Made by a program: the position numbers and the translations under genes | The notes under the pieces: generated by a model | The model's database searches: none | Seen by the model: only the letters and a program-made list of their open reading frames with translations | What the model was told of the DNA's origin: nothing | Assembly: GCA_040771865.1 (NCBI GenBank) | Contig: JAXGZF010000005.1 | Location: 186,001 to 250,000 of the forward strand | Direction: 5' to 3' | From: Desulfobacterales bacterium | Lineage (GTDB): Bacteria > Desulfobacterota > Desulfobacteria > Desulfobacterales > UBA2245 | Length of the DNA stretch: 64,000 bases | In this document: positions 1-64,000 of the stretch, one piece after another | Layout: the number at the start of each line of letters is the position of its first letter | Position numbering within the stretch: the stretch's first letter is position 1

Positions 1-20
1 TCGGCTATTCTGAGTTCGAC

Positions 21-1832
21 ATGATCGGGCACACAACACGGATGCTGTACGAAAATGAAGCGGAATATGAACGGGTAGGCCGGGAGTTGTACGCAGATCT
101 TCCGGGACGCGGTCTGGCTTCCGTCCAAACAAGGCTTCGCCGAAAAGACGGCGTTTTTCGGGATGTTGTCTTGACAGCCGCGCCGCTCGAATCGATGGAT
201 TCCTCTTTCAGAGCGATCATCGCGATTCAGGATATTACCGAACTCAAACAAATTGGGGAAGAATTGAGAGAGAGCCGCAGACAGCTCTCGGATATTATCG
301 AGTTTTTGCCCGACGCCACTTTTGTCATCGACAAGATGAGCAGGGTTATTGCCTGGAACCGGGCCATAGAGGTTATGACCGGAATCAAAAAGGAGAATAT
401 GCTCGGCAGGGGAAACTACGAATATGCGCTGCCTTTTTATGGGGAAAGAAGACCCATTCTGATCGATCTTGCCCTGAAAACGGATCGGAACATTGAAAAA
501 CAGTACACGGCCATTCAAAGAGGTGAAGACATGATCTTCGGCGAATCCTTTACCCCGAACCTGATGACCGGAGATATTCACCTTTCTGCAACTGCATCGG
601 TTCTCCGTGATTCCCGGGGAGAGGTTATCGCTGCGATCGAATGCATACGAGACAATACGGAGCGTAAAAGACTTGAGGAGCGTCTGAACCGGGCAGAGAA
701 AATGGAAGCGCTGGGAACGCTTGCCGGCGGCGTGGCTCACGATCTCAATAATATTCTGGGGGTTCTGACGGGATATTCCGAATTGCTTATAGATAAACTG
801 CCCTGGGACAGCCCTCTGAGACGTTATGCCGAAAACATTCTGAATTCCGGAATGAGGGGCGCTGCCATCATTGAGGACCTCCTGACGCTGGCCAGAAGGG
901 GAGTGAACGTTTCTGAAGTCGTGGATCTGAACAGAATTATTTCAGGCTATCTTAAAACACCGGAGTTTGAGGGGTTGAAATTCCATCACCCGGATGTGAA
1001 TATTCGGGCCGAGATGGATGATAACCTTTTAAGAATCAAGGGGTCGCCCGTTCATCTGGGCAAAACGCTGATGAACCTGGTCTCTAACGCCGCAGAGGCG
1101 ATATCGGGCAGCGGAGAGGTAAGGATTCGAACAAAGAACCGCTATCTGGATCAGCCCATACAGGGATATGACGAGGTCAGGGAGGGAGATTACGTGGTTT
1201 TGACGGTTTCCGACACGGGCAGAGGAATATCCGTCAGAGACCGGACCAAGATCTTCGAGCCCTTCTATACCAAGAAGGTGATGGGAAGAAGCGGAACAGG
1301 CCTGGGACTGACCGTGGTATGGGGCACGGTAAAGGATCACGAGGGGTATATAGATGTTCGAAGCGAAGAGGACAAGGGAAGCGAATTCATGCTCTATTTT
1401 CCCGTTACCCGTGAGGACAAGGGGGATATTGAAACAAACGTGCCTTTTGACGATATTCTGGGCGATGGTGAATCCATTCTGGTGGTGGATGATGTGAAGG
1501 AACAGCGCGAACTGGCGGTGAGCATGCTGGAACGGCTCGGATATCGGGTCGAGGCGGCGGCCGGAGGGGAAGCGGCGATTGAATACCTCAAAAACAGAAA
1601 AATCGATCTGATGGTTCTGGATATGATCATGGAGCCCGGAATAGACGGACTGGAAACCTATGAAAAGGCCCTTGAAATTAATCCCGGCCAAAAGGCGATC
1701 ATCGTCAGCGGCTTTTCTGAGACGGAGCGGGTCAGAAAGACCCAGGAATTGGGCGCCGGGGAATTTGTCCGCAAGCCCTATATTCTGGAGAAAATCGGTC
1801 TGGCGATTCGAAAGGAACTGGACCGAAAATAG
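21..1832 (+). CDS. Hybrid PAS-domain sensor histidine kinase/response regulator (probably 5'-truncated by window edge)
   Basis: PAS repeats, H-box GGVAHDLNN, N-box NLVSNAAEA, G-boxes DTGRGI and GTGLGL, C-terminal receiver (VVDD...LDMIM...KP). Frame is open back to the window start. Confidence 0.93.
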   Translation: MIGHTTRMLYENEAEYERVGRELYADLPGRGLASVQTRLRRKDGVFRDVVLTAAPLESMDSSFRAIIAIQDITELKQIGEELRESRRQLSDIIEFLPDATFVIDKMSRVIAWNRAIEVMTGIKKENMLGRGNYEYALPFYGERRPILIDLALKTDRNIEKQYTAIQRGEDMIFGESFTPNLMTGDIHLSATASVLRDSRGEVIAAIECIRDNTERKRLEERLNRAEKMEALGTLAGGVAHDLNNILGVLTGYSELLIDKLPWDSPLRRYAENILNSGMRGAAIIEDLLTLARRGVNVSEVVDLNRIISGYLKTPEFEGLKFHHPDVNIRAEMDDNLLRIKGSPVHLGKTLMNLVSNAAEAISGSGEVRIRTKNRYLDQPIQGYDEVREGDYVVLTVSDTGRGISVRDRTKIFEPFYTKKVMGRSGTGLGLTVVWGTVKDHEGYIDVRSEEDKGSEFMLYFPVTREDKGDIETNVPFDDILGDGESILVVDDVKEQRELAVSMLERLGYRVEAAAGGEAAIEYLKNRKIDLMVLDMIMEPGIDGLETYEKALEINPGQKAIIVSGFSETERVRKTQELGAGEFVRKPYILEKIGLAIRKELDRK

Positions 1833-2325
1833 GCAGTAAAAATTCCATCAGCACAATTTCAAGGTTGCACGTTCGCAAAAGCAACATGGCTTGGCGGTTT
1901 GATTTCATTTTTTTTGGAAAATGGGGAAGATTTAACCTGGCGCCGACATTGACTGCGCTTGTTGCGACGGCGATCCAGGAAGGGCTGAAACATATGGATT
2001 GTGGCGCTGCATGAATGCCCGAAAACACCAATCCGGGGCTTTCAAAAAAAACACAGCGCTGGATTTTGAGGCAATTTTCAGGCAATGCACCAGATCACCA
2101 TGTCCTGCTTTGTTGTTGACATCTGGTCCGATACTTTTGTAAAATTTTTTTAAATTCACACACGAATCATCTCTCGCGGCGTATCCTCACTTTATAAGCG
2201 CATCCTGCTCTTCTTTCGGTTTCCGAAGCATTTTTACTTAGATTTTGCAGTTTCAATAGATTTATCAAGAATTACAACGGATTTTGCCCCGCAAGAAAAC
2301 CCCTTAACAGTGAAAGGAGGCAGGT

Positions 2326-2535
2326 ATGTTTGACAGTGTGTATAAAGTCATCGAACTGGTCGGAACCAGCGAAAAGTCATGGGAAGATGCGGCAAAGCAG
2401 GTGGTTGAAACCGCGAGCAAGAGTCTGAAGGACCTGAGGGTGGTTGAAGTCGTCCAGCAGGACATGAAGATCGAAGAGGGAAAGATCGTCGCTTACCGGA
2501 CACGGGTCCATGTCTCGTTTAAATTTGAAAAATAA
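2326..2535 (+). CDS. Dodecin family flavin-binding protein
   Basis: 69 aa, VYKVIELVGTSEKSWEDA...AYRTRVHVSFK signature; SD AGGAGG upstream. Confidence 0.9.
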   Translation: MFDSVYKVIELVGTSEKSWEDAAKQVVETASKSLKDLRVVEVVQQDMKIEEGKIVAYRTRVHVSFKFEK

Positions 2536-2553
2536 ACTGTTCTCAATCCAATC

Positions 2554-2591
2554 AGGCGATGCGGGTCAGGGGGCGGCCCGCATCGCCTTTA
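2554..2591. terminator. Probable bidirectional intrinsic terminator
   Basis: Stem aggcgatgcgggtc / ggcccgcatcgcct between convergent genes. Confidence 0.6.
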
Positions 2592-2630
2592 AAAGCCGGT
2601 TCATGCGGCTTGAGGCATATTGCTGAGCCG

Positions 2631-3599
2631 TCAGGCATGATTTCTCAGCTTCAGAGCGACTGGATGGGGCCGAAGGTATGTCTGCTGCCGCAGATAGGGC
2701 TGACTGTATTTCCGCACATAATGATTCAGCAGGGTGATCGGCACGATCAGCGGAACATGGCCCTTTCTGTAATCGTCCAGCACCTCAAGCATTTCCTGTT
2801 TTTCGTCCGCGGAAAGATCCTTTTTGAAATACCCCAGAACATGCTGCAGCACATTGATGTGTTTTCTGATCGTGGCCTTCAGACCGAGCGCCGCCATCAG
2901 CAGCTCCTCGTAGCGGTCAAACAGCGCGTCCGGCAGAAGGGCGTGCGGATCGGCGACCAGTTTTCCCATCTGCCGGTAATGCTCGGGGCTGTGAGACAGG
3001 ATCAGAAGCTTGTGGCGGGTGTGAAAATCCACCAGAGCGCCGGCTGTCCGGCTTTTGGCAAGAAGGCTCCGCCACCGCCTGAGTGTGAAAATCCGTTCGA
3101 TGAAATTTTCCCTCAGGACCGCATCATGCAGCCTGCCGTCCTCCTCAACCGGAATGCGGGGAAAGTGTTCCATAAAGGCTTTTGCAAAAAGGCCGACCCC
3201 TGTTTTGGCCGGCATGCCGTTCTGTGCGTAAACCTTGACCCGCATCATGCCGCTGCTGGGGGATCGGCTCTTGAAGATGAATCCGCAGAGATCTTCCTTT
3301 TCGAGCTCCCGCACCCGTGCGCCGGCCCAGTCGAGCATCCGGCCGGTATGATCCATGAGGCTGCGGACGGTCATCAGCCGGGGCGAGGCAGGATCGCCTA
3401 CCAGCCGCATGGCTTCGCGGGGAACGCCCAGACCGCATTCCACCTCGGGACAGACACCCACAAAGGTCACATAAGGTCCAAGCGTCTGGGTGATGAGGGG
3501 GTCGTGCTTGTGCCCCCCGTCGTAGCGCACGTTCTCGCCCAGAAGGCAGGCGCTGATGCCGATCTTGATTGTGTCGTCTGAATCCGGCGCGCTTATCAT
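2631..3599 (-). CDS. DUF523/DUF1722 (YbgA-like, 2-thiouracil desulfurase family) protein
   Basis: IGISACLLGENVRYDGGHK, CPEVECGLGVPRE, KSRSPSSG; C-terminal DUF1722-like FHTRHKL. Confidence 0.88.
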   Translation of the reverse strand: MISAPDSDDTIKIGISACLLGENVRYDGGHKHDPLITQTLGPYVTFVGVCPEVECGLGVPREAMRLVGDPASPRLMTVRSLMDHTGRMLDWAGARVRELEKEDLCGFIFKSRSPSSGMMRVKVYAQNGMPAKTGVGLFAKAFMEHFPRIPVEEDGRLHDAVLRENFIERIFTLRRWRSLLAKSRTAGALVDFHTRHKLLILSHSPEHYRQMGKLVADPHALLPDALFDRYEELLMAALGLKATIRKHINVLQHVLGYFKKDLSADEKQEMLEVLDDYRKGHVPLIVPITLLNHYVRKYSQPYLRQQTYLRPHPVALKLRNHA

Positions 3600-4003
3600 G
3601 GCGATTCCATTTCCGTTTTCGAATCCGCTCCGATCAGAGGAAGCGTCTTATCCAGTTTAAAATAAACCAGAAAGCGGATTGTGACGCCTTCCGGATCTTT
3701 TGGGCGATCATGGCGTCGGCGCAGTTTCTCAATCAGATCCGGATCGGTTTCCTCGCGTGTTTTGGTCAGAAAAAGGCGGAGGCCCTGAAACCCGGCGCCT
3801 TTCTCGATGAACAGATAGGCCGCATGCGGGTTGGATTGCAGATTGCGATGGGTGAGCCGGTCGCGCATGATAAACGCCAGGGTTCCGTCTTCCATGAAAT
3901 GGGGACGGGAATAGACTGCGGCGTCTACCTTTCCTTCGGCATCGGCGGTCGCCAGAACGCCGACGCCTTCTGTATTTTCAAAATAGGTTTTCAGATCCGT
4001 CAC
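3596..4003 (-). CDS. Pyridoxamine 5'-phosphate oxidase-like FMN-binding protein
   Basis: GVLATADAEGKVDAAVYSRP...NLQSNPHAAYLF; overlaps both neighbours by 4 nt. Confidence 0.8.
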   Translation of the reverse strand: MTDLKTYFENTEGVGVLATADAEGKVDAAVYSRPHFMEDGTLAFIMRDRLTHRNLQSNPHAAYLFIEKGAGFQGLRLFLTKTREETDPDLIEKLRRRHDRPKDPEGVTIRFLVYFKLDKTLPLIGADSKTEMESP

Positions 4004-5544
4004 GGGGTTTGCGTCCTTTCGTCGGGATTGTCGATTCTAGGGGCTTTTTCATCCATCGCATTCGGAGGCATCAATTCCGATTCCTGCGGATCCGGCGTGA
4101 AGGGCTCGGGTCCCCAGGTAATGGGGTGGTTCATCGCACCGGCGATGTTTTTCAGCATGTTGCCGAAGATCAACTGATGGAAGGGATACATGCTGTACCA
4201 GTAGAGCAGTCCGGCCAGGCCGCGGGGCAGGAACCTCGATCGCTGCTGCAGCTCGCATGTGCCGTCTCCCAGGTCGAGAATGCGGAATTCCATCAGGGCT
4301 TCTCCCGGAAGTTTCATTTCGGCGACCAGAACCAGCCGGCCTGGCGGGTCCACCTCAACGACCCGCCAGAAATCCAGCGCGTCTCCGACGAAAAGCTCGG
4401 AAGGATGGCGTCTGCCGCGATCCAGACCCACGCCGCCGACCAGCCGGTCGAGAAAGCCCCGCAGTTTCCAGAGAAAATTGCCGAAATACCAGCCCTTGAT
4501 GCCGCCGATGCGGGCAATCGGTTCCCATATCTCCTCCCGGGTCGCCCGCATGCGAACCTTGTAGCAGCACTGCACCACGGCGCCGCCGGCGTAATCAACA
4601 TCGCCGCTTAGACTCCATTCGGGGAGCGCCACGGCGCCGGCGTCCGACCATCGGGTTTCGACAAGCTCCTCCTGCACTCTTTCCAGGGCCAAGTGAATGG
4701 TTTCCCGGCAGCCGAGCAGTTTCTGCGGGATCAGGGTTCGAATCTGCTCATCCTCAGCAACCATGGGACGACGCCAGGCTTCGGTCAGGTCCCAGGCCGC
4801 CGCGGCCGGCACCGGAGTGATCAGGCTGATCCACCAGGCATTCAGGGGGGCGGATTGAATCGGCACGCTGATGGTCAAACGTCGGACAAGGCCCGCCTCC
4901 TCGGCGTACATCTTCATCAGGTCCAGGTAGGACAGCACCTCAGGGCCTCCGATGTCAAAGGTCTGTCCCGCGGTCTGTTTGATTTCCAGGCAGGCCGTCA
5001 GATAGTGCAGAACGTTTCGAATGGCGATCGGCTGGCAGGCCGTGTTGAGCCAGCCCGGCGCGATCATCACCGGCAGGCGGTCCACCAGATACCGCAGGAT
5101 CTCAAAGGAGGCGCAGCCGGAGCCCAGAATCATCGGCGCTCTGAGAACGGTTGCCGGCACGGGCCCGCTCCTTAAAATCTTCAGATCCGGCGGCTCAACG
5201 CCGAGCCATTCCAGGCAGATCACCCTGTCCACGCCGTGAAAACTGGCCGCCTCGATCAGATTCCGGGCCGCTTTTTCAGCCTGTTCGCGCTCGGATCCGG
5301 TGGAAAAATGCACCAGATAATAGATGGCGCGGCACCCGGACACCGCCTGCCGTAACGCATCGGGGTCCATCACATCGGCTTGAACCGGCTCGACGCCCGG
5401 ATCTTCACCCCAGGGCCTGGACCGGATCTTGGCCATGCATCTGGCCATGGCGCGGACCCGGTATCCGGCTTCCACCAGCCGCGGGACGAGACGTCCTCCC
5501 ACATAGCCGGTGGCGCCGATGACGAGTATGGGGGCCTTGTTCAT
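4000..5544 (-). CDS. Atypical SDR/NAD(P)-binding protein with DUF2867 (YbjT-like)
   Basis: GATGYVG Rossmann motif; C-terminal GDALDFWRV...AEMKLPGEA...GLLYWY. Confidence 0.87.
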   Translation of the reverse strand: MNKAPILVIGATGYVGGRLVPRLVEAGYRVRAMARCMAKIRSRPWGEDPGVEPVQADVMDPDALRQAVSGCRAIYYLVHFSTGSEREQAEKAARNLIEAASFHGVDRVICLEWLGVEPPDLKILRSGPVPATVLRAPMILGSGCASFEILRYLVDRLPVMIAPGWLNTACQPIAIRNVLHYLTACLEIKQTAGQTFDIGGPEVLSYLDLMKMYAEEAGLVRRLTISVPIQSAPLNAWWISLITPVPAAAAWDLTEAWRRPMVAEDEQIRTLIPQKLLGCRETIHLALERVQEELVETRWSDAGAVALPEWSLSGDVDYAGGAVVQCCYKVRMRATREEIWEPIARIGGIKGWYFGNFLWKLRGFLDRLVGGVGLDRGRRHPSELFVGDALDFWRVVEVDPPGRLVLVAEMKLPGEALMEFRILDLGDGTCELQQRSRFLPRGLAGLLYWYSMYPFHQLIFGNMLKNIAGAMNHPITWGPEPFTPDPQESELMPPNAMDEKAPRIDNPDERTQTP

Positions 5545-5573
5545 GAAAAAAATCTTTCAATCCGGAAAAAATC

Positions 5574-7085
5574 TTATTTTTCCTTGTGCTTCATGGACTC
5601 AATTCCGGTTCGAAGCTCAAGCCAGTCGTTGAGTTCCGCGATATTTCGCGTCAACTGATACCGGCCTTCGGCAAAAACGCCGTAATCGCCGCCTCCGGCC
5701 ATGGCCGCGGCAAACCGGATCGTGTTGGCATAAAACAGCCAGGTGCTGCACCAGGTTTTTTCGATGGCTTCGTCAAACGGGCTTGCGTTCTGGCTCAGCC
5801 CCTGGGCGAATCCCTGTTTCCAGATTTCCGCCATGATGGTGGTGGCGGTAGCGACGCTTTGGTTGGTTTCCGCGATGGTATGCTCATAGCGGTCCCAGTG
5901 GGTCTGAATCCAAGACTCGCTGTGACAGCTCAGACAGGTTGTCTGCATGGCGGCAGTTCTGGTTTTTTTCGTATTTTCATCGATCAGATGCTCTTTTGCA
6001 TATTCGCCGGCAAAATCCGTGGGGAGCGGCAGGCCGTCTTTGTTCCGGATTTGGGTCGTGTCAGGCGATGCGGGCTGGGGATGGGCGTAGATCAGCCCGA
6101 AAATCCGCCAGCCGAGCCGGTCGCTCATCTGGTGGGTTCTCTCGACAATCACGTTGCCGTCAGGACTGGTCAGAAGGCTCACATGACAGGCCGCACAGGT
6201 GGGAGCGGTAAAGTCCTTGCCCACCGTCCAGGGAACGGCCTTGAATTCCCAGTCCTTGTTTTGGGAGGCGAAAATATTGCCGTGTTTGCTGGAGTCGTAC
6301 ACCTTGTAGGCCGGAACGTCGGGCCCGATATGGCATTCCTTGCAGGTATAGGGCTTTCTGGCGACTTCGATGGAAAAGCCGTGCCGGGTATGGCAGGAAG
6401 AGCATGCGCCCAGGCTGCCGTCCGTGTTGATTCGTCCGACGCCCTGATTGGGCCAGCCGTTGATGATCGGAAAGTCCATTTCACCCAGATCCGTATCCCG
6501 GGTTCGAACTCCGGTCACTTCCAGCCGGGTTCCGTGGCAGTAATAACACCCCTCGGCCCGTGTGACGTCATCCGCAGGGGTAAAACTCACCTTGCCGCCG
6601 GAAAATTCCGGTTTTCCGATAATGGTCTGCATCAGATTCTGGTATACGGCGTTGTCATCTAGATTGGCGTAGGCGTGGGCCATGATGTTCAGGCCGTACT
6701 GGTCTGTTTCCTGCCGGTGACAGGTCGCGCAGTCTTCGGGACTGACCACGACATGAATCTGAAATCCGTTGTGCTCGAAAGCATCGGCATGGAGGTCGTT
6801 TCGCATGGAATGGCATTCCGCGCAACCGACAGCGGTTTCCTGAAGGGATTCCGGGATCTTTTCGGACGAAACTTTTTTCCCGATTCCCTGAACGCTCATG
6901 GCCTCCTTGACGGTGGTTGCAGCGTGCCGGCTGTGGCGCCAGTCCTCAACGATTCCGGGGTGAATCGATTCATGGCACCCCAGGCACTCCCCGGTAGCGG
7001 CGCTCACCCGATGCTGGGCGGACCAGGCGGTTTGAAACCAGCACAGAGAAAGCAGAAGCGACAGCAGACAGGAAAGATGTTTCAT
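5574..7085 (-). CDS. Periplasmic octaheme cytochrome c, hydroxylamine oxidoreductase (HAO) family
   Basis: Signal peptide; eight CxxCH motifs (CLGCH, CAECH, CATCH, CYYCH, CSSCH, CKECH, CAACH, CLSCH); WPNQGVGRIN.DGS.G.C and SSKHG motifs. Confidence 0.9.
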   Translation of the reverse strand: MKHLSCLLSLLLSLCWFQTAWSAQHRVSAATGECLGCHESIHPGIVEDWRHSRHAATTVKEAMSVQGIGKKVSSEKIPESLQETAVGCAECHSMRNDLHADAFEHNGFQIHVVVSPEDCATCHRQETDQYGLNIMAHAYANLDDNAVYQNLMQTIIGKPEFSGGKVSFTPADDVTRAEGCYYCHGTRLEVTGVRTRDTDLGEMDFPIINGWPNQGVGRINTDGSLGACSSCHTRHGFSIEVARKPYTCKECHIGPDVPAYKVYDSSKHGNIFASQNKDWEFKAVPWTVGKDFTAPTCAACHVSLLTSPDGNVIVERTHQMSDRLGWRIFGLIYAHPQPASPDTTQIRNKDGLPLPTDFAGEYAKEHLIDENTKKTRTAAMQTTCLSCHSESWIQTHWDRYEHTIAETNQSVATATTIMAEIWKQGFAQGLSQNASPFDEAIEKTWCSTWLFYANTIRFAAAMAGGGDYGVFAEGRYQLTRNIAELNDWLELRTGIESMKHKEK

Positions 7086-7232
7086 GAGGACCTCCTTTTA
7101 AATAATGATAATGATTGGGTCAGAATGATTTTCTACCGGGCCGATAAAGCCCTCGGATTCAGACGAACAAGATGATGCATCATCTTGTTTATATCCGTCT
7201 CCTGAAAACAAAGTCAAGCAACCGATCCTTCT

Positions 7233-10200
7233 CTACGGGTTTGCGGAAATCTGGCTCAGAACCTTGTGAATTCGGGAGGATTGGAGCAGAAAAGCTTCAA
7301 GCCTGGCTTGAAGAATGGGGGGGAAAGGATTGCCGTCGGTTTCGATGGCCAGAAACGGAAGCTCTTCAACGGATTGCGCAATCCGGTCGAGAGCCTTGTT
7401 TCCGTTGCCTGAGATCCGCTTTCCCGCAATATTCATTTCACAGTTGAGAATGGCTTCGGACAGACGATTGGGCATGCACCCGAAGGGACCTACGGCGATG
7501 ACGCCGCAGTAAGGGTCCAGTATTTCGGTGATGGCCGCGCCGGTCGTCAGAATGGCCTCGCCGACCAGATGCGGACTGATCAGGCGCCGGCTGTGCTGAA
7601 TGATATGGTCCACATCCTCGTTTCGATCGGAGCACAGGCCGGTTTGAGCCAGAATGTTACGGAATGTTCTTTCCACTTTCTTCATGCAGGCGTTTCGAAG
7701 TCTCTGATAAAGCCGTTTTCCCATGCCTAGAGGATGCGTGGAAAGACGATGCTGCACGCACCAGTCGGTATAATAGATCCATTCAATCACGGAGGAAACC
7801 TTGACGGCAAAACCCTTTCGAGCAAGCATTTCGGGCAGGTGCTGGCGAGAGATGCCGTCGTGACGGACAAATATCTCACCGCTGAGCAGAATCTTGGGCG
7901 TTTCGCACCAGCTGCGGCGCACCGGAATGTTGCCCAGAACGCGGGCGACCCCTTGAATTTCTTCAGCCAGACGTCTTGAACCTTGAAGCGTTTCAAGCCC
8001 CAGAATGATGCGCTGCCACTGGCCGTCAAAGACCTCGAGCGCCGGCTTGCAGTCGACGGCATTGGTCATGAGCGTGGACCGGATTTCTTCCATGATCGAG
8101 GCCAGAACCACGCCGCGCCACAGGTTCATGATCTGTTTTCCGGAAATCAGCCCGGCATAGCTGTTTTCCGCGGAAAGTGACATCAGAGCGACATTCTCGA
8201 AGCCCTGTTTCAAGATGAGGTCGTTTAAAAACACCGAATACTGCCCGTACCGGCATGGACCCGAAGCCGTGGGCATAAAGTAGATGGTCCGTTCCTCGGC
8301 GTTCCGGTTTTCAAGGTGTTTAAAAAGCGTTCCGGTGGTCAGCTGCAGCGGCAGGCATTCCTTGCAGCTGCTGTGAGCCCTTCCAATTTTGAGCGCCTCG
8401 TTGTCCGATGGGGGGAGGGCGGATGCTCGTACTCCGGATTTTCGAAAAGCGGCCGCCAGGGCTTCAGCGCCCAGGTTTCCCATGGAGGGAAAGACCAGGT
8501 GCACTCTCGGATCGTTAATCGGGAGGCGTTTCTGCATCGAATCGATATAAACCGCATGTCCGTTTTCAAAGGAAAGTCCGGCCGGAATAAACGGCTTTAA
8601 AGCCTCTGAAAAAACCTTTCTTTTTTCCAGCTCCCGGTAGCGCACAATGATGTCCAGAAAGGCTTCGATGCGGGTTTCCAGACCGGCGTCGGCCGTATGG
8701 CTGTCCAGCTCGAGAGTCAGGGACGGTTTTTTGCCCATGATGTCGCGGAAATACCCGAGAAGGAAAGAATCCGGACCGCAGGAGAAATTGGTGATGAAGC
8801 ATCCGAAAAGCTGAGAATGCCGCCGAATGAATCGGGCTGCCTTGAGAATGCGCTGACCTGCGGCCCAGTACATGTTGGGTTTTGCCGCTTCTTCCGACAG
8901 CGGTAGAAAATTCAGCGGAATAACACGGATTCCCCGCGAGGCGAGCTTGTGGGGAATTCCCATGTGCGCCTCGGATACTAGGGAGTTGTAGACGCGGCCC
9001 AGAATGACGACCGCAAATTCCTCGGGGGCTTTTTCAAGGTTTTTCAAAATCCTGTCGCCCTCCTGAACCATTGCGTTGAGCACCGTTTTCTGGCGTTCAA
9101 CGGCCCTGTCAAAAGCAATGGCGGCTTTTTCCCGGGATACGCGAAGCGGACGGGCCAGGTCGGCAAAGGTTCTGCGGGCGGTTTGCAGGCCTTGAGAAAA
9201 ATCGATAACCGGTTGCAGGATGCGATCGGATTTTCGAAGCGCCGCCAGATGATCCAGATGCTTGAAAGCCGATGCCAGGTAATAGGGCTCGCCCTGGGAA
9301 AGCGGACAGATTACGCTTGTTTTCTGCGATGGGTCCGAAAAATCCGCCTTGAACTGCGGCAGAAAGATATAATCCGGATGCTTTTCGACGAGGGTGTGAA
9401 AAAACCCGTGGGCCAGTTCGACCGGATAGCAGAAGGGGGCCCGTCTGGCTTCGATTCCTGCCGGGTCGGGTTTTTCCGGAATGAGGACTTGAAATCCGAG
9501 CTGAGTAAAAAATTCATGGTACAGGGGGAAATACGTGTTGACCATGAACGATTTGTTGATGCCGATACTTCGGGCATTTTCTGAATAATGACAGGGCCTT
9601 GTCTCGAAGATCGTGCGCTCGTAATCCGAGACGTGGTTTCGGTTTTGAGCGTCGAGCCGGATTCGGGAGCGGATGTTGACCCACCGGTTGCAGGCGCCGC
9701 CGAACGGGAAGACCGCGCCGTCGATGATGATGCGGGATATCTCGCACTTGCGGTCGCATCGATCCGCGCCGCCCCTGCAGATGAAACTCTTTCCGTATTC
9801 GAGCGACCGGTTTTCGAGGGCATGCAGCGGGAAGCCTTGTTCCTTCATCAGGCCCAGTTCGATTTTCCGTTCGACCTCGAGCGCCACGCCGAAGGCGCCC
9901 ATCAGGTGAGGATCCGGCGGAACGATGATGTCCTTTCCGGTCAATGCGGCCATGGCCAGCGGCACGGCCCGGTTGCAGCATACGCCTCCCTGCATGAAGA
10001 CCTTTTTGCCCACCGGCCGGTTGCCCTTAACCCGGTTGGCGTAATTCATGCAGATCGAGTAAACCAGCCCGGCCACGATATCCGGAGTTTCAGTCCCTTC
10101 CTGAAAGGCGTTCTTGATGTCGCTGCTGATGAAAGCCGCGCACTGATCGTTGAAATTCGGGGGATGCTTTCCCTGCATGGCGGCCGAAGCGATCTGCTCC

Positions 10201-11561
10201 ATTTCGATATTCAGGGTCTCCTTGGCCGCCTCTTCCAGAAATGATCCGGTTCCGGCGCTGCATGCCTCGTTCATGGCGTAATCCGAGGCCACGCCGTTGG
10301 TGATGTAGGTGTACTTGGCATCCTGTCCGCCGATTTCAAAAATCGTGTCCACCTCCCTGTCAAAGAAAAGGGCCGCGGAAGCGTGGGCGATGATTTCGTT
10401 GACGACGCCGTCGGTCAAGGCATGGAGACCGGCGATCTGCCGCCCGGATCCCGTGACGCCGATGCCGACGATGTTCATCGAATCGGAAAGTTCCCCAAGC
10501 TGGCGGCGCAGAGCCGCGTAACACGCTCTGGACGCGCCCACGGGATCCGCATTGGTGCGCAGATAGACCGAAGCAAGGACCTGGCTGTCTGCGGTTCTCA
10601 ACAGAACGGCCTTGGTGGTGGTGGAACCCACGTCGAGACCGATGATGCAGCGGTTGCCGGCTTCAGGCGTTCCCATGCGGGATTCCTTGAACACGACCCT
10701 GTGTTCGGCTGTTTTCAGCGGGGGAAGCTGAACAAAGGTCTTGCGGTCTTTTGTGAAAATATCCTCAATTTCATGAAGGGGGAAGGTTTTGTTTTCACTG
10801 GCCCAGAGGGCGCATCCCAGCGCTTCAAAATAAGGCGCCTGTTCGGGGACGTACAGATCCGGAATCTCGGATTTCAGAAAGTCGATCATCACGTGGTTGC
10901 GCGCGCAACCGCCGATGACCACGATGGCCTTTTTTCCGACCGGCCGGATCAGCTCCAGAATCTTTCCCGCCATCATGCGGCAGAGCCCGGCGGTGACCCG
11001 TTCCTTGGGAACGCCCTTGTTGGTGGCATGAGTGCAGTCGCTTTTGCAGAACACGCTGCACCGGCCCGAAACCGAGTATGGAGGCTCCCGGCGGGCAATC
11101 TCAACGGCTTCTTCCAGAGAAAGGTCCATTCTGCGGATCTGCTGCAGAAAAAACTCTCCGGTGCCCGATGCGCACTTGTTTCCGGCATAAACCGCCGTGA
11201 TACGCCCGTTTTTCCCAAGACCGTAAACCATGAAGGTTTCAGCCCCCGCGCTGACCACAGCCGAATACCCGTTCGAATTCGGACGGATAAATGCCAGGGC
11301 TTTTTCAACGGCTTCGGGTTCGGAAATCGAGGATAGCCGAGTGTATTCCCGAAACTTTCTGCCGGTGGCAGCAATCGAGGCGTAACTCCGAATGTCCAGA
11401 CCATTTAAAGCCTTTTTGAGTGCGGCATGGGGGTTGCCGTGATGAGAGAGCATTCGGTGGCCCATCTCGAAAAAATCTCCCGAGGCATTTCGCGAAATCT
11501 CGCTCAGCGACAGGGTGGCGGCGCCGAAACATATTCCAAGCGATTTCATGGTGGTATCCAT
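7233..11561 (-). CDS. Fused double CoA-activase (BadF/BcrAD ASKHA ATPase x2) plus DUF2229/dehydratase-like domains; PlsA/Ger-like
   Basis: Two activase modules (GNKCASGTG/CSVFC and GLDVGSTTTK/GGQDAK/MNEACSAGTG), then CYPVE, NFSCGPD, ECLP, GPCRYGQY, PFGCMP. Confidence 0.85.
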   Translation of the reverse strand: MDTTMKSLGICFGAATLSLSEISRNASGDFFEMGHRMLSHHGNPHAALKKALNGLDIRSYASIAATGRKFREYTRLSSISEPEAVEKALAFIRPNSNGYSAVVSAGAETFMVYGLGKNGRITAVYAGNKCASGTGEFFLQQIRRMDLSLEEAVEIARREPPYSVSGRCSVFCKSDCTHATNKGVPKERVTAGLCRMMAGKILELIRPVGKKAIVVIGGCARNHVMIDFLKSEIPDLYVPEQAPYFEALGCALWASENKTFPLHEIEDIFTKDRKTFVQLPPLKTAEHRVVFKESRMGTPEAGNRCIIGLDVGSTTTKAVLLRTADSQVLASVYLRTNADPVGASRACYAALRRQLGELSDSMNIVGIGVTGSGRQIAGLHALTDGVVNEIIAHASAALFFDREVDTIFEIGGQDAKYTYITNGVASDYAMNEACSAGTGSFLEEAAKETLNIEMEQIASAAMQGKHPPNFNDQCAAFISSDIKNAFQEGTETPDIVAGLVYSICMNYANRVKGNRPVGKKVFMQGGVCCNRAVPLAMAALTGKDIIVPPDPHLMGAFGVALEVERKIELGLMKEQGFPLHALENRSLEYGKSFICRGGADRCDRKCEISRIIIDGAVFPFGGACNRWVNIRSRIRLDAQNRNHVSDYERTIFETRPCHYSENARSIGINKSFMVNTYFPLYHEFFTQLGFQVLIPEKPDPAGIEARRAPFCYPVELAHGFFHTLVEKHPDYIFLPQFKADFSDPSQKTSVICPLSQGEPYYLASAFKHLDHLAALRKSDRILQPVIDFSQGLQTARRTFADLARPLRVSREKAAIAFDRAVERQKTVLNAMVQEGDRILKNLEKAPEEFAVVILGRVYNSLVSEAHMGIPHKLASRGIRVIPLNFLPLSEEAAKPNMYWAAGQRILKAARFIRRHSQLFGCFITNFSCGPDSFLLGYFRDIMGKKPSLTLELDSHTADAGLETRIEAFLDIIVRYRELEKRKVFSEALKPFIPAGLSFENGHAVYIDSMQKRLPINDPRVHLVFPSMGNLGAEALAAAFRKSGVRASALPPSDNEALKIGRAHSSCKECLPLQLTTGTLFKHLENRNAEERTIYFMPTASGPCRYGQYSVFLNDLILKQGFENVALMSLSAENSYAGLISGKQIMNLWRGVVLASIMEEIRSTLMTNAVDCKPALEVFDGQWQRIILGLETLQGSRRLAEEIQGVARVLGNIPVRRSWCETPKILLSGEIFVRHDGISRQHLPEMLARKGFAVKVSSVIEWIYYTDWCVQHRLSTHPLGMGKRLYQRLRNACMKKVERTFRNILAQTGLCSDRNEDVDHIIQHSRRLISPHLVGEAILTTGAAITEILDPYCGVIAVGPFGCMPNRLSEAILNCEMNIAGKRISGNGNKALDRIAQSVEELPFLAIETDGNPFPPILQARLEAFLLQSSRIHKVLSQISANP

Positions 11562-11930
11562 CTCCGTCTCCGTCCATGGAAAAATATCGGCACTGGCTTG
11601 AGCGCCTGTTTCGATGTTTTACTTTTCCTTAAGGAAAATGGATGGAAAAACGATTGAATATGTCATCGCTGGATTGTCCGGCGATGGAAAGGTTCGAATC
11701 ACTTTTTAAAATATAAGGCAGCACGCTTCGTCTTGTCAAGGACAAGACCGCCGGTTGCGGGGCCTGTATTTTCGTGTTAGAGTCCTGTATCGGGTTTTAC
11801 TTGTCACGTTGAGACAAGTCCGGCCGGGATCGGATCGGAATGCGGCGGCAAAACCTTCGCCCGAATGAAGGCCTCGAATCCGTTCTCTGAATATTGCTGC
11901 GGCCTTTGACTTTCAACCGGGCCAAGATAA

Positions 11931-13724
<1,794 letters not shown>

Positions 13725-13738
<14 letters not shown>

Positions 13739-14075
13739 AAAGGACAAGGCCGCGGCCCGAAAGCGTCTGGCCGAAAAGGTCCGCGCCAAGGAGCGCCGCA
13801 AGATGCGCGCCCGCCAGGACGAGGCCCGGAATGTGTGGTTCGGTCTGGGAATGTTCGGCGTGGTGGGCTGGTCCGTGGCCATTCCGGCGCTGATCGGAAT
13901 CTTTGTCGGCGTCTGGATCGATATGACCTGGAAAAGCCCTTATTCCTGGACCCTGATGCTCCTAGTGATCGGCGTTGCCGCAGGCTGCGTCAACGCCTGG
14001 TTCTGGGTGCGGCGCGAAAGCGGCGCCATTGCACGGAAAAACGACTCGGATTCGAACGATGGAAATGATTCCTGA
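13725..14075 (+). CDS. atpQ: N-ATPase AtpQ (AtpZ/AtpI-like)
   Basis: WFGLGMFGVVGWSVAIP...G.WID...WTLMLL. TTG start at 13725 inferred from GGAG upstream. Confidence 0.85.
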
Positions 14076-14337
14076 TGCTTATTCGATGGCTGCCGCCGCA
14101 TTCTGGGGTCTTATGCTGGGTGTTTTTTATTTCGGCGGCCTCTGGGTCACCGTTCAAAGAATGGCGGTTTCAAAAAATCCCAGGGCACTGATGGTTTCGA
14201 GCTGGCTGATTCGAATCGCCGTCGTCCTGCCGGGAATGTGGCTGGCGCTGAAGCAGAGCGTCGGGGTCTTCTGCGTTGCTTTCGGCGTTTTTGTGACGAC
14301 GCGGTTCGTGATTCAGAAGATCGTGGTGCGTCATTAA
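14059..14337 (+). CDS. atpR: N-ATPase AtpR
   Basis: GVFYFGGLWVTV...SSWLIR hydrophobic protein in the canonical position between atpQ and atpB. Confidence 0.82.
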   Translation: MEMIPDAYSMAAAAFWGLMLGVFYFGGLWVTVQRMAVSKNPRALMVSSWLIRIAVVLPGMWLALKQSVGVFCVAFGVFVTTRFVIQKIVVRH

Positions 14338-14376
14338 CGGGCTGTTGAAACGGCTTTTACTTCGAATGAGGAATCC

Positions 14377-15084
14377 ATGCATATCAGTCCGGATAATTTG
14401 ATTTACTGGCAGAAGGGTTTTGCGGTTTTCAACGCGACCATCGCGTTTACCTGGGTCGTGATGGGTCTGCTGACTCTGATTTCCTGGATCATCACCCGGC
14501 GGCTCACCTCGGATGTCTCGCTGTCTAGGGGACAGAATCTTCTGGAAAGCATTGTGCTGGGAATGGTTAACCAGATTCGGGAAATCAGCAGACACAGGCC
14601 CGCCCGCCTTCTGCCCTTTCTCGGAACCCTTTTTTTGTTTGTCGCCGCGTCCAGCCTGCTTTCGGTGATTCCGGGCTTCGAGCCTCCCACGGGATCCTTG
14701 TCCACAACCGCCGCCATGGCCATCTGTGTATTCATATCCGTTCCTGTATTCGGCATTTCCCGAACAGGTTTAAAGGCTTACCTGAAGAATTATGTCCGGC
14801 CCAATCCGCTGATGCTGCCGTTTAACGTGTTGGGCGAAATCAGCCGGACCATGGCCCTGGCCGTCCGGCTTTTCGGCAACATCATGAGCGGGACCATGAT
14901 CGCCGCCATTCTGCTGTCCGTGACGCCCCTGATTTTTCCCGTGATCATGCAGCTGTTCGGGCTGCTGACCGGGCTGGTTCAGGCGTATATCTTTGCCGTC
15001 CTGGCGGCGGTCTATATCTCAGCAGGCATGGAGGTACAGATCCGCAGGCAGGAAGATTTGAAGAAAGGAGAACCTGATGGATAG
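14377..15084 (+). CDS. atpB: N-type ATPase subunit a
   Basis: EISRTMALAVRLFGNIMSG; GLVQAYIF. Confidence 0.95.
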   Translation: MHISPDNLIYWQKGFAVFNATIAFTWVVMGLLTLISWIITRRLTSDVSLSRGQNLLESIVLGMVNQIREISRHRPARLLPFLGTLFLFVAASSLLSVIPGFEPPTGSLSTTAAMAICVFISVPVFGISRTGLKAYLKNYVRPNPLMLPFNVLGEISRTMALAVRLFGNIMSGTMIAAILLSVTPLIFPVIMQLFGLLTGLVQAYIFAVLAAVYISAGMEVQIRRQEDLKKGEPDG

Positions 15085-15355
15085 TTTAAGCCTCGTGGCA
15101 ATTGTATCCATTGCTTCTGCGGCCGTCTGCATTGCAATCGGTTCGATCGGCCCGGCGCTCGGCGAAGGTCGCGCGCTTTCCCAGGCCCTGAGTTCCATCG
15201 CCCAGCAGCCCGATGAAACCAGCTCCATCACACGGACCCTGTTTGTCGGTCTGGCCATGGTCGAGTCCACCGCCATATACTGTTTCGTGGTGGCGATGAT
15301 TCTGATTTTCGCCAACCCCTTCTGGAATTTTTTCATGACCAAGGCGGGAGGATAA
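15077..15355 (+). CDS. atpE: N-type ATPase subunit c (Na+-type motif)
   Basis: GPALGEG, AQQP loop, ESTAIY. Confidence 0.95.
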   Translation: MDSLSLVAIVSIASAAVCIAIGSIGPALGEGRALSQALSSIAQQPDETSSITRTLFVGLAMVESTAIYCFVVAMILIFANPFWNFFMTKAGG

Positions 15356-15358
15356 AAG

Positions 15359-16117
15359 GTGCTGATCAACTGGTTCACGGTCCTGGCCCAGATCGTCAAT
15401 TTCCTGATTCTGGTCTATCTGCTCAAGCGCTTTCTGTACGGACCGATCATTCGGGCCATGCAGGAAAGAGAGAAGAAAATCGCCCGTCGGCTTCAGGACG
15501 CTGAAGACAGGGAACTGGAAGCCGATCAGCGTTCTGCAGCCCTCGAAGATGAAAAAGAGAAGCTTCTGAATGAAAAAGAGGAGATTCTTCGCGACGCCAA
15601 AGAGCAGGTAAAGGCCTGGCGGGACAGCAGGGTCGAGCAGCTTCGGGAAGAGATCGACCGGCTCCGCCAGGCATGGATCGACAGCGTCGAGAACGATAAG
15701 CAGAAGTTTCTTCAGCAGTTGAAACAAAAGGTGGTCTGCCAGACCCTGATGATATCCCGGAAGACGCTTGTTGATCTGGCCGGAGAGGATATTGAGCGCC
15801 TGGCGGTCCGACGGTTCGCCGAAAAGTTGCAGACAAAACCCCGCGACAAGGCGAACCTGTCCGCTGTTTCCGGAAAGATTCTGATCCGATCCGGCTTTGA
15901 AATGGATTCCGCTCTTAAAGACGAACTGGCCGGGGTTCTTGAATCCGTTTTTCCGGCCGCAGGTGGCCTTGAGTTCATTGTAAGCGACGGGATCGGGTTC
16001 GGAATCGAACTGGTTGCCGGCGACTGGAAGCTGACGTGGAATCTTTCCGTTTATCTGGAAGGCATGGAGGAGGAAATTCACCGCTCTCTGGCTGTTGCCT
16101 GCGGAGGCAAGCCATGA
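15359..16117 (+). CDS. atpF: N-type ATPase subunit b (extended, delta-like C-terminus)
   Basis: [28 protein letters not shown], coiled coil, C-terminal [15 protein letters not shown]. Confidence 0.92.
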
Positions 16118-17625
16118 CCCGATCGGGCCTGCTGTCCGTGCTGGACGAGGTTTACCGGACCGTTGAAGCGTATCTGGACGGGCGGAAGACGGAAGTCCGG
16201 ATTCAGGAGGTCGGCAGAATTTACTCGATCGGCGCCGGCATTGTGCAGGCGTCCGGCCTCGGCGGGGTGAAATCCGAGGAACTGGTGACCCTGGGAAGAG
16301 GCGTGGTCGGCCTGGTGCTGGATCTGCTGCCGGGCCGGATCGGCATTGCGCTGCTGGACAGCCAGGCCGATCTCAAGGCCGGTGATGAGGTCTCCCGAAG
16401 CGGACGAATTCTCGATGTTCCGGTGGGAGATGCCCTGATCGGCCGCGTGGTGGATCCCATGGGAAGGCCTCTGGACGATTCGGGCCCGGTCCATGCTGCC
16501 GAACGCTGGCCGGTGATGCGGCAGGCCCCCGAGATCATTCGAAGATCCCCGGTGGAAAAACCGCTTCAGACCGGCCTGAAGGTGATTGATGCGCTGATTC
16601 CCATCGGCTGCGGGCAGCGGGAGCTGATTCTCGGAGACCGCCAGACCGGAAAGACCGCCATCGCCCTGGACGCCATCGTCAACCAGAAGGGAAAGGACAT
16701 TCTGTGCGTGTATTGCGCCATCGGGCAAAGAAGCGCGAGCAGCGCCAGAATGATTCATGAACTCAAGGCCCGGGGCGCCATGGCGTACAGCATCGTGATG
16801 GTGGTCGAAGGCGACGACGTTCCCGGGCTTCAGTATATCGCCCCCTACGCCGCTACCTCCATGGCCGAATATTTCATGGAAAAGGGCCGGGATGTTCTGA
16901 TTGTCTACGATGACCTCACGCGGCATGCCCTTGCCTACCGTCAGCTGTCTCTGCTGCTTCGACGGCCGCCCGGGCGGGAGGCCTTTCCGGGGGATATTTT
17001 TTATGTCCATTCCCGTCTGCTGGAGCGCTCCACGCATCTGAAGCCCGAATTCGGAGGCGGCTCCCTGACCGCGCTTCCCATCATCGAAACCGAGGCCCAG
17101 AATCTCAGCGCCTATATTCCCACCAACCTGATTTCCATCACCGACGGCCAGATTTACCTTTCGCCGGATCTGTTTCGAAAGGGCGAGCTTCCGGCCGTGG
17201 ATGTGGGCAAATCCGTATCCCGGGTCGGAGGCAAGGCCCAGCTTCCGTCGTATCGCAAGGTGTCCGGGGACCTTCGGCTTTCCTATTCCCAGTTTCATGA
17301 ACTCGAATCTTTCGCCCGATTCGGAACCCGTCTGGATGAGCGAACTCGAAAGACCCTGGAACACGGAAGACGGGTTCGGGAAATCTTGAAACAATCCCAG
17401 TTTTCGGCCCTGTCTGCGGCCGAACAGGTGGTGATTCTGCTGGCCGTTGTTTCCGGAGCTCTGGATGATATTCCCCTGGAAAAAATTGCCGAAGCCGAGT
17501 CCGTCATCATCGCGCTGCTGGCGTCCAGATCCGGGCTTTCCGATCAGATTGCCAATGCCATGCCGGATGACGACCTCTGGGACGGCCTTCTCAATATGCT
17601 TCGTGATCGTCTCAGGAGTCTATAG
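16114..17625 (+). CDS. atpA: N-type ATPase alpha subunit
   Basis: [34 protein letters not shown] at 16114 overlaps the atpF stop. Confidence 0.96.
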
Positions 17626-17630
17626 CCGGC

Positions 17631-18506
17631 ATGCTGAGCCTGGATGTGCTGAAAAAGAAAATCAAGACCGCCCAGGATCTGCTTTCCGTGGTCAAGACCA
17701 TGAAAAGCCTGGCAGCCGTGAATATCCGGCATTATGAAAGCGCGGCCGCCTCTCTGGAACGCTACAGCGAGGTGGTGGACGCCGGCTGGCAGGCCCTGTT
17801 TCGAACCCCCATGCAGGTGCTTCCGGCGGTGAATGAGCGGCAGATCATATTTCTGGTGTTCGGATCGGACCAGGGCATGTGCGGCCAGTTCAATGAGGTG
17901 ATCGCAAACCTGGCTTCTGAAAGATTCAGAGCCGATCAGGCGGCCGGCCGGCGGGTTGCAGTCTGGACCGCAGGCGAACGGGCTATGGCCGCCCTGGAAA
18001 ATCTTCATGACGTGGAAGAACATTTTTCCCTGCCGGGCGGGCCGGCCGGCATACCGGGGCAGGTTCAGGAGATCATTCGAACCTTTGAACAGCGGCGCAA
18101 TGAAAATGGAGTCGAGGTTCTGGAGGTTTTTTACAACCAGCTGATTTCCGCCGGAGGCTACGAACCGGTTCATGCACGGATTTTACCCCTGGATTCAAGG
18201 TGGGTTGAACAGCACCGGCGGAAAAAATGGCCGAACCCTTGCCTTCCGCTACTGGGAATGGCGCCAGAGCACCTGTTTCGGGAGCTGTTCCGGCAGTATC
18301 TTTTCGTGTCGTTTTACAAGGCGTTCGCCCAGTCCCTGGCCAGTGAAAACGCCGCCCGGCTCCGGTCCATGCAGGCGGCGGAAAAAAATATTCAGGAGCT
18401 CGATGAAACGCTTGAGGCCAGATTCAGGGAAACCCGGCAGAACATCATCACCTCGGAGCTGCTCGACATCATCTCGGGCTTTGAGGCGGTCAGCGGAAAA
18501 TCATAA
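17631..18506 (+). CDS. atpG: N-type ATPase gamma subunit
   Basis: VVKTMKSLAA, GSDQGMCGQFN, SENAARLRSMQAA, RQNIITSELLDI. Confidence 0.95.
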   Translation: MLSLDVLKKKIKTAQDLLSVVKTMKSLAAVNIRHYESAAASLERYSEVVDAGWQALFRTPMQVLPAVNERQIIFLVFGSDQGMCGQFNEVIANLASERFRADQAAGRRVAVWTAGERAMAALENLHDVEEHFSLPGGPAGIPGQVQEIIRTFEQRRNENGVEVLEVFYNQLISAGGYEPVHARILPLDSRWVEQHRRKKWPNPCLPLLGMAPEHLFRELFRQYLFVSFYKAFAQSLASENAARLRSMQAAEKNIQELDETLEARFRETRQNIITSELLDIISGFEAVSGKS

Positions 18507-18672
18507 CTCAGAATCAGATATCAGGGAGAAAGATAATCCATGGTTGTGTATCTGAAAAGTTGCGTTGTATTTTCCACTCGATATGGAGGCGTGGGATAGA
18601 ATAACGGGCATTGTTGGAAAGGGAATTGAAAAGAAAATCGTCACGATAAGGTCCGAAAGGTTATAACCGCAC

Positions 18673-19623
18673 ATGAATAAACCCATCGAAACAGTTTCCA
18701 TTGTCGGCGCAGGGGCGGTGGGAGCTGCTTATGCGAGCATTCTTCATGAGATGGACTGCCGTTGCGTCTCGCTTGTCGCCGGCGGCGATCGGGGCAAACG
18801 GCTTCGGAAAGAGGGTCTGATGGTTAACGGCAGGCACTACCTTATTCCGGTTCTTCTCCCGGAAGATTTGTCAGAACCTTCCGATCTTGTCATGGTTGCG
18901 GTGAAGCACCATCATCTGGGTGAGGCCATACGGGACGTGAAAAACAGAGTCGGAGCAAAAACCGCCATTATGTCCGTGATGAACGGCATAGAGAGCGAGG
19001 AACGGATTGGTGCGGTTTATGGAATGCAGAAGGTTCTGTATGCCGTGACCATGGGCATCGATGCGCTGAGGGAAGAAAATCGTATTACGTATACCACGCA
19101 GGGAAAGCTGTTTTTTGGAGAGGCGCGAAACGCGGTTCCTGCCGAGCGGGTCGCGCGCGTGCAGGCTCTTTTCGACAAAGCCGGGATAATCTATGAAACG
19201 CCGCCTGATATGATCCGTATTCTTTGGTGGAAGTTTATGGTCAATGTCGGCATCAACCAGACATCGGTTTTGCTTCGCGCTCCCTACTCCGTATTTCAAA
19301 CCTCGCAGGAGGCAAGAAATCTCATGGAGTCTGCAATGAGGGAGGTCTTAATGCTTTCGGAAAAGGCGGGAGTCAATCTTTCCGAAGAGGATATCGGAAA
19401 GTTTGGAATCGTCCTTCAAAGTTTAAGCCCGCAGGGGAAAACTTCCATGCTTCAGGACATCGAAGCCCGCAGGAAAACGGAGGTGGAGATGTTTGCGGGA
19501 AAGGTTGTCGAGCTTGGAAAAAGGCTTGATGTTCCAACGCCGATCAATCAGCAACTGTTCGATTCGATCACGAAAATGGAAGCCGAATACAGTTCGTCGC
19601 CATCTTTAAAACCTCTATCCTGA
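18673..19623 (+). CDS. panE: 2-dehydropantoate 2-reductase (ketopantoate reductase)
   Basis: GAGAVG, SVMNGI, WWKFMVN, TSMLQD...RKTEVE. Confidence 0.88.
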   Translation: MNKPIETVSIVGAGAVGAAYASILHEMDCRCVSLVAGGDRGKRLRKEGLMVNGRHYLIPVLLPEDLSEPSDLVMVAVKHHHLGEAIRDVKNRVGAKTAIMSVMNGIESEERIGAVYGMQKVLYAVTMGIDALREENRITYTTQGKLFFGEARNAVPAERVARVQALFDKAGIIYETPPDMIRILWWKFMVNVGINQTSVLLRAPYSVFQTSQEARNLMESAMREVLMLSEKAGVNLSEEDIGKFGIVLQSLSPQGKTSMLQDIEARRKTEVEMFAGKVVELGKRLDVPTPINQQLFDSITKMEAEYSSSPSLKPLS

Positions 19624-19686
19624 CGGCTTCGTAAAAAGTCCCGGGAAGAAGTGATGCACACAACAGGGTCCTCTTTAAGGAGTCAG

Positions 19687-19719
19687 AAAAAAAAAGCCGC
19701 CGCCCGGAAAGGCGGCGGC
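19687..19719 (-). terminator. Rho-independent terminator of the cstA-arsA operon
   Basis: Perfect 9-bp stem gccgccgcc/ggcggcggc followed on the minus strand by a 9-T tract, just after the last arsA stop. Confidence 0.8.
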
Positions 19720-19737
19720 GAATGTTCGGGGCCGTTG

Positions 19738-20721
19738 TCAGGCGAGCGGGAAAAGGGATTGACTCAATCGGGATACCATTTCGAGCCCCCTGACTTCATT
19801 CTCAAAGAGGGGTATTTCTCCCCGGATGTTTTCAAAGGTTTGCAGAACCTCCTCCCGGTATCGATCCTGCATCTTCACGCGATTGAGGATGAAGGCCGCG
19901 GTATCCTCTCCGATTTCCGATTTGTCGATGGCCTGATTGATGATCACGCCGCCGATGGGAATGCCGAATTCTTCGAACCATCCGATGAACCGGCGGATCA
20001 CCGCGATGGGCAGGGATTCCAGCAGGGTGACGAAGAAGAAGGCGCTCTTGTCCTTATCCGTCAGGATTTTGCGCATATGTTCGATCCGGTCCCGGAAGGT
20101 CGTCAGATAATCCAGCAGAGGATCCTCTTCCTCCTCCGCCTTCTTTTTCCGGAATGAGAGGCTGAGGCGCATGCTTCTGGCCTCTTCACGGCTTTTCATC
20201 ATCTTGTCCACCCAGAGAGTGTATACCTTGGACATCCCCAGCAGTCTCCTGGCGTTCGCCGTGGGTGCGGTGTCGAAGACATAGAACTCAAAGGCGTCGT
20301 CAAAGATGATGTTGATCATGTTCTCAAACATGGCCGACTCCTCAAAGGCCGGATTCATGGTGGCGGATTCGATGAAATCTTCGGCCTTCGTTGGAATGTC
20401 CGCAAATTTGAGAAACCAGCTGATCTTCTCTCGTATCTCGGTCTTGGATTTGTCGATCGTGTCCTTGGTGTCGATTTCCTGAACGTGGAGGTTGTCCGTG
20501 CCGGGGATCAACACGGGCCTTCCGAAGACATCCTGCTGGAAGAGATTGGAGAGGCTGTGGACGGGATTGGTCGAGGCCAGCAAGGTCTTTTTCCCCTGTT
20601 TTGCCATCCAAAGGGCTACTGCGGCGGCCACCACGGTTTTCCCGACTCCTCCCTTGCCTCCGAAATAGATGTACCGGATTCCGGGGTGTTCTCTGAAAAA
20701 ATCATCCATCGTATTCTTCAT
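19738..20721 (-). CDS. ArsA/Get3-family ATPase (copy 2; switch I Asp replaced by Asn)
   Basis: GGKGGVGKT deviant Walker A, STNPVHSL, DTAPTA; no cysteines. Confidence 0.9.
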   Translation of the reverse strand: MKNTMDDFFREHPGIRYIYFGGKGGVGKTVVAAAVALWMAKQGKKTLLASTNPVHSLSNLFQQDVFGRPVLIPGTDNLHVQEIDTKDTIDKSKTEIREKISWFLKFADIPTKAEDFIESATMNPAFEESAMFENMINIIFDDAFEFYVFDTAPTANARRLLGMSKVYTLWVDKMMKSREEARSMRLSLSFRKKKAEEEEDPLLDYLTTFRDRIEHMRKILTDKDKSAFFFVTLLESLPIAVIRRFIGWFEEFGIPIGGVIINQAIDKSEIGEDTAAFILNRVKMQDRYREEVLQTFENIRGEIPLFENEVRGLEMVSRLSQSLFPLA

Positions 20722-21701
20722 GACAATGTCTCCTCAAACATCACTTCGGATAGTTTTCGAATGGATTCCAGCCCCTTGATCTCAGAGTCGAACTCCGGCA
20801 CTCTCGAGAGCACCGAATTCCCGAAGGTCCTGTCGATCAGATCGAGGGAATGGGTCTGCATCTCGATCCTGTTTCTAAGGTAGGCGGGGATGTTCTCCTG
20901 AAGAAGGTCCCTGTTGATCACCCGGTTGACGAGGTAGCCCGCCAGGGGGACGTTGTATTTGGCAAAGAGCCCTGCGGCCTTCTCCGTGTCGACAATGGTC
21001 ATCTCTTCGGGATTGACCACGAAGAAAAAGGCGGTCTTCCGGGTGTCCGTCATGATCTTGGAGGACATTCCGATGCGATTCTTGATGTACATGAGTTCAT
21101 TGTAAATCTCGTCTTCCTGGCCGTCCTCCTCCCGCTTCATGGTGGAGATGGCCTTGTCGTATTCACGCATCTGTTCCCGAAGGGTTGTGATCTTCTCCAG
21201 CCAGGCGTCGTAGATCGAGGCCATGCTCAAATAATACAGGGCATGCCCCAGGGGCACCAGATCGTAGATGTAGTAGTCGAAATCCGCCTTTACGACAATA
21301 TCCACCACGGCATCGAAAATGGCGCTTTCCTCCATGGCGGGTTCAGCGGAGGAGGCCTTGATATAGCTCTCGATCTCTTCAGGGATCTGTTTCATTCCGT
21401 ACATGTCCAGAATTTTCTGTCGTATCTCCTGCTGGTAAGCCTGTATCCGTTTGTCTGCATCCACTTCACAGGCAAAAAGATTCGGCATGATTTCGATGTT
21501 TCCTTTACCGAATATGTCCCTTTCGAAGATATCGCTGAGAGAGGCCTGCGGGTCCACGGAGAAGACCAGCACGCGTTTTCCTTTTTTGGCCAGATAGTAG
21601 GCGGTAGCCGCGGAAAAGGTGGTCTTGCCGAGACCGCCCTTTCCTCCGTACATGATATAACGTCGTTCGGGATACTTTTCGAAGACATCTGCCAGAGACA
21701 T
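20718..21701 (-). CDS. ArsA/Get3-family ATPase (copy 1; degenerate switch II)
   Basis: GGKGGLGKT, SVDPQASL, DLVPLGH in place of DTAPTGH. Confidence 0.9.
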   Translation of the reverse strand: MSLADVFEKYPERRYIMYGGKGGLGKTTFSAATAYYLAKKGKRVLVFSVDPQASLSDIFERDIFGKGNIEIMPNLFACEVDADKRIQAYQQEIRQKILDMYGMKQIPEEIESYIKASSAEPAMEESAIFDAVVDIVVKADFDYYIYDLVPLGHALYYLSMASIYDAWLEKITTLREQMREYDKAISTMKREEDGQEDEIYNELMYIKNRIGMSSKIMTDTRKTAFFFVVNPEEMTIVDTEKAAGLFAKYNVPLAGYLVNRVINRDLLQENIPAYLRNRIEMQTHSLDLIDRTFGNSVLSRVPEFDSEIKGLESIRKLSEVMFEETLS

Positions 21702-21975
21702 GATTCCTCCTTTTCAACTGGTCGGCACTGCAAGAGGGAACGAGCCGGAATCCGTTGCTTTGAATTCTCATTCACTCCCGCCTTGCAGGGATCAGGAATG
21801 TATTGAAACCGTCGCCCTGCTGATTTCGTTCAAAAGGAACGATTGAAGCGGCGGATCACGCAGCGCCAGACTCGTATTTCACGCTGCTCCGCCCCCTTAA
21901 GCGCTCCTTTGATTCCTTCAAAGAGAGTTGGGGTGATCCCGCACCGGGCGCGGGGTTCGGTAGTTCCCATTCAGA

Positions 21976-22266
21976 TCAGTACATGCTGTCTACAAAATCC
22001 TTTTCCCTGAGCATTCTCCTTTTCCAGGTGGTAATCTGGGGCACGACATGGGGAAGCAGGCGAAGCGAATAATAGGGGGGAAGGATCGGAATGCCGAGCA
22101 TGTCCCCCATGGTGATCAGGATAAAGAGATGTTCCATGCTGGATCGGGTCTTCAGGGCATGCCTGGCCATCCCGTGGGTGGCCATTCCATAAGTGAAGTC
22201 CCTGAAAAAACCCACAATGCCGCCACCTTTCTTCTTTTTTTTATCCGGTGAGTCCTTTTCCGTCAT
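21976..22266 (-). CDS. Small CstA/ArsA-associated protein (cory-CC-star-like), paralog 2
   Basis: LFILITMGDMLGIPILPPYYSLRLLP...WKRRMLREKDF; aligns with the neighbouring small ORF. Confidence 0.75.
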   Translation of the reverse strand: MTEKDSPDKKKKKGGGIVGFFRDFTYGMATHGMARHALKTRSSMEHLFILITMGDMLGIPILPPYYSLRLLPHVVPQITTWKRRMLREKDFVDSMY

Positions 22267-22299
22267 TGACTGGTCCTTTCAATTTCTTTTGACTTTTTT

Positions 22300-22557
22300 T
22301 CATTCCTTTACAAAATCAAAGAAATCCCTTTCCTTTAGAATGCGTCTCTTCCAAACGCCGAGCCGCTTCATGTAAAAAGGGATCATCCTCAGATGGTAAT
22401 AATTGAAGAGCCCCGGAAATCCGATCATGGGCCCGAAGAGCCCGAGCATGAACAGATGGTCCAGGGCCCGTTTCTCCCCATGGATGCCTTCCAGCATGCC
22501 ATAAAGAAAGAATCCCCTGAGATATTCGCCGAGAGTTTTCATCCATGAAAAGAGCAT
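22300..22557 (-). CDS. Small CstA/ArsA-associated protein, paralog 1
   Basis: LFMLGLFGPMIGFPGLFNYYHLRMIP...WKRRILKERDF; start reassigned to the ATG at 22557. Confidence 0.72.
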   Translation of the reverse strand: MLFSWMKTLGEYLRGFFLYGMLEGIHGEKRALDHLFMLGLFGPMIGFPGLFNYYHLRMIPFYMKRLGVWKRRILKERDFFDFVKE

Positions 22558-22654
22558 GAAACCGCCCCATGATTCCGAGTTGCGGGTCCGGCATCGCCCT
22601 TTCGGGCGCCCGGCACCGATTTCCATCCATGCCCGGAAAATTTCCCAAGATGTC

Positions 22655-24310
22655 TTAAGCCATCGCCTCTTTCGCTTCGGCCGGAATGGGTTCGCCCTTG
22701 TATTTTTTGAAGGCCTTCCATCCGTCATAGGCCAGGATCAGGGCGCAAATAATAAGCAGAATGGCCACTGCCGCGGCGAAAATGTTACCGAAGACCTTCT
22801 GCCCCTTAATGGCGGCCGGAATGAGTTGAAAAAACGAGGTGTAGAAAAGGGCGCAGACCGTCGTTGCATACATAAAGAACATCGGATAGATGACAATCTT
22901 ATAGTTCTTTGCTTTCTGAACCAGGAAGAGGGTGACCAGGAGAAGGGCAAAGGAGGCCATCAACTGGTTGGCGCCCCCAAAGAGGACCCATACATAGAGC
23001 CAGGTCCCCGTCTTAACCAGAACAAAGGTGATGACCAGGGCCACGATCGTTGCCACGTGGGGATTCTTGGCGATGCCGAGCGCGTCGCCCAGAAGTTCGG
23101 CTGTTGCGACCTTCATGAAACGGAAGACCAGATTTACAATAGTCAGGGCCAGGATGATGATCATGGCGCCTGAAAGCGCCTTGGCGTAACTCAGCGGAAG
23201 GCCTATGGAGGTAATGGTGCTGCCCAGCCCTCCCACAAAGATGCTGACCGGGTTGCTCACGCTTTTGATATACTCGGCCTTGTCCGCAAAGGCTGTTGCG
23301 CATACGATCACCGCGATGATGGAGATGGTAAACTCGGCAAACATGGCCCCTGCCGTAACGGGCCGGACATCCAGCTCGTTCTCCAGTTGCCTGGAGGTCG
23401 CGGTGCTGGATACCAGGCTGTGCCAGCCCGAAATGGAGCCGCAGGCGATTGTGACGAAAAGAATCGGCCAGAGCGGACCCATTCCGATGCTCCAGCTGGT
23501 AAACGCCGGCAGCGTCATGGGCTTGGCACCGATCAGGATTCCGATTACGCCGGCGATGATTCCAAAATAGACCACATACACAGAGGCGTAATTGTATGGC
23601 TGAATAAAACGCCAAACCGGAAGGATGGAACTGAAGTACCCGAAGATGAGCACACAGATGAGTACCGTTGTGTAGGAGAGCTCGATGCTCCAGACGGTAC
23701 CTATCCAGATGGACAAAAAGATCAGGGCAATGGCGATCACGGTCGTTCCGATGATATTGAACCTTGCCTTGTAAATCAGGTGTCCCACGAGAAAGGCCAC
23801 CCCGATGATCATCAACATCGGGAATGGAAGGGCGGGATTCCCGCTGACACCCTTTGTAATGACATGTCCAAAAGCAGTGGCAATTAAAAGCAGGTAGAAG
23901 TAAACGAAGGTGAGGAGAATTTTTCTCGCCCGGGGGGAGATGAGTTTGTAGCCAAGCGCTCCGAAGGTATCCCCGTCGCTCCGTATGGAGATCATGGCGC
24001 TGGAAAAATCATGGAGCCATCCGATGAAGAATACTCCCAGCCCCAGCCAGAGGACCGCCGGCACCCAGCCCCACTGAAGGGCAACAATGGGGCCGACAAT
24101 CGGAGCGGCGCCGGCGATGGAGTTGAGCTGGAACCCATAAAGAACATTCTTGTTGGCGGGCATGAAATCGACGCCGTCCATATACATCCTGGCCGGCGTC
24201 ATCCTCTTTTCATCCACACCGAATACCTTGTTCGCAACGTGACGCGCATAGACCCAATAACCTAGAACAACAATTACTACCCACCACAATAAGACCCAAA
24301 GTGAATTCAT
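22655..24310 (-). CDS. cstA: Carbon starvation protein A family transporter
   Basis: TPA..YMDGVDF.P, SIAGAAPIVGP, LFVTIACGSISGWHSLV, LFGGANQL; many TM helices. Confidence 0.93.
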   Translation of the reverse strand: MNSLWVLLWWVVIVVLGYWVYARHVANKVFGVDEKRMTPARMYMDGVDFMPANKNVLYGFQLNSIAGAAPIVGPIVALQWGWVPAVLWLGLGVFFIGWLHDFSSAMISIRSDGDTFGALGYKLISPRARKILLTFVYFYLLLIATAFGHVITKGVSGNPALPFPMLMIIGVAFLVGHLIYKARFNIIGTTVIAIALIFLSIWIGTVWSIELSYTTVLICVLIFGYFSSILPVWRFIQPYNYASVYVVYFGIIAGVIGILIGAKPMTLPAFTSWSIGMGPLWPILFVTIACGSISGWHSLVSSTATSRQLENELDVRPVTAGAMFAEFTISIIAVIVCATAFADKAEYIKSVSNPVSIFVGGLGSTITSIGLPLSYAKALSGAMIIILALTIVNLVFRFMKVATAELLGDALGIAKNPHVATIVALVITFVLVKTGTWLYVWVLFGGANQLMASFALLLVTLFLVQKAKNYKIVIYPMFFMYATTVCALFYTSFFQLIPAAIKGQKVFGNIFAAAVAILLIICALILAYDGWKAFKKYKGEPIPAEAKEAMA

Positions 24311-24477
24311 AACTTCCCTCCTTGGGATTGAAACCCGGAAAAAGGGTGCATTAAGTCTGTTTTGTTATCATCCTTTCATCCTCTGAGAATGACAAAGGGA
24401 GCGAAATTCGAGATGTCGCCGTTAGGAGCTGGGACCATGGGTGAACAAAACACGCCATCAATACATAAGGACTTTAG

Positions 24478-24620
24478 CAGGCTGTTGAAAAACTGCGTCT
24501 GAGGCCGCCATTCAGCGTTGCGCGGCTCTCGCCAATGCTCACATATGCTTGAATATGCTGCGCTTGTCGTATCGCCGCGCGCCTTGCCTGACGGCCTGAT
24601 CCTTGTTTTTCAATACCCTG
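24478..24620 (-). mobile_element. 143-bp MITE copy 1 (opposite orientation to copies 2 and 3)
   Basis: TIRs caggctgttgaaaaa / tttttcaataccctg, flanked by a TTAG direct repeat; near-identical to 25861-26003 and 60588-60730. Confidence 0.88.
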
Positions 24621-25064
24621 TTAGACGAGAGGAACAATAATGATTCCGGCAACTGAATTGAAACATCACCTCCTTCTATCGGACGGAAAAGGGTTGTGAA
24701 ATGAGGTGGACGGCCGACTGGATGCTATGTCTTCATACTTTTCGGGTTTAGGGTGAAACCTCCTTTCCTTATGCCTGAAAAAAATGTTTACCCGGCATAC
24801 CGATAATGAAATGAAAGAAAGACTATTTTTTAACAGAAGATAAATGCGAATGTCAAGTTCGCCGATTTCAACAGTTCAGGAGAAGGGCGTGAAAAAGGGG
24901 ACAGGTCTGCTTTTGATTTTTTCGCCGGCAGAAGATTATTTTTGCCTTTTGACTCCTGTGAACAGAATATCCCGAGGCGTCATTATTCGTGCGGGCCTGC
25001 CGGAAAGGCTGTTTCGAATAAGGAGGATGGCTCAGTGTTTACGGACATTGAAAATGCGATGACC

Positions 25065-25219
25065 GGAAACGCGGCCCTGCTTCGGTCCACGCAGGCGACG
25101 AAAAAATATTCAGGAGCTCGATGAAACGCCTGAGGCCGGATTCAGGGAAACCCGGCAGACGATCCATTCGAACTTCTATACATCGTTTCAGGCTTTGAGG
25201 TGGTCAAGGGGAAACATGA
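25065..25219 (+). pseudogene. Decayed duplicate of the atpG 3' end
   Basis: Matches 18345-18506 (e.g. aaaaaatattcaggagctcgatgaaacgc.tgaggcc.gattcagggaaacccggcaga) with indels. Confidence 0.85.
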
Positions 25220-25340
25220 CAATGAAAGTTTCTCTATTATTTTCAATAAAGCATGGTATCATGGCGCCCAATGCGGCGGGTTCATTATTTTTCATCGACA
25301 AAATGAATAGTTGCAAACTCTGAGGCGGAATCATCCAATT

Positions 25341-25685
25341 ATGGCATTCAACGAGATCGAACTTCATCGAATCAAAAAAGAGGTGGGAGGGCTTTGCCGG
25401 AAAAGATCTCCCGAAGCGCTGAAAGACCAGTTGCGGTTTGACTACAAGATCGAAAAATATAATGTGATTATCTATGAAATCCGTCCCCGGTGGGACAATC
25501 CAGCTGAAATCACGGAAATGCCGATCGCGAAATTGACCTTTGTTGATAGCCGGAATCTCTGGAAACTTTTCTGGCAGAGGGCGAACGGGAAATGGGAAAA
25601 ATACGAACCAATGGATTCTTCGAAAAACTTAGGCGATCTGGCGCAGGCAATTGCAAGCGATGTCTATGGGTGCTTCTTCGGATAA
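25341..25685 (+). CDS. DUF3024 family protein
   Basis: IYEIRPRWD...PIAKL...WKLFWQRANGKWEKY...D.YGCFFG. Confidence 0.82.
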   Translation: MAFNEIELHRIKKEVGGLCRKRSPEALKDQLRFDYKIEKYNVIIYEIRPRWDNPAEITEMPIAKLTFVDSRNLWKLFWQRANGKWEKYEPMDSSKNLGDLAQAIASDVYGCFFG

Positions 25686-25860
25686 ACGGCTCGCAACCCG
25701 CAAGGCATCATGGAAACCGCGATGCCTGAAAGGGGCCGGGTGTGCGAATTGATGGACAAGGAATACTCGGATTCATTGATTCCGATGGGCATCGGAACGA
25801 GTTTTGTTTCGGCTCTGGTCTTCATGCTTTCCGCCGGAGCCGCGGCAGGCTTCCTTTTAA

Positions 25861-26003
25861 AAGGGTGTTGAAAAACAAGAATCAGGCCGTCAGGCAAGGC
25901 GCGCGGCGATGCGACAAGCGCAGCATATTCAAGCATATGTGAGCATTGGCGAGAGCCGCGCAACGCTGAATGGCGGCCTCAGGCGCAGTTTTTCAACAGC
26001 CTG
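25861..26003 (+). mobile_element. 143-bp MITE copy 2
   Basis: Same TIRs (first base mutated); TTAA on both sides. Confidence 0.88.
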
Positions 26004-26301
26004 TTAAAGGGCCAGGACGATGTTCCGCAGCTCGGGGCGGCATTGTCCTTTTGCTGATATTTATGGTTCTGATCGTCGGGCCGGTTCTTTACAACAAAAA
26101 ACCATCGCGTTTCGAAAAACAAAGATCGCCGCTTTTCCGAATGGACGGCATCGGCATTACCTGTCCGCATCTGACTCGAAATTCGAAGAACTGGCCCGCC
26201 TGATTGAAAAGAAAAGGAATCAGGTCTGCCGTTGACCTTTTCGTTAACAACGGCGGACAATTTTTCCCGCGTCTCGGCCGCTGGCAAGCCCGTCCCTGTT
26301 T

Positions 26302-27525
26302 TCAGATTGAAATTTCTGTCTGCTCCCGCATGAAGCAGCGGGGGTCTTCCGCCAGATAATCGCCGGTGTAAGCATGGGCGCGTCCCCTGCAGCCGCCGCA
26401 AACCGTCTTGTACCGGCATTCGCCGCAGAGGCCCTTCAGCGTCTTCTCCCGCCGGCGCAGGTTCCGGAACAGTTCCGATTCATGATAGATCTGATGAAAA
26501 CTTCTGTTTCGAACATTGCCGCCGCTGACCTCGACAAAGGGGCAGGGCCAGACGTCCCCGTTGGCCTTGATGTAAACAAAACCGCGTGCGGCCGCGCAGC
26601 CGTGAAAAACCTGTTCGGCCAGTTTGAGCAGCGGGCCGCCCCGAATTCCGCCTTTCTCCAGCAGATACGGCCAGTACTGAGGGCCTGCGACCGGTTCGAT
26701 GATCATGCTGCAGGATTTCTGCTTTTCCGAAATCAGTTCGCTTAAATGCTGATTGGCGCTTTTTTTCAACGTGGCCTGTTCGATCTTTTCGCCCCGCCCC
26801 ACGGCAACCAGCTGATACATCAGCATGATGCCCGCGCCGCAGCGGTCGGCGTAGTCGATGAGCTCCGGCAGATGCGGCATGTTGTATTCCATGGCCGTGG
26901 TGTTGGTCTGCAGCATGATTCCCGCTTTCCGGGTGGCCTCGATCCCCCGCATGGCCAGGTCGAAGGCGCCGGCCTTGTTGCGGACCATGTTGTGAACCGA
27001 CGGATCCGCGGCGTCCAGGCTGATCGCGTGGCAGACCACGCCGTGCTCCTTGAGCTTGAAGGCCATTTCCTCGTCGATGAGCGTTCCGTTGGTGGCGATG
27101 ATATTGGCCAGGCCCGCCTTCTGGGAATGCCGCAGCAGCTCGAAAATATCGGGCCGCACGAGCGGTTCCCCGCCGGTATAGATCAGCGTGCGGAATTCGC
27201 TTTCAGCCGCGATCATGTCGATGAGCCTTTTGCCTTCATCGGTGGTCAACTCGTCTTTGGCGGCCTGGCCGCTGATGGCATGGCAGTGAATGCACCGCAG
27301 ATTGCAGGCCCCGGTCACTTCCCAGACCGGATGTCCGGGATAACCGATGCAGCCCATGCCCCAGGCGCCGCTTGCCACCGGAATGGATTTGAAACCGTGC
27401 CTGAAAAGCCAGCCGGGGAATTTGCGCCAGCGGTTCAGATATCCCATGAGCAGCGTGCTGCCCAGCTGCCGGAACAGCAGGGAGGGCGGATTGTAGAATG
27501 CTTTGACTTTATGCTGGAGGGCCAT
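26302..27525 (-). CDS. Radical SAM/SPASM protein (NirJ/Ahb-like subgroup)
   Basis: CNLRCIHC, TGGEPL, SPASM cysteines GCAAAR...PCPF...CGECRYKTVCGGCRGRA; ATG overlaps the upstream TGA. Confidence 0.9.
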   Translation of the reverse strand: MALQHKVKAFYNPPSLLFRQLGSTLLMGYLNRWRKFPGWLFRHGFKSIPVASGAWGMGCIGYPGHPVWEVTGACNLRCIHCHAISGQAAKDELTTDEGKRLIDMIAAESEFRTLIYTGGEPLVRPDIFELLRHSQKAGLANIIATNGTLIDEEMAFKLKEHGVVCHAISLDAADPSVHNMVRNKAGAFDLAMRGIEATRKAGIMLQTNTTAMEYNMPHLPELIDYADRCGAGIMLMYQLVAVGRGEKIEQATLKKSANQHLSELISEKQKSCSMIIEPVAGPQYWPYLLEKGGIRGGPLLKLAEQVFHGCAAARGFVYIKANGDVWPCPFVEVSGGNVRNRSFHQIYHESELFRNLRRREKTLKGLCGECRYKTVCGGCRGRAHAYTGDYLAEDPRCFMREQTEISI

Positions 27526-28445
27526 CAGATATAAGCCAGAATGTAGGAAAGGGAGGTTCCCAGATTGACCGAGATGTTCAGGCCGCACAGCACCTCAAGC
27601 CTGCGGGCGTCTTGATAACGGTTTTGCAGCATCTGCCAGGCGATGAAAAGTGAAACCAGAACAAAGGGCAGGTAAAGATAAGCCACTATAAAGGGAACGC
27701 CCCAGACGGGTGCAATCATCATCGTCGCGCAGGTGAGAAGATTGAAGATGATGAAGACCGCTTTCCCCTTAGGTTTTCCAATGCGGTAGAGCAGGTTTTT
27801 CTTGCCCGTCGCGATATCCGCTTCGTAGTCGGGAAATTCGTTGAGCAGGATCACGTTGAAAATGGAAAAACCTATCGGCAGCCACATCCAGTGAATGACC
27901 GGCGCGATGGATCCGGTCTGGATATAGTAGGCCGAGGCGACGGGCAGCCAGCCGTAGCAGAAACCGATGAAGATCTCTCCCAGCCCCCTCTTGACCAGCC
28001 GGACCGGTTTCGTGGAGTAGAAGAAGCCAGGAAACGCTCCCAGACAGCCCAGCAAAAGCGTATAGGGGCCGGTTTGATAGACGAACTGCAGAATGATTCC
28101 GACGGCGGCGGCCGCCAGAATGCTGATGATGCTGGTGGCCAGCGCCACATGCGGAGACATTTTTGTTCTGAGCAGAACGCGGGTGCCGCCGGCAAACGGA
28201 TTGTCGTGATTGCGGGCGGATATTTCGTCTTCCCTGCGGTCAAAATATTCGCCGGCATGGTAGGTCGAGAGCATGATCAGAATGACGCCGAACACGCCCA
28301 GCATGAATACTTCCGGGTTGAAGACGGAATTCATTCGATAGGCCAGAAAGGTTCCCAGTAGAAACGGCAGAATGCCGACCAGATGAAACGGGGGGCGCGA
28401 GAGCGCGATCCAGCCGTGAAGTTTGTGTTGGATTGAACGGAGCAT
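27525..28445 (-). CDS. UbiA/MenA-family prenyltransferase
   Basis: EYFDRRED, NPFAGGTR, NEFPDYEADIATGKKNL; multiple TM helices. Start could extend to 28487. Confidence 0.85.
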   Translation of the reverse strand: MLRSIQHKLHGWIALSRPPFHLVGILPFLLGTFLAYRMNSVFNPEVFMLGVFGVILIMLSTYHAGEYFDRREDEISARNHDNPFAGGTRVLLRTKMSPHVALATSIISILAAAAVGIILQFVYQTGPYTLLLGCLGAFPGFFYSTKPVRLVKRGLGEIFIGFCYGWLPVASAYYIQTGSIAPVIHWMWLPIGFSIFNVILLNEFPDYEADIATGKKNLLYRIGKPKGKAVFIIFNLLTCATMMIAPVWGVPFIVAYLYLPFVLVSLFIAWQMLQNRYQDARRLEVLCGLNISVNLGTSLSYILAYI

Positions 28446-28714
28446 GGCATCAACCTTTTCTGTGGAAAACAAAGCCGTTTTTTTCAAAAACGGATTTCGA
28501 AAATCATGTACGGGTCCGCCCTATTACTGTCTTTACCAGCTTTTCGCAAAAGACTTTTCAAACATTTTTGGCGAAACTTGTCAATGGAAATGGAGACTTC
28601 GGAAGCGTTCTGACATGATTCCCGGAAGAAACCCTCGGGCTAATTTGTGATGATAATCTGGCGCCGGGCAAAGAGCGGTCGCGCCGGCGCCCAGATGGGC
28701 AGGCGCTTCAGGAA

Positions 28715-29023
28715 TCACGGTTTGCGCGGGCTTTTTCCATACAGAATGCGCAGTTCTTCCTTGGCCTGCTGCAAGATCTGCAGCTGGTCCCTGTCCAGGT
28801 TTGTTCCCGCCCGGTTGATATAGAATACGAGCATCGACATGGCGGAGCGAAACGGCGTGGCCTTGCGGCGGGTGCTGCAATCCGCCGACCGCTTGAGCGA
28901 CAGGGCAATCTGTCTGGGGTCCGCCCAGGTGAATACGCCCTCCTCCAGGTCCAGCGCATTGCTCTCCTTTGTGACCCGACCGGACCAGCCCTTGCCGGGC
29001 GAGGATTTGGATCTTGCAGACAT
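28715..29023 (-). CDS. DUF3175 family protein
   Basis: WSGRVTKESNALDLEEGVFT...SAMSMLVFYINRAG.NL. Confidence 0.85.
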   Translation of the reverse strand: MSARSKSSPGKGWSGRVTKESNALDLEEGVFTWADPRQIALSLKRSADCSTRRKATPFRSAMSMLVFYINRAGTNLDRDQLQILQQAKEELRILYGKSPRKP

Positions 29024-29123
29024 TGATGATACCTAGTCAGAAACCGCCGGATCTCTATCCGGTCGGGTCGGTGCAGATGTTCGATTTTTGGGGACATCTG
29101 AAATCATTATTGACTTGCGCCAT

Positions 29124-29230
29124 GGGGCCTGGTTTGCTGTTTTCAAGTCGCACCGGAAACCTTTGTTGAAAGAATTGAACGCCAACTCGGCGGAAAATTC
29201 AAGGGCCAAAATCATTGACCCGGAAAAGAT
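29124..29230 (+). repeat. RAYT-tail-like repeat, copy 1
   Basis: cgcaccggaaaccttt..tgaaagaattgaacgcc core. Confidence 0.75.
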
Positions 29231-29259
29231 ATGTTCGATTTTTTGAAATCGGGCGGAAA

Positions 29260-29403
29260 AAGGTCTTGAAAAACCACGCCTGAGGCCGCCGTGCAGCCTT
29301 GCGCGGCTCCTGCCGGTTCTTACATATGCTTGAATGCGTCGAGTTTCTCGTATCGCAGCGCGCCTTGCCCGACAACCTGATTCTTGTTTTTCAATATCCG
29401 GCT
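29260..29403 (-). mobile_element. Degenerate copy of the 143-bp MITE
   Basis: ttgaaaaac..gcctgaggccgcc...acatatgcttgaat...gcgcgccttgcc...ttcttgtttttcaata. Confidence 0.75.
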
Positions 29404-29453
29404 GTGCTAAAAATCTTTTGGGTTCAAGAATCGACATCGCATGAGGAGTTGAT

Positions 29454-30008
29454 ATGAGACAGGGCCTGGTACTAGTCGACATTCAGAACGATTACTTTCC
29501 CGGCGGAAAGATGGCGCTTGCCGGCATGGAGCAGGCGGCCGGAAATGCCCGAAGGCTGTTGCAGGAATTTCGAAACCGGCAGTTCCCTGTGTTTCATATT
29601 CGACACATTTCGCAGCGTCCGGGTGCGACATTCTTTTTGCCGGGCACTCAGGGCGCAGAGATTCATGAAACGGTAACCCCGAAACCGGTCGAGACCGTTA
29701 TTGAAAAGCGCTTTCCGAACAGTTTCAGGAATACTTCCCTGCTGGAGCATCTGAAGAATGCACGGGTGGAAGAAGTCGTCGTCTGCGGCGCCATGAGTCA
29801 CATGTGCATTGACGCGACGGTGCGCGCCGCATTCGATTTCGGCTTCAGCTGCATGGTCATCGAGGATGCCTGCGCCACGCGCGATCTTCGGTATAGGGGC
29901 AAAACCGTTGAAGCGGATCAGGTTCATTCGGCGTTCATGGCCGCCTTGTCGGCCCCTTGTGCAAAGGTGATTACCGCAGATGAGTTTTGCATTGCCGGCG
30001 AGCGATAA
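29454..30008 (+). CDS. Isochorismatase/cysteine hydrolase family protein
   Basis: LVDIQNDYFPGG, EKRFPNSF, GAMSHMCIDAT. Confidence 0.92.
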   Translation: MRQGLVLVDIQNDYFPGGKMALAGMEQAAGNARRLLQEFRNRQFPVFHIRHISQRPGATFFLPGTQGAEIHETVTPKPVETVIEKRFPNSFRNTSLLEHLKNARVEEVVVCGAMSHMCIDATVRAAFDFGFSCMVIEDACATRDLRYRGKTVEADQVHSAFMAALSAPCAKVITADEFCIAGER

Positions 30009-30031
30009 CCGTTTTCAGGAGCCGAGGGATC

Positions 30032-30682
30032 ATGAATGCCGTAATCGAATGTGAGGAGCGGGAATACGCGCCCTTTTTCGCGTGGCGCCGCCGCCGGAAA
30101 GACGGCTGGAAATTGCGGTTCCATCTTAAAGGTCCATCCTGGCTCGGACCGTTGGGGTATCTGTCCCCCTTTATCGGAATCTGGTGTTTCGCACGTCCTC
30201 CCAGACGCCTGTGCGATATTCCGAGAGAAGAATACCTTCAGTGCAAAATCGTGACCACGTGCGGAAGCCTCGGATCCTGCGGAATGGGCGGTCCGGGTTT
30301 TTTCGGTCTGCAGTGCCGCAAGAAACGCAATACCTTCTGGATCATCTTCACGCTTCGGGGGGCCGAGGGCTGGTTGACGCTCGATGCCAGGCTGATCGCT
30401 TCGAGCCTTTCGGAAGCCGAGAAGAAGACCTACGCCAAGCAGGGGAACATTGCCATGGAGACCGTGCATGGCGGAACCCTTGCGTCCGTAAAGTACCTGC
30501 CGTCGAGCATCGAGATCAAAATCCAAAAAGATAACGCGGAGCACGTTCTTGAACTGCGCCGGGATGGAAAGACGGTTCCGCCGTGGCGGGGAAGCGGCGA
30601 AAAGAAGAAATTCCGCGACACCGAACTGCTCGAGGACGCGCTCGTGGTCTCACGGCGGGCCGACCTGTGGACGGAAAACTGA
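30032..30682 (+). CDS. Hypothetical protein
   Basis: 216-aa ORF with SD-like GAGG; no family recognised. Confidence 0.55.
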   Translation: MNAVIECEEREYAPFFAWRRRRKDGWKLRFHLKGPSWLGPLGYLSPFIGIWCFARPPRRLCDIPREEYLQCKIVTTCGSLGSCGMGGPGFFGLQCRKKRNTFWIIFTLRGAEGWLTLDARLIASSLSEAEKKTYAKQGNIAMETVHGGTLASVKYLPSSIEIKIQKDNAEHVLELRRDGKTVPPWRGSGEKKKFRDTELLEDALVVSRRADLWTEN

Positions 30683-30845
30683 AGAGAGAAGACATGAACA
30701 GCCGGCAGATGCTTCAGGAATGACTGAGTCTCGAGCGGCCTCTTACCTTGCTCGACGCTTATGAAGTGCTTGGTGCCTGACCCATCCAGATGGCCGGATT
30801 GAAATTCCGGATCAACCGGAAACCCTGTTTTTAAAAGAGTGCGAC

Positions 30846-32063
30846 ATGACGAATGAATCCTTAGAGAATGAATCCCACCACGCTCCCCTGTCGTCCAGCG
30901 CATCCGCTTCGTGCGTTCAGATTCAGCCGTCCGTTGAAACGCCCTCTGCCTGCGGCTGTTCATCCGACAACCAGGTCTGCTGCGGCCCTTCTGCGGGACC
31001 GCCCTCTTCGGCCCATGAAAAGCCCGGATACGTCATTCAGGGCTTTGTGGAACGGTTTGCCGAAACCGCCGCCGGAACTGCGCCCATGGTAAAAACCCGA
31101 TGGGAACCCGCGGACGTTCTCGGCGCCATTCGTGCGCGCATTGGGTTCAGGCGCAACGAGTATCGAATAACGCCCGGACTTTACGGGGTAGGCGCCCCTG
31201 GCGCCGATTCGCCCGTCTTCGTTTCCGCGAATTACAAACTCAGTTTCGACCATCTCCGCCGGGCGCTTTCAGGCCGGCCTGCATGGATCCTGGTGCTGGA
31301 CACGCGCGGCATCAACGTCTGGTGCGCCGCCGGCAAAGGCACATTCGGTACGGATGAACTGGTGGAACGCATCCGGCGAACCGGTCTGGCGCAGGTTGTC
31401 CGGCATCGACGGCTGATTCTTCCCCAGCTCGGCGCTGCCGGCGTGGCCGCCCACGAGGTCCGAAAACGATCCGGATTCGAGGTCGTCTGGGGTCCCATCC
31501 GCGCAGCAGACATTCCGCAGTTTTTGAATAACGGCATGCATGCCGCGCTTGCCATGCGCGTGGTTACGTTTTTCTTTCGAGAACGGCTCGTTCTGGTTCC
31601 CGTCGAAATCAGCCTCTTGCTGCGCAAAGGGATTCTGTTCCTTCTTGCCGCGTTTGTCCTTTCCGGCATTGGACCGCACATTTTTTCGTTCGCACAGGCA
31701 TGGGAACGGGGCCTGGCGATGAATGCGGCCATTCTCTGCGGCGTGTTCGCCGGCACCGTGATCGTTCCGCTTCTGCTTCCCTGGATTCCGGGTTCCGCTT
31801 TCGCCGCCAAGGGTGCAATCGCCGCAGCGCCGGCGATACTCTTTCTGCTCGCGGGCATGGGGTTTCAGACCGGAATAATCGACAGCGCCGGTATGGTGCT
31901 GGTTCTGACGGCGATCAGTTCGTATTTGGCCATGAACTTCACAGGTGCGACTCCGTACACCTCTCCATCGGGAGTGGAAAAGGAAATACGCATGACCTTG
32001 CCGTTCCAGGTTGCGGCGGCGGTTCTGGGTTTAATCTTGTGGATTGCGTCCCCGTTCATCTGA
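30846..32063 (+). CDS. hgcA: Mercury methylation corrinoid protein
   Basis: Cap-helix motif NVWCAAGK in a CdhD-like domain (SANYKLSFD, DTRGINVWCAAGKGTFG); C-terminal TM region with YLAMNFTGATPYTSPSGV.KE; followed by hgcB. Confidence 0.95.
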   Translation: MTNESLENESHHAPLSSSASASCVQIQPSVETPSACGCSSDNQVCCGPSAGPPSSAHEKPGYVIQGFVERFAETAAGTAPMVKTRWEPADVLGAIRARIGFRRNEYRITPGLYGVGAPGADSPVFVSANYKLSFDHLRRALSGRPAWILVLDTRGINVWCAAGKGTFGTDELVERIRRTGLAQVVRHRRLILPQLGAAGVAAHEVRKRSGFEVVWGPIRAADIPQFLNNGMHAALAMRVVTFFFRERLVLVPVEISLLLRKGILFLLAAFVLSGIGPHIFSFAQAWERGLAMNAAILCGVFAGTVIVPLLLPWIPGSAFAAKGAIAAAPAILFLLAGMGFQTGIIDSAGMVLVLTAISSYLAMNFTGATPYTSPSGVEKEIRMTLPFQVAAAVLGLILWIASPFI

Positions 32064-32080
32064 AATGGAGAGAAGGCATC

Positions 32081-32374
32081 ATGAAGAAATTGCGATACCT
32101 GAAAAACGTTTCTACCCTGGTTCTGAATACGGATGCATGCATCGGGTGCGGCATGTGCGTCGATGTTTGTCCTCACGCCGTGTTCGATGTGTCCGGGCAA
32201 AAAGCCCGCATTACGGATCGGGACGGGTGCATGGAATGCGGGGCCTGCGCCTTGAATTGCCCGGTTGACGCCATTCGGGTTACGCCCGGAGTCGGCTGCG
32301 CCGCGCATATCATTCAGACTCGAATCAGGTCCGGAAACCTCGGTGTCTGCGGGCCGGGCGGCGCCTGTTGCTGA
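32081..32374 (+). CDS. hgcB: Mercury methylation ferredoxin
   Basis: CIGCGMCVDVCP and CMECGACALNCP, GVGCA, terminal CC; 17 bp after hgcA. Confidence 0.94.
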   Translation: MKKLRYLKNVSTLVLNTDACIGCGMCVDVCPHAVFDVSGQKARITDRDGCMECGACALNCPVDAIRVTPGVGCAAHIIQTRIRSGNLGVCGPGGACC

Positions 32375-32437
32375 AACGTTTCTTCAATGCCGCCGAAAGC
32401 AAGTCCCGATTCTTTCTATGCATCCGCTATTGGCGCT

Positions 32438-33430
32438 TTAGAAAAACAGACGGGAAGCAACCAATCCGTTTTCCATCAAATAATTCAGAATGGGGTCGCG
32501 TCCTTCCAGAACCACTCGTCTGGTTGGCGTTTCCTGCACCACCATCAAGGGCATGTTGCGAAAGCCGCTGTTGCGCATAAAGACTCCGCCTTTGTGCGCA
32601 GCCTCGGCGGTCTTGGGCAGGATATCCACGTCCGGCGCAGGTGCGTTCTTCAATACCAGAATCGCACTGAAGGGGTTGATAGCCGCAAGCGGATGGTCCA
32701 GAAGCGCGGACAGCATACGCTGGTCGTCCGGCTTTGTGTCCAGCGCAATCAGATGCCAGTCCCCGCCCTGTGGGGGATGAGCCGCCAGGCTGGCCAGCAC
32801 CCCGGAACATTGGGGACAGTGAAGGCTGAAGAAATAGAAAATTTGCACGCCATTCGGCTGTGCCGGCCGAAAGGTCGTCAGAACGGCCTGCCGAAGGTCA
32901 GGGGTTTTCTCCGGAAAGGCGAAAAACGCCTGAGATGCGAATCCCGCACTCCATACGGCTATGCCCATTGCCACGACCGCCACCGATCTGCGCATCCAGC
33001 CGAAAGCTGCAAGAATGAGAAGCAGCGATGCGCCGACGGTATAGCACAGCACGCAGGCTTCCTGAATGCCGAAGCGCTGAAACCCGAGAATCCCGCCGTC
33101 AAAGGCCAGACCGGTGGTCAGAATTACTGAGACAAGCGTCCACAGCCAGGGCTTATCCAGGCGCTTGCCCAGATACAGCAAGCCGGTCAGTATCCAGAAA
33201 AAAATCACGCCCAACCCAATGAACATGATTTCGCCATATTTGACGAATGTGCCGACTACAGCGCACCCGGCCGTAGGACACATGCCTCCATGACCAGCCT
33301 TTTGCAACCCGTATTCAAGGCTCAGCAACAGAGCTGCAATGATGGCCGGCGCCAGGGGAACATACGACCGAATACGGGAACCTGCATCTTTTGCTCTGTC
33401 GTGGGCGCTCATCTTTCGATCGTGCGTCAT
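32438..33430 (-). CDS. Membrane protein, VKOR-like domain plus thioredoxin-like CxxC domain
   Basis: CPTAGCAVV loop cysteines, TM CVLC, C-terminal FFSLHCPQC. Confidence 0.6.
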   Translation of the reverse strand: MTHDRKMSAHDRAKDAGSRIRSYVPLAPAIIAALLLSLEYGLQKAGHGGMCPTAGCAVVGTFVKYGEIMFIGLGVIFFWILTGLLYLGKRLDKPWLWTLVSVILTTGLAFDGGILGFQRFGIQEACVLCYTVGASLLLILAAFGWMRRSVAVVAMGIAVWSAGFASQAFFAFPEKTPDLRQAVLTTFRPAQPNGVQIFYFFSLHCPQCSGVLASLAAHPPQGGDWHLIALDTKPDDQRMLSALLDHPLAAINPFSAILVLKNAPAPDVDILPKTAEAAHKGGVFMRNSGFRNMPLMVVQETPTRRVVLEGRDPILNYLMENGLVASRLFF

Positions 33431-33594
33431 TGAGTGAATTCCTTCTTTCTTATTATTCCATTCCTCGTATTTCAGTTCCCCTCAACCAGCAACATCGTGA
33501 TTGCATGCAGAAAAAAACGGGTTGATTCACTCTGGAAATGATAAACAGACAAAAAACACAGTGGTTCAAAATCAATCGGAAAACCGGGTCAGAT

Positions 33595-34272
33595 TCACTC
33601 GAATGAACAGCAGTCATCCTTTGACGGAGGCGGGGCGCCGTCAAGGTTGCCGCACTGGCCCTTCATGCTGCCGTTGACGGTGTTGCCCCCACCGGTGGGA
33701 GTAAAAACGTTCTCCTTACACTCTAAGCTGCCGTTGACGGTGTTGCCGGTGATGGACGCTCCGCCGGCGTTTTTAAAAACCTGAAGATTGCCGCCGATCA
33801 TGTTGTTGGCGACTTTCAAGGGGCGGGTGTTTTCGAGGAAAGAAAGGTCGCCGCCAATTTTCACGCCGTCGATATCTGCTGCGCCCGACTGCTTGACCTG
33901 AATATCACCGCCCGCGAATGAGCCGGGGAAAACGTTTATGCGGGATGCTTTTTCAGCCCGGATATTACCGTTTACGTGGATGTTGAAGGCGTCCAGAGCG
34001 GCATTCGTTTCCAACTTGATGTTGCCGTCCACACGGATGTTGAAAGCGTACAGCGTGGCGTTTGTTTCCACCCGGATGTCGCCCTTCACTTGCGTGCCGT
34101 TTAAGGTGCACGTGGCATTTTGAGGGACGCGCAAGCTATCCTTGGAATCCGCGCCCATCGAAGCGGTACAGGCGCACTCATCCGCCAGGGCGGGGAGACG
34201 GACCGAAAACATCAATCCCAGTGACAGGGCTAATACCAACAGCATCGTCTTCCAGACAGGTTGCTTGTTCAT
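33595..34272 (-). CDS. Secreted beta-helix-like repeat protein
   Basis: Signal peptide ending PALA; repeated V.GNI.. units and repeated GNTVNGS. Confidence 0.65.
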   Translation of the reverse strand: MNKQPVWKTMLLVLALSLGLMFSVRLPALADECACTASMGADSKDSLRVPQNATCTLNGTQVKGDIRVETNATLYAFNIRVDGNIKLETNAALDAFNIHVNGNIRAEKASRINVFPGSFAGGDIQVKQSGAADIDGVKIGGDLSFLENTRPLKVANNMIGGNLQVFKNAGGASITGNTVNGSLECKENVFTPTGGGNTVNGSMKGQCGNLDGAPPPSKDDCCSFE

Positions 34273-34461
34273 CTGCTCTCACTATTTTTACACAGTAATT
34301 TCAGGTGGGTTTTTTGCATCAAGCGTTTGTAAATATTGTTCTTTTCCATATTCTCGGGATACGAGAAACATGATCGGCGTTGATGTTTTGGATTTAATTG
34401 CCGTTTCGAAGAAAGATGGGCCAGCTCTGGCCGGCCCGTTCATCTGTTTATTTCATTTGTG

Positions 34462-34968
34462 CTATTTGGAAACAGGATAACCCGCTTCTTCCCATGCAAC
34501 GATTCCGCCAGGATATTTATAGACGTTCTTGAAGCCGTTATCGGCAAGAATAGTTGCCGCAATCGTGCTTCTTCTGCACGCTACAAATCCGCAGTAGACA
34601 ACGATTGTCTTCTCTTTGTCGGATCCAGCAACTTTGAGCAGGTTGTCCTTGTCGGCCGCCGCAAGTTCCGCCTCGGTCTTGGGCATGGCGCCGCTTAATG
34701 CGCCCGGAAGAGTGCCAAACTGCTTGTCTTCATCAGCGGGGAGTGAACTGATGACGGTAAAAGTCTTTCCCTCGTCATACCATTTCTTCAAATCATCGGT
34801 TGCGATGAGATTGAAGCCGCTTCCTTTTGCATCAGCCACGAGTTTCACGGCCGCTTTTTCAATCGGTATTTCCTTGCCTTCGGGCGAGGTGCCGTGACCC
34901 GCTTGCGCCCAGGAAACGAAAACAAACGACATGATTGCAACAACGGCGAACATTTGAAATTTCTTCAT
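34462..34968 (-). CDS. Periplasmic rhodanese-like domain protein
   Basis: Signal peptide, IVVYCGFVACRRS, YPGGIVAWEEAGYP. Confidence 0.88.
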   Translation of the reverse strand: MKKFQMFAVVAIMSFVFVSWAQAGHGTSPEGKEIPIEKAAVKLVADAKGSGFNLIATDDLKKWYDEGKTFTVISSLPADEDKQFGTLPGALSGAMPKTEAELAAADKDNLLKVAGSDKEKTIVVYCGFVACRRSTIAATILADNGFKNVYKYPGGIVAWEEAGYPVSK

Positions 34969-35020
34969 TGCATCCTCCTGTGAGTTAAATTTAAAAGTCT
35001 TTCAAAAAGTCAAAATCGTT

Positions 35021-35107
35021 ATGGTATAATAAAAAGTTCAAGTTCAGGGCGTCGCAAACCCCGAGGGATGGAGCGCAATACAGAAATCGGACTTTTTACG
35101 AAGCCAT
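35021..35107. mobile_element. Degenerate short element of a second MITE-like family
   Basis: Imperfect terminal IR atggtataataaaaagttc / ggactttttacgaagccat; a solo matching end gacggcttcgtaaaaagtcc at 19622-19641. Confidence 0.5.
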
Positions 35108-35507
35108 AAAAATTGTGGGATCATAAATAGTAAGGAAGTAAATTGTCAAATAGTTAATGTCGATGTTATAAATAATACATATCGAGTTTAACAATAGCTG
35201 GTTCGCCATTTGCCGTTTCCAGCCGAAGGTTCATCCATGGAGGCATCCGTGCTGTTGCGATTCAGTCGATCGGGTGCGGATGGGCTTAAGGTTGAGGCGG
35301 CATGCATCGGGAAAAAGTCGTGCCATTGTGCAATTCCGTGGGTCACCTCTCTGAATTCAAAAGCAAGCACGACGTTCCCGGAATTTTGTGACCGTTAATG
35401 GTTAATCAATTTGACAGGATTTCCGGCAATGGATATTCTGGCAGAAAAGATCGGGTCATTCAGAAAACGCGAAAGAACGGATCACCCTTTGAGCGGGGGA
35501 AAATGCC

Positions 35508-36482
35508 ATGAAAAAAATGCAGCTGATAACCATAATTGTCATCGCGATGGCCCTGTTCGTTCCGGGCTGCTATGTCGGCGTCGAACCGGATTATGACGTC
35601 TACAGAGACGGAGGCGCCTACGAACCGCCGCCGATCGCATTTAGTGGGTTTCCTTATTTAGTAGTGATACCAGATACATACGATGTCTACGTGGCTGCCG
35701 ATATCAGTGTGGACCTGTTTTTCTGGAATGGCTGGTGGTGGCGCCCCTGGGGAGGCCGCTGGTATCGATCAAAGTATTATGACCGGGCCTGGGTCCATTA
35801 TAATGATATTCCAGGTTTTTATTTTGATTTGGACCCGGATTGGCGGGGATATTACCGGGGCCGTAACTGGCATGGATACCGGTGGGAATATCAGCGGATT
35901 CCTTACCACAAAGTTCAACAGAACTGGAAGAACTGGCAGAATGACCGGCACTGGGAAAGACAAAGAACCTGGGACGTCAGGAACTATAAGCCTCGACCGC
36001 CACAGCAGAGAGAGGCAATAAGACAATTAAGACAGCAGCAATATCAGCGGAGTCAGCCCCAGGTTCAACAGCCGCAGAGAGAGCAACGGGTTGAGCAACC
36101 GCGAAGGCAGCCTCAGATTCAAAAGCCTCAGGCTCAGCAACCCCAGAGGCAGCCTCAGGTAAAGCAGCCGCAGAAGCAGCAACCGCAGCGACAGCCCCAG
36201 TTAAAGCAACCGAAGAGAGAGCCACGGGTTGAACAACAATGGAGTCAGCCCCGGATGCAGGATCAGCAGCGACAGCCTCAGGTTCAGCAACCCCAGAGAG
36301 GGTCTCAGGTAAAGCAGCCGCAGAAAGAGCCGCAGCGGCAGCCACGGGTCGAACAGCCGCAGCGACAGCCTCAGGTTCAGCAGCAACGGAGAGATCCTCA
36401 GGTAAAGCAGCCTCAGAGGCAGCCCCGGGTTGAACAACCCCGGGAGCAGCCTGAGGTTCAAAAAGAGGTCGATCGGCAATAG
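35508..36482 (+). CDS. Putative lipoprotein with W/Y-rich domain and Q/P/R-rich repeat tail
   Basis: Signal with lipobox-like VPGC; FFWNGWWWRPWGGRWY; many QPQV.QPQR repeats. Confidence 0.7.
   Translation: MKKMQLITIIVIAMALFVPGCYVGVEPDYDVYRDGGAYEPPPIAFSGFPYLVVIPDTYDVYVAADISVDLFFWNGWWWRPWGGRWYRSKYYDRAWVHYNDIPGFYFDLDPDWRGYYRGRNWHGYRWEYQRIPYHKVQQNWKNWQNDRHWERQRTWDVRNYKPRPPQQREAIRQLRQQQYQRSQPQVQQPQREQRVEQPRRQPQIQKPQAQQPQRQPQVKQPQKQQPQRQPQLKQPKREPRVEQQWSQPRMQDQQRQPQVQQPQRGSQVKQPQKEPQRQPRVEQPQRQPQVQQQRRDPQVKQPQRQPRVEQPREQPEVQKEVDRQ
36054..36460 (+). repeat. Coding tandem repeats (QPQVxQPQR units)
   Basis: Recurring cagcctcaggt.../gaacaacc units within the CDS. Confidence 0.8.
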
Positions 36483-36772
36483 TGGACAAACAGGCGGACC
36501 GGGTTTCCCGAACAGGAAACCGGAATGGATCTTCGGGAAACCGCCCTGATTTTATATGGCATTCCAAACGTAAAAACCGGGACCCAAAAAGAAACACCCG
36601 TAACAGGGTGTGGAAAACAAGAATCAGTCAAAACAAACGGTCAATCAGGGCAAAAAGTTTGTAAAGACATGGGCCTCATGTTCCCGGAATGATTCATGCC
36701 AATATATCAATGCCCGTCCCCGAGATGCCGTCCCCGAGATGCAATATGGATTGTATATAGGAGGATCAACCC

Positions 36773-36982
36773 ATGAGAGAATTCAGCGTAATAATTGAAA
36801 AAGATGAAGATGGCTATTTTGTTGCCTCGGTGCCGGCCCTTCGAGGGTGCCATACTCAAGCAAAATCGCTTGACACGCTGATGAAGAGAATAAAAGAGGC
36901 TATTGAGCTTTGTCTTGAGGTGGAAGAGCCTGTTTCCAATGAGTTCATCGGCGTGCAAAAAGTGGCGATTGTCAACTCATGA
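36773..36982 (+). CDS. hicB: HicB family antitoxin
   Basis: VIIEKDEDGYFVASVPALRGCHTQA...IKEAIELCLE. Confidence 0.9.
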   Translation: MREFSVIIEKDEDGYFVASVPALRGCHTQAKSLDTLMKRIKEAIELCLEVEEPVSNEFIGVQKVAIVNS

Positions 36983-37203
36983 CCCCTTTTCCTTCCATAA
37001 CGGGCAGTCAGCTGATTCGCGCCTTGCGCCAATTTGGATTCGAGACGATGCGCGTGAAAGGCAGTCATCATTTCCTTCAACATCCAGACGGCCGCTGCAC
37101 GGTTGTTCCTGTACACAGAGGAGAGGTTGTGGGTCGTGGGCTTCTTGCTCAAATATTACGCGACTGCGAGATTACAAGGGAAGAACTGAAAAAGACGCTT
37201 TAA
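36979..37203 (+). CDS. hicA: HicA family toxin (mRNA interferase)
   Basis: RVKGSHHFLQHPDGRCTVVPVH...GLLAQIL. Confidence 0.92.
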   Translation: MTPFPSITGSQLIRALRQFGFETMRVKGSHHFLQHPDGRCTVVPVHRGEVVGRGLLAQILRDCEITREELKKTL

Positions 37204-37229
37204 CAGGGTGTTGAAAAACAAGAATCAGT

Positions 37230-37310
37230 CGGAAACCTTTGATTGAAAGAATTGAACGCCAGCCGGGCAGGGAATTCAAAGGCCAGAAACCGGGTCCCGA
37301 AAAAATAAGT
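37230..37310 (+). repeat. RAYT-tail-like repeat
   Basis: Translates [21 protein letters not shown]; directly fused to a MITE half-end at 37201-37230. Confidence 0.8.
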
Positions 37311-37351
37311 CAGGCGCTCCAGGCATTTCGGAATTTCAAAGAGGTTCATTT

Positions 37352-39703
37352 TTGGACAAAATCCATAAAAAGGAACTCAGCGAAACAGACATCTGCGATC
37401 TGTTCATCACCCCGGCAATCAAAGATGCCGGTTGGGATCCTATGCGGCAGATCCGCCGCGAGGCAAAGCTCACGCCCGGCCCGGTCGTGGTCAGGGGCAA
37501 CCTGTCGTCCCGCAACAAGAAAAAGATCAAGTTCGCAGACTATGTTCTTTCCTGGGAGCCCGGAGTGCCGGTTGCCGTTGTCGAAGCCAAGGGCAACAAC
37601 CACGCGGTGGGTCACGGCATGCAGCAGGCCCTGGGGTATGCCGAAATTCTGCAGGTTCCAAGCGCGTTCAGCTCAAATGGAGAGGCCTTTGCCTCGCACA
37701 ACAAGGTTCCGGTAGACGGGGAGGAAACCGAAACCCAATTTGCGATGGATCAGTTTCCATCTCCGCCAACGCTCTGGCAGCGGTACAAAACATATCGCGG
37801 CATTGACGACGCTTCGGAAAAACTCGTCCTGGAGCCGTATCATTCCGACAGTTCCGGCAAGGAACCGCGCTATTATCAGGTCGAGGCGATCAACCGGGTG
37901 GTCGAAGCCGTCGCCAGAGGCCGGAAGCGCATATTGCTGGTCATGGCCACCGGTACCGGAAAAACCTACACCACTTTTCAAATTATCTGGCGGCTCTGGA
38001 AGGCAAAGGCCGTCAGTCGAGTTCTGTTTCTCGTCGACCGGAATATTCTGGCCGATCAAACGCTGGTCAACGACTTCAAGCCCTTTGGCCCCGTCATGGC
38101 CAAGGTCAAAAACAGGAAAATAGATCCGTCCTACGAAATCCACGTGGCCCTCTATCAGGCCATTACCGGCCCGAACGAGGAAGACAAAATCTTCAAGAAC
38201 GTTTCCCCTGATTTTTTTGACATGATCGTCATCGATGAGTGTCACCGCGGAAGCGCGGCCGACGATTCGGCCTGGAGAGAGATTCTCGAATATTTTTCCG
38301 AAGCCGTGCAAGTAGGCATGACCGCCACGCCCAAGGAGACAAAATACGTTTCCAATCTCACCTATTTCGGCGATCCTGTGTATACCTACAGCCTGAAGCA
38401 GGGAATCGAGGACGGTTTTCTGGCGCCCTACAAAGTGGTGCGCATCGATATCGACAAAGACATCTACGGGTGGACTCCGCCGCCGGGCATGAAGGATGAT
38501 CTTGGCCAGGAGCTCGAAAACCGCGCCTACAACCAGAAAGACATGGACCGGATACTGGTGCTCAATCAGCGCACCAAACTGGTGGCCAGACGCGTCATGC
38601 AATTTCTTCGCGCAACCGATCCGTTTGCAAAGACCATCATCTTTTGCGAAGACATCGACCACGCCGAACGCATGCGAGCGGCCGTCGTCAACGCCGCCGG
38701 TCCGCTTGCCCTTGAGCATTCAAAATACGTCATGCGCATTACCGGAGACAGCTCCGAAGGCAAGGCCGAGCTCGACAATTTTATCGATCCTGAAAGCCGA
38801 TTTCCCGTTGTTGCGACCACCTCGGAGCTCCTGACCACCGGCGTGGACGCCAAGACCTGCAAGCTGATCGTGCTGGATAAAACCATCAACTCCATGACGC
38901 TGTTCAAGCAGATCATCGGACGAGGCACTCGCATAGAAGAAGAGCACAATAAATTTTTCTTCACCATCATGGATTTCAAAAAGGCAACCGAGCTTTTCAG
39001 AGATCCTGACTTTGACGGAGAGCCGGTGGTGATTTATGAACCCGGCAAAGACGACGACCCGGTCCCGCCTGATCCGGAATACCCCGATGACGATGATGAC
39101 GGCGATGACGAGGATGAAGACAAAGGCATAAGAAAATTCGTCGTCAGCGGCGTTTCGGTTAGAATCATCGCCGAGCGCGTTGAATACTACGGACCGAACG
39201 GCAATCTGATCACCGAATCATACCGGGATTTCACCCGCAGGCAGGTTTTGTCCAGATTCGCATCCCTGGACGATTTTCTTCGGCGCTGGCGCAGGGCTCA
39301 GAAAAAGCAGGTCATCATTGAGTTGCTCGAGGAGCAGGGCGTCTTCCTGGACAATCTTGCCCAGGAGGTCGGCAAGGACTATGGCGACTTTGACCTGATC
39401 TGCCACATCGCTTATGATCAGCCTCCGCTCACTCGAAAGGAGCGGGTCAACAATGTCAGAAAACGTAACTATTTCACCCGGTACGGCGAGCAGGCCAGAG
39501 CGGTGCTCAACGCCCTGCTCGACAAATACGCCGATGAGGGCATACGGACGATTGAAAATGCAAAGATTCTCAAACTCAAACCGTTCAGCGACATGGGTAC
39601 CCCCATGGAAATCATCAACCAGGCTTTCGGCGGCAAGACGAACTACGAAAAAGCCGTTCAGGAACTCGAACAGGAACTCTACCATCGGGAACTCAGCGCA
39701 TGA
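37352..39703 (+). CDS. hsdR: Type I restriction endonuclease subunit R (EcoAI/EcoEI-like)
   Basis: ADYVL...VVEAK nuclease, [24 protein letters not shown]. Confidence 0.95.
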
Positions 39704-41181
39704 GCAACATCTCGGGTATTATTAAATCCATTCAGGATATCATGCGCAAAGACGTTGGCGTTGACGGCGACGCCCAGCGGATCAGTCAGCTGGTCTGGAT
39801 GTTTTTTCTCAAGATCTTTGATGACCGGGAAGGCGAACTGGAACTGCTCGAAGACGGCTACCGCTCCCCGCTGCCGGAACACCTGCGCTGGCGGTCCTGG
39901 GCAAAGAATCCGGAAGGCATGACCGGCGACGAGCTGTCCGATTTCGTCAACCTGCAGCTCTTTCCGGCCCTGAAGAACAAGCTCAACGTTCACGGGCCAG
40001 GCGCAAAACGCGCCCAGGTGGTGCGGGATCTGTTTGAAGACGCCTACAACTACATGAAATCCGGCACCCTGATGCGCCAGGTGATCAACAAGATCTGCGA
40101 GATCGACTTCAACACCCGGAAAGACCGCCACACCTTCGGCAGCATCTACGAGCAGATCCTCAAAGACCTGCAAAGCGCGGGCAACGCCGGGGAGTTCTAC
40201 ACGCCTCGCGCCGTCACTCAATTTGTCGTCGACCGGATCGACCCGAAGCTGGAGGAAACCGTGCTCGACCCGGCCTGCGGCACCGGCGGCTTTCTGACCT
40301 GCGCCATCGAGCACAAGCGCGAACGCTACGTCAGGACCGCCGGAGACGAAGAAATCCTGCAGGCCTCCATTCATGGCGTCGACAAAAAATCCCTGCCGCA
40401 CATGCTCTGCGTCACCAACATGATTCTGCACGGCATCGACACGCCCACCAGCATCCGGCACGACAACACCCTGAGCCGGCCTTTGCGGGACTATACCGGC
40501 AAAGACCGCGTCAACGTCATCGTCACCAACCCGCCCTTTGGCGGCATGGAGGAAGACGGCATCGAAAACAACTTTCCGGCCAGCTTCCGCACCCGTGAAA
40601 CCGCCGACCTGTTCATGACGCTGATCATTCACCTGCTGAAAGACCAGGGACGCGCGGCCGTGGTCCTGCCCGACGGCTTTTTCTTTGGCGAAGGCATGAA
40701 AACAAGGCTCAAGGAAAAACTGCTGGCGGAATGCGACCTGCACACCATCGTCCGGCTGCCCAACGGCGTGTTCAATCCCTATACCGGCATTAAAACCAAC
40801 CTGCTCTTTTTCACCAAAGGCCGGCCCACCGGGAATATCTGGTATTACGAGCATCCTTACCCGAAGGGTGCAAAAAGCTACAATAAAACCAAGCCCATGC
40901 GCTTTGAAGAATTCCAGACCGAAATCGACTGGTGGGGAACCGAGGCCGATGGCTTTGCCGCCAGGGTCGAAACCGAACAGGCCTGGAAGGTTTCCGTCGA
41001 TGAGATCAAGGCGCGCAACTACAACCTGGACATCAAAAACCCGCATGTCGCCGAACAGGTCAGTTATGATCCGGATAAGCTGCTGGAAAAACACGCCAGG
41101 CAGCAGCAGGAAATATCCGCACTGCGAAACCAACTGAAAGCCATTCTGGCCGAGGCCCTCAACAGCGGGGGCGCAGCTTAA
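39700..41181 (+). CDS. hsdM: Type I R-M N6-adenine methyltransferase
   Basis: [25 protein letters not shown]. Confidence 0.96.
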
Positions 41182-41182
41182 A

Positions 41183-42931
41183 ATGGTGAATCGGATCACC
41201 GAACATATCGATATCTGGACCGCCGCCCAGGCGCCAAAGACCAACGGCGCAGGGCGGGGCAATGGCGCTGCCAGGAACAGCCTGCACGGCATCAAGAAGC
41301 TGCGCGAGCTGATTCTGGAGTTGGCCGTGCGCGGTAAGCTCGTCCCTCAGGACCCAAACGATGAGCCAGCCAGCGAGTTATTGAAAAAAATTGCCAGAGA
41401 AAAAGCGCGGTTGATCAAAGAAGGGAAAATAAAAAAGCAAAACCCATTGCCGGAAATCAGCGAGGATGAAAAGCCGTTTGAGCTGCCGGAGAGGTGGGCG
41501 TGGGTATATTTATCAGACATTGTTCAAATTGTTGGCGGGGGAACTCCGAAATCATCTGAACCTACTTACTGGGCCGATGATGAAATTAAATGGTTAACAC
41601 CAGCTGACCTTTATGGCCTAAACGAAAAGTATATTTCTGCTGGCCGGAGAGATATTTCTTCCAAGGGTTTGGAGGCCTCATCGGCAACATTATTGCCAGT
41701 TGGAGCTGTACTTTTTTCAAGTCGTGCACCTATCGGTTATGTGGCAATTGCAGGAGCTGAGTTGGCAACAAATCAGGGCTTTAAGTCCTGTGTACCTTAT
41801 GTGCAAGGTATGAGCGAGTATGTTTATTACTTCTTAAAACGTTCAGCACGAAAAATTGATTCTCAAGCAAGTGGAACAACTTTTAAAGAGATTTCAGGCG
41901 CAGGCATGTCAAAGGTGTTGTTTGCATTGCCTCCTCTCGCTGAGCAACAGCGCATTGTCGTCAAAGTTGATGAACTGATGGCCCTCTGCGACCAATTGGA
42001 ACAGCAGCAAATCGAAAGCAGCGATACCCACCAGATCCTGGTGGAAACGCTGCTTGCCTCACTCACCAACGCCGCCGATCAAAAGGAATGCGCCAGTGCC
42101 TGGCAACGCATCGCCAGTCACTTCGACATTCTGTTCACCACCAAACAAAGCATCGACCAGCTCAAGCAGACCATTCTCCAACTGGCCGTCATGGGCAAAC
42201 TCGTTCCGCAGGACTCCAACAACCTGCCTGCCAGCGACCTGCTGAAAAAAATCGCCAGAGAAAAAGCGCGGTTGATCAAAGAAGGCAAGATCAAAAAAGA
42301 AAAACCTTTGCCGGAAATCAGCGAAGACGAAAAACCATTCGAGTTGCCGGCGGGGTGGGTGTGGGTGAGATTAGGAGATATAGCCAGCACTCGACTCGGA
42401 AAAATGCTTGATAAGTCGAAAAATCGTGGCAATCCCAGGCCATATCTTAGAAACACAAATGTGCAGTGGCATTCGTTTGCCTTAGATGATGTTAAGGAAA
42501 TGAGGTTTGAAGATAGTGAACTCGATGAATATAGAGTTCAACCGGGCGATTTATTGATTTGCGAAGGTGGAGAACCGGGTCGCTGCGCTATCTGGGAAGA
42601 CCCATCTAAAGAAATATATTTTCAGAAAGCCATACATCGTGTTCGACCTTTTTCAGGTGTCGCCGTTGAGTTTTTACAAGTCAGTCTGACGAAAGACGCA
42701 AAGAACGGTGACTTAGGTGAATATTTTACAGGCGCAACAATAAAGCATTTTCCAGGTGAAAAATTAAACAGATACCTATTCCCTCTACCGCCTAAAAGTG
42801 AACAACACCGCATCATCGCCAAGGTCGACGAACTCATGGCCATCTGCGACGCTCTCAAAGCCCGACTGAACGAAGCCCAAACCACCCAGGTCCAACTGGC
42901 CGACGCCATTGTCGAACAGGCCGTTGCGTAA
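41183..42931 (+). CDS. hsdS: Type I R-M specificity subunit
   Basis: Two conserved LAV.GKLVPQD...KPFELP..W and PP..EQ.RI blocks around two AT-rich TRDs. Confidence 0.95.
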   Translation: MVNRITEHIDIWTAAQAPKTNGAGRGNGAARNSLHGIKKLRELILELAVRGKLVPQDPNDEPASELLKKIAREKARLIKEGKIKKQNPLPEISEDEKPFELPERWAWVYLSDIVQIVGGGTPKSSEPTYWADDEIKWLTPADLYGLNEKYISAGRRDISSKGLEASSATLLPVGAVLFSSRAPIGYVAIAGAELATNQGFKSCVPYVQGMSEYVYYFLKRSARKIDSQASGTTFKEISGAGMSKVLFALPPLAEQQRIVVKVDELMALCDQLEQQQIESSDTHQILVETLLASLTNAADQKECASAWQRIASHFDILFTTKQSIDQLKQTILQLAVMGKLVPQDSNNLPASDLLKKIAREKARLIKEGKIKKEKPLPEISEDEKPFELPAGWVWVRLGDIASTRLGKMLDKSKNRGNPRPYLRNTNVQWHSFALDDVKEMRFEDSELDEYRVQPGDLLICEGGEPGRCAIWEDPSKEIYFQKAIHRVRPFSGVAVEFLQVSLTKDAKNGDLGEYFTGATIKHFPGEKLNRYLFPLPPKSEQHRIIAKVDELMAICDALKARLNEAQTTQVQLADAIVEQAVA

Positions 42932-42990
42932 GGAAAAACAGGTAGCGGGGGTTTCCGGGGGTACCTTAAATAATTTCTGGCAAGAGCAAT

Positions 42991-43178
42991 CGGGCCCGGT
43001 TTTGTTTCTCATTTTCAAACCGCACCGGAAACCTTTCATCGAAAGAATTGAATGCCAGCCGGGCAGGGAGTTCAAACGCCAAAAACCGGGACCCAAAAAA
43101 AAGATAAGTATCCCCGGAATTATAGGCAAACTTCCGATCTAAACATAAAATCACAGACACCCCCAAGTTATCCTGAAC
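42991..43178 (+). repeat. RAYT-tail-like repeat (long copy)
   Basis: Translates FIERIECQPGREFKRQKPGPKKK, then tccccggaatt; similarity to 50323-50486 continues downstream. Confidence 0.8.
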
Positions 43179-43299
43179 ATTGTCAAAGAACCAATAAAAA
43201 TCAGAAAAAGGAGGCGAAAAAAACTTGATTTGAAAGGAACGTCCGAAAACGTTTTTGGAGCTTTTTGAGTGGCTCCATTACGGCGATCATTGACAAGCT

Positions 43300-43441
43300 A
43301 TGAGCCGACGAACAGAAACGGCATACAAGGCCAAGGCCTATTCTCTGGATAAGTCAGCACCTGTTTGCATGCGTATACGCACAGACAGTCCCGCATGCCA
43401 GGGGTGGTGTGGGGGCTGGGGGAAAAGCCCCGGCACTCGAT
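43300..43441 (+). mobile_element. Remnant of a group IIC-attC intron (3' domain V/VI end)
   Basis: cccgcatgccaggggtggtgtgggggctggggg...ccccggcactcgat followed by tgggc (attC R'' half-site), antisense to the cassettes. Confidence 0.65.
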
Positions 43442-43477
43442 TGGGCATTGTCTGTTCATTGTTTGATTTGACCCGCA

Positions 43478-44326
43478 TCAGAAGACGCCGCCCATCTTGG
43501 CCTGATTCAAGAAATTTTCCAATTCGGATTGCGTCCTCTCCGCCCACTCTATGAACGGCCACAGTTTCTCCCGTGTCAGCAAAGACGAGCTTCTCTCTTC
43601 TGATCCCGGGTGCGCAATCTCATTTCGTAGCCTCTCGACTGCCCCACGGAACTTCCGTTGGGTAAGAGACGGCACAGAGTCTTTGATGCTCGTGACTTTG
43701 CCTGCAATAGCGAGCTTGTCGGCCATTGTAGTGCATTCCAAGAGCAATGAATCGAATGGCTTACCTTCGCGATTGTCGCGGTAGTTCCGGCGGGCGTATA
43801 TTTTTTTTGCTTTGTTCAGCCTTCCTTTCGAGAGCCATGCAAGCGATTCACCGGGGGAGAGTGACACGGCGTCCAACAGCATTCTTTCAATGTTGATCAG
43901 CAGTGCAAATAGGCAGAGGCGCAGTGGCGGCTTGTGCAAGTCTCTGTAGGACACCCAGCCAACAAAGTGATTTCCTCGGAGCACGAAGAAGAAAGGATGC
44001 TGTGTCTTGGAAAACGCGGCCGCTGCTTCCATTAAAGTTGTATCTGCGGTCATTATGGTGTCCGGCGCTATTCGCTCCATACAATCTGAGATGGTCTTCC
44101 CGGAGTCGAGCATGTCGAAGCCTACCCATCCTCGGATCTTCTGATTTCCTTCTACTAAAGCAATCTGGTCCATAGGATCCAGGCGCTCGCCGCACAGTTC
44201 GACACCCCACTCCTCGAATACCTCTGCAACAAGTCGCTGAGCATCGAACGTAGCGATGAAAGGGGAACAAATGTCCCCAACTGTAATCAGATGGGCAAGC
44301 TGACGGAAATGGGACTGTGACACCAT
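43478..44326 (-). CDS. CBS-domain protein with C-terminal HEPN-like RxxxxH motif
   Basis: CBS-like segments (ITVGDICSP, IMTADTTLMEA...FVGWVSYRDL); RNEIAH. Start at ATG 44326 with SD GAGG. Confidence 0.6.
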   Translation of the reverse strand: MVSQSHFRQLAHLITVGDICSPFIATFDAQRLVAEVFEEWGVELCGERLDPMDQIALVEGNQKIRGWVGFDMLDSGKTISDCMERIAPDTIMTADTTLMEAAAAFSKTQHPFFFVLRGNHFVGWVSYRDLHKPPLRLCLFALLINIERMLLDAVSLSPGESLAWLSKGRLNKAKKIYARRNYRDNREGKPFDSLLLECTTMADKLAIAGKVTSIKDSVPSLTQRKFRGAVERLRNEIAHPGSEERSSSLLTREKLWPFIEWAERTQSELENFLNQAKMGGVF

Positions 44327-44361
44327 ATTGACCTCTTTCGCACGTGTTCGTTTCTTCACGA

Positions 44362-44420
44362 GTCTAATTGTGGCATCAGCCGCGCGCGTAGCGCGTCGGC
44401 CTGCATGCACATTGTCATGA
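44362..44420 (-). other. attC-like site (59 bp, degenerate)
   Basis: Minus strand tcatgac-aatgtgcatgcaggccgacgcgctacgcgcgcggctgatgccaca-attagac: R''/L''/L'/R' layout with central palindrome. Confidence 0.7.
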
Positions 44421-44475
44421 TGCTTTAAGCCAATAATTGTACATTGTATAACGCTTTCTGGAGAAGTCATATACA

Positions 44476-46440
44476 CTATGATAGAAGTGCATTGAAGGTC
44501 TTGAACACTTGCTCGAATCGGTCAAGAGTTGCGTTGACCGCAGGCGTGTCGGCATCGAGCACAGATGGGTTCTCAAGGAGCCAGCGTGATGCGCCGAAGT
44601 GATCAAACTCGGCCACCGATGGGGGCATAAGCTTGAACAAGGCTTCTGCCTTCTTGACTATGCGCGGAGTTGGAGCTGCCGCGATGAGATTTGCCACAGT
44701 GACCACATTAGCTGCAGGCGGCTTGTATGCGCCGTTCAGCATTTCGACGAAGAGGCCCGGCTCGAAGAGGTCCTCAACATCAGCCTCCGACTGGCCCGTG
44801 AAGTCTGCACAGGTATAGAAGTGCCCTGCCTTCAAAATGTCGGCCTTCTTCAAGTTCTCAATCTTGGTCTTGTCCCCATTGGCGATATCCGAGAGCACCG
44901 CTGTGTTGATTCGGTTGCCACCGAACAGCCTCACGAAAGGCGCGATCTTGTCGATGCCGCCCGATGGGCACAGTGCCCACTTCGGATCGCGGCCCTCGCG
45001 TCGGCGCTTGATCAATGCCTGCGACAGGACTTGCATATAGAGGATGTCGGATGGGCCTTCGACCAGCCATGTGTTCGCGCCGATGAAGAGCGACTGGGTC
45101 GCTTCGTAGCCTAATGCCCCTTGCAGCGGAAAGAGAGTGTCGTCGTTGACTTCGAGCACGTCGGAGCGAACCTTGGTACCCTTGACCTCGGGGCGCTTGC
45201 CCGGCTTCTCGATGATCATGTCCTCCACGATGCGGACATCTGCGAGGCGGTCTATCGGAACCATGAAGGGCGAGTGTGTAGTGAATATGACCTGATGATC
45301 GGGTAGCAACCGCTCGACGATGTAGCGCAACAAGTCGCCTTGGGCCTTGCCATGCAAAGTCAGGCCAGGCTCGTCCAACAGGATGATAGCATTGCTGTTG
45401 CCGGGCGTCTTCTTGAGCTGCTTGAACTGGGCAAGAAACGAGAAGAACCAGACGAAACCCGCGCTACGCTCTGATAAGGGCAGCGTGGCCTTGTGGTTGG
45501 TATTCTTGATACGGATGTCTGCCACCATGCCGGTGTTGAACGGAGCCGGGTCCTTGGGCTTGCCATTGTCGATCTCGATGACGACTTCCAACGCGTTGTT
45601 CTGACTCCAAAACTGGAAGATTTCCTCGGTGATCTCGTTGCTGGCCGCCTCGCAAGTGGCCTTCAGCGCCTCGCGCCGATCCGCCACAAGCAGTTCCTCC
45701 AGCGTCGTGCCCGCGTATTCCAAGAAGGCGAGAAAAATCTTGTCACCGACCGATACCGTGTTGTTCTTCTTGTCTTGTTGCAGTTTCTGGATCGAAACCA
45801 TGCCCGACATCCGCTCGAAGTGCGAGGTGAAGAAGAACTTAGGTTGATGCGCCGAGAGAACATCGATCACGCCATTGGTAAAGCTCGACTCCCTGCATTT
45901 TTTGATGTCCTGCAAGAGCGCCTCTTGCTTGGGCGTTCGCTCAGCCAAACCCGATAGAGCTTTGTCGGCCCCAGGTCCGTCGCTTACCCCATGCAAGACG
46001 TTGCGATCCGTCGCGTCGAGAGCATGCTTGCTGAGCATGTTCTCCAAGACCTTGGCGCTGTCGACTTCGATGATCCATATAAGACTGTCGTCATACCTGA
46101 ACCCGAAGTGCGCTTGGAATGTGTCGCCCTTCAAGACCCCCGAACCGAAGCGTTTCTCAACAGCCGCCTTGTCCGCATCTTCAAGCCGCCACCAAGTCCG
46201 AATCACTTCTGCGGTGCCATCGGGGTGCCGGTCGTCGAAACGGGTTGAGAAGCGCCTCGGGTAGTCGATAGTCTCGTCAAACTCAAATGGCTGCGAGGGA
46301 TTGAGCCCACGCATTGCGCTGAGCAGTACTGTCTTTCCCGCCTCGTTCTTGCCAACAAGGCATGTGAGGTCGCCGATTTCGAACTCTCCGCTATCCTCCA
46401 CTGATCGATAGTTTTGGACACGTACTCTTGTAAGCTTCAT
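44476..46440 (-). CDS. OLD-family ATP-dependent nuclease (ABC ATPase + TOPRIM)
   Basis: VQNYRSV, GKNEAGKT, LLDEPG, TTHSPF, LVEGPSD. Confidence 0.85.
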   Translation of the reverse strand: MKLTRVRVQNYRSVEDSGEFEIGDLTCLVGKNEAGKTVLLSAMRGLNPSQPFEFDETIDYPRRFSTRFDDRHPDGTAEVIRTWWRLEDADKAAVEKRFGSGVLKGDTFQAHFGFRYDDSLIWIIEVDSAKVLENMLSKHALDATDRNVLHGVSDGPGADKALSGLAERTPKQEALLQDIKKCRESSFTNGVIDVLSAHQPKFFFTSHFERMSGMVSIQKLQQDKKNNTVSVGDKIFLAFLEYAGTTLEELLVADRREALKATCEAASNEITEEIFQFWSQNNALEVVIEIDNGKPKDPAPFNTGMVADIRIKNTNHKATLPLSERSAGFVWFFSFLAQFKQLKKTPGNSNAIILLDEPGLTLHGKAQGDLLRYIVERLLPDHQVIFTTHSPFMVPIDRLADVRIVEDMIIEKPGKRPEVKGTKVRSDVLEVNDDTLFPLQGALGYEATQSLFIGANTWLVEGPSDILYMQVLSQALIKRRREGRDPKWALCPSGGIDKIAPFVRLFGGNRINTAVLSDIANGDKTKIENLKKADILKAGHFYTCADFTGQSEADVEDLFEPGLFVEMLNGAYKPPAANVVTVANLIAAAPTPRIVKKAEALFKLMPPSVAEFDHFGASRWLLENPSVLDADTPAVNATLDRFEQVFKTFNALLS

Positions 46441-46557
46441 TCTCTATTACCTCCATGGCTAAATGCTTGCGAATGGGGTTGACATTCGATCATCCACAAA
46501 TGAGACATTTGAATCCTTCCGCCTGAAATTGTCACCTGTGGCATTCGCCCCCTGGCT

Positions 46558-46649
46558 GCAGAACGCCAGCATTGCCGGCGTTTTTCAGAGTGTAGAGAGA
46601 GAAGCGAACGGAGCGGCGAAAAACGTTAGTGTTTATGCATTTGTTAGCC
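46558..46649 (-). other. attC-like site (92 bp)
   Basis: Minus strand ggctaac-aaatgcataaac...cgtttttc...gaaaaacg...caatgctggc-gttctgc, beginning 8 bp after the nuclease stop. Confidence 0.78.
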
Positions 46650-46656
46650 AATGAAT

Positions 46657-47568
46657 TCACATATCTCTGTATTTTAAGAATATGTCACCAGTATCGGAAG
46701 CATGTCTTCTCTTTCGAAACAGCATATCTTTTAAATCAATTCTATTTTCTAGTACGGCCATAAGATCAGCACCATCCATTAGCAACATTGTTTTCATTGA
46801 TGATGATTTACTTACATTGTAATCGGCAGTGAAACCATTTATTGAAATGACTAAGCCAAGTGTTAATTTAAGCCTCCCTTCTATTTTTCCACCAAACTTG
46901 TAGAGTTCTCCAAGTTCAATTGGTTTTTCTTGCCATTTAGCTTCCAACAAGAAATCATTGCCATCAAAAGTAAAGGCACCATCTATCTGTTCACCAACGA
47001 TCCTAAATGATTCTTTTGGTTCAAGGTCAAGCAAAGTAAAAAGGCTGTTAAGAAATTTCTCAAATGCAAATCCACGTTTTTGAGCATTTGGCTCAAGTAT
47101 TAGCCCGCCGAAATCATCCTTTAGAACGCTAATCATATTTGCGAAGTTTTCTTTTTCTTTTTGCATATTTGAGAAGACACTGCGCCTTGCTTCAACCTTT
47201 TCTTTTTCTTCTTTGAGCTCAAAATACCCTTCAGCGTGCTTTCGTAGAGCTTCTACAGCATCTTTGGCCCGTCTAATCATTTTTTCAGAATCTTCCCACT
47301 GTTTTAAATGTGTAAAATCATTAAAGTGCATCGTTACATCAAATAATTGGAACAAATCTTTTTCATATAAGTCTGGTCTTTCAACCATTCTATCCACAAG
47401 AATTCCTGCACTTTCTGCCTTCCTGTTGTTGACCCAATCAATAGTAGATATGAATAATTTATTTTCAACTGTATGATATACAAAGCTTCTTAAGTCTTGC
47501 TTTTTCCAATAAATATGAGTGAGCGCTTCTTTTAAAGCTTGTATTGCATTAGGTGAAAACTTCTTCAT
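46657..47568 (-). CDS. Mrr-like PD-(D/E)xK restriction endonuclease domain protein (gene cassette)
   Basis: RGFAFEKFL...EQIDGAF...LLEAKW; AT-rich; preceded by GTTAGCC (47595-47601) and followed by the complementary GGCTAAC. Confidence 0.82.
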   Translation of the reverse strand: MKKFSPNAIQALKEALTHIYWKKQDLRSFVYHTVENKLFISTIDWVNNRKAESAGILVDRMVERPDLYEKDLFQLFDVTMHFNDFTHLKQWEDSEKMIRRAKDAVEALRKHAEGYFELKEEKEKVEARRSVFSNMQKEKENFANMISVLKDDFGGLILEPNAQKRGFAFEKFLNSLFTLLDLEPKESFRIVGEQIDGAFTFDGNDFLLEAKWQEKPIELGELYKFGGKIEGRLKLTLGLVISINGFTADYNVSKSSSMKTMLLMDGADLMAVLENRIDLKDMLFRKRRHASDTGDIFLKYRDM

Positions 47569-47631
47569 GATTTTTCCTCTTTCGATCTGGGGCTGGCTAA
47601 CGGCCGGGGTGCGAGTAGCGCGCCTTGATCA

Positions 47632-48058
47632 ACCATTAATTATCAGGTCAAATAATATGATATTCAGCGTTTTTTCGGGCATATTGTGCCCTTAAATAAT
47701 AACAAACTGAATTTATCAAAATCGTTTGGCAGTTTTTGTTTGTTTGCCGGTTTAACATTTTGATCCTCGAGTCTGACTTGCTCGCGAATAGGTAATACAT
47801 TGCTTTGAAAGCTTCTTTGATGCAGAAGCAAGGACCGTTTTCGTCAGAAATCATATTGGAGCTTTTGATGACTTCATCGTACCTGGATTTCAACCAGTAC
47901 ATTTCGCTAACACAAAACATGATTTTAGAGAAGTAAAATTTGCACGCATTCATTGAAGTTGAGCAGCAATCCCGACTTCATGAAATCGCATGGCGAATTT
48001 CGGGAGCAACTTGCCGGAAACCTTTCATCGAAAGAATTGAACGTCCGCCGGGCAGGGG
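47632..48058 (+). repeat. Long direct repeat copy A (includes RAYT-tail-like repeat at 47954-48058)
   Basis: Highly similar to 50022-50368. Confidence 0.85.
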
Positions 48059-48326
48059 ATAGCTCGGGATGTCCTTAAATAACTAACTATATTATTTTGT
48101 TAAGCTTTATTGTGCATAATTGGTCATCAAAACCCATGCAAAACGGCTTGCCCGGCTTATCCGTTTTATCCCGGAAAATGTCCTGGCGTTCAATTCCCTG
48201 GATTATCACGTGGTGCAGAATTCCGGGCGCATCTAATCTGGCTGATCTTGGCATAGGTTTTCAAATATAACAGACAGGGAAATCGTTCAAATTTTTCGTC
48301 CCCAAGATGCCCCGTTAATCCCCTCA

Positions 48327-49073
48327 TCACCGCGTCATCAGCGCGAACACGCCCCAGCCCAGGTATTCACGCGTGTAAGTGGCGTGGCGCACGGGTTCCG
48401 AGGTCAGTTGGGCTCGAACCTCTTTGGCTAACTCGTCGTCGGGATTGGCTTCAAGCCATCGGCGCATGGTGAGCCACTTGGCCGCCTCGTATCTGTCCCA
48501 GCCGTCTTGGTCAGCCAGAACCATTTCAACGACGTCGTAGCCGAGGCGGCCGAAAGACGCGAGAAGTTCCGGAAGCAGGAGAAAGTCGGAGATTGAGTGG
48601 GCAAGACACCCCCTGGCAACATCTTCCGTCGGCGGTAACTGCCGCCAGTAGGGCTCGCCGATGAGGATGATCCCTCCGGTGCGCAGGCTCTGCGCCAGAA
48701 GCTCGATAGTGCCGATGACTCCCCCACCGATCCACGTGGCACCGAGACAGGCTGCCACATCGGCCTTCTCGCCAGAGATGTAGCCGGCAGCATCGCCATG
48801 GATAAACGTGACTTGATCGGCGACGCCGAGTTCTTCAGCGCGGAGTTTCGCTTGCTCGGTGAACAACCGGCTCATGTCGATGCCGGTGCCGATGACGCCG
48901 TGATCGCGTGCCCAGGTGCACAGCATCTCCCCCGAACCGCTGCCGAGGTCGAGCACTCGGGTTCCCGTTTCCAGACGCAGCGCCGCGCCGAGAGTGGCGA
49001 GCTTTTCGGGTGTGAACGGGTTGTGGATGCGGTGAGCACTTTCGGTGATGTTGAAGATCCGTGGAATGTCCAT
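48327..49073 (-). CDS. Class I SAM-dependent methyltransferase (YjhP-like)
   Basis: MDIPRIFNITESAHRIHNP, VLDLGSGSGE, GEPYW, REYLGWGVF. Confidence 0.9.
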   Translation of the reverse strand: MDIPRIFNITESAHRIHNPFTPEKLATLGAALRLETGTRVLDLGSGSGEMLCTWARDHGVIGTGIDMSRLFTEQAKLRAEELGVADQVTFIHGDAAGYISGEKADVAACLGATWIGGGVIGTIELLAQSLRTGGIILIGEPYWRQLPPTEDVARGCLAHSISDFLLLPELLASFGRLGYDVVEMVLADQDGWDRYEAAKWLTMRRWLEANPDDELAKEVRAQLTSEPVRHATYTREYLGWGVFALMTR

Positions 49074-49114
49074 TGCGGAAAATCTCCTTACGGGTGTGAA
49101 TAGATTCGGTCACT

Positions 49115-49246
49115 GCCTGACGCTAGGCATGAGTGCGCAGGGAAAAGCCAAGAAAAACCTTGGAAACTGGTAGTTTTGGGAAGTCTTCAGCTAAAGGTAT
49201 AAAACGTGCCGGCTTTTCCCAGTCCATCTCAATGCCCTTGTTCGCT
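49115..49246 (-). other. attC-like site (132 bp)
   Basis: Minus strand agcgaac-aagggcattgag...gggaaaagcc...ggcttttccc...ctcatgcctagc-gtcaggc, beginning 9 bp after the PIN stop. Confidence 0.78.
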
Positions 49247-49254
49247 TTTGATTA

Positions 49255-49659
49255 TTATTTCAAATAGCTATCAACGAATTCCCGTGGCTTCAAAACTGTA
49301 ATGCCTTGATATCCTGACACCTTTAATAAATGTTTGTCTCCGCTGATAATTATTTCGCTATTGCTGGCAATTGCGCATTCCATGAACTTATTGTCATCAG
49401 GGTCATCACATACAGATATATCAAAACCTTGGGTGTCTATAATTTGCCCATGAATTGTCATAAGTTCAATAATCTGCAAGATGTCGATTGCTGGAAATCT
49501 AGCTGCTAAAGACTCAGCAACACGTTGGTATTCATTAAGGATTTCTTGCGAAAGTACAATTTGTAGTCTTGAGTTTTGCCATGCCTTGAGAATTTGAAAA
49601 GGAGGGCCACTAAAAAATATCCCAGATATGAAAACATTCGTATCAAGGATGATTTTCAT
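49255..49659 (-). CDS. PIN-domain toxin
   Basis: IILDTNVFISG...DPDDNKFMECA...ISGDKHLL. Confidence 0.92.
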   Translation of the reverse strand: MKIILDTNVFISGIFFSGPPFQILKAWQNSRLQIVLSQEILNEYQRVAESLAARFPAIDILQIIELMTIHGQIIDTQGFDISVCDDPDDNKFMECAIASNSEIIISGDKHLLKVSGYQGITVLKPREFVDSYLK

Positions 49660-49922
49660 TTCTTCTTCCCTCGAGCTTTAGATATCGCATCCTTAATATC
49701 AGACTTTTTTAATCCGGCTTGTTTCCCTTTTTTTCTGGCGTCAGCAATTAGAGCATCAAATTCATCAAGGGATGGAGTTGCTATGGTTTTAAGAATAACA
49801 ACATCCTTCTCACCGACAACGACAAATTGTGCCCCAGCCTTTAAATTGAGTTGTTTCCGTATGTTTTCTGGAATAACAACCTGTCCTTTAGAGGACATTT
49901 TTGTTGTTGATACATTTGCCAT
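49656..49922 (-). CDS. AbrB/MazE-family antitoxin
   Basis: TKMSSKGQVVIPENIRKQL; overlaps the toxin start. Confidence 0.9.
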   Translation of the reverse strand: MANVSTTKMSSKGQVVIPENIRKQLNLKAGAQFVVVGEKDVVILKTIATPSLDEFDALIADARKKGKQAGLKKSDIKDAISKARGKKK

Positions 49923-49947
49923 AATATGCCTCCCTATAATTTATTTA

Positions 49948-49961
49948 TCTTACTGGTAAGA
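49948..49961. promoter_or_regulatory. Candidate TA autoregulatory operator
   Basis: Palindrome tcttac-tg-gtaaga about 25 bp upstream of the antitoxin start. Confidence 0.45.
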
Positions 49962-50021
49962 CTATATGGCCTTGATCTTAAAAATACAAGCCTTTTAAAT
50001 CAATTACGATTATAGAAAGCG

Positions 50022-50486
50022 ACCATTGATTATCAGGTCGATTTGCCCTGATAATCTGTTTGTTTCCCCGGTTTAACATTTTGATCTTCGAGTCTGACTT
50101 GCCCGCGAATAGATAAAAAATTGCTTTGAAAGCTTCTTCGATGCAGAACCAACGACCGTTTTCGTCAGAAATCATATTGGAAATTTTGATGACTTCATCG
50201 TACCTGGATTCCAACCAGTCCATTTCGCTAACACAAAACATGATTTTAGAGAAGTAAAATTTGTACGCATTCACGGAGGTTAAGCAGCAATCCCGACTTC
50301 ATGAAATCGCATGGCGAATTCCGGGAACCTTTCATCGAAAGAATTGAATGATAATAGGGCAGGGAATTCAAACGACAAAAACCGGGACCCGAAAAGAAGA
50401 ATAAGCAAGATGTTCCCGGAATTATCGGCCAACTGCCGTTCTATAGCATAAAATCATAGACATCCCCACATTATCCCCAATTGAAC
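50022..50486 (+). repeat. Long direct repeat copy B plus RAYT-tail-like repeat
   Basis: Matches 47632-48058, then 43030-43178. Confidence 0.85.
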
Positions 50487-50492
50487 GGATCA

Positions 50493-51026
50493 TCATGATC
50501 GGAACCTGTGACTTTCCTGGCGTTGAATAATGTCCATAAACTGTGAGAGGATGCTGGCGGTGATGTGTTTGGGGTTCGAATGCCGTATCGATCGAGCGAA
50601 CGTTTCGGCTTCTTCGGCCGGGATTCCTCCAACCCTGTGCAATTCGGCGACAAGCTCGAGACCCCACAGCAACGGAACGCCTTCCTGTTTGCAGAATTTC
50701 CGCAGGTTCTTGTCGTTGGTTACGCATGTGAAACCCTGCCGTTTGGCTGTAAGAAGGCATAGCCAGTCCTCGAACGATAACGGCCCGGATCGGCTGCCGG
50801 CGTCATATGCGTCCTCAATTTCTGGCTCGACGATAATCAGCCCGAGTTCGACCAGTTCGTTTTCGTCATCGATTTCGTGCACCTCGTCGACTACCGGACT
50901 GATCACGTGAAGCGGCCCCACATGTTTCACCACAAGTTCCAGCATGGCCCTTTCTGCCTTGATGTAATCAATCAACACGCATGTGTCCATGATCATCAAC
51001 CTGTGGTGGACAGGGCGGCGTTTCAC
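50493..51026 (-). CDS. PIN-like domain protein
   Basis: IMDTCVLID...LSFED...VTNDKNLR; GTG start overlaps the upstream TGA. Confidence 0.8.
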   Translation of the reverse strand: MKRRPVHHRLMIMDTCVLIDYIKAERAMLELVVKHVGPLHVISPVVDEVHEIDDENELVELGLIIVEPEIEDAYDAGSRSGPLSFEDWLCLLTAKRQGFTCVTNDKNLRKFCKQEGVPLLWGLELVAELHRVGGIPAEEAETFARSIRHSNPKHITASILSQFMDIIQRQESHRFRS

Positions 51027-52135
51027 AGAATGACCTCCCAATTCTGCAGAAGATCATGCATTTCCTCAATGCCGATTCGTAGCATTTCTGCGCCGCGGCC
51101 AAGCGATATCTTGTCTTTTTCCACCGCCTCCCTGGTCAGTCGACTGAAACGGTCTTCGAAGAAATCGAATTGCCGCATTCCGAACGGTTCGGTGGGATCG
51201 AATCCCATCGGTTCCTGCTTGAAGGGGAGTTTCCTGTTGAAGCGCTGCTGGTATGAGCTGTTGAATTTTGCCCATATGGAACTGTCCACGACCTCGTCTT
51301 CCAAAAGGCGGTAAAGCACGGTCTTGTAACTGACGCGGAAAATGCGTTTGACCTTGAAGACTCTATCCACAAAGTGCAATCCCGCCGCTTCATTCCATTC
51401 CTTGCGGAACCCGTCGTTTGGCATTAGAAAGTGCCCGGCGAAACAATCGGCCTCGCGCTCTTCCTCTCTGCTTTCTTCGATCCGGCTGACATCGTAGGCG
51501 TCGAGATGCAACATGAGATGGCCAAGTTCGTGGGCGGCGCTGAAAATCTGCCTTTCCACGGAAATCCGCTCCCACGCGTTCACGACCACCGCCGGGCCGC
51601 CGCTCTCCTCTCCCACCGACATGCCGAAAAATCCGTCGGATGCCATGGGAACCGGAAAGACTTTCACGCCCGCACTTTCGAGAAGGCCGCAAATATCATG
51701 AATGGGTTCGGTCGTTTTCAGCCTCAGTTTTTTCCGACAGAGTCCGGCCGCCTCAGATGGACGGTTTCTGGAGCATTGCGCCCTGTCCGACTTGAGGCTG
51801 AAGGTCGTCTGTTTGTTCAGAATCTTTTCAAGATAGCTGAAATCGTCGAGCCATCTTGCCACTTCGGCCAGAACATTCTCGCGGTTCTGCATCCGCTTTG
51901 CCGAACGAAACCGGACGGCGCGCAATTCCCGGACCGGCAGGAAAAGCTCCTGAAGCTTCACTTCCAGGGCCTTGGCAATTGCCTGCACGGTTCTCATTCG
52001 CGGTTCGTTCTTTGCGAGTTCGAGATTCTTAATCGCCGGCAAGGAGAGACCCGCGGTATCCGCCAGCGCACTTTGGCTCAAGCGCTTCGCAGTTCTCAGA
52101 CGTCTTACATTTTGGGCGAGTATCTGCAGGTTCAT
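51023..52135 (-). CDS. XRE HTH + ImmA/IrrE metallopeptidase fusion
   Basis: N-terminal HTH (LSQSALAD...IKNLE), FRS motif, AHELGH, EREADCFAGHFLMP. Confidence 0.92.
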   Translation of the reverse strand: MNLQILAQNVRRLRTAKRLSQSALADTAGLSLPAIKNLELAKNEPRMRTVQAIAKALEVKLQELFLPVRELRAVRFRSAKRMQNRENVLAEVARWLDDFSYLEKILNKQTTFSLKSDRAQCSRNRPSEAAGLCRKKLRLKTTEPIHDICGLLESAGVKVFPVPMASDGFFGMSVGEESGGPAVVVNAWERISVERQIFSAAHELGHLMLHLDAYDVSRIEESREEEREADCFAGHFLMPNDGFRKEWNEAAGLHFVDRVFKVKRIFRVSYKTVLYRLLEDEVVDSSIWAKFNSSYQQRFNRKLPFKQEPMGFDPTEPFGMRQFDFFEDRFSRLTREAVEKDKISLGRGAEMLRIGIEEMHDLLQNWEVIL

Positions 52136-52311
52136 GATAATCTCCTTTCTACGCTTTTATTTAAAAATACCATACTTAATTAAATTGTCAAATAGTATAT
52201 TTTAACAGGGAGGGCTTCACCATGGGCGGCGGGAAAGGGGGTCAGGTCTGCTCTTGACCTTTTTGCTGTAAATGGATTCCGGGAACACCCGGCATAGTTC
52301 CTGAGTGCGCA

Positions 52312-52471
52312 TTCACGGAGGTTAAGCAGCAATCCCGACTTCATGAAATCGCAAAGCGAATTCCGGGGACACATCGCCGGGAACCTTTCATCGATCGAAC
52401 GCCAAGCGGGCGGAAGATTCGAGGTCCAAAAAAACATTGTAATCGAACCGCAACGCGGTATCATGCGGCAT
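52312..52471 (+). repeat. RAYT-tail-like repeat variant
   Basis: Shares cacggaggttaagcagcaatcccgacttcatgaaatcgca with the 50272 copy and the taatcgaaccg...atcatgc tail with 53281. Confidence 0.75.
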
Positions 52472-52508
52472 GGACATCGGACGGGCTCAAGTGAGAGCCA
52501 GAGGAATT

Positions 52509-53180
52509 ATGGAATACGATCTTATCTTGTTTGATCTGGACGGCACGATCAGCGACTCGCTCACGGGCATCGCCAGGTCGATCAACTACGCATTGATCGC
52601 ATTTGGATATCCGCAAGTTTCTGAGTCTTCTCTGGCAAGGTTCATCGGACCGCCGATTGACGATACGTTCGCACTTCTTGCCGGGACCGGGTCCAGGGAA
52701 ATGATTGAGCAACTCGTGGCCAAATTCAGAGAAAGGTTTTCTGATATCGGGTACGCTGAGAATCATGTGTACCCAGGGGTTACAGAAGTCTTGGAGGATC
52801 TGCATGCGAACCATGTTCCCATGGCCGTTTGCACATCGAAACGCCTTGACTACGCTGAGAAAGTATTGCGCATGTTTGAATTGGATCGCCTTTTCCTGTT
52901 TGTGAATGGCGGCGACATGGGTATTTACAAGGGGCAGCAGATCGCCCGGATGCTGTCTGAGGGCAAGGCATCAAAAAACACGCTGATGATCGGCGATAGA
53001 GGTATGGACCTGAAGGCGGCCCACACGAACGGAATTTCCTCGGCAGGCGTGCTTTGGGGATACGGGTCGCAGGCTGAACTGGAGAGTGAAAACCCGGCGC
53101 ATTTGTTTTCGAGCCCTCAGGAATGGGGGATACTGAAAAGGCTCACCCGGCGCTTTGAATTCCGGGAAAGCCTGACCTAA
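52509..53180 (+). CDS. HAD-superfamily hydrolase (phosphoglycolate phosphatase-like)
   Basis: FDLDGTISDS, FIGPP, TSK, MIGDR..D, VLWGYG. Confidence 0.9.
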   Translation: MEYDLILFDLDGTISDSLTGIARSINYALIAFGYPQVSESSLARFIGPPIDDTFALLAGTGSREMIEQLVAKFRERFSDIGYAENHVYPGVTEVLEDLHANHVPMAVCTSKRLDYAEKVLRMFELDRLFLFVNGGDMGIYKGQQIARMLSEGKASKNTLMIGDRGMDLKAAHTNGISSAGVLWGYGSQAELESENPAHLFSSPQEWGILKRLTRRFEFRESLT

Positions 53181-53194
53181 TCTTCGGCAGGTCC

Positions 53195-53312
53195 GGCCGG
53201 GTGCGTTATTTTCATGTTGCACCGGAGCCCTTTCATTGAAAGAATTGAACGGCAACCGGGCGGCGAATTCGAAAACCTGGTAATCGAACCGTGAAGCGGC
53301 ATCATGCCGCAT
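53195..53312 (+). repeat. RAYT-tail-like repeat variant
   Basis: gcaccggagccctttcattgaaagaattgaacgg core. Confidence 0.75.
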
Positions 53313-53335
53313 ACATATCGAAGGAGGGGAGAGTC

Positions 53336-54340
53336 ATGATGAAACGAATCGGCATTTTGGGTTTTGCGTGTTTTGTCCTTTTGGCGTTCAGCGGTTGCGG
53401 CGGCCCGGACAAGGCCGAAAGGGGGGAATTCAAGGCACAGCTGAAACTGGCCTCCCTGACCCCGATGAGTCACACCTACAACCAGGGCGCGTCGAAATTT
53501 GCAGAGCTTGTGAAGGAGCGAAGCCAGGGCCGCATTCAGGTGACCGTATACCCGGACGGCCAGCTCGGCAAGGGCGAACGGGAGCTGCTCGAAGCCGTTC
53601 AGCAGGGAACCATCGATGTCTATGTCGGCTCGACCGGACCGATCGGCGGATTCAACCTCGGCATCGGAATTCTGGACATTCCGTTTCTGTTCAATGATTA
53701 CGGGCACGTGGACAGGGTGCTGGACGGTCCCATCGGGCAGCGGCTTCTGGACGATCTGGAAAAGGCGCAGTTCAAGGCCCTGGCCTTCTGGGAAAACGGG
53801 TTCCGCAACCTGACCAATTCGCGGCGGGCGGTCCGGGTTCCGGACGATGCCAGAGGTCTGAAGATCCGCACGATGGAGAACAAGATGCACATGGCGGCCT
53901 GGGCGGCGGTGGGCGCGAATCCCGTTCCCATGGCGTTCGGGGAGGTTTACGGGGCCCTTCAGCAGAAGATCCTCGACGGGCAGGAAAACCCGGTTGCCGT
54001 GATCCATTCGGTGAAACTCAACGAGGTTCAGCAGTTTCTGTCCCTGACCCAGCATGTGTATTCCCCGGCCGTCCTCATCGTGAGCCTGAAAACCTGGCAG
54101 TCCATTCCTAAAGCGGATCAGGAGATGCTGCTCAACACGGCCAGGGAGGTCGCCTCGTATCAGCGCGGGCTGGGAAGGGACGTGGAGGAAAGACAGATTG
54201 CCGAGCTTTCCGAAAGGGGAATGAGCGTGGAAAAAACGATCGATAAGGCGGCGTGGCGAAGCGCCATGCAGCCGGTGATCGAACAGGCCGCCGGTCAGTA
54301 CGGCGCGGAAAAAATCGACGCGATTCTGGGAACCAAGTGA
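53336..54340 (+). CDS. dctP: TRAP transporter substrate-binding lipoprotein
   Basis: Lipobox FSGC, WENGFR, GLKIR, EVYGALQQ..LDGQENP. Confidence 0.93.
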   Translation: MMKRIGILGFACFVLLAFSGCGGPDKAERGEFKAQLKLASLTPMSHTYNQGASKFAELVKERSQGRIQVTVYPDGQLGKGERELLEAVQQGTIDVYVGSTGPIGGFNLGIGILDIPFLFNDYGHVDRVLDGPIGQRLLDDLEKAQFKALAFWENGFRNLTNSRRAVRVPDDARGLKIRTMENKMHMAAWAAVGANPVPMAFGEVYGALQQKILDGQENPVAVIHSVKLNEVQQFLSLTQHVYSPAVLIVSLKTWQSIPKADQEMLLNTAREVASYQRGLGRDVEERQIAELSERGMSVEKTIDKAAWRSAMQPVIEQAAGQYGAEKIDAILGTK

Positions 54341-54831
54341 TGTCCCTGGCGGTTTTGTCAAAAATCAACGCCATCCTCGTCCGGGCTGCATCGGGGATGA
54401 CCGCGGCGGCCCTGGCGGTGATCGCCGCGGTCGTCCCGTATGAGGTTTTCGGACGCTATGTTCTCGGCGACATGCCGGTCTGGTCGGGCGAGGCGGCCAC
54501 ATTCTCCCTGGTCTGGGCGTCCATGATGGGCGGCGCAGTCGGGCTGAGAAAGGGATACCAGGTCAGCCTGAATCTGATGATGAACAAGCTTCCGGAAATG
54601 CCGTATCGGGTCATTGCGGGATGCATGTATGCGGGCATGCTGGTTTTTCTCGGGGCCATGACCTGGTTCGGCATCCTTCAGACCCTTGTCAACATGCACC
54701 AGCGTTCCACGGCCATCGGCATTCCCATGAGCCTGCCCTATCTAGCGCTTCCCGCCGGTTTCCTGCTCATGTTCCTGATCACCGTCGAGCAGTGCTGGAT
54801 GTTTTTTCAATCCGAATCCAGGGGGGGATGA
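54340..54831 (+). CDS. dctQ: TRAP transporter small permease
   Basis: VFGRYVL...WSGE; four TM helices; position between dctP and dctM. Confidence 0.88.
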   Translation: MSLAVLSKINAILVRAASGMTAAALAVIAAVVPYEVFGRYVLGDMPVWSGEAATFSLVWASMMGGAVGLRKGYQVSLNLMMNKLPEMPYRVIAGCMYAGMLVFLGAMTWFGILQTLVNMHQRSTAIGIPMSLPYLALPAGFLLMFLITVEQCWMFFQSESRGG

Positions 54832-56114
54832 GGTTGCTCTCACTGTTCCTGATCTCCTTCCTTGTCTTCATGGCCGTGGGCATTCCGGTTGCCATTGCCA
54901 TGGGCGGCGCCGCCATGGTCTACGCGTTTCTGAGCGGCGGCATTTCCCCCACCCTTCTTGTTCAAACGACCTTCGCCGGCATGTCGTCCTTTCCGCTTCT
55001 GGCCATACCCCTCTTCATTCTTGCGGGCAACCTGATGAACGAGGGAGGGATCACGGATGATCTCGTCAACTTTTCCCGGCGGCTGGTCGGGCATATCCGC
55101 GGCGGGCTGGGATTGACGACCATCGTCGCCTGCGCCATATTCGCCGCGATAACCGGTTCCGCCGTGGCCACGGCCGTGGCGATCGGCACGGTCATGCTTC
55201 CGGCCATGCGACGGGCTGGCTACGAAGACGAGGTGTCCTCCGCGATGACGGCCGCCGCTTCCTGCATCGGACCGATCCTGCCTCCCAGCATTCCCTTCAT
55301 CATCTACGGGGTGATAGCCCAGGTATCCATCGGCGCTCTCTTCGTTGCGGGAATCATTCCGGGGCTGCTCCTCGGCGCGTGCCTCATGATCTACATGGTG
55401 ATTGCGGCGCAGCGGGGGGGATACGCCAAGGAGCCTCGCGCCCCCATTCGAAGCGTGTTCACGGGCGCCTTTCGAGCCTTGCCGTCTCTGATGATGCCAG
55501 TGATCATCATCGGAGGCATCTGGGGCGGCATCTTCACGCCCACGGAGGCGGCGGGAATCGCCGTTGCGTATGCTTTCCTGGCGGGGTTTCTGATCTACCG
55601 CCGCCTGAAACCTGGCCGGCTGTACGACCTTTTTCTGAAATCGGGAATAGAGTCCGCCGTGGTCATGCTGCTGCTCGGGCTCTCCGAGCCTTTCGCCTGG
55701 GTCGTGGCCGTGGAGCAGGTTCCGCTGAAAGTCATGGAAGCGCTTTCCTGCCTGTCATCCTCCCCCCATGTATTTCTCATGCTCGTCAACATCTTCCTGC
55801 TGCTGATCGGCATTCCCCTGGAAACGGCGCCGGCCCTCGCCATTGTGACGCCCGTGCTGGCGCCTCTGGCTGCCGAACTCGGGATCGACCCCGTGCATTT
55901 CGGCGTGATCGTCTGCTTCAACCTGGTGCTGGGCCTCATCACGCCGCCGGTGGGGGGCGTGCTGTTTTCCATCTGCGGCATAACCGGACTGTCGCTGGAG
56001 AGGCTGTCGCGCGGCATCTGGATTCCCTTTCTGATTGCCGTGGGGGTGTTGATGATCGTCACCTTCGTGCCAGTCCTGAGCACGTTTCTGCCCCGTCTCA
56101 TTCTGCCGCACTGA
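54828..56114 (+). CDS. dctM: TRAP transporter large permease
   Basis: LLAIPLFILAGNLM, GSAVA, PPSIP, FTPTEA, DPVHFG, ITPPVG. Confidence 0.93.
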   Translation: MRLLSLFLISFLVFMAVGIPVAIAMGGAAMVYAFLSGGISPTLLVQTTFAGMSSFPLLAIPLFILAGNLMNEGGITDDLVNFSRRLVGHIRGGLGLTTIVACAIFAAITGSAVATAVAIGTVMLPAMRRAGYEDEVSSAMTAAASCIGPILPPSIPFIIYGVIAQVSIGALFVAGIIPGLLLGACLMIYMVIAAQRGGYAKEPRAPIRSVFTGAFRALPSLMMPVIIIGGIWGGIFTPTEAAGIAVAYAFLAGFLIYRRLKPGRLYDLFLKSGIESAVVMLLLGLSEPFAWVVAVEQVPLKVMEALSCLSSSPHVFLMLVNIFLLLIGIPLETAPALAIVTPVLAPLAAELGIDPVHFGVIVCFNLVLGLITPPVGGVLFSICGITGLSLERLSRGIWIPFLIAVGVLMIVTFVPVLSTFLPRLILPH

Positions 56115-56298
56115 GGAAGCCGGCGGACGGTTGAAAACAAGCATCAGGCCGTCAGGCAAGGTGCAATAGACTCGATCACTTGATTTCCGAGCTTAAAAGA
56201 CGCATAAATAAAAAACGTCTGGTTTCAAAACGCGAGGCAATACGGCATCGAAGCATGCAAAGAGCCGGGCGGTTCAACCCTATGCAACAGGCAGACAA

Positions 56299-58941
56299 AT
56301 GATCTGGCATCAGGAAAAAATCAGCGAAACCATCGAACATCTCAAGTCGGCCGCGGAAGGCCTGACCGCATTCGAGGCGCGCAAGAGGCTTGCTCAATAC
56401 GGCGAGAACGTTCTGATTGAAAAAGAGCGCAAGTCGCCGTTCATGCTTTTTGTCGATCAGTTCAGGGATTTCATGATTCTCGTGCTGATGGTGGCGGCCC
56501 TGATTTCGGGTTTTATCGGGGAACCGGCGGATACCATAGCGATCCTGGTGATCGTGATTCTCAATGCCGTTGTCGGTTTTGTTCAGGAATACCGGGCCGA
56601 GAAAGCCATGGCCGCGCTCAAGAACATGGCTGCACCTTCGGCCGCGGTTTTAAGGGACGGCGTACCCACTCAGTCGCCGGCCTCGGATCTGGTTCCCGGC
56701 GATGTGGTGCTTCTGGAGGCGGGCAATGTGGCGCCGGCCGATATGCGGATCATGGAATCCGTTCATATGCGGATTCAGGAGGCCGCGCTGACCGGAGAGT
56801 CGTTTGCCGTTGAAAAGCATAGCCGGGCGCTGCCTCAGGAGGACCTGCCGCTGGGCGACCGCAAGAACATGGCGTACAAGGGTACAACCGTCGCTTACGG
56901 CAGGGGCAGGGGAATCGTGGTGGGCACCGGCATGCACACCGAACTGGGAAAGATCGCCCGCCTGCTTCAGCAGGAAGAAGACGACGGGACCCCGCTTCAA
57001 AAGCGTCTGTCCCGGTTCGGAAAGAGACTGGCGGTGGCGGTTCTGTTCATTTGCGCTTTTATTTTTGGCGTCGGCCTGCTTCGAAGCGAACCGCCTCTGC
57101 TGATGCTGTTGACCGCCATATCGCTGGCCGTTGCCGCCATTCCGGAGGCCCTGCCGGCGGTGGTCACCATTTCGCTGGCGCTGGGCGCCCGGAAAATGGT
57201 CGCGCAAAATGTGCTGGTGAGAAAACTTTCCGCGGTTGAAACGCTGGGATCGGTCACCTATATCTGCTCGGACAAGACCGGCACCCTGACGCTGAATCAG
57301 ATGGCCGTGGAGCGGCTGTATGCGGACGGAAAATGGATGGATGTCAAATCCGGCGAGCCTGAAATTTTCGAAGCAGGGAAGTCTCTGGCGCTTTTGATGA
57401 AGGGAATGGCCCTGAACAACGACTGTTACCAGAATGCCGACGGCGGCCTGGCCGGAGATCCGACGGAGATCGCGCTGTATCGGATCGCCATGGAAATGGG
57501 TTTTGACAAGCGGGATCTGGAAAAAAAGACGCCGCGAATCGCCGAGATTCCTTTTGATTCGGAAAGAAAATGCATGACCACCCTTCATGCCGTCGGTGAG
57601 GGATCGGAAACAGATTACACGCACCTGTCCTTCACCAAGGGGGCGGTGGAAACACTTGTCGATTGTTCGAATCACATTCTGTCTTCCGGGGGCATTCTGC
57701 CCATGGACGGGTCGCGGATTCTCGAGGCCGCCGAACGAATGACCGCTGAAGGAATGCGCGTGCTGGGGATTGCCTTCAGAAAGTGGACCTCGATGCCGGA
57801 AGAGATTTCTTCGAAGATGTTGGAAAGCGGTCTGACTTTTCTGGGGCTGATCGGCATGATGGACCCGCCGAGAAAAGAGGCGGCAGATGCGGTGGCGACC
57901 TGCCGACGAGCGGGAATCCGGCCGGTCATGATCACCGGCGATCATCCCTTGACCGCAGAGACGATCGCCCGCCGGCTCGGCATTCTGGATGAGCAGGCCG
58001 GGGGAATCATGACGGGCGTCGATCTTCAAAATACGCTTCCTGACGCATTTGCCCAACAGGTCGAGAACATCCGCGTATATGCCCGGGTTGCGCCGGAACA
58101 GAAGCTGAATATTGTCAATGCGCTTCAGGCCAGGGGACAGTTTGTGGCCATGACCGGCGACGGGGTCAACGACGCGCCTGCATTGAAAAGCGCCGATATC
58201 GGCATTGCCATGGGAATCACCGGAACGGAGGTTTCCAAGGAGGCCGCTCACATGATTCTGCTGGATGACAATTTTGCAACCATTGTCAAGGCGGTCGGCG
58301 AGGGGCGTAGAATCTACGACAATATCCGCAAATTCATCAAATATCTGCTGACGACCAATTCCGGTGAAATATGGGCGCTTTTTGTGGCCCCTCTTCTCGG
58401 ACTGCCGATTCCGCTGCTTCCGATTCATATTCTGTGGATGAACCTGGTTACCGACGGGCTTCCCGCGCTGGCGCTGTCCGCTGAACCCGCCGAAGACGAC
58501 GTGATGAAAAGACCGCCGCGGCCTCCGAAGGAGAGCATCTTTGCTCACGGCCTGGGATTTCATGCGCTCTGGGTAGGCATTCTGATAGCGGTGCTGGCGC
58601 TGGGCGCCGAGTACTGGACATTGAAAACAGGAGCCCACTGGCGCACGATGGTTTTTACCGTGCTTTGTCTGACCCAGCTCGGACACGCCATGGCCATCCG
58701 GTCTGAAAAGGCCTCCCTGTTTCAAATCGGCATTTTTTCAAACAAATATCTCCTGGGCGCGGTGATGCTCACCTTTGCCCTGCAGATGGCGGTCGTCTAT
58801 GTGCCGTTTTTGAATCCCATCTTCAAGACCGTACCTTTGAGCGGGTTTGAGCTGATGCTGAGCATCGGGATTTCCTGCGTGGTATTTGTCGCGGTCGAGA
58901 TCGAAAAGCTGATTCGAAGAAGCAAAAGTCCGAAATCCTGA
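56299..58941 (+). CDS. Cation-transporting P-type ATPase (type IIA, Ca2+-like)
   Basis: [43 protein letters not shown]. Confidence 0.95.
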
Positions 58942-59221
58942 TTTCATTTTTCCGGCCGGTTTTCAAGCCATACAACGGAAGCGTCGAGACAGAATCCTGC
59001 ACCCGCATTGACGCGATCGCTGTTGACGCGATTGCTTGATTTCCACACGTAAAAGACGCATAATATTAATGCCTGATTCTGAGTCCAGCGATGTCGGGCG
59101 TTATGGAGCCGCCCCGGCGGTCAGGTCCCGCAGAAATAGTTCGGTATATTCCTGACGTCTTACTTCAGTTCAAACGGATCATTCGATCTAAACAGATGCA
59201 AAGAGAAAGGAGGGAATTCAG

Positions 59222-59761
59222 ATGAAATGGAAAAAAGACGATGGTGGATGGAGTCCCTACCTTGCCGGCGCCCTGGTAGGGCTCCTGGCGATTGTCTCAG
59301 CATATGCAACCACCCAGTGGATGGGGAAAACCAGTTATCTGGGCGCATCGACGACCTTTGTGCGCGCCGCGGGCATTTTTGAGGAAAAGCTTGCCGCGGA
59401 ACATGTGGCCGGAAACGAATACTTTGCCAAAACCAAAATCAAGGTTGACTGGCAGTTTATGCTGGTAGCCGGCATTTTCCTGGGAGCATTGATTTCATCT
59501 GCCACGGATAGAAGCTTTAAATTCGAAGTCGTTCCTCCGATATGGAAGGAAAGATTCGGTCGATCCTTCGGGAAACGGGCCTTCGGAGCATTTTTCGGCG
59601 GAATCGTCGCCATGGTGGGCGCGCGCCTGGCGGACGGCTGCCCGAGCGGCCACGGCCTGAGCGGCATGATGCAGTTGTCTGCCAGCTCTTTTGTCGCACT
59701 GATCATGTTTTTTGTCTTCGGCGTCATTGTTGCCAACCTGGTTTACCAAAGGAGGTCCTGA
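59222..59761 (+). CDS. YeeE/YedE sulfur-compound transporter family protein (half 1)
   Basis: WSPYLAG, GARLADGCPSGHGLSG. Confidence 0.88.
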   Translation: MKWKKDDGGWSPYLAGALVGLLAIVSAYATTQWMGKTSYLGASTTFVRAAGIFEEKLAAEHVAGNEYFAKTKIKVDWQFMLVAGIFLGALISSATDRSFKFEVVPPIWKERFGRSFGKRAFGAFFGGIVAMVGARLADGCPSGHGLSGMMQLSASSFVALIMFFVFGVIVANLVYQRRS

Positions 59762-60291
59762 TGAGCACAGAACAGTGGCTGGGTCTTCTTACCGGCATTC
59801 TTTTTGGGTTTCTGCTGCAAAAAGGCAGAGTCCTCCGTTTCGAAAAACAGGTCGGCGCCCTGCTGATTCGGGATATGACGATCGTCAAATTCATGTTTTC
59901 GGCCATACTGGTCGGCATGGTCGGAATTTTTCTTTTGTCCGACCTTGAAATCATCAAGCTGAGCCACAAGCCGATGAACGTCGGAGCGGTCCTCGTCGGC
60001 GGGGCGCTTTTCGGCGCCGGATGGGCGATCATGGGATTCTGCCCCGGCACCTCGGTCGGCGCTCTGGGCGAAGGACGCTGGCATGCCCTCTTCGCCATAC
60101 TGGGCATGATTGCCGGGGCCGCGGTATTTGCCGAACTGTATCCTTTTTTCAAATCAACCGTTCTCGCCTGGAAGGATTTCGGCAAGGTGGGGCTTCCCGA
60201 CGTGCTCGGAATCTCGCACTGGGTGATTGCCGCCGTTTTCTGGGTTCTGGCCATTTTGCTTTTCGCCTGGTTTGAAAAAAAGAGGCTTTGA
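59761..60291 (+). CDS. YeeE/YedE family protein (half 2)
   Basis: GILFGFLLQKG, GGALFGAGWAIMGFCPGT; start overlaps the upstream stop. Confidence 0.88.
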   Translation: MSTEQWLGLLTGILFGFLLQKGRVLRFEKQVGALLIRDMTIVKFMFSAILVGMVGIFLLSDLEIIKLSHKPMNVGAVLVGGALFGAGWAIMGFCPGTSVGALGEGRWHALFAILGMIAGAAVFAELYPFFKSTVLAWKDFGKVGLPDVLGISHWVIAAVFWVLAILLFAWFEKKRL

Positions 60292-60587
60292 TTCTGTACG
60301 GGCTCGAAAAAATTGCCGCGCCGTGGTGGTTCGATTCGGTTCATTGTTGTACGGAAGCATAAACACAGAATGTCTGTTGCGCGGTGCGTTCGCGCGGCAG
60401 GCATACTGACGATGGATTATCTTCGCGTTGGCGCCCGATACCGGGGCAAGTGCCGGAACGTAAAGAGGCATGGCATCTCCGTGGGCTTTTTGGGGGTATG
60501 CTTATATGTTGTCCGTGCTTTTTTGTAAAGCAATTCAGATGGCTTGAGATATAATTATCCGGTAAAAATTTGAGATGCCGGCATTAA

Positions 60588-60730
60588 CAGGGTGTTGAAA
60601 AACAAGGATCAGGCCGTCAGGCAAGGCGCGCGGCGATACGACAAGCGCAGCATATTCAAGCATATGTGAGCATTGGCGAGAGCCGCGCAACGCTGAATGG
60701 CGGCCTCAGGCGCAGTTTTTCAACAGCCTG
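60588..60730 (+). mobile_element. 143-bp MITE copy 3
   Basis: cagggtgttgaaaaac...gtttttcaacagcctg with TTAA on both sides. Confidence 0.9.
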
Positions 60731-60806
60731 TTAAAGGGATTGCCATGCATAAGGCTGAAAAGGTTGAATCAGAACGCTATACAAAATTGCAGAAATGCGG
60801 GGATCT

Positions 60807-61595
60807 ATGCGCGCAGACGAGAATCTGACCATTACCTGGATTCAGTGCGAACTTTTCTGGGAAAACATTTTGGCCAATCTGAATCATTTTGAAAAATGGT
60901 TTGCCAAAATAGATCAACCTACGGATCTGATCGTGCTGCCCGAGATGTTCACTACCGGCTTTACCATGAATGCCGCATCCGTGGCCCAGGAAATGGATGG
61001 CGATGCGGTGGCGTGGATCAGAACCCAGGCCCGCAACCTGGGGGCCGACATTGCCGGCAGCATGGTGATTCGGGAAAAGGGCAGGTTTTACAACCGGCTG
61101 GTCTGGGCAGGCGCAAATGGCGCTCTTTATACCTACGACAAGCGGCATCTGTTTCGCATGGCCGGAGAAGAAAAGGTTTACAGCGCGGGCCGGAAGCGCC
61201 TGACCGTGGATCTTCGAGGCTGGAAGATCCGGCCGTTTATCTGTTATGACCTGCGGTTTCCCATGTGGATGAGAAACCTGGAAAATGCCTATGATGTGGC
61301 CATCTGCACGGCCAACTGGCCGGCCGGCCGTTCGGCCCACTGGAAGATTTTGCTGCAGGCAAGGGCGGTGGAAAATCAGTGCTATATGATCGGCGTCAAC
61401 CGGGTGGGAACCGACGGAAAAGGACTGCGCTACAGCGGCGATTCGGCCGTGATCGATCCAATGGGAAACGTTTTGTTTCAGCAGGCGGACGAGGCGTGTG
61501 TGCATACCCGGCAGCTGAGTTTTTCGGCTTTGCAGAAATGGCGGACAGAGTTTCCGGTGTGGATGGATGCGGAAAGCCTTCCATCGGAAATTTAA
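60807..61595 (+). CDS. Nitrilase-superfamily omega-amidase (YafV-like)
   Basis: LPEMFTTGF, YDKRHLF, ICYDLRFP, ARAVENQ. Confidence 0.9.
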   Translation: MRADENLTITWIQCELFWENILANLNHFEKWFAKIDQPTDLIVLPEMFTTGFTMNAASVAQEMDGDAVAWIRTQARNLGADIAGSMVIREKGRFYNRLVWAGANGALYTYDKRHLFRMAGEEKVYSAGRKRLTVDLRGWKIRPFICYDLRFPMWMRNLENAYDVAICTANWPAGRSAHWKILLQARAVENQCYMIGVNRVGTDGKGLRYSGDSAVIDPMGNVLFQQADEACVHTRQLSFSALQKWRTEFPVWMDAESLPSEI

Positions 61596-61602
61596 AAGCA
61601 CC

Positions 61603-62919
61603 TCAGGTTCCCGCGATGGTTCGGGCGATGTCGCGCATCGTTTTTAAGATGGCGTCCACGTCCAGGGTCAGCAGCCTGCGGTTTTCCATCACAATCCTGC
61701 CGTTGATCAGCACGGTTTGCACATCAGCCCCGTTGACGGCGTATACTATATGAGAGATTGGGTCGTACATGGGCGTCAGGTGTGGCTTTGCCGTGTCGAT
61801 GATGATCAGGTCGGCCAGTTTTCCGGGTTCAAGGGATCCGATCTTTTTGTCCAGTCCCAGGCAGCGGGCGCCGTCGATCGTAGCCATGCGAAGCGCGGCA
61901 GGGGCGCTCATCACCGTAGGATTCAGAGTCGCCACCTTGTGGAGCTTGGCCGCAGTGTCCATTTCCAGAAGCATGTCCAGGTTGTTGTTGCTGGCGCAGC
62001 CGTCGGTGCCAAGACCCACGCAGATCCCTTTTTGCATCAGCCCGAAGACCGGGGCAATGCCTGAGGCCAGCTTCATGTTGCTTTCCGGGTTATGGGAAAC
62101 CTTGACGTCATGGCGCCGGATCAGCTCCATGTCCGCATCAGAGAGCATCACGCAGTGACAGGCGACCAGGTTGGGAGAAAGCACGCCCAGATCGGCGAGA
62201 TGGGCCACAGGGCTTTTGCCGTAGCGCTGCTGGATGGTTTCAAGCTCGCTTTGCGTTTCAGACAGGTGGATCACCAGAGGCGCATGCCGTCGCAGGGATA
62301 GATCCGCGGCTTTTTGCAGAAGGGCCGGGGCGCAAAGATATGTGGAATGAGGCTCCACGGCAATGGTGATCAGCGGATCATTTTGATACGCATCCATCAG
62401 TGTCTCGGTGTACTCAAAGCCTTTTTCAAGCGGCCCGTAACTGGGTGAGGGAAAATCGTAGAGCACCTCGCCGACGACGGCGCGGATCTTTGCCTCTTTT
62501 GCCGCCAGAGCCACCTGCGCTTCGAACAGGTACATGTCGCAAAAACAGGTGGTCCCGGACAGTATCATTTCCGCGCAGGCCAGCAGCGTTCCGGCATAAA
62601 CCATTTCGGGAGTGAGTCTGGCTTCGGCCGGAAAAATGTGATCGTTCAGCCATCTCATCAGGGGCAGGTCGTCGGCAAGACCCCGGAAACAGGTCATGGC
62701 CGCATGGGTGTGGGTGTTGACCAGACCGGGCAGAATAATGCCGCCTTGAGCGTCTATGGTTTTCGAAGCCCGGCAGACGGCAAAATCCTTCATCGGCCCG
62801 ACGGCGACGATGCGATCGTCCTTGATGGCCACAGCCGCATTTGGAATGATATCGCCGGTCGCATTCATGGTCAGAACCGTTCCGTTTGAAACCAGAATAT
62901 CCACGACAGATTCAATCAT
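61603..62919 (-). CDS. mtaD: 5-methylthioadenosine/S-adenosylhomocysteine deaminase-like amidohydrolase
   Basis: PGLVNTHTHAAM..FRGLADD, HLSET, HNPESNMKLASG, GTDGCASNN. Confidence 0.85.
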   Translation of the reverse strand: MIESVVDILVSNGTVLTMNATGDIIPNAAVAIKDDRIVAVGPMKDFAVCRASKTIDAQGGIILPGLVNTHTHAAMTCFRGLADDLPLMRWLNDHIFPAEARLTPEMVYAGTLLACAEMILSGTTCFCDMYLFEAQVALAAKEAKIRAVVGEVLYDFPSPSYGPLEKGFEYTETLMDAYQNDPLITIAVEPHSTYLCAPALLQKAADLSLRRHAPLVIHLSETQSELETIQQRYGKSPVAHLADLGVLSPNLVACHCVMLSDADMELIRRHDVKVSHNPESNMKLASGIAPVFGLMQKGICVGLGTDGCASNNNLDMLLEMDTAAKLHKVATLNPTVMSAPAALRMATIDGARCLGLDKKIGSLEPGKLADLIIIDTAKPHLTPMYDPISHIVYAVNGADVQTVLINGRIVMENRRLLTLDVDAILKTMRDIARTIAGT

Positions 62920-63748
62920 GGAGCGCCTCCACAAAATTTCGAAGCAGAACGCCCAGTGTTTTTGAGGATTTTTCCGCTGTTGCGATGATTTCTTCCAGGG
63001 TGGCCGGCGCCGGATTCTCCGGATCATGCACGTTGGTGATAATGGAGACGCCCAGTATGCGCATGCCGGCATGTACCCCGACAATGACCTCCTGGACAGT
63101 CGAAAGCCCGACCGCATCAGCCCCAATGGCTCTCAGGAAGCGGATCTCGGCCGGGGTTTCCAGACTGGGGCCGAGCAGGGCCGCGTAAACGCCTTTTTGC
63201 AACGGGATTTGACAGTTTTGCCCGACCTGTTCCGCCAGTTTCAGCAGATCCGGGGAATAAGCGAATGCCATGTGAGGAAAACGAACCCCCCAGCTTTCTT
63301 CATTGGGGCCGACCAGGGGATTGAATCCGGTCATATTGAGATGATCTGCGATGAGCATGAGATCTCCGGGTTTGAATGCCGGGTTCAGTCCACCAGCCGC
63401 ATTGGTGACGATCAGCGTTTGAATTCCCATCTCCTGCATGACGCGAATCGGAAAACTGACCTGAAGCGGAGAGTATCCTTCATATAGATGGAAACGGCCC
63501 TGCATCACGGCTACGGGCTGATCCGCCAGGCAACCGAAGACCAGTCTGCCGGGGTGGCTTTGAACCGTTGATGCCGGGAAGTGGGGGATCTGCTCGTAGG
63601 CAAGGATTTCGGAAACCTGCAGATCGGAGGCGAATTCGCTGAGGCCGGTGCCGGCAAGTAATCCGATACGGGGTTGCATTCGGATCCGTTTTCTTAGAAA
63701 AGCCGTTGCTTCGCCGGCCTTGAATTTCTCTTTTCTCATATCCAGCAT
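62912..63748 (-). CDS. Purine nucleoside phosphorylase (trimeric type)
   Basis: GTGL, STVQSHPG, QGRFHLYEG, TNAAGG, GPSLETPAE, GADAVGLST. Confidence 0.92.
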   Translation of the reverse strand: MLDMRKEKFKAGEATAFLRKRIRMQPRIGLLAGTGLSEFASDLQVSEILAYEQIPHFPASTVQSHPGRLVFGCLADQPVAVMQGRFHLYEGYSPLQVSFPIRVMQEMGIQTLIVTNAAGGLNPAFKPGDLMLIADHLNMTGFNPLVGPNEESWGVRFPHMAFAYSPDLLKLAEQVGQNCQIPLQKGVYAALLGPSLETPAEIRFLRAIGADAVGLSTVQEVIVGVHAGMRILGVSIITNVHDPENPAPATLEEIIATAEKSSKTLGVLLRNFVEALHD

Positions 63749-64000
63749 GTTTTTACGCCTTGATTTCTATCGTCATGTCCGGGGCGATAAGATCGGTATT
63801 TATGAATCGGCTGCCTGAAGCCAGATGGCATCATAATTCAGGGAGTCTGATCCGTCAAGGCGCTATATGGATCGAAAAGCGGCAGCGCATCGTTGGGGCT
63901 GAAAAGTTGAAAGAAATTTTTAAGTTGTAATGATTTATCAAGAATTGAATAATGTTTTTTACTTGAATGTGAATCATATTTGGTATAAAGTTTCAATCAT

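Follow-up and report, generated by a model that had tools for sequence, protein, structure and literature searches.

A five-gene operon encoding a CstA-family carrier, two small CstX proteins and two Get3/ArsA-family ATPases was identified in a Desulfobacterales genome, within a window of 64,000 nucleotides (the whole stretch of DNA that was analyzed; contig JAXGZF010000005.1). The best explanation, which is given a probability of roughly 0.4, is that the operon combines the secondary carrier CstA with a dedicated cytoplasmic CstX/ATPase module for its ATP-dependent control or energising.

Layout and transcription of the operon

The open reading frame list placed all five genes on the minus strand, at the coordinates where the first-pass annotation had described five co-oriented genes closed by one terminator (Table 1). 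A strong terminator-like site (19719 to 19696) indeed follows the last stop codon, and its stem comprises 10 pairs, nine of which are G-C. The two 327-aa ATPase genes overlap, as described before, in this case by 4 nt, and both products scored above the cut-off of TIGR00345 (GET3_arsA_TRC40; 222.3 bits for ArsA1 and 213.6 bits for ArsA2 against 135). An Rfam search with the spacer between cstX2 and arsA1 gave no match.

Table 1. Features of the cstA operon; positions are those of the window.
Feature	Position	Strand	Description	Basis or detail
cstA leader	24311-24726	-	Includes 152-nt interspersed repeat at 24470-24630	RNA contig cover
cstA	22655-24310	-	CstA-family multi-pass carrier, 551 aa	ORF; PF02554 match
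cstX1	22300-22557	-	DUF7990 small protein, fast-evolving paralogue type, 85 aa	From ATG at 22557
cstX2	21976-22266	-	DUF7990 small protein, slow-evolving type always adjoining arsA1, 96 aa	
Non-coding spacer, 274 nt	21702-21975	-	Separates cstX2 from arsA1	Covered by RNA contigs
arsA1	20718-21701	-	Get3/ArsA-family ATPase, 327 aa	Switch-I Asp50, switch II DLVPLGHA
arsA2	19738-20721	-	Get3/ArsA-family ATPase paralogue, 327 aa	Switch-I Asn52, switch II DTAPTANA
Intrinsic-terminator-like hairpin, then T run	19696-19719	-	19 nt past last stop (arsA2)	

The five genes form a single transcription unit. In two metatranscriptome runs that belong to the same study, RNA contigs cover positions 19732-24726 and span the cstA/cstX1/cstX2 junctions as well as the arsA1/arsA2 junction, and none were found in these runs within the flanks 19300-19701 and 24727-25300. 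The cover stops at ∼19732, near the terminator-like hairpin. The longest ORF for the first small protein (22300-22728, 142 aa) runs into the 3′ end of cstA. This ORF is disfavoured because a 4-nt insertion behind 22580, present in the RNA contigs from each of the two runs, disrupts it and spares the 85-aa reading; the ATG listed in Table 1 is the likely start of cstX1.

The cstA product matched the Pfam family CstA (PF02554) with 385.6 bits against a cut-off of 27 (E 5.6e-115), covering profile positions 1-354 and 404-560 of 560, and it was the only CstA match in its own genome, which is 98% complete. Since it reached just 187.6 bits against the 1188 of the equivalog NF011590, no substrate was inferred from this assignment.

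Conservation of the module and properties of CstX and the ATPases

The first-pass annotation had treated the locus as one unit, and this was borne out by a gene-neighbourhood survey, in which the order cstA-X(-X)-arsA-arsA was conserved. In 63 of the 68 related loci with 2.5 kb or more of upstream sequence, cstA lies directly upstream and is read from the same strand, and two ArsA genes follow directly downstream in all 69 related loci with 2.3 kb or more of downstream sequence. As it recurs in related loci, which span at least nine phyla judging by their record titles, the arrangement is far beyond chance. In the five loci where cstA does not adjoin, CstA was found elsewhere in the genome (5/5). 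A strong CstX match was obtained in 23 of 151 sampled genomes of the phylum, and the identical 23 encode an ArsA2 orthologue next to an ArsA1. This co-occurrence and rare natural CstX::ArsA1 fusions link the small proteins tightly to the two ATPases. Among 52 distant loci, which were picked by likeness to CstX2 so that its own figure is inflated, the median identity to the proteins of this operon was 71% for CstX2, 67% for ArsA1, 62% for ArsA2 and 42% for CstA. Many slow-growing anaerobes and soil lineages carry the module.

Both small proteins were assigned to CstX (DUF7990, PF25952). PF25952 was precomputed on all 120 homologues listed of 4387, their own cluster included, and the Atlas names the CstX clusters DUF7990 with a score of 0.96; a search of CstX at E up to 0.1 against a Pfam copy that lacks the PF25952 model matched no family, DUF466 included. 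An alignment with 37% identity across 71 aa (E 5e-18) confirmed that the two proteins are paralogues; in the tree, cstX1 belongs to the 'first/orphan' group and cstX2 to an 81-row clade with a support of 95. The only curated model touched by them was NF041419 (cory-CC-star; E 7.2e-9 and 1.4e-6). The motif of this family is a C-terminal Cys-Cys. Membership was rejected, as the scores of 35.5 and 28.2 bits are below the cut-off of 80 and both proteins contain zero Cys. A lone second CstX was observed in at least nine genomes, without a conserved neighbour.

The central segment of CstX1 and CstX2 is borderline hydrophobic, with a top mean Kyte-Doolittle hydropathy over 19 residues of 1.3-1.5 (median 1.62 in 46 relatives), and its C-terminal tail has a charged, strongly basic sequence. 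CstX is naturally fused with ArsA1 in rare cases (P0280, where the join is clean and in frame, and P0286); other natural fusions are of the types CstX-CstX and thioredoxin-like protein-CstX. These fusions place both termini of CstX in the cytoplasm, and CstX is therefore predicted to be a helical-hairpin adaptor rather than just a membrane anchor; its contacts would be with the ATPases and CstA. One fragment additionally joins the C-terminus of CstA to CstX (P0155).

ArsA1 and ArsA2 share 34% identity over 322 aa (E 5e-66) and matched PF02374 with 231.6 and 223 bits against 24.3. Both carry the deviant Walker A motif with its signature lysine (GGKGGLGKT and GGKGGVGKT, respectively) in invariant columns. 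When six fragments without P-loop were omitted, the switch-I residue was Asp in 77/77 ArsA1-like and Asn in 69/69 ArsA2-like orthologous ORFs, and switch II differs too (Table 1). The engineered structure chain 9nbo carries this Asp-to-Asn change and, according to the available text of PMC12415280, ArsA with the same change shows no hydrolysis, with MgATP binding and closure kept. Because Asn occurs naturally at this catalytic position, ArsA2 is expected to bind ATP without hydrolysis, and the fixed Asp/Asn split suggests that the pair is probably a heterodimer with one active site.

In the own genome, only ArsA1 and ArsA2 were above the Get3/ArsA family cut-off. Their closest solved relative by sequence is the archaeal Get3 3ug6 (E 3.1e-58 for ArsA1 and 1.2e-49 for ArsA2), and the best fold matches are archaeal Get3 as well (3ug6, 3zq6; target-normalised TM-score 0.82). 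Get3 proper is a homodimer formed via a CXXC zinc site and has a hydrophobic client groove. The CXXC zinc site was rejected for both ATPases, since a recount yielded the one and zero Cys given in the first-pass annotation.

A sister architecture was identified in which a single ATPase gene is followed by a further gene, cstY. The order cstA-cstX-arsA-cstY was observed in 9/11 CstY loci examined, and cstA comes first in 10/11. The Atlas model of CstY aligned with CCDC47 over 209 residues (TM-score 0.84 by query), and three of nine members matched PF07946 (CCDC47) over the N-terminal 35 residues only, the best with 27.2 bits against a cut-off of 27.7. By this one predicted-structure comparison and these sub-threshold HMM hits, CstY resembles CCDC47.

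Possible roles of the CstX/ATPase module

In the proposed ATP-dependent control or energising of CstA, the module would consist of one or two CstX hairpins and an obligate ArsA1/ArsA2 heterodimer, in which ATP is hydrolyzed by ArsA1 only. CstX2, aided by the divergent CstX1, would tether the ATPase dimer at the cytoplasmic face of CstA. The dimer would close upon ATP binding and reopen upon hydrolysis at its single active site, and this cycle, relayed via CstX to the carrier, could make the uptake of a carbon substrate ATP-dependent. The carrier might either be energised, comparable to ArsB by ArsA, or be gated by the cellular ATP level. The conserved order, the co-occurrence of CstX and ArsA2, the presence of CstA elsewhere in the genomes whose locus lacks it, the asymmetry of the ATPases, the fusions, the YbdD and ArsAB precedents, the RNA contig cover and the single CstA and single ATPase pair of the own genome all speak for this mechanism. 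Against it stand the much lower conservation of CstA compared to its supposed partners, the 5/68 loci without adjoining cstA, the lone CstX copies, the closeness of the ATPases to tail-anchor-binding archaeal Get3 and not to arsenical ArsA, the CCDC47-like protein in the sister architecture, and the pLDDT below 50 of the conserved basic CstX C-terminus in an AlphaFold2 model of a natural CstX fusion. In addition, E. coli CstA and BtsT function without such an ATPase, as far as reported in the available text of PMC5847655.

The main rival is a role in membrane-protein assembly, which is possible but doubtful: ArsA1/ArsA2 would act as a Get3-like chaperone that shields the CstX hairpin or hydrophobic segments of CstA. 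The chaperone might then deliver them to the membrane or the CstA complex, a tentative assignment in which the ATPase would serve biogenesis or quality control and not each transport cycle. The similarity to archaeal Get3 and the CCDC47-like partner in the sister architecture lend this client alternative some weight; furthermore, the central CstX segment has borderline hydrophobicity and would exit the ribosome late, because only ∼30 residues come after it. However, CstX does not appear to be a classical tail-anchored client, considering its cytoplasmic termini and its basic tail, and the conservation of CstX2, which ranks with the highest in the system, agrees better with a fixed subunit than with a passive client. 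Get3 homodimers are not known to have a built-in non-hydrolysing subunit. Moreover, the link to CCDC47 comes from the single model comparison and the sub-threshold hits, a search of the own genome with a nine-sequence profile did not find CstY, and its 120 best relatives carry no precomputed Pfam family. In eukaryotes, Get3 and CCDC47 are membrane-protein biogenesis factors; CCDC47 is a subunit of the PAT complex, an ER complex that chaperones multi-pass proteins. It is conceivable, if unlikely, that both forms of the CstA-linked module are prokaryotic relatives of Get3 and CCDC47 that jointly serve a dedicated multi-pass client. The present operon would then, just as speculatively, be a slimmed-down form, with part of the role assumed by a non-hydrolysing Get3 paralogue.

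It is distinctly improbable that CstX and the ATPase pair act elsewhere, as an independent stress module that lies beside cstA only through shared expression in starvation. Such a module could, with as little likelihood, be a general ATP-dependent holdase or provide metabolic stress protection like mycobacterial BagAB. BagA and BagB are thought to act as a pair, and BagAB confers protection from glycerol stress and from nitric oxide stress. The loci without adjoining cstA, the orphan CstX copies in unrelated contexts, the far better conservation of CstX and the ATPases than of CstA, and the weak NCBIfam matches to BagA and BagB (46-55 bits, with cut-offs at 400-521) would agree with this, but the same-strand adjacency of cstA holds in 63/68 loci from many phyla, cstA again comes first in the sister architecture, and CstA is present in all five genomes whose locus lacks it. 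The available text of Castillo and Saier (PMC2963123) also states that CstX was never seen without cstA in its operon. That the pair is a split ArsA powering an arsenite or antimonite pump is hardly credible. Both ATPases do belong to the ArsA Pfam family PF02374, but the arsenical pump-driving ArsA (TIGR04291) was rejected, with scores of 98.4 (ArsA1) and 94.3 bits (ArsA2) far under the cut-off of 650, single 327-aa domains instead of fused ones, and one and zero Cys where ArsA uses three. No ars gene was found among the scanned neighbours (an N-ATPase operon, PanE, DUF3024, radical SAM/SPASM and UbiA), which upholds the earlier remark that no arsB/C/D/R is nearby and that arsenite efflux is unlikely. 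According to the available text of PMC2963123, arsenic genes were absent from all cstA operons and the metalloid Cys were lost in single-domain ArsA homologues. Arsenic efflux by this operon is thus considered very unlikely.

Relation to known systems and implications

As the first-pass annotation had indicated, CstA-small protein-ArsA neighbourhoods are known; its adaptor idea is not new, since Castillo and Saier reported cstA-cstX-arsA operons in 2010 and proposed that CstX couples transport by CstA with ATP hydrolysis by ArsA (PMC2963123). The literature searched since that description revealed no experiment, binding test or transport test on cstA-cstX-arsA. In the available text, their operons resemble the present one in families, order, a CstX of ∼90 aa, a single-domain ArsA of ∼330 aa and the lack of ars genes, with two adjacent ArsA and two CstX paralogues in a few genomes. 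Their survey differs in comprising 26 cases and in terming CstX a single-TMS protein; there, the Asp/Asn alternation is not tied to whether an ArsA comes first or second in a pair, the two CstX types are not separated and CstY is not related to CCDC47. New here are the order counts, the fixed Asp/Asn split, the CstX topology from fusions and the CCDC47-like protein in the sister architecture.

In the ArsAB pump (E. coli R773; Leptospirillum ArsA, 9NBL-9NBW), an ATPase of the same fold partners a secondary carrier, and ArsA turns ArsB into an ATP-assisted pump according to the available text of PMC12415280. ArsA is likewise a pseudo-dimer with two nucleotide sites and a catalytic switch-I Asp, but its domains are fused in a single chain, both of its sites are active and it has a metalloid site of three Cys, whereas in this operon the ATPase comes as two chains, one of the sites is degenerate, the Cys site is missing, and an unrelated carrier is encoded along with an additional small protein. 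Get3/TRC40 (archaeal 3ug6/3zq6) shares the single-domain dimeric ATPase with helical subdomain; it differs as a homodimer with two active sites and clients with a C-terminal anchor, in contrast to the predicted heterodimer with one Asn site that is encoded alongside a transporter. In a control search, M. jannaschii gave no CstA family match. The mycobacterial BagA/BagB resemble the pair as two adjacent Get3-like ATPase paralogues. E. coli CstA-YbdD and BtsT-YjiX (DUF466) also combine a carrier with a small cytoplasmic protein required for uptake, pyruvate uptake by CstA requiring YbdD in the available text of PMC5847655; unlike these DUF466 partners, CstX lacks a C-terminal Cys-Cys, and no ATPase is involved in E. 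coli.

The fixed Asp/Asn split offers a direct handle for mutational tests. If the pair assembles the carrier, it would represent a Get3 pathway in bacteria whose client is known, and a shared descent with Get3 and CCDC47 would provide a simple bacterial model of hydrophobic hairpin handling and a clue to the origin of these factors. If the pair energises or gates CstA, this would be the second case, after ArsAB, of a secondary carrier made ATP-dependent, here with a separate adaptor. Arsenite-pump and tail-anchor ATPases are well studied; their relatives beside a carbon-starvation carrier would be a third, widespread use of the fold.

Organization and transcription of the cstA operon

All five genes of the operon are located on the minus strand (table). 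The arrangement described in the first-pass annotation, with five co-oriented genes, paralogous small proteins, overlapping genes for two 327-aa ATPases and a terminator, could be confirmed throughout. CstX1 and CstX2 share 37% identity over 71 residues (E 5e-18), and ArsA1 and ArsA2 are 34% identical (E 5e-66). The small proteins are now placed in Pfam family DUF7990 (PF25952). In the genome of the window, which is 98.3% complete, CstA is encoded once, and arsA1 and arsA2 are the only Get3/ArsA genes over the family cut-off. Among solved structures, none showed sequence relationship to CstA or the CstX profile.

Features of the operon, its surroundings and related loci (L, related loci; G, sampled genomes)
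Feature	Position	Strand	Remarks
cstA	22655-24310	minus	551 aa; PF02554, E 5.6e-115; profile positions 1-354 and 404-560 of 560
Small ORF 1 (cstX1)	22300-22728	minus	likely start ATG 22557, giving 85 aa
Small ORF 2 (cstX2)	21976-22266	minus	96 aa
cstX2-arsA1 spacer	21702-21975		274 nt, non-coding
arsA1	20718-21701	minus	327 aa
arsA2	19738-20721	minus	327 aa; 4-nt overlap with arsA1
Terminator-like hairpin	19719-19696	minus	strong
N-type ATPase operon	11952-18506	plus	complete: beta, epsilon, AtpQ (PF09527), AtpR (PF12966), a, c, b, alpha, gamma
Long ORF	7233-11561	minus	1442 aa; BcrAD/BadFG-type ATPase and CoA-enzyme-activase (DUF2229) domains
152-nt interspersed repeat	24470-24630, about 25858-26009, about 60585-60736		inverted ends
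~125-aa CxxC protein, examples	L019:9583-9960, L004:11205-11582, L053:4409-4810
CstY/sister-architecture loci	L106-L111, L113-L116; also L031, L040, L066
Orphan CstX1-type genes	L096-L100, L102-L105		genomes G012, G025, G038, G048, G065, G097, G101, G128, G136

The neighbours of the operon comprise the N-type ATPase operon, a PanE-like reductase, a DUF3024 protein, a radical SAM/SPASM protein and a UbiA prenyltransferase. Only the PanE-like gene lies between the N-type ATPase operon and the cstA unit.

Transcription was followed in two metatranscriptome runs of the study to which the probable source sample also belongs, with 75-78% of the sampled words present. Further runs (X6-X12) contain just small portions of this region. 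RNA contigs cover 19732-24726, and none was observed within 19300-19701 or 24727-25300 in either run. A single contig (21777-23034) contains the spacer upstream of arsA1, both cstX genes and the 3' end of cstA, and the arsA1/arsA2 junction is bridged by further contigs. This fits one transcript that starts ahead of cstA and extends as far as the terminator, although such contigs do not prove that it is one molecule, and the two runs belong to the same study. In both runs, the RNA contigs differ from the window by an insertion of 4 nt behind 22580 in the cstA-cstX1 spacer, which is probably a strain difference. Because of this insertion, a longer 142-aa reading of cstX1 is broken, and the 85-aa reading stays intact.

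The spacer between cstX2 and arsA1 is unusually long and lies under RNA contig cover; in related loci this region ranges from overlapping ORFs up to ~230 nt. A search of 19400-25600 against Rfam returned nothing above chance, the sole row being Spot 42 (E 0.66), and the spacer was unmatched. The cstA leader carries one copy of the 152-nt repeat, for which at least 41 matches at 93-100% identity were found in the same genome (40 scored of 111 candidates). RNA contig depth on the repeat is very high, and its flanks are unrelated on both sides.

Conservation of the operon and asymmetry of its ATPases

With a word-indexed search, 4387 CstX2 homologues were identified at E <=0.001, which fall into 378 clusters at 50% identity. 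When one genome per species was scanned with a pattern, more than 616 matches resulted, and the 80 best are the loci L003-L082. According to the record titles, these belong to Thermodesulfobacteriota, Chloroflexota, Actinomycetota, Bacillota, Nitrospirota, Acidobacteriota, Methylomirabilota/Rokubacteria, Verrucomicrobiota and Pseudomonadota. The neighbourhood survey suggested in the first-pass annotation showed that the gene order is kept among these loci: two ArsA genes lie directly 3' of CstX wherever at least 2.3 kb of downstream sequence is present (69/69), and, given at least 2.5 kb of upstream sequence, a co-oriented CstA gene usually lies just 5' (63/68). For all five loci without an adjacent cstA, CstA is encoded elsewhere in the genome. 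In 151 genomes sampled evenly from the phylum of the window, a strong CstX match was detected in 23, and the identical 23 genomes contain an ArsA2 orthologue (>=377 bits) and an adjoining ArsA1, with one ArsA1/ArsA2 case being partial.

Median identities to the window proteins over 52 distant loci were 42% for CstA, 71% for CstX2, 67% for ArsA1 and 62% for ArsA2, whereby the selection of these loci by CstX2 likeness biases the CstX2 figure and not those of the ATPases. Therefore, CstX2 and both ATPases evolve like a tightly constrained unit, whereas CstA is faster-evolving.

The operon is real, conserved and transcribed, and it belongs to the kind described in 2010 (Castillo and Saier 2010, PMC2963123). 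Parts of that paper list 26 cases in SEED in which CstA is associated with ArsA; 24 of these include a ~90-aa CstX described as 'single TMS', and some include CstY of ~210 aa. The ArsA homologues have ~330 aa and one domain and lack the three cysteines, and in a few genomes there are two ArsA genes side by side as well as two CstX paralogues. Among the matches listed for 'CstX', this paper alone concerns the protein. No papers were found for 'DUF7990', and none of those since 2011 on carbon starvation protein/anion-transporting ATPase/ArsA operons was relevant by title or abstract.

Switch I was compared in every P-loop-containing ArsA-family ORF of the 80 loci; six fragments that lack the P-loop were excluded. 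Asp is present in all 77 ArsA1-like ORFs (SVDPQASL) and Asn in all 69 ArsA2-like ORFs (STNPVHSL), corresponding to Asp50 of ArsA1 and Asn52 of ArsA2 in the window. Switch II reads DLVPLGHA in ArsA1 versus DTAPTANA in ArsA2. Solved relatives have Asp at the switch-I place, except for the engineered chain 9nbo. In the sister architecture, with its lone ArsA, Asp is kept (9/9). As stated in passages of PMC12415280, switch-I aspartates activate the catalytic water, and the change of Asp to Asn, also applied to Get3, gives an ArsA that does not hydrolyse ATP, yet still binds MgATP and closes. The Asp of the 'SXD' motif in single-domain homologues was described as replaceable by Asn alone, and the passages concerned do not connect this with the pairs (PMC2963123). 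Judging from these motifs, we infer that ArsA1 and ArsA2 are an obligate heterodimer in which one site hydrolyses ATP and the other binds it.

CstX lineages, CstX topology and the sister architecture

In a fast maximum-likelihood tree built from 135 CstX domains, with SH-aLRT as the sole support measure, a CstX2-type clade with short branches (support 95) contains 43 'second', 36 'single' and 2 'first' genes, and this type always adjoins arsA1. The other 54 rows, with long branches, are of the CstX1 type; 43 are 'first' genes, 9 are orphans and 2 are 'second' genes. Of the loci that are complete at both ends, 32 have two CstX genes and 27 have one. In at least 9 sampled genomes, a second copy of the CstX1 type stands alone, far from the operon and without conserved neighbours.

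For a membrane helix, the most hydrophobic 19-residue stretch of CstX is borderline: the top mean Kyte-Doolittle value over this length is 1.3-1.5 in the window, and 46 relatives have a median of 1.62. The hydrophobic segment includes conserved Gly, Asp and Pro residues. Natural fusions were found of thioredoxin-like proteins to CstX (P0219, P0187, P0128, P0275), of CstX to CstX (P0001, P0269), and of CstX to ArsA1 (P0280, a clean in-frame and almost linkerless join, and P0286). Since CstX is joined to cytoplasmic proteins in these fusions, its two ends should both lie in the cytoplasm, which argues against the 'single TMS' label and against a classical tail anchor. A further three apparent joins of CstX to ArsA resemble frameshift artefacts, and a fusion with an ABC permease looks chimeric. 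In the structure predicted by AlphaFold2 for P0280 (alignment A8, with small misaligned tails; pLDDT 77.8, pTM 0.72), CstX is predicted to have a long helix (8-49), a loop at GD..G.P..PP and two short helices (59-76), followed by a basic tail of low confidence. The ATPase part best matched the archaeal Get3 3ug6, with a target-normalised TM-score of 0.82.

A ~125-aa protein, usually with a CxxC motif, adjoins the operon in 28/80 loci; one protein query did not find it in the genome of the window. This is the thioredoxin-like partner joined to CstX in P0219, P0187, P0128 and P0275. Its similarity to thioredoxin/PDI-type proteins is weak (E 0.007 and weaker), no match to ArsD was obtained, and its assignment as ArsD-like was dropped.

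A protein of ~200-240 aa with an N-terminal membrane helix fits the published description of CstY. It was identified in 7/80 loci and in 12/151 sampled genomes, with no match in the genome of the window. Nine of the 11 CstY loci examined have the order cstA-(cstX)-single arsA-cstY, one has cstA-cstY and one cstY alone. Three of nine CstY members were just below the cut-off of Pfam CCDC47, over the N-terminal 35 residues only (27.2 vs 27.7 bits), and the ESM Atlas model of one member resembled a eukaryotic DUF1682/CCDC47 cluster over 209 residues (TM 0.84 for the query, 0.59 for the target). Against this link, the best 120 CstY relatives have no precomputed Pfam family. Among the matches listed, no paper relevant to this resemblance by title or abstract was found. 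The possible similarity to CCDC47 is a lead, not a finding.

Possible roles of the ATPase module

Both ATPases passed TIGR00345 (GET3_arsA_TRC40; 222 and 214 bits, cut-off 135) and fell short of the equivalog for arsenical ArsA (98 and 94 bits against a cut-off of 650). The cysteine counts of the first-pass annotation, one in ArsA1 and none in ArsA2, were reproduced, and neither small protein has a cysteine; its statement that no ars genes are nearby likewise holds for the scanned neighbours. Arsenite efflux, which it had called unlikely, is set aside as hardly credible. The main rival is a Get3-like assembly role acting on CstX or CstA, for which the closeness of the ATPases to archaeal Get3 and the CCDC47-like partner in the sister form speak; the topology of CstX and its very high conservation count against this role, which is considered unlikely. 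A stress role of the module that is independent of CstA is less probable still, and part of the probability is given to no reading.

The best fit, with a probability of about 0.4, is a CstA-associated ATPase module that may control or drive the carrier. Coupling of CstA transport via CstX to ATP hydrolysis by ArsA was already proposed in PMC2963123; therefore the first-pass interpretation of the small proteins as adaptors through which the ATPases energise CstA restates a published proposal, and it appears reasonable and not new. Added here, from sequence comparisons, are a strict Asp/Asn difference, with a probable division of labour, between both ATPases, two CstX lineages, a CstX topology that should be a cytoplasmic hairpin and the sister architecture of single ArsA and CstY, with the possible resemblance of CstY to CCDC47 as a lead that also draws on a model. 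The dependence of E. coli CstA on YbdD, as given in part of PMC5847655, is cited as a precedent, and ArsA-ArsB serves as a second one for the coupling of an ATPase to a carrier (PMC12415280, in part). In a module controlling or driving CstA, CstX2 would be a fixed adaptor, and the ATPase dimer would alternate between a closed, ATP-bound state and an open state reached after hydrolysis at a single site; this cycle of opening and closing would control or drive CstA.

Follow-up and report, generated by a model that had tools for sequence, protein, structure and literature searches.

The accessory island at 29087-53274 of the window (the whole 64,000-nt stretch of DNA analysed) carries seven clear copies and one partial copy of a repeat, all on the + strand, which on sequence criteria are decayed, non-autonomous mini copies, about 225 nt long, of a TIRYT-type Y1 (HUH) transposon. 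Probably these decayed mini-TIRtrons spread locally by Y1 transposition and now act as passive homology patches for the loss and exchange of modules. Two steps of this account are observed, namely what the repeat is and how the relatives vary.

Results

A co-oriented repeat family between accessory modules

The first-pass annotation had proposed a same-strand repeat family at module boundaries, and the family is real. A repeat search of the window placed copies at 29152, 37229, 43025, 48014, 50321 and 53222 in one same-strand group (D1), with a further copy at 52308 from group D5 and the partial copy at 36558 from group D8; identity to the reference copy is 60-88%. We compared this genome (G000) with a congener (G001) and a metagenome relative (M1, locus L162; 95-98% identical), which is known from metagenome contigs only and whose arrangement recurs in L165 and L166. 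Copies and modules lie as follows.

29087-29250, +, copy c29152, subfamily 1 (nhmmer profile 3-170, E 3e-42): left TIR, vestigial promoter/start, ORF tail, degenerate right TIR
~35306-35390, +, possible ninth copy, very degenerate (motif scan and by-eye comparison with G001)
36561-36740, +, copy c36558, partial (repeat D8; DNA search E 0.0015; profile E 0.94): mid ORF tail (36561-36594, profile 113-147), inserted 152-nt MITE remnant, right-TIR motif at 36678, GTCCCC repeats
36773-37203, +, hicB-hicA toxin-antitoxin (Pfam HicB_lk_antitox, HicA_toxin)
37197-37326, +, copy c37229 (nhmmer 37230-37326, profile 70-170; repeat D9): a 32-nt fragment of the 152-nt MITE (37197-37228) in place of the left end, then ORF tail and right TIR (37230-37326)
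37352-42931, +, type I restriction-modification hsdR-hsdM-hsdS (Pfam, PADLOC)
42953-43174, +, copy c43025, the most complete mini-TIRtron (nhmmer profile 2-224, E 1e-62): left TIR ~42953, ORF tail, right TIR 43108, second right-TIR-like motif near 43160-43174
43478-47953, -, module of four ORFs: 332-aa (weak CBS), 654-aa OLD/AriA/GajA-like ATPase, 303-aa, and a 101-aa ORF that is part of repeat D3
47945-48057, +, copy c48014, subfamily 2 (nhmmer 48014-48057, profile 69-112; repeats D3, D5): D5 leader (47945-48013) whose end, a left-TIR-like motif, directly adjoins the ORF tail (48014-48057)
48087-48297, -, 5' fragment of a long-type Y1 (TIRYT-like) gene, different in kind from the repeats (tblastn)
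48327-50274, -, methyltransferase, PIN, AbrB/MazE-type antitoxin and 98-aa ORF (repeat D3) (family scan)
50266-50477, +, copy c50321, subfamily 2 (nhmmer 50320-50477, profile 68-224, E 2e-46): D5 leader, ORF tail with stop codons, right TIR 50410, second right-TIR-like motif
50493-52135, -, PIN-domain gene and IrrE/RmrA-like HTH-metallopeptidase gene (family scan, PADLOC)
52277-52433, +, copy c52375, composite (nhmmer profile 2-130, E 2e-6): left TIR (52275), D5 leader (52308-52358), second left TIR (52359), ORF tail
52470-53180, +, HAD hydrolase gene (Pfam), found in G000, G001 and M1
53159-53274, +, copy c53222, subfamily 1 (nhmmer profile 1-128): left TIR and ORF tail
53291-58941, +, TRAP transporter (DctP, DctM) and P-type ATPase (family scan)

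Most of the gene content first assigned to the modules stood (hicBA, hsdRMS, the OLD/AriA/GajA-like ATPase, the methyltransferase, PIN with AbrB/MazE, PIN with the IrrE/RmrA-like gene, HAD and TRAP DctP/DctM). The CBS assignment is weak (E 0.0012), HEPN and Mrr gave no family match, and neither did the 303-aa protein.

Several copies bear marks of later change. Copy c29152 has a DUF3175 gene on one side and a 152-nt MITE and an isochorismatase gene on the other, and its counterpart at the same position in G001 (L027 760-912) is 82.8% identical. At the point of c36558, directly after which hicB starts, G001 has an entire 152-nt MITE. Copy c48014 ends abruptly at profile position 112, and adjoining this truncation in the opposite orientation is the Y1 fragment at 48087-48297 (50% over 32 aa by tblastn), which matches the 5' part of a 337-aa-type Y1 gene on contig C10 of G001 at 93% DNA identity. 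From ~53270 onward, a ~50-nt sequence (repeat D13), found ahead of the HAD gene as well, takes the place of the right part of c53222; the counterparts of this copy in G001 and M1 are complete and keep the right TIR. The stretch at 35306-35390 is probably a further, very degenerate copy, judged by eye from an EcoRI-like core and a right-TIR-like motif at 35372; it had no nhmmer profile match even at E<=1.

Whole-genome searches placed the family in this island. An nhmmer profile built from full-length copies and run against the 2.98 Mb genome gave 11 matches at E<=0.01, seven in the island and four weak remnants outside it (C5:4008, C7:282281, C3:197304 and C3:97115), and all six blastn matches of one 201-nt copy lay within the island. 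By both searches the copies are clustered and co-oriented, and no random spread was seen. GC skew is positive along the entire length of contig C5, and the sense strand is the G-rich strand for 10 of the 11 profile matches.

The repeats are mini copies of a TIRYT-type transposon

The repeat's likeness to the C-terminus of REP-associated or Y1 transposases, suggested at first reading, is genuine: the same peptide ends intact relatives. A search with the repeat peptide led to intact ORFs of 220-226 aa at 5 of the 12 loci inspected, all sharing the repeat's tail. These match Y1_Tnp (PF01797) at 51.7-58.4 bits (cut-off 23) and score 70.3, 78.5 and 81.4 bits against NF047646 REP_Tyr_transpos (cut-off 80); they carry NH[IV]H and YIE[LN]NP motifs, and their C-terminus aligns with the repeat's ORF tail. 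The intact genes have 18-nt inverted repeats on both sides containing GGGGACAC, which fits the published TIRYT motif GGGGWSAS (available text of PMC3733652 and PMC6006769) and thus points to the TIRYT/TIRtron kind, Y1 subclass 2.1. In three other genomes, neighbouring full copies are 92-95% identical precisely from TIR to TIR.

The unit had been taken for a solitary 3' end, which is wrong: it is a complete mini element with both terminal inverted repeats, in which a left TIR and a vestigial 5' region are followed by the final ~27 codons and then by one right TIR or two. When c43025 is folded as ssDNA, its left and right TIRs pair with each other. All subfamily-1 copies of G000, G001 and M1 have one internal-deletion junction in common, which indicates that they multiplied after the deletion, and at least three copies at different positions have defined ends and unrelated flanks. 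Similar internal-deletion derivatives occur in G211 and G257. There are at least 593 related loci; the orientation count took 80, 15 of them with more than one place, and extra copies at identity of at least 35% were co-oriented in 16 of 17 cases (12 of 13 loci).

As first stated, no intact transposase was found among the window ORFs scanned. Furthermore, the cognate TIRYT was not found in G000, ~2% of which is unassembled, or in G001. The best matches in these two genomes are other Y1 proteins (26-40% identity), mostly of long types; the one resident long-type Y1 with TIRs on both sides by motif scan has a different TIR, GGGGTCAG. Most copies occupy the same positions in G000 and G001, which, together with the missing cognate transposase, marks them as old relics.

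Modules differ between relatives at the repeats

Differences in module content among G000, G001 and M1 break at or inside the repeats, as the first-pass annotation had asked of a strain comparison, and similarity switches there too. In G001 a DNA search did not find 29236-30019, 30684-35325, hicBA, 43432-47609, 48300-50184 with its methyltransferase and PIN/AbrB genes, or 53272-59027; other cargo stands at these segments, including a flavin reductase at the hicBA site, and there is an extra GNAT cassette between two copies. The hsdRMS genes are present there at ~91% identity, hsdS target-recognition domains excepted. The last segment, 53272-59027, was not found in M1 either, and both G001 and M1 have a TPR/PDZ gene and a 900-aa ORF in that place. 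The candidate at 35306-35390 lies where the 4.6 kb missing from G001 has its right breakpoint.

M1 is a mosaic of the G000 methyltransferase/PIN-AbrB module (97.5% identity) and the 257-aa module of G001 (92%), with the switch inside D3 and the mini. The PIN gene of 50493-52135 is deleted in M1, with one breakpoint at repeat profile position 187. The left 203 bp of c52375 (52205-52410) are missing from G001 and M1; a Logan contig joint links 52204 to 52410, and one Logan contig joins 50265 to 52308 via 46 shared letters of D5, joints whose short sides (25-32 letters) mean that they may be assembly artefacts. Copy c37229 looks like a hybrid of the two G001 copies that flank the GNAT cassette. 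The two subfamily-2 copies of G001 are 96.6% identical to each other, compared with 85-91% to the copies of other genomes, a pattern that suggests gene conversion.

Breakpoints fall at profile positions 112, 127-130, 155, 170 and 187 of the repeat, which argues against a single site-specific crossover as in an integron. However, minis lie in nearly every inter-operon spacer, so that any module change breaks near one and the coincidence is weaker than it looks. Some flanking copies are only ~70% identical (G001 3951 versus 5388), a poor RecA substrate, and for several changes, of which the 4.6 kb at 30684-35325 is an example, a possible copy lies near one end only. We infer the order of the G001 pieces, because that assembly is fragmented at the 152-nt MITE.

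Discussion

In the course of events that we favour, an internal deletion would have removed nearly the whole transposase gene and spared the left TIR, traces of the promoter and start, the terminal ~27 codons and either one or two right TIRs. The mini would then have multiplied locally in one accessory region while its cognate transposase was still available, and the uniform orientation would be expected from strand-specific, single-strand Y1 transposition coupled to replication. Later loss of the cognate transposase would have left immobile relics common to the sister species. The minis may now be passive direct-homology patches of 60-330 nt, and also favoured sites for other insertions; with the adjoining D3 and D5 they would mark sites at which toxin-antitoxin pairs, type I restriction-modification, the OLD-like ATPase, the methyltransferase and transporters are deleted, retained or exchanged by recombination between strains. 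Past transposition of the mini and recombination as the agent of module change are steps that we infer, and of the roles first proposed for the repeats, shuffling or loss by recombination between them is the part that the evidence favours.

Alternatively, the transposase itself could have captured cargo: with one cut at the left TIR of a copy and a second at the right TIR of another copy farther downstream, it would excise the intervening genes as a single-strand circle and paste them elsewhere. The island would then be the fossil of a composite 'peel-and-paste' cassette system. Each module of the window is indeed enclosed by TIRs of one orientation, with the left TIR upstream of it and the right TIR downstream, and IS200/IS605-type Y1 enzymes use the ends of one strand only (available text of PMC6006769). 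Co-oriented copies separated by 0.2-6 kb of cargo also recur in several phyla: G211 has an intact TIRYT, an MNT/HEPN pair and a mini in order, G152 two intact copies 6.3 kb apart and L099 three copies ~3 kb apart, and L097 and L133 are further co-oriented cases. However, the intervening cargo in other genomes is heterogeneous and includes IS elements and pseudogenes, duplicated units elsewhere are bounded by the TIRs of a single gene with no cargo enclosed, and a composite unit in two different contexts was not found. The cognate transposase is absent from G000 and G001, and the breakpoints between strains miss the TIR tips and fall at various points within the minis. We consider such capture unlikely, and the earlier suggestion of a transposon end used to insert cargo finds no supporting sign in copies that are old and mostly in the same positions in the congener. 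Also quite unlikely, in our view, is that each module came from outside with its own mini, circular or linear and without a dedicated recombinase, and entered a resident mini by homologous (Campbell-type or double-crossover) recombination. This would suit the GNAT cassette of G001, whose two flanking copies correspond in their outer halves to the one copy that G000 has, as well as the three successive minus-strand modules that each end in a D3 and mini unit, the joining of G000-like and G001-like segments of M1 in that unit, and the absence of the modules elsewhere in the congener's genome. Yet deletion between direct repeats in an ancestor with all modules gives the same patterns, the three genomes are compatible with gain and with loss, and the copies on either side of a module are short and diverged. 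Outside the genus no donor with module and mini was found; among 61 relatives a DNA search found clear copies in G000 and G001 only, and in a metagenome scan only M1-type contigs had them.

Lastly, the repeat might be kept for a function to its neighbours, as a portable promoter, terminator or small RNA, its position then reflecting regulation. Copies do lie upstream of the + strand genes for isochorismatase, hsdR, HAD and dctP, and subfamily-2 copies upstream of minus-strand ORFs of ~100 aa; intact elements have a TTGACA-like box just inside the left TIR, where the TIRtron's own promoter lies, and copies have survived from before the split of the two species. We find this very improbable, given that the promoter-like box is degenerate in c43025, Rfam had no match in the window, folding is no better than that of shuffled sequence (z -1.8 and -0.2), and truncation at many points with 60-88% identity to the reference copy is what neutral decay predicts.

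The mini-TIRtrons share features with several known repeat systems. Co-oriented, imperfect repeats of 60-220 nt between single accessory modules, with strains differing by entire modules, recall integron attC arrays. However, these repeats derive from a transposase gene, the modules lie on both strands, breakpoints do not fall at one crossover point, and no IntI or other integrase family was present among the window ORFs scanned. In the orphan arrays that lie downstream of rhs/cdiA genes, co-oriented 3' pieces of a single gene are each followed by cargo and are thought to have been built up by recombination, and TIRYT genes of this clade adjoin RHS and T6SS genes in some genomes; in contrast to those fragments, the window copies also have the 5' TIR and so are entire mini elements, and the cargo is unrelated to the fragment. 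Like MITEs and internally deleted IS derivatives, the minis keep their ends, have lost their interior at one junction and depend on a transposase in trans, whereas they descend from a Y1 single-strand element and not from a DDE IS, and their one-orientation bias is strong. No target-site duplication was identified for the minis. With REPINs (Bertels and Rainey 2011, PMC3116915, available text) they share non-autonomy, two inverted Y1 recognition sequences, intergenic position and vertical inheritance, as well as kinship to a REP-associated tyrosine transposase (scores close to the NF047646 cut-off). REPINs are described in that text as short REP doublets, tens to hundreds genome-wide, with a single-copy RAYT, whereas the minis number ~8 in one 24-kb region of a genome that lacks a cognate gene, and a gene remnant of ~150 nt separates their arms.

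The closest likeness is to TIRYT/TIRtron elements (Di Nocera et al. 2013, PMC3733652), which are TnpA-Y1 subclass 2.1 (Quentin et al. 2018, PMC6006769): both TIRs are retained in the minis, whose ORF tail matches the C-terminus of the relatives, although a catalytic domain is missing from the window copies. At 220-226 aa the intact relatives are short and have Y1_Tnp as sole Pfam domain, while subclass 2.1 is described with a C-terminal HTH-like extension (PMC6006769, in its accessible part). The accessible parts of PMC3733652 and PMC6006769 describe families of TIR repeats; they mention neither copies with an internal deletion and a remaining piece of the ORF nor arrays around accessory modules. 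Judged by its sequence, the mini-TIRtron array belongs to this already published TIRYT/TIRtron kind, a little-studied kind of Y1 transposon whose mini derivatives here sit between defence and toxin-antitoxin modules.

Copies of the repeat cluster on one strand of the island

A repeat search of the window recovered all eight places at which the first-pass annotation had put the repeat: the same-strand family D1 lies at 29152, 37229, 43025, 48014, 50321 and 53222, family D8 contributes the partial copy at 36558, and family D5 contributes 52308. A blastn search of the whole 2.98 Mb genome (13 contigs, with the window at C5:186001-250000) with one 201-nt copy gave six matches, all six within the accessory island. 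We also built a profile of 225 positions from the longest copies and ran it over the genome with nhmmer at E ≤ 0.01. This gave 11 matches in 2.98 Mb, each on the + strand of its contig, and the seven that make up the island set have E values of 1e-62 to 2e-6. The clustering and co-orientation proposed for the repeats were thus borne out by genome-wide mapping, with 7 of the 11 profile matches in one 24-kb stretch and all on the + strand.

Copies of the repeat, in window coordinates, with the profile positions covered; contig coordinates for remnants outside the island
29087-29250, + strand, copy, profile 3-170
36561-36594, eighth island copy, profile 113-147, E 0.94 by profile and E 0.0015 by DNA search
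37230-37326, + strand, copy, profile 70-170
42953-43174, + strand, copy, profile 2-224
48014-48057, + strand, copy, profile 69-112
50320-50477, + strand, copy, profile 68-224
52277-52433, + strand, copy, profile 2-130
53159-53274, + strand, copy, profile 1-128
C5:4008, C7:282281, C3:197304 and C3:97115, weak remnants found by the profile

A ninth, very degenerate copy is probably present at ~35306-35390, judging by a motif scan and comparison by eye only. GC skew is positive over the full length of contig C5, which carries the window, and the sense strand of the repeat is the G-rich strand in 10 of the 11 matches at E ≤ 0.01, the exception being C7:282281.

The modules that the annotation had listed between the copies were largely recovered by family searches, which identified hicBA, type I hsdRMS, an OLD/AriA/GajA-like ATPase, a methyltransferase, PIN with an AbrB/MazE-type antitoxin, PIN with an IrrE/RmrA-like protein, HAD and TRAP DctP/DctM. 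The CBS match was weak (E 0.0012), and the listed HEPN and Mrr were unmatched in every library searched.

The repeat derives from a TIRYT-type Y1 transposon

Using the 52-aa translation of copy 42953 (core at 43025) as the query in a six-frame search of 301 genomes of the class, we found matches in 16 at E ≤ 0.01. Twelve of the resulting loci were inspected: five (L034, L037, L038, L046 and L051) hold intact frames of 220-226 aa, one (L043) an internally deleted copy, and six only fragments of the tail. The intact ORFs and the repeat have in common their last ~27 residues, ...RPLG..F[IV].R[ILV]E.....R.L...KPG..[KR]K. The intact relatives are Y1_Tnp proteins (PF01797, 51.7-58.4 bits; cut-off 23) with the motifs NH[IV]H and YIE[LN]NP. 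Scores of 81.4, 78.5 and 70.3 bits were obtained with the NCBIfam model for REP-associated tyrosine transposases, NF047646 (cut-off 80), and the IS200 model NF033573 was not reached (16-24 bits, cut-off 55). All of the intact genes are bracketed by a pair of 18-nt inverted repeats, one ~50 nt ahead of the start and the other immediately behind the stop, with GGGGACAC in each.

Elements of this type were named TIRtrons by Di Nocera et al. 2013 (PMC3733652), who called the transposase TIRYT and gave GGGGWSAS as the motif of the terminal inverted repeat (TIR); TIRYT was placed in TnpA-Y1 subclass 2.1 by Quentin et al. 2018 (PMC6006769). GGGGWSAS is matched by the left TIR of copy 52277 (core at 52375) and of the copies in the same-genus congener G001, and by the right TIR at 43108 and 50410; some copies depart from the motif by 1-2 bases or are without one arm. 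Motifs of the type found in the repeat are scarce genome-wide (7 and 14 at ≤2 mismatches). The Y1_Tnp domain, the shared tail and the TIR arrangement of the intact relatives together indicate that the likeness to the C-terminus of REP-associated Y1 transposases, put forward in the first-pass annotation, was correct. The catalytic part is gone from the copies, several of which have stops or frameshifts, and because only the last ~27 codons are left we regard them as non-autonomous derivatives and not as TIRtrons proper.

The copies are whole miniature elements

The repeat had been read as a solitary 3' end. A motif scan and alignments of the window copies with those of G001 revealed left TIRs, which rule out a bare 3' tail and make the copies whole miniature elements (minis). 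The best examples are 42953-43174 and, in G001, L027 11111-11335. In order, a mini consists of a left TIR, ~50 nt paralleling the promoter and start region of the intact gene, an internal deletion, the last ~27 codons and the right TIR, with a second right-TIR-like motif ~55 nt beyond the right TIR in 42953 and 50320. Outside the mini ends, copies at different positions have unrelated flanks. In a single-strand fold of 42945-43180 the left arm pairs with the right arm; the single-stranded folds were no better than those of shuffled sequence (z -1.8 and -0.2), and Rfam matched nothing in the window.

The copies fall into two subfamilies. Subfamily 1 (29087, 42953 and 53159) has one deletion junction common to all members in three genomes. 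In subfamily 2 (48014, 50320 and part of 52277), the tail directly adjoins a left-TIR-like motif. Ahead of this motif come the ~70-nt leader D5 and the ~260-nt repeat D3, which has a ~100-aa open frame on its minus strand. Repeated decay of full-length insertions is excluded by the single deletion junction of each subfamily, seen for subfamily 1 in three genomes, and the copies therefore multiplied as minis. Internally deleted copies that keep both ends are also present in two other related genomes, G211 and G257.

The frames in D3, at 47648-47953 (-) and 49978-50274 (-), are paralogous and AT-rich and lie directly upstream of subfamily-2 copies. These putative ORFs had no family match, and the opposite strand is open too, for ~55 codons. 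D3-related sequence is present at other places in G001.

Several copies are altered. In copy 37230, 32 nt of an unrelated 152-nt MITE stand in place of the left end, and a remnant of this MITE is also inserted within copy 36561. Copy 48014 is cut off beside the 5' fragment of another, long-type (337-347 aa) Y1 gene, which runs in the opposite direction. The MITE has terminal inverted repeats of its own and is distinct from the minis. It gave 108 blastn matches genome-wide, mostly of ~150 nt and on both strands, with many in G001.

Other mobile-element sequences in the window
24472-24623, - strand, 152-nt MITE
25857-26011, + strand, 152-nt MITE
29266-29399, - strand, 152-nt MITE
60581-60738, + strand, 152-nt MITE
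36595-36628, 37197-37228 and 56134-56164, fragments of the 152-nt MITE
48087-48297, - strand, 5' fragment of the long-type Y1 gene

One copy of this MITE adjoins a 286-aa Y1 gene with an internal TAG (C11:22926-23786), and the intact G001 counterpart of that gene (C14:5680-6180) is likewise adjoined by a MITE (C14:6194-6344); the two may form a RAYT/REPIN-like pair. In four metagenome runs the summed contig depth is very high over the region that holds the long-type Y1 fragment and the methyltransferase (48006-49339), which suggests that this sequence is common to other, more abundant organisms or elements.

No cognate transposase is present in the genome

PF01797 matched at seven places in the genome. 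A search with an intact relative did not find the cognate TIRYT in this genome or in G001; the best matches were other Y1 proteins, mostly of long types, at 26-40% identity, together with short remnants. The peptides of the repeat gave weak local matches only to the genome's own Y1 proteins (blastp against a set of seven sequences, best E 0.004), and the Y1 genes resident here fall into other clades. Of five resident Y1 genes scanned for motifs, only the long-type gene on C9 has matching TIRs on both sides, and its TIR motif, GGGGTCAG, differs. It is unlikely, though possible, that a copy of the cognate gene was missed in the assembly, which is 98.3% complete. With no cognate enzyme present, the copies are best seen as immobile relics.

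Intact relatives behave as discrete elements that tend to land nearby in one orientation

For a wider survey we took one genome per species and used five aligned intact proteins as the query; this found 604 stretches, at least 593 of them confirmed, in many phyla. The best 80 of the at least 593 loci were kept for a count of orientation. Fifteen of the 80 hold more than one place within ~10 kb; leaving out two loci with weaker extra matches only, 16 extra copies at ≥35% identity point the same way as the main gene and one points the other way (12 loci versus 1). Neighbouring full copies in three genomes are 92-95% identical over 716-750 nt and end at the TIRs, so that the TIR-to-TIR unit behaves as a discrete mobile element tending to land nearby in the same orientation. 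The cargo between copies is mixed: an MNT/HEPN pair lies between the intact gene and a mini in G211, and IS elements, RHS/T6SS genes, McrBC, pseudogenes and metabolic genes were also found. In several unrelated genomes (L062 in G152, L112, L097, L110 and L095), intact TIRYT genes of this clade adjoin RHS/teneurin-like toxin genes, a Tae4 amidase effector and Hcp, and these Y1 elements may be linked to polymorphic-toxin or T6SS loci.

Module differences between close relatives break at or in the copies

In a DNA search over 61 genomes (relatives, with this genome included), clear copies were found only in this genome and G001, with eight matches each; three others had one weak match each. The G001 region is split over three contigs, each ending in the 152-nt MITE. 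Most of its copies are at the same positions as here and the content between them differs.

Segments of the window absent from G001 (DNA search)
29236-30019, MITE and isochorismatase, beginning at the right end of copy 29087
30684-35325
hicBA
43432-47609
48300-50184
left 203 bp of copy 52277
53272-59027, TRAP and P-type ATPase, beginning inside copy 53159

In their place G001 has a flavin reductase, a 257-aa ORF, and a TPR/PDZ gene with a 900-aa ORF. It also has a GNAT-type cassette between two copies whose outer halves jointly match the single copy 37230. Its two subfamily-2 copies are 96.6% identical to each other, compared with 85-91% to the copies of other genomes, which hints at gene conversion between them.

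A 21-nt pattern run over metagenome contigs picked out nine loci; three of these (L162, L165 and L166) hold clear copies and come from M1, a relative at 95-98% identity. In M1 the methyltransferase/PIN-AbrB module of this genome (97.5%) and a copy cut at profile position 127 are followed by the 257-aa module of G001 (92%) and D3 with a copy. Next come IrrE, where the PIN gene is deleted and one breakpoint falls at profile position 187, then HAD, a whole copy and the TPR/PDZ region of the G001 type (95%). The switch from sequence like this genome to sequence like G001 falls inside D3 and its mini. Given this mosaic, modules assort independently among the three genomes. The strain comparison agrees with the earlier expectation that module differences between relatives would break at or in the repeats. 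The differences at copies are truncations, hybrids or module swaps, and no clean insertion or excision of a mini was found among the three genomes.

Breakpoints in the repeat lie at profile positions 112, 127-130, 155, 170 and 187, and a single hot spot at the GAATTC core was not upheld given this spread over 112-187. Copy 48014 ends at profile position 112 and copy 36561 starts at 113, as would the complementary halves of a circle opened at one site. We rejected this interpretation because the matching copy in G001 ends at 127 with a homologous flank, which indicates one old truncation followed by a small deletion.

We also compared Logan contigs from four metagenome runs of four studies over 36000-55999. 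A joint of 50265 to 52308 passes through 46 shared D5 letters (run X1) and a G001-like form joins 52204 to 52410 (run X4); both are treated as weak because the contigs have short sides. The joint of 53255 to 37203, considered as a circle or tandem duplication, is explained by a 152-nt MITE after the mini in another strain, in line with loose contig ends at 37229. Joints of 36709 to 37202 and 42941 to 48071, with sides of only 25-29 letters that touch multi-copy sequence, were left aside.

Other repeats of the window

The region has further repeats. A 324-aa Q/P-rich protein encoded by 42-nt tandem repeats (D2; 35508-36482, + strand) is variable in length but conserved in G001 and has no Pfam match. 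The hsdS gene has an internal 232-nt repeat (41289-41520 and 42150-42381; D4, 75% identical); its target-recognition regions differ between this genome and G001 and hsdR and hsdM are ~91% identical, a pattern usual for type I specificity subunits, which shuffle their domains. The P-type ATPase gene (56299-58941) is bracketed by 39-nt direct repeats at 56169-56207 and 59025-59063 (D14, 82% identical), near the MITE fragment at 56134; the stretch 53272-59027 is replaced in both G001 and M1. The 3' end of the ATP synthase gamma-subunit gene has a 64-nt duplicate (18383-18446 and 25101-25164; D10, 94% identity) 6.7 kb downstream, near MITE copies.

Discussion

We consider it probable that the array arose by local multiplication under a TIRYT and that, once the enzyme had been lost, module change proceeded by passive homology. 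The mini would have multiplied locally while a TIRYT was available, and strand-specific single-strand transposition at the replication fork, a process documented for IS608 and ISDra2 (PMC6006769), could have fixed its orientation. After loss of the enzyme, the copies together with D3 and D5 would have supplied direct homology for module deletion, conversion and exchange, and the copies may also have served as landing sites for other small elements. The main weakness of this account is that minis fill almost every inter-operon spacer, so that breakpoints near them are partly expected by geometry. Three genomes cannot separate gain from loss.

Alternatively, the cargo itself might have been mobilised as a composite, in single-stranded form, between the left TIR of one copy and a downstream right TIR, which we regard as improbable. 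In a broader and similarly doubtful version, co-oriented arrays of TIRtrons and minis would be a general Y1 cargo-capture system without an integron-type integrase: the Y1 enzyme would bring one copy's left end together with the right end of a copy downstream, and the intervening defence, TA or toxin genes would move as a single-strand circle. Such capture would account for the co-orientation of 16 of 17 extra copies, for the cargo between copies in several phyla and for the module-by-module differences in the window, which would then be a fossil array still exchanging modules through leftover homology. We think it unlikely that each module was imported with its own copy and then integrated by homology, and a regulatory role of the repeat seems very improbable.

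Among known systems, the mini works like a MITE or a REPIN and derives from a TIRtron. Lacking a catalytic domain, it is not itself an autonomous TIRtron. Nor is the set a REPIN population, which comprises tens to hundreds of dispersed inverted REP doublets, since the copies are few (11 profile matches) and have no cognate gene. It is also unlike IS200/IS605, with its short (~150 aa) TnpA: the intact relatives score below the NF033573 cut-off, and each end is the inverted repeat of the other. An integron would have an IntI recombinase and attI beside the array; of the 77 window ORFs scanned, none matched Phage_integrase or another recombinase family, and tRNA genes were not found in the window. 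attC sites combine an R''-L''-L'-R' architecture with a single crossover point; the repeats are gene-derived, and breakpoints at varied positions do not fit one crossover. The description of the array as a non-integron system accords with these results. In the literature searched, the terms TIRYT and TIRtron occurred only in Di Nocera et al. 2013 and Quentin et al. 2018 (paper and preprint), and this arrangement was not found in work on RAYT/Y1 genes with defence islands, cassettes or passenger genes; supplements listing TIRYT examples could hold members of the clade.

TIRYT-type Y1 transposases are widespread and hardly studied. The present case adds that the family yields miniature non-autonomous copies retaining part of the gene, that its copies tend to cluster in one orientation, and that its relics mark the exact places at which close relatives differ in a defence/TA island. 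Should the repeats not guide exchange, they would be no more than the usual debris of transposons in a variable region. If they do, they would provide a simple, recombinase-free means of reshuffling defence islands, and a practical marker for the units of exchange.
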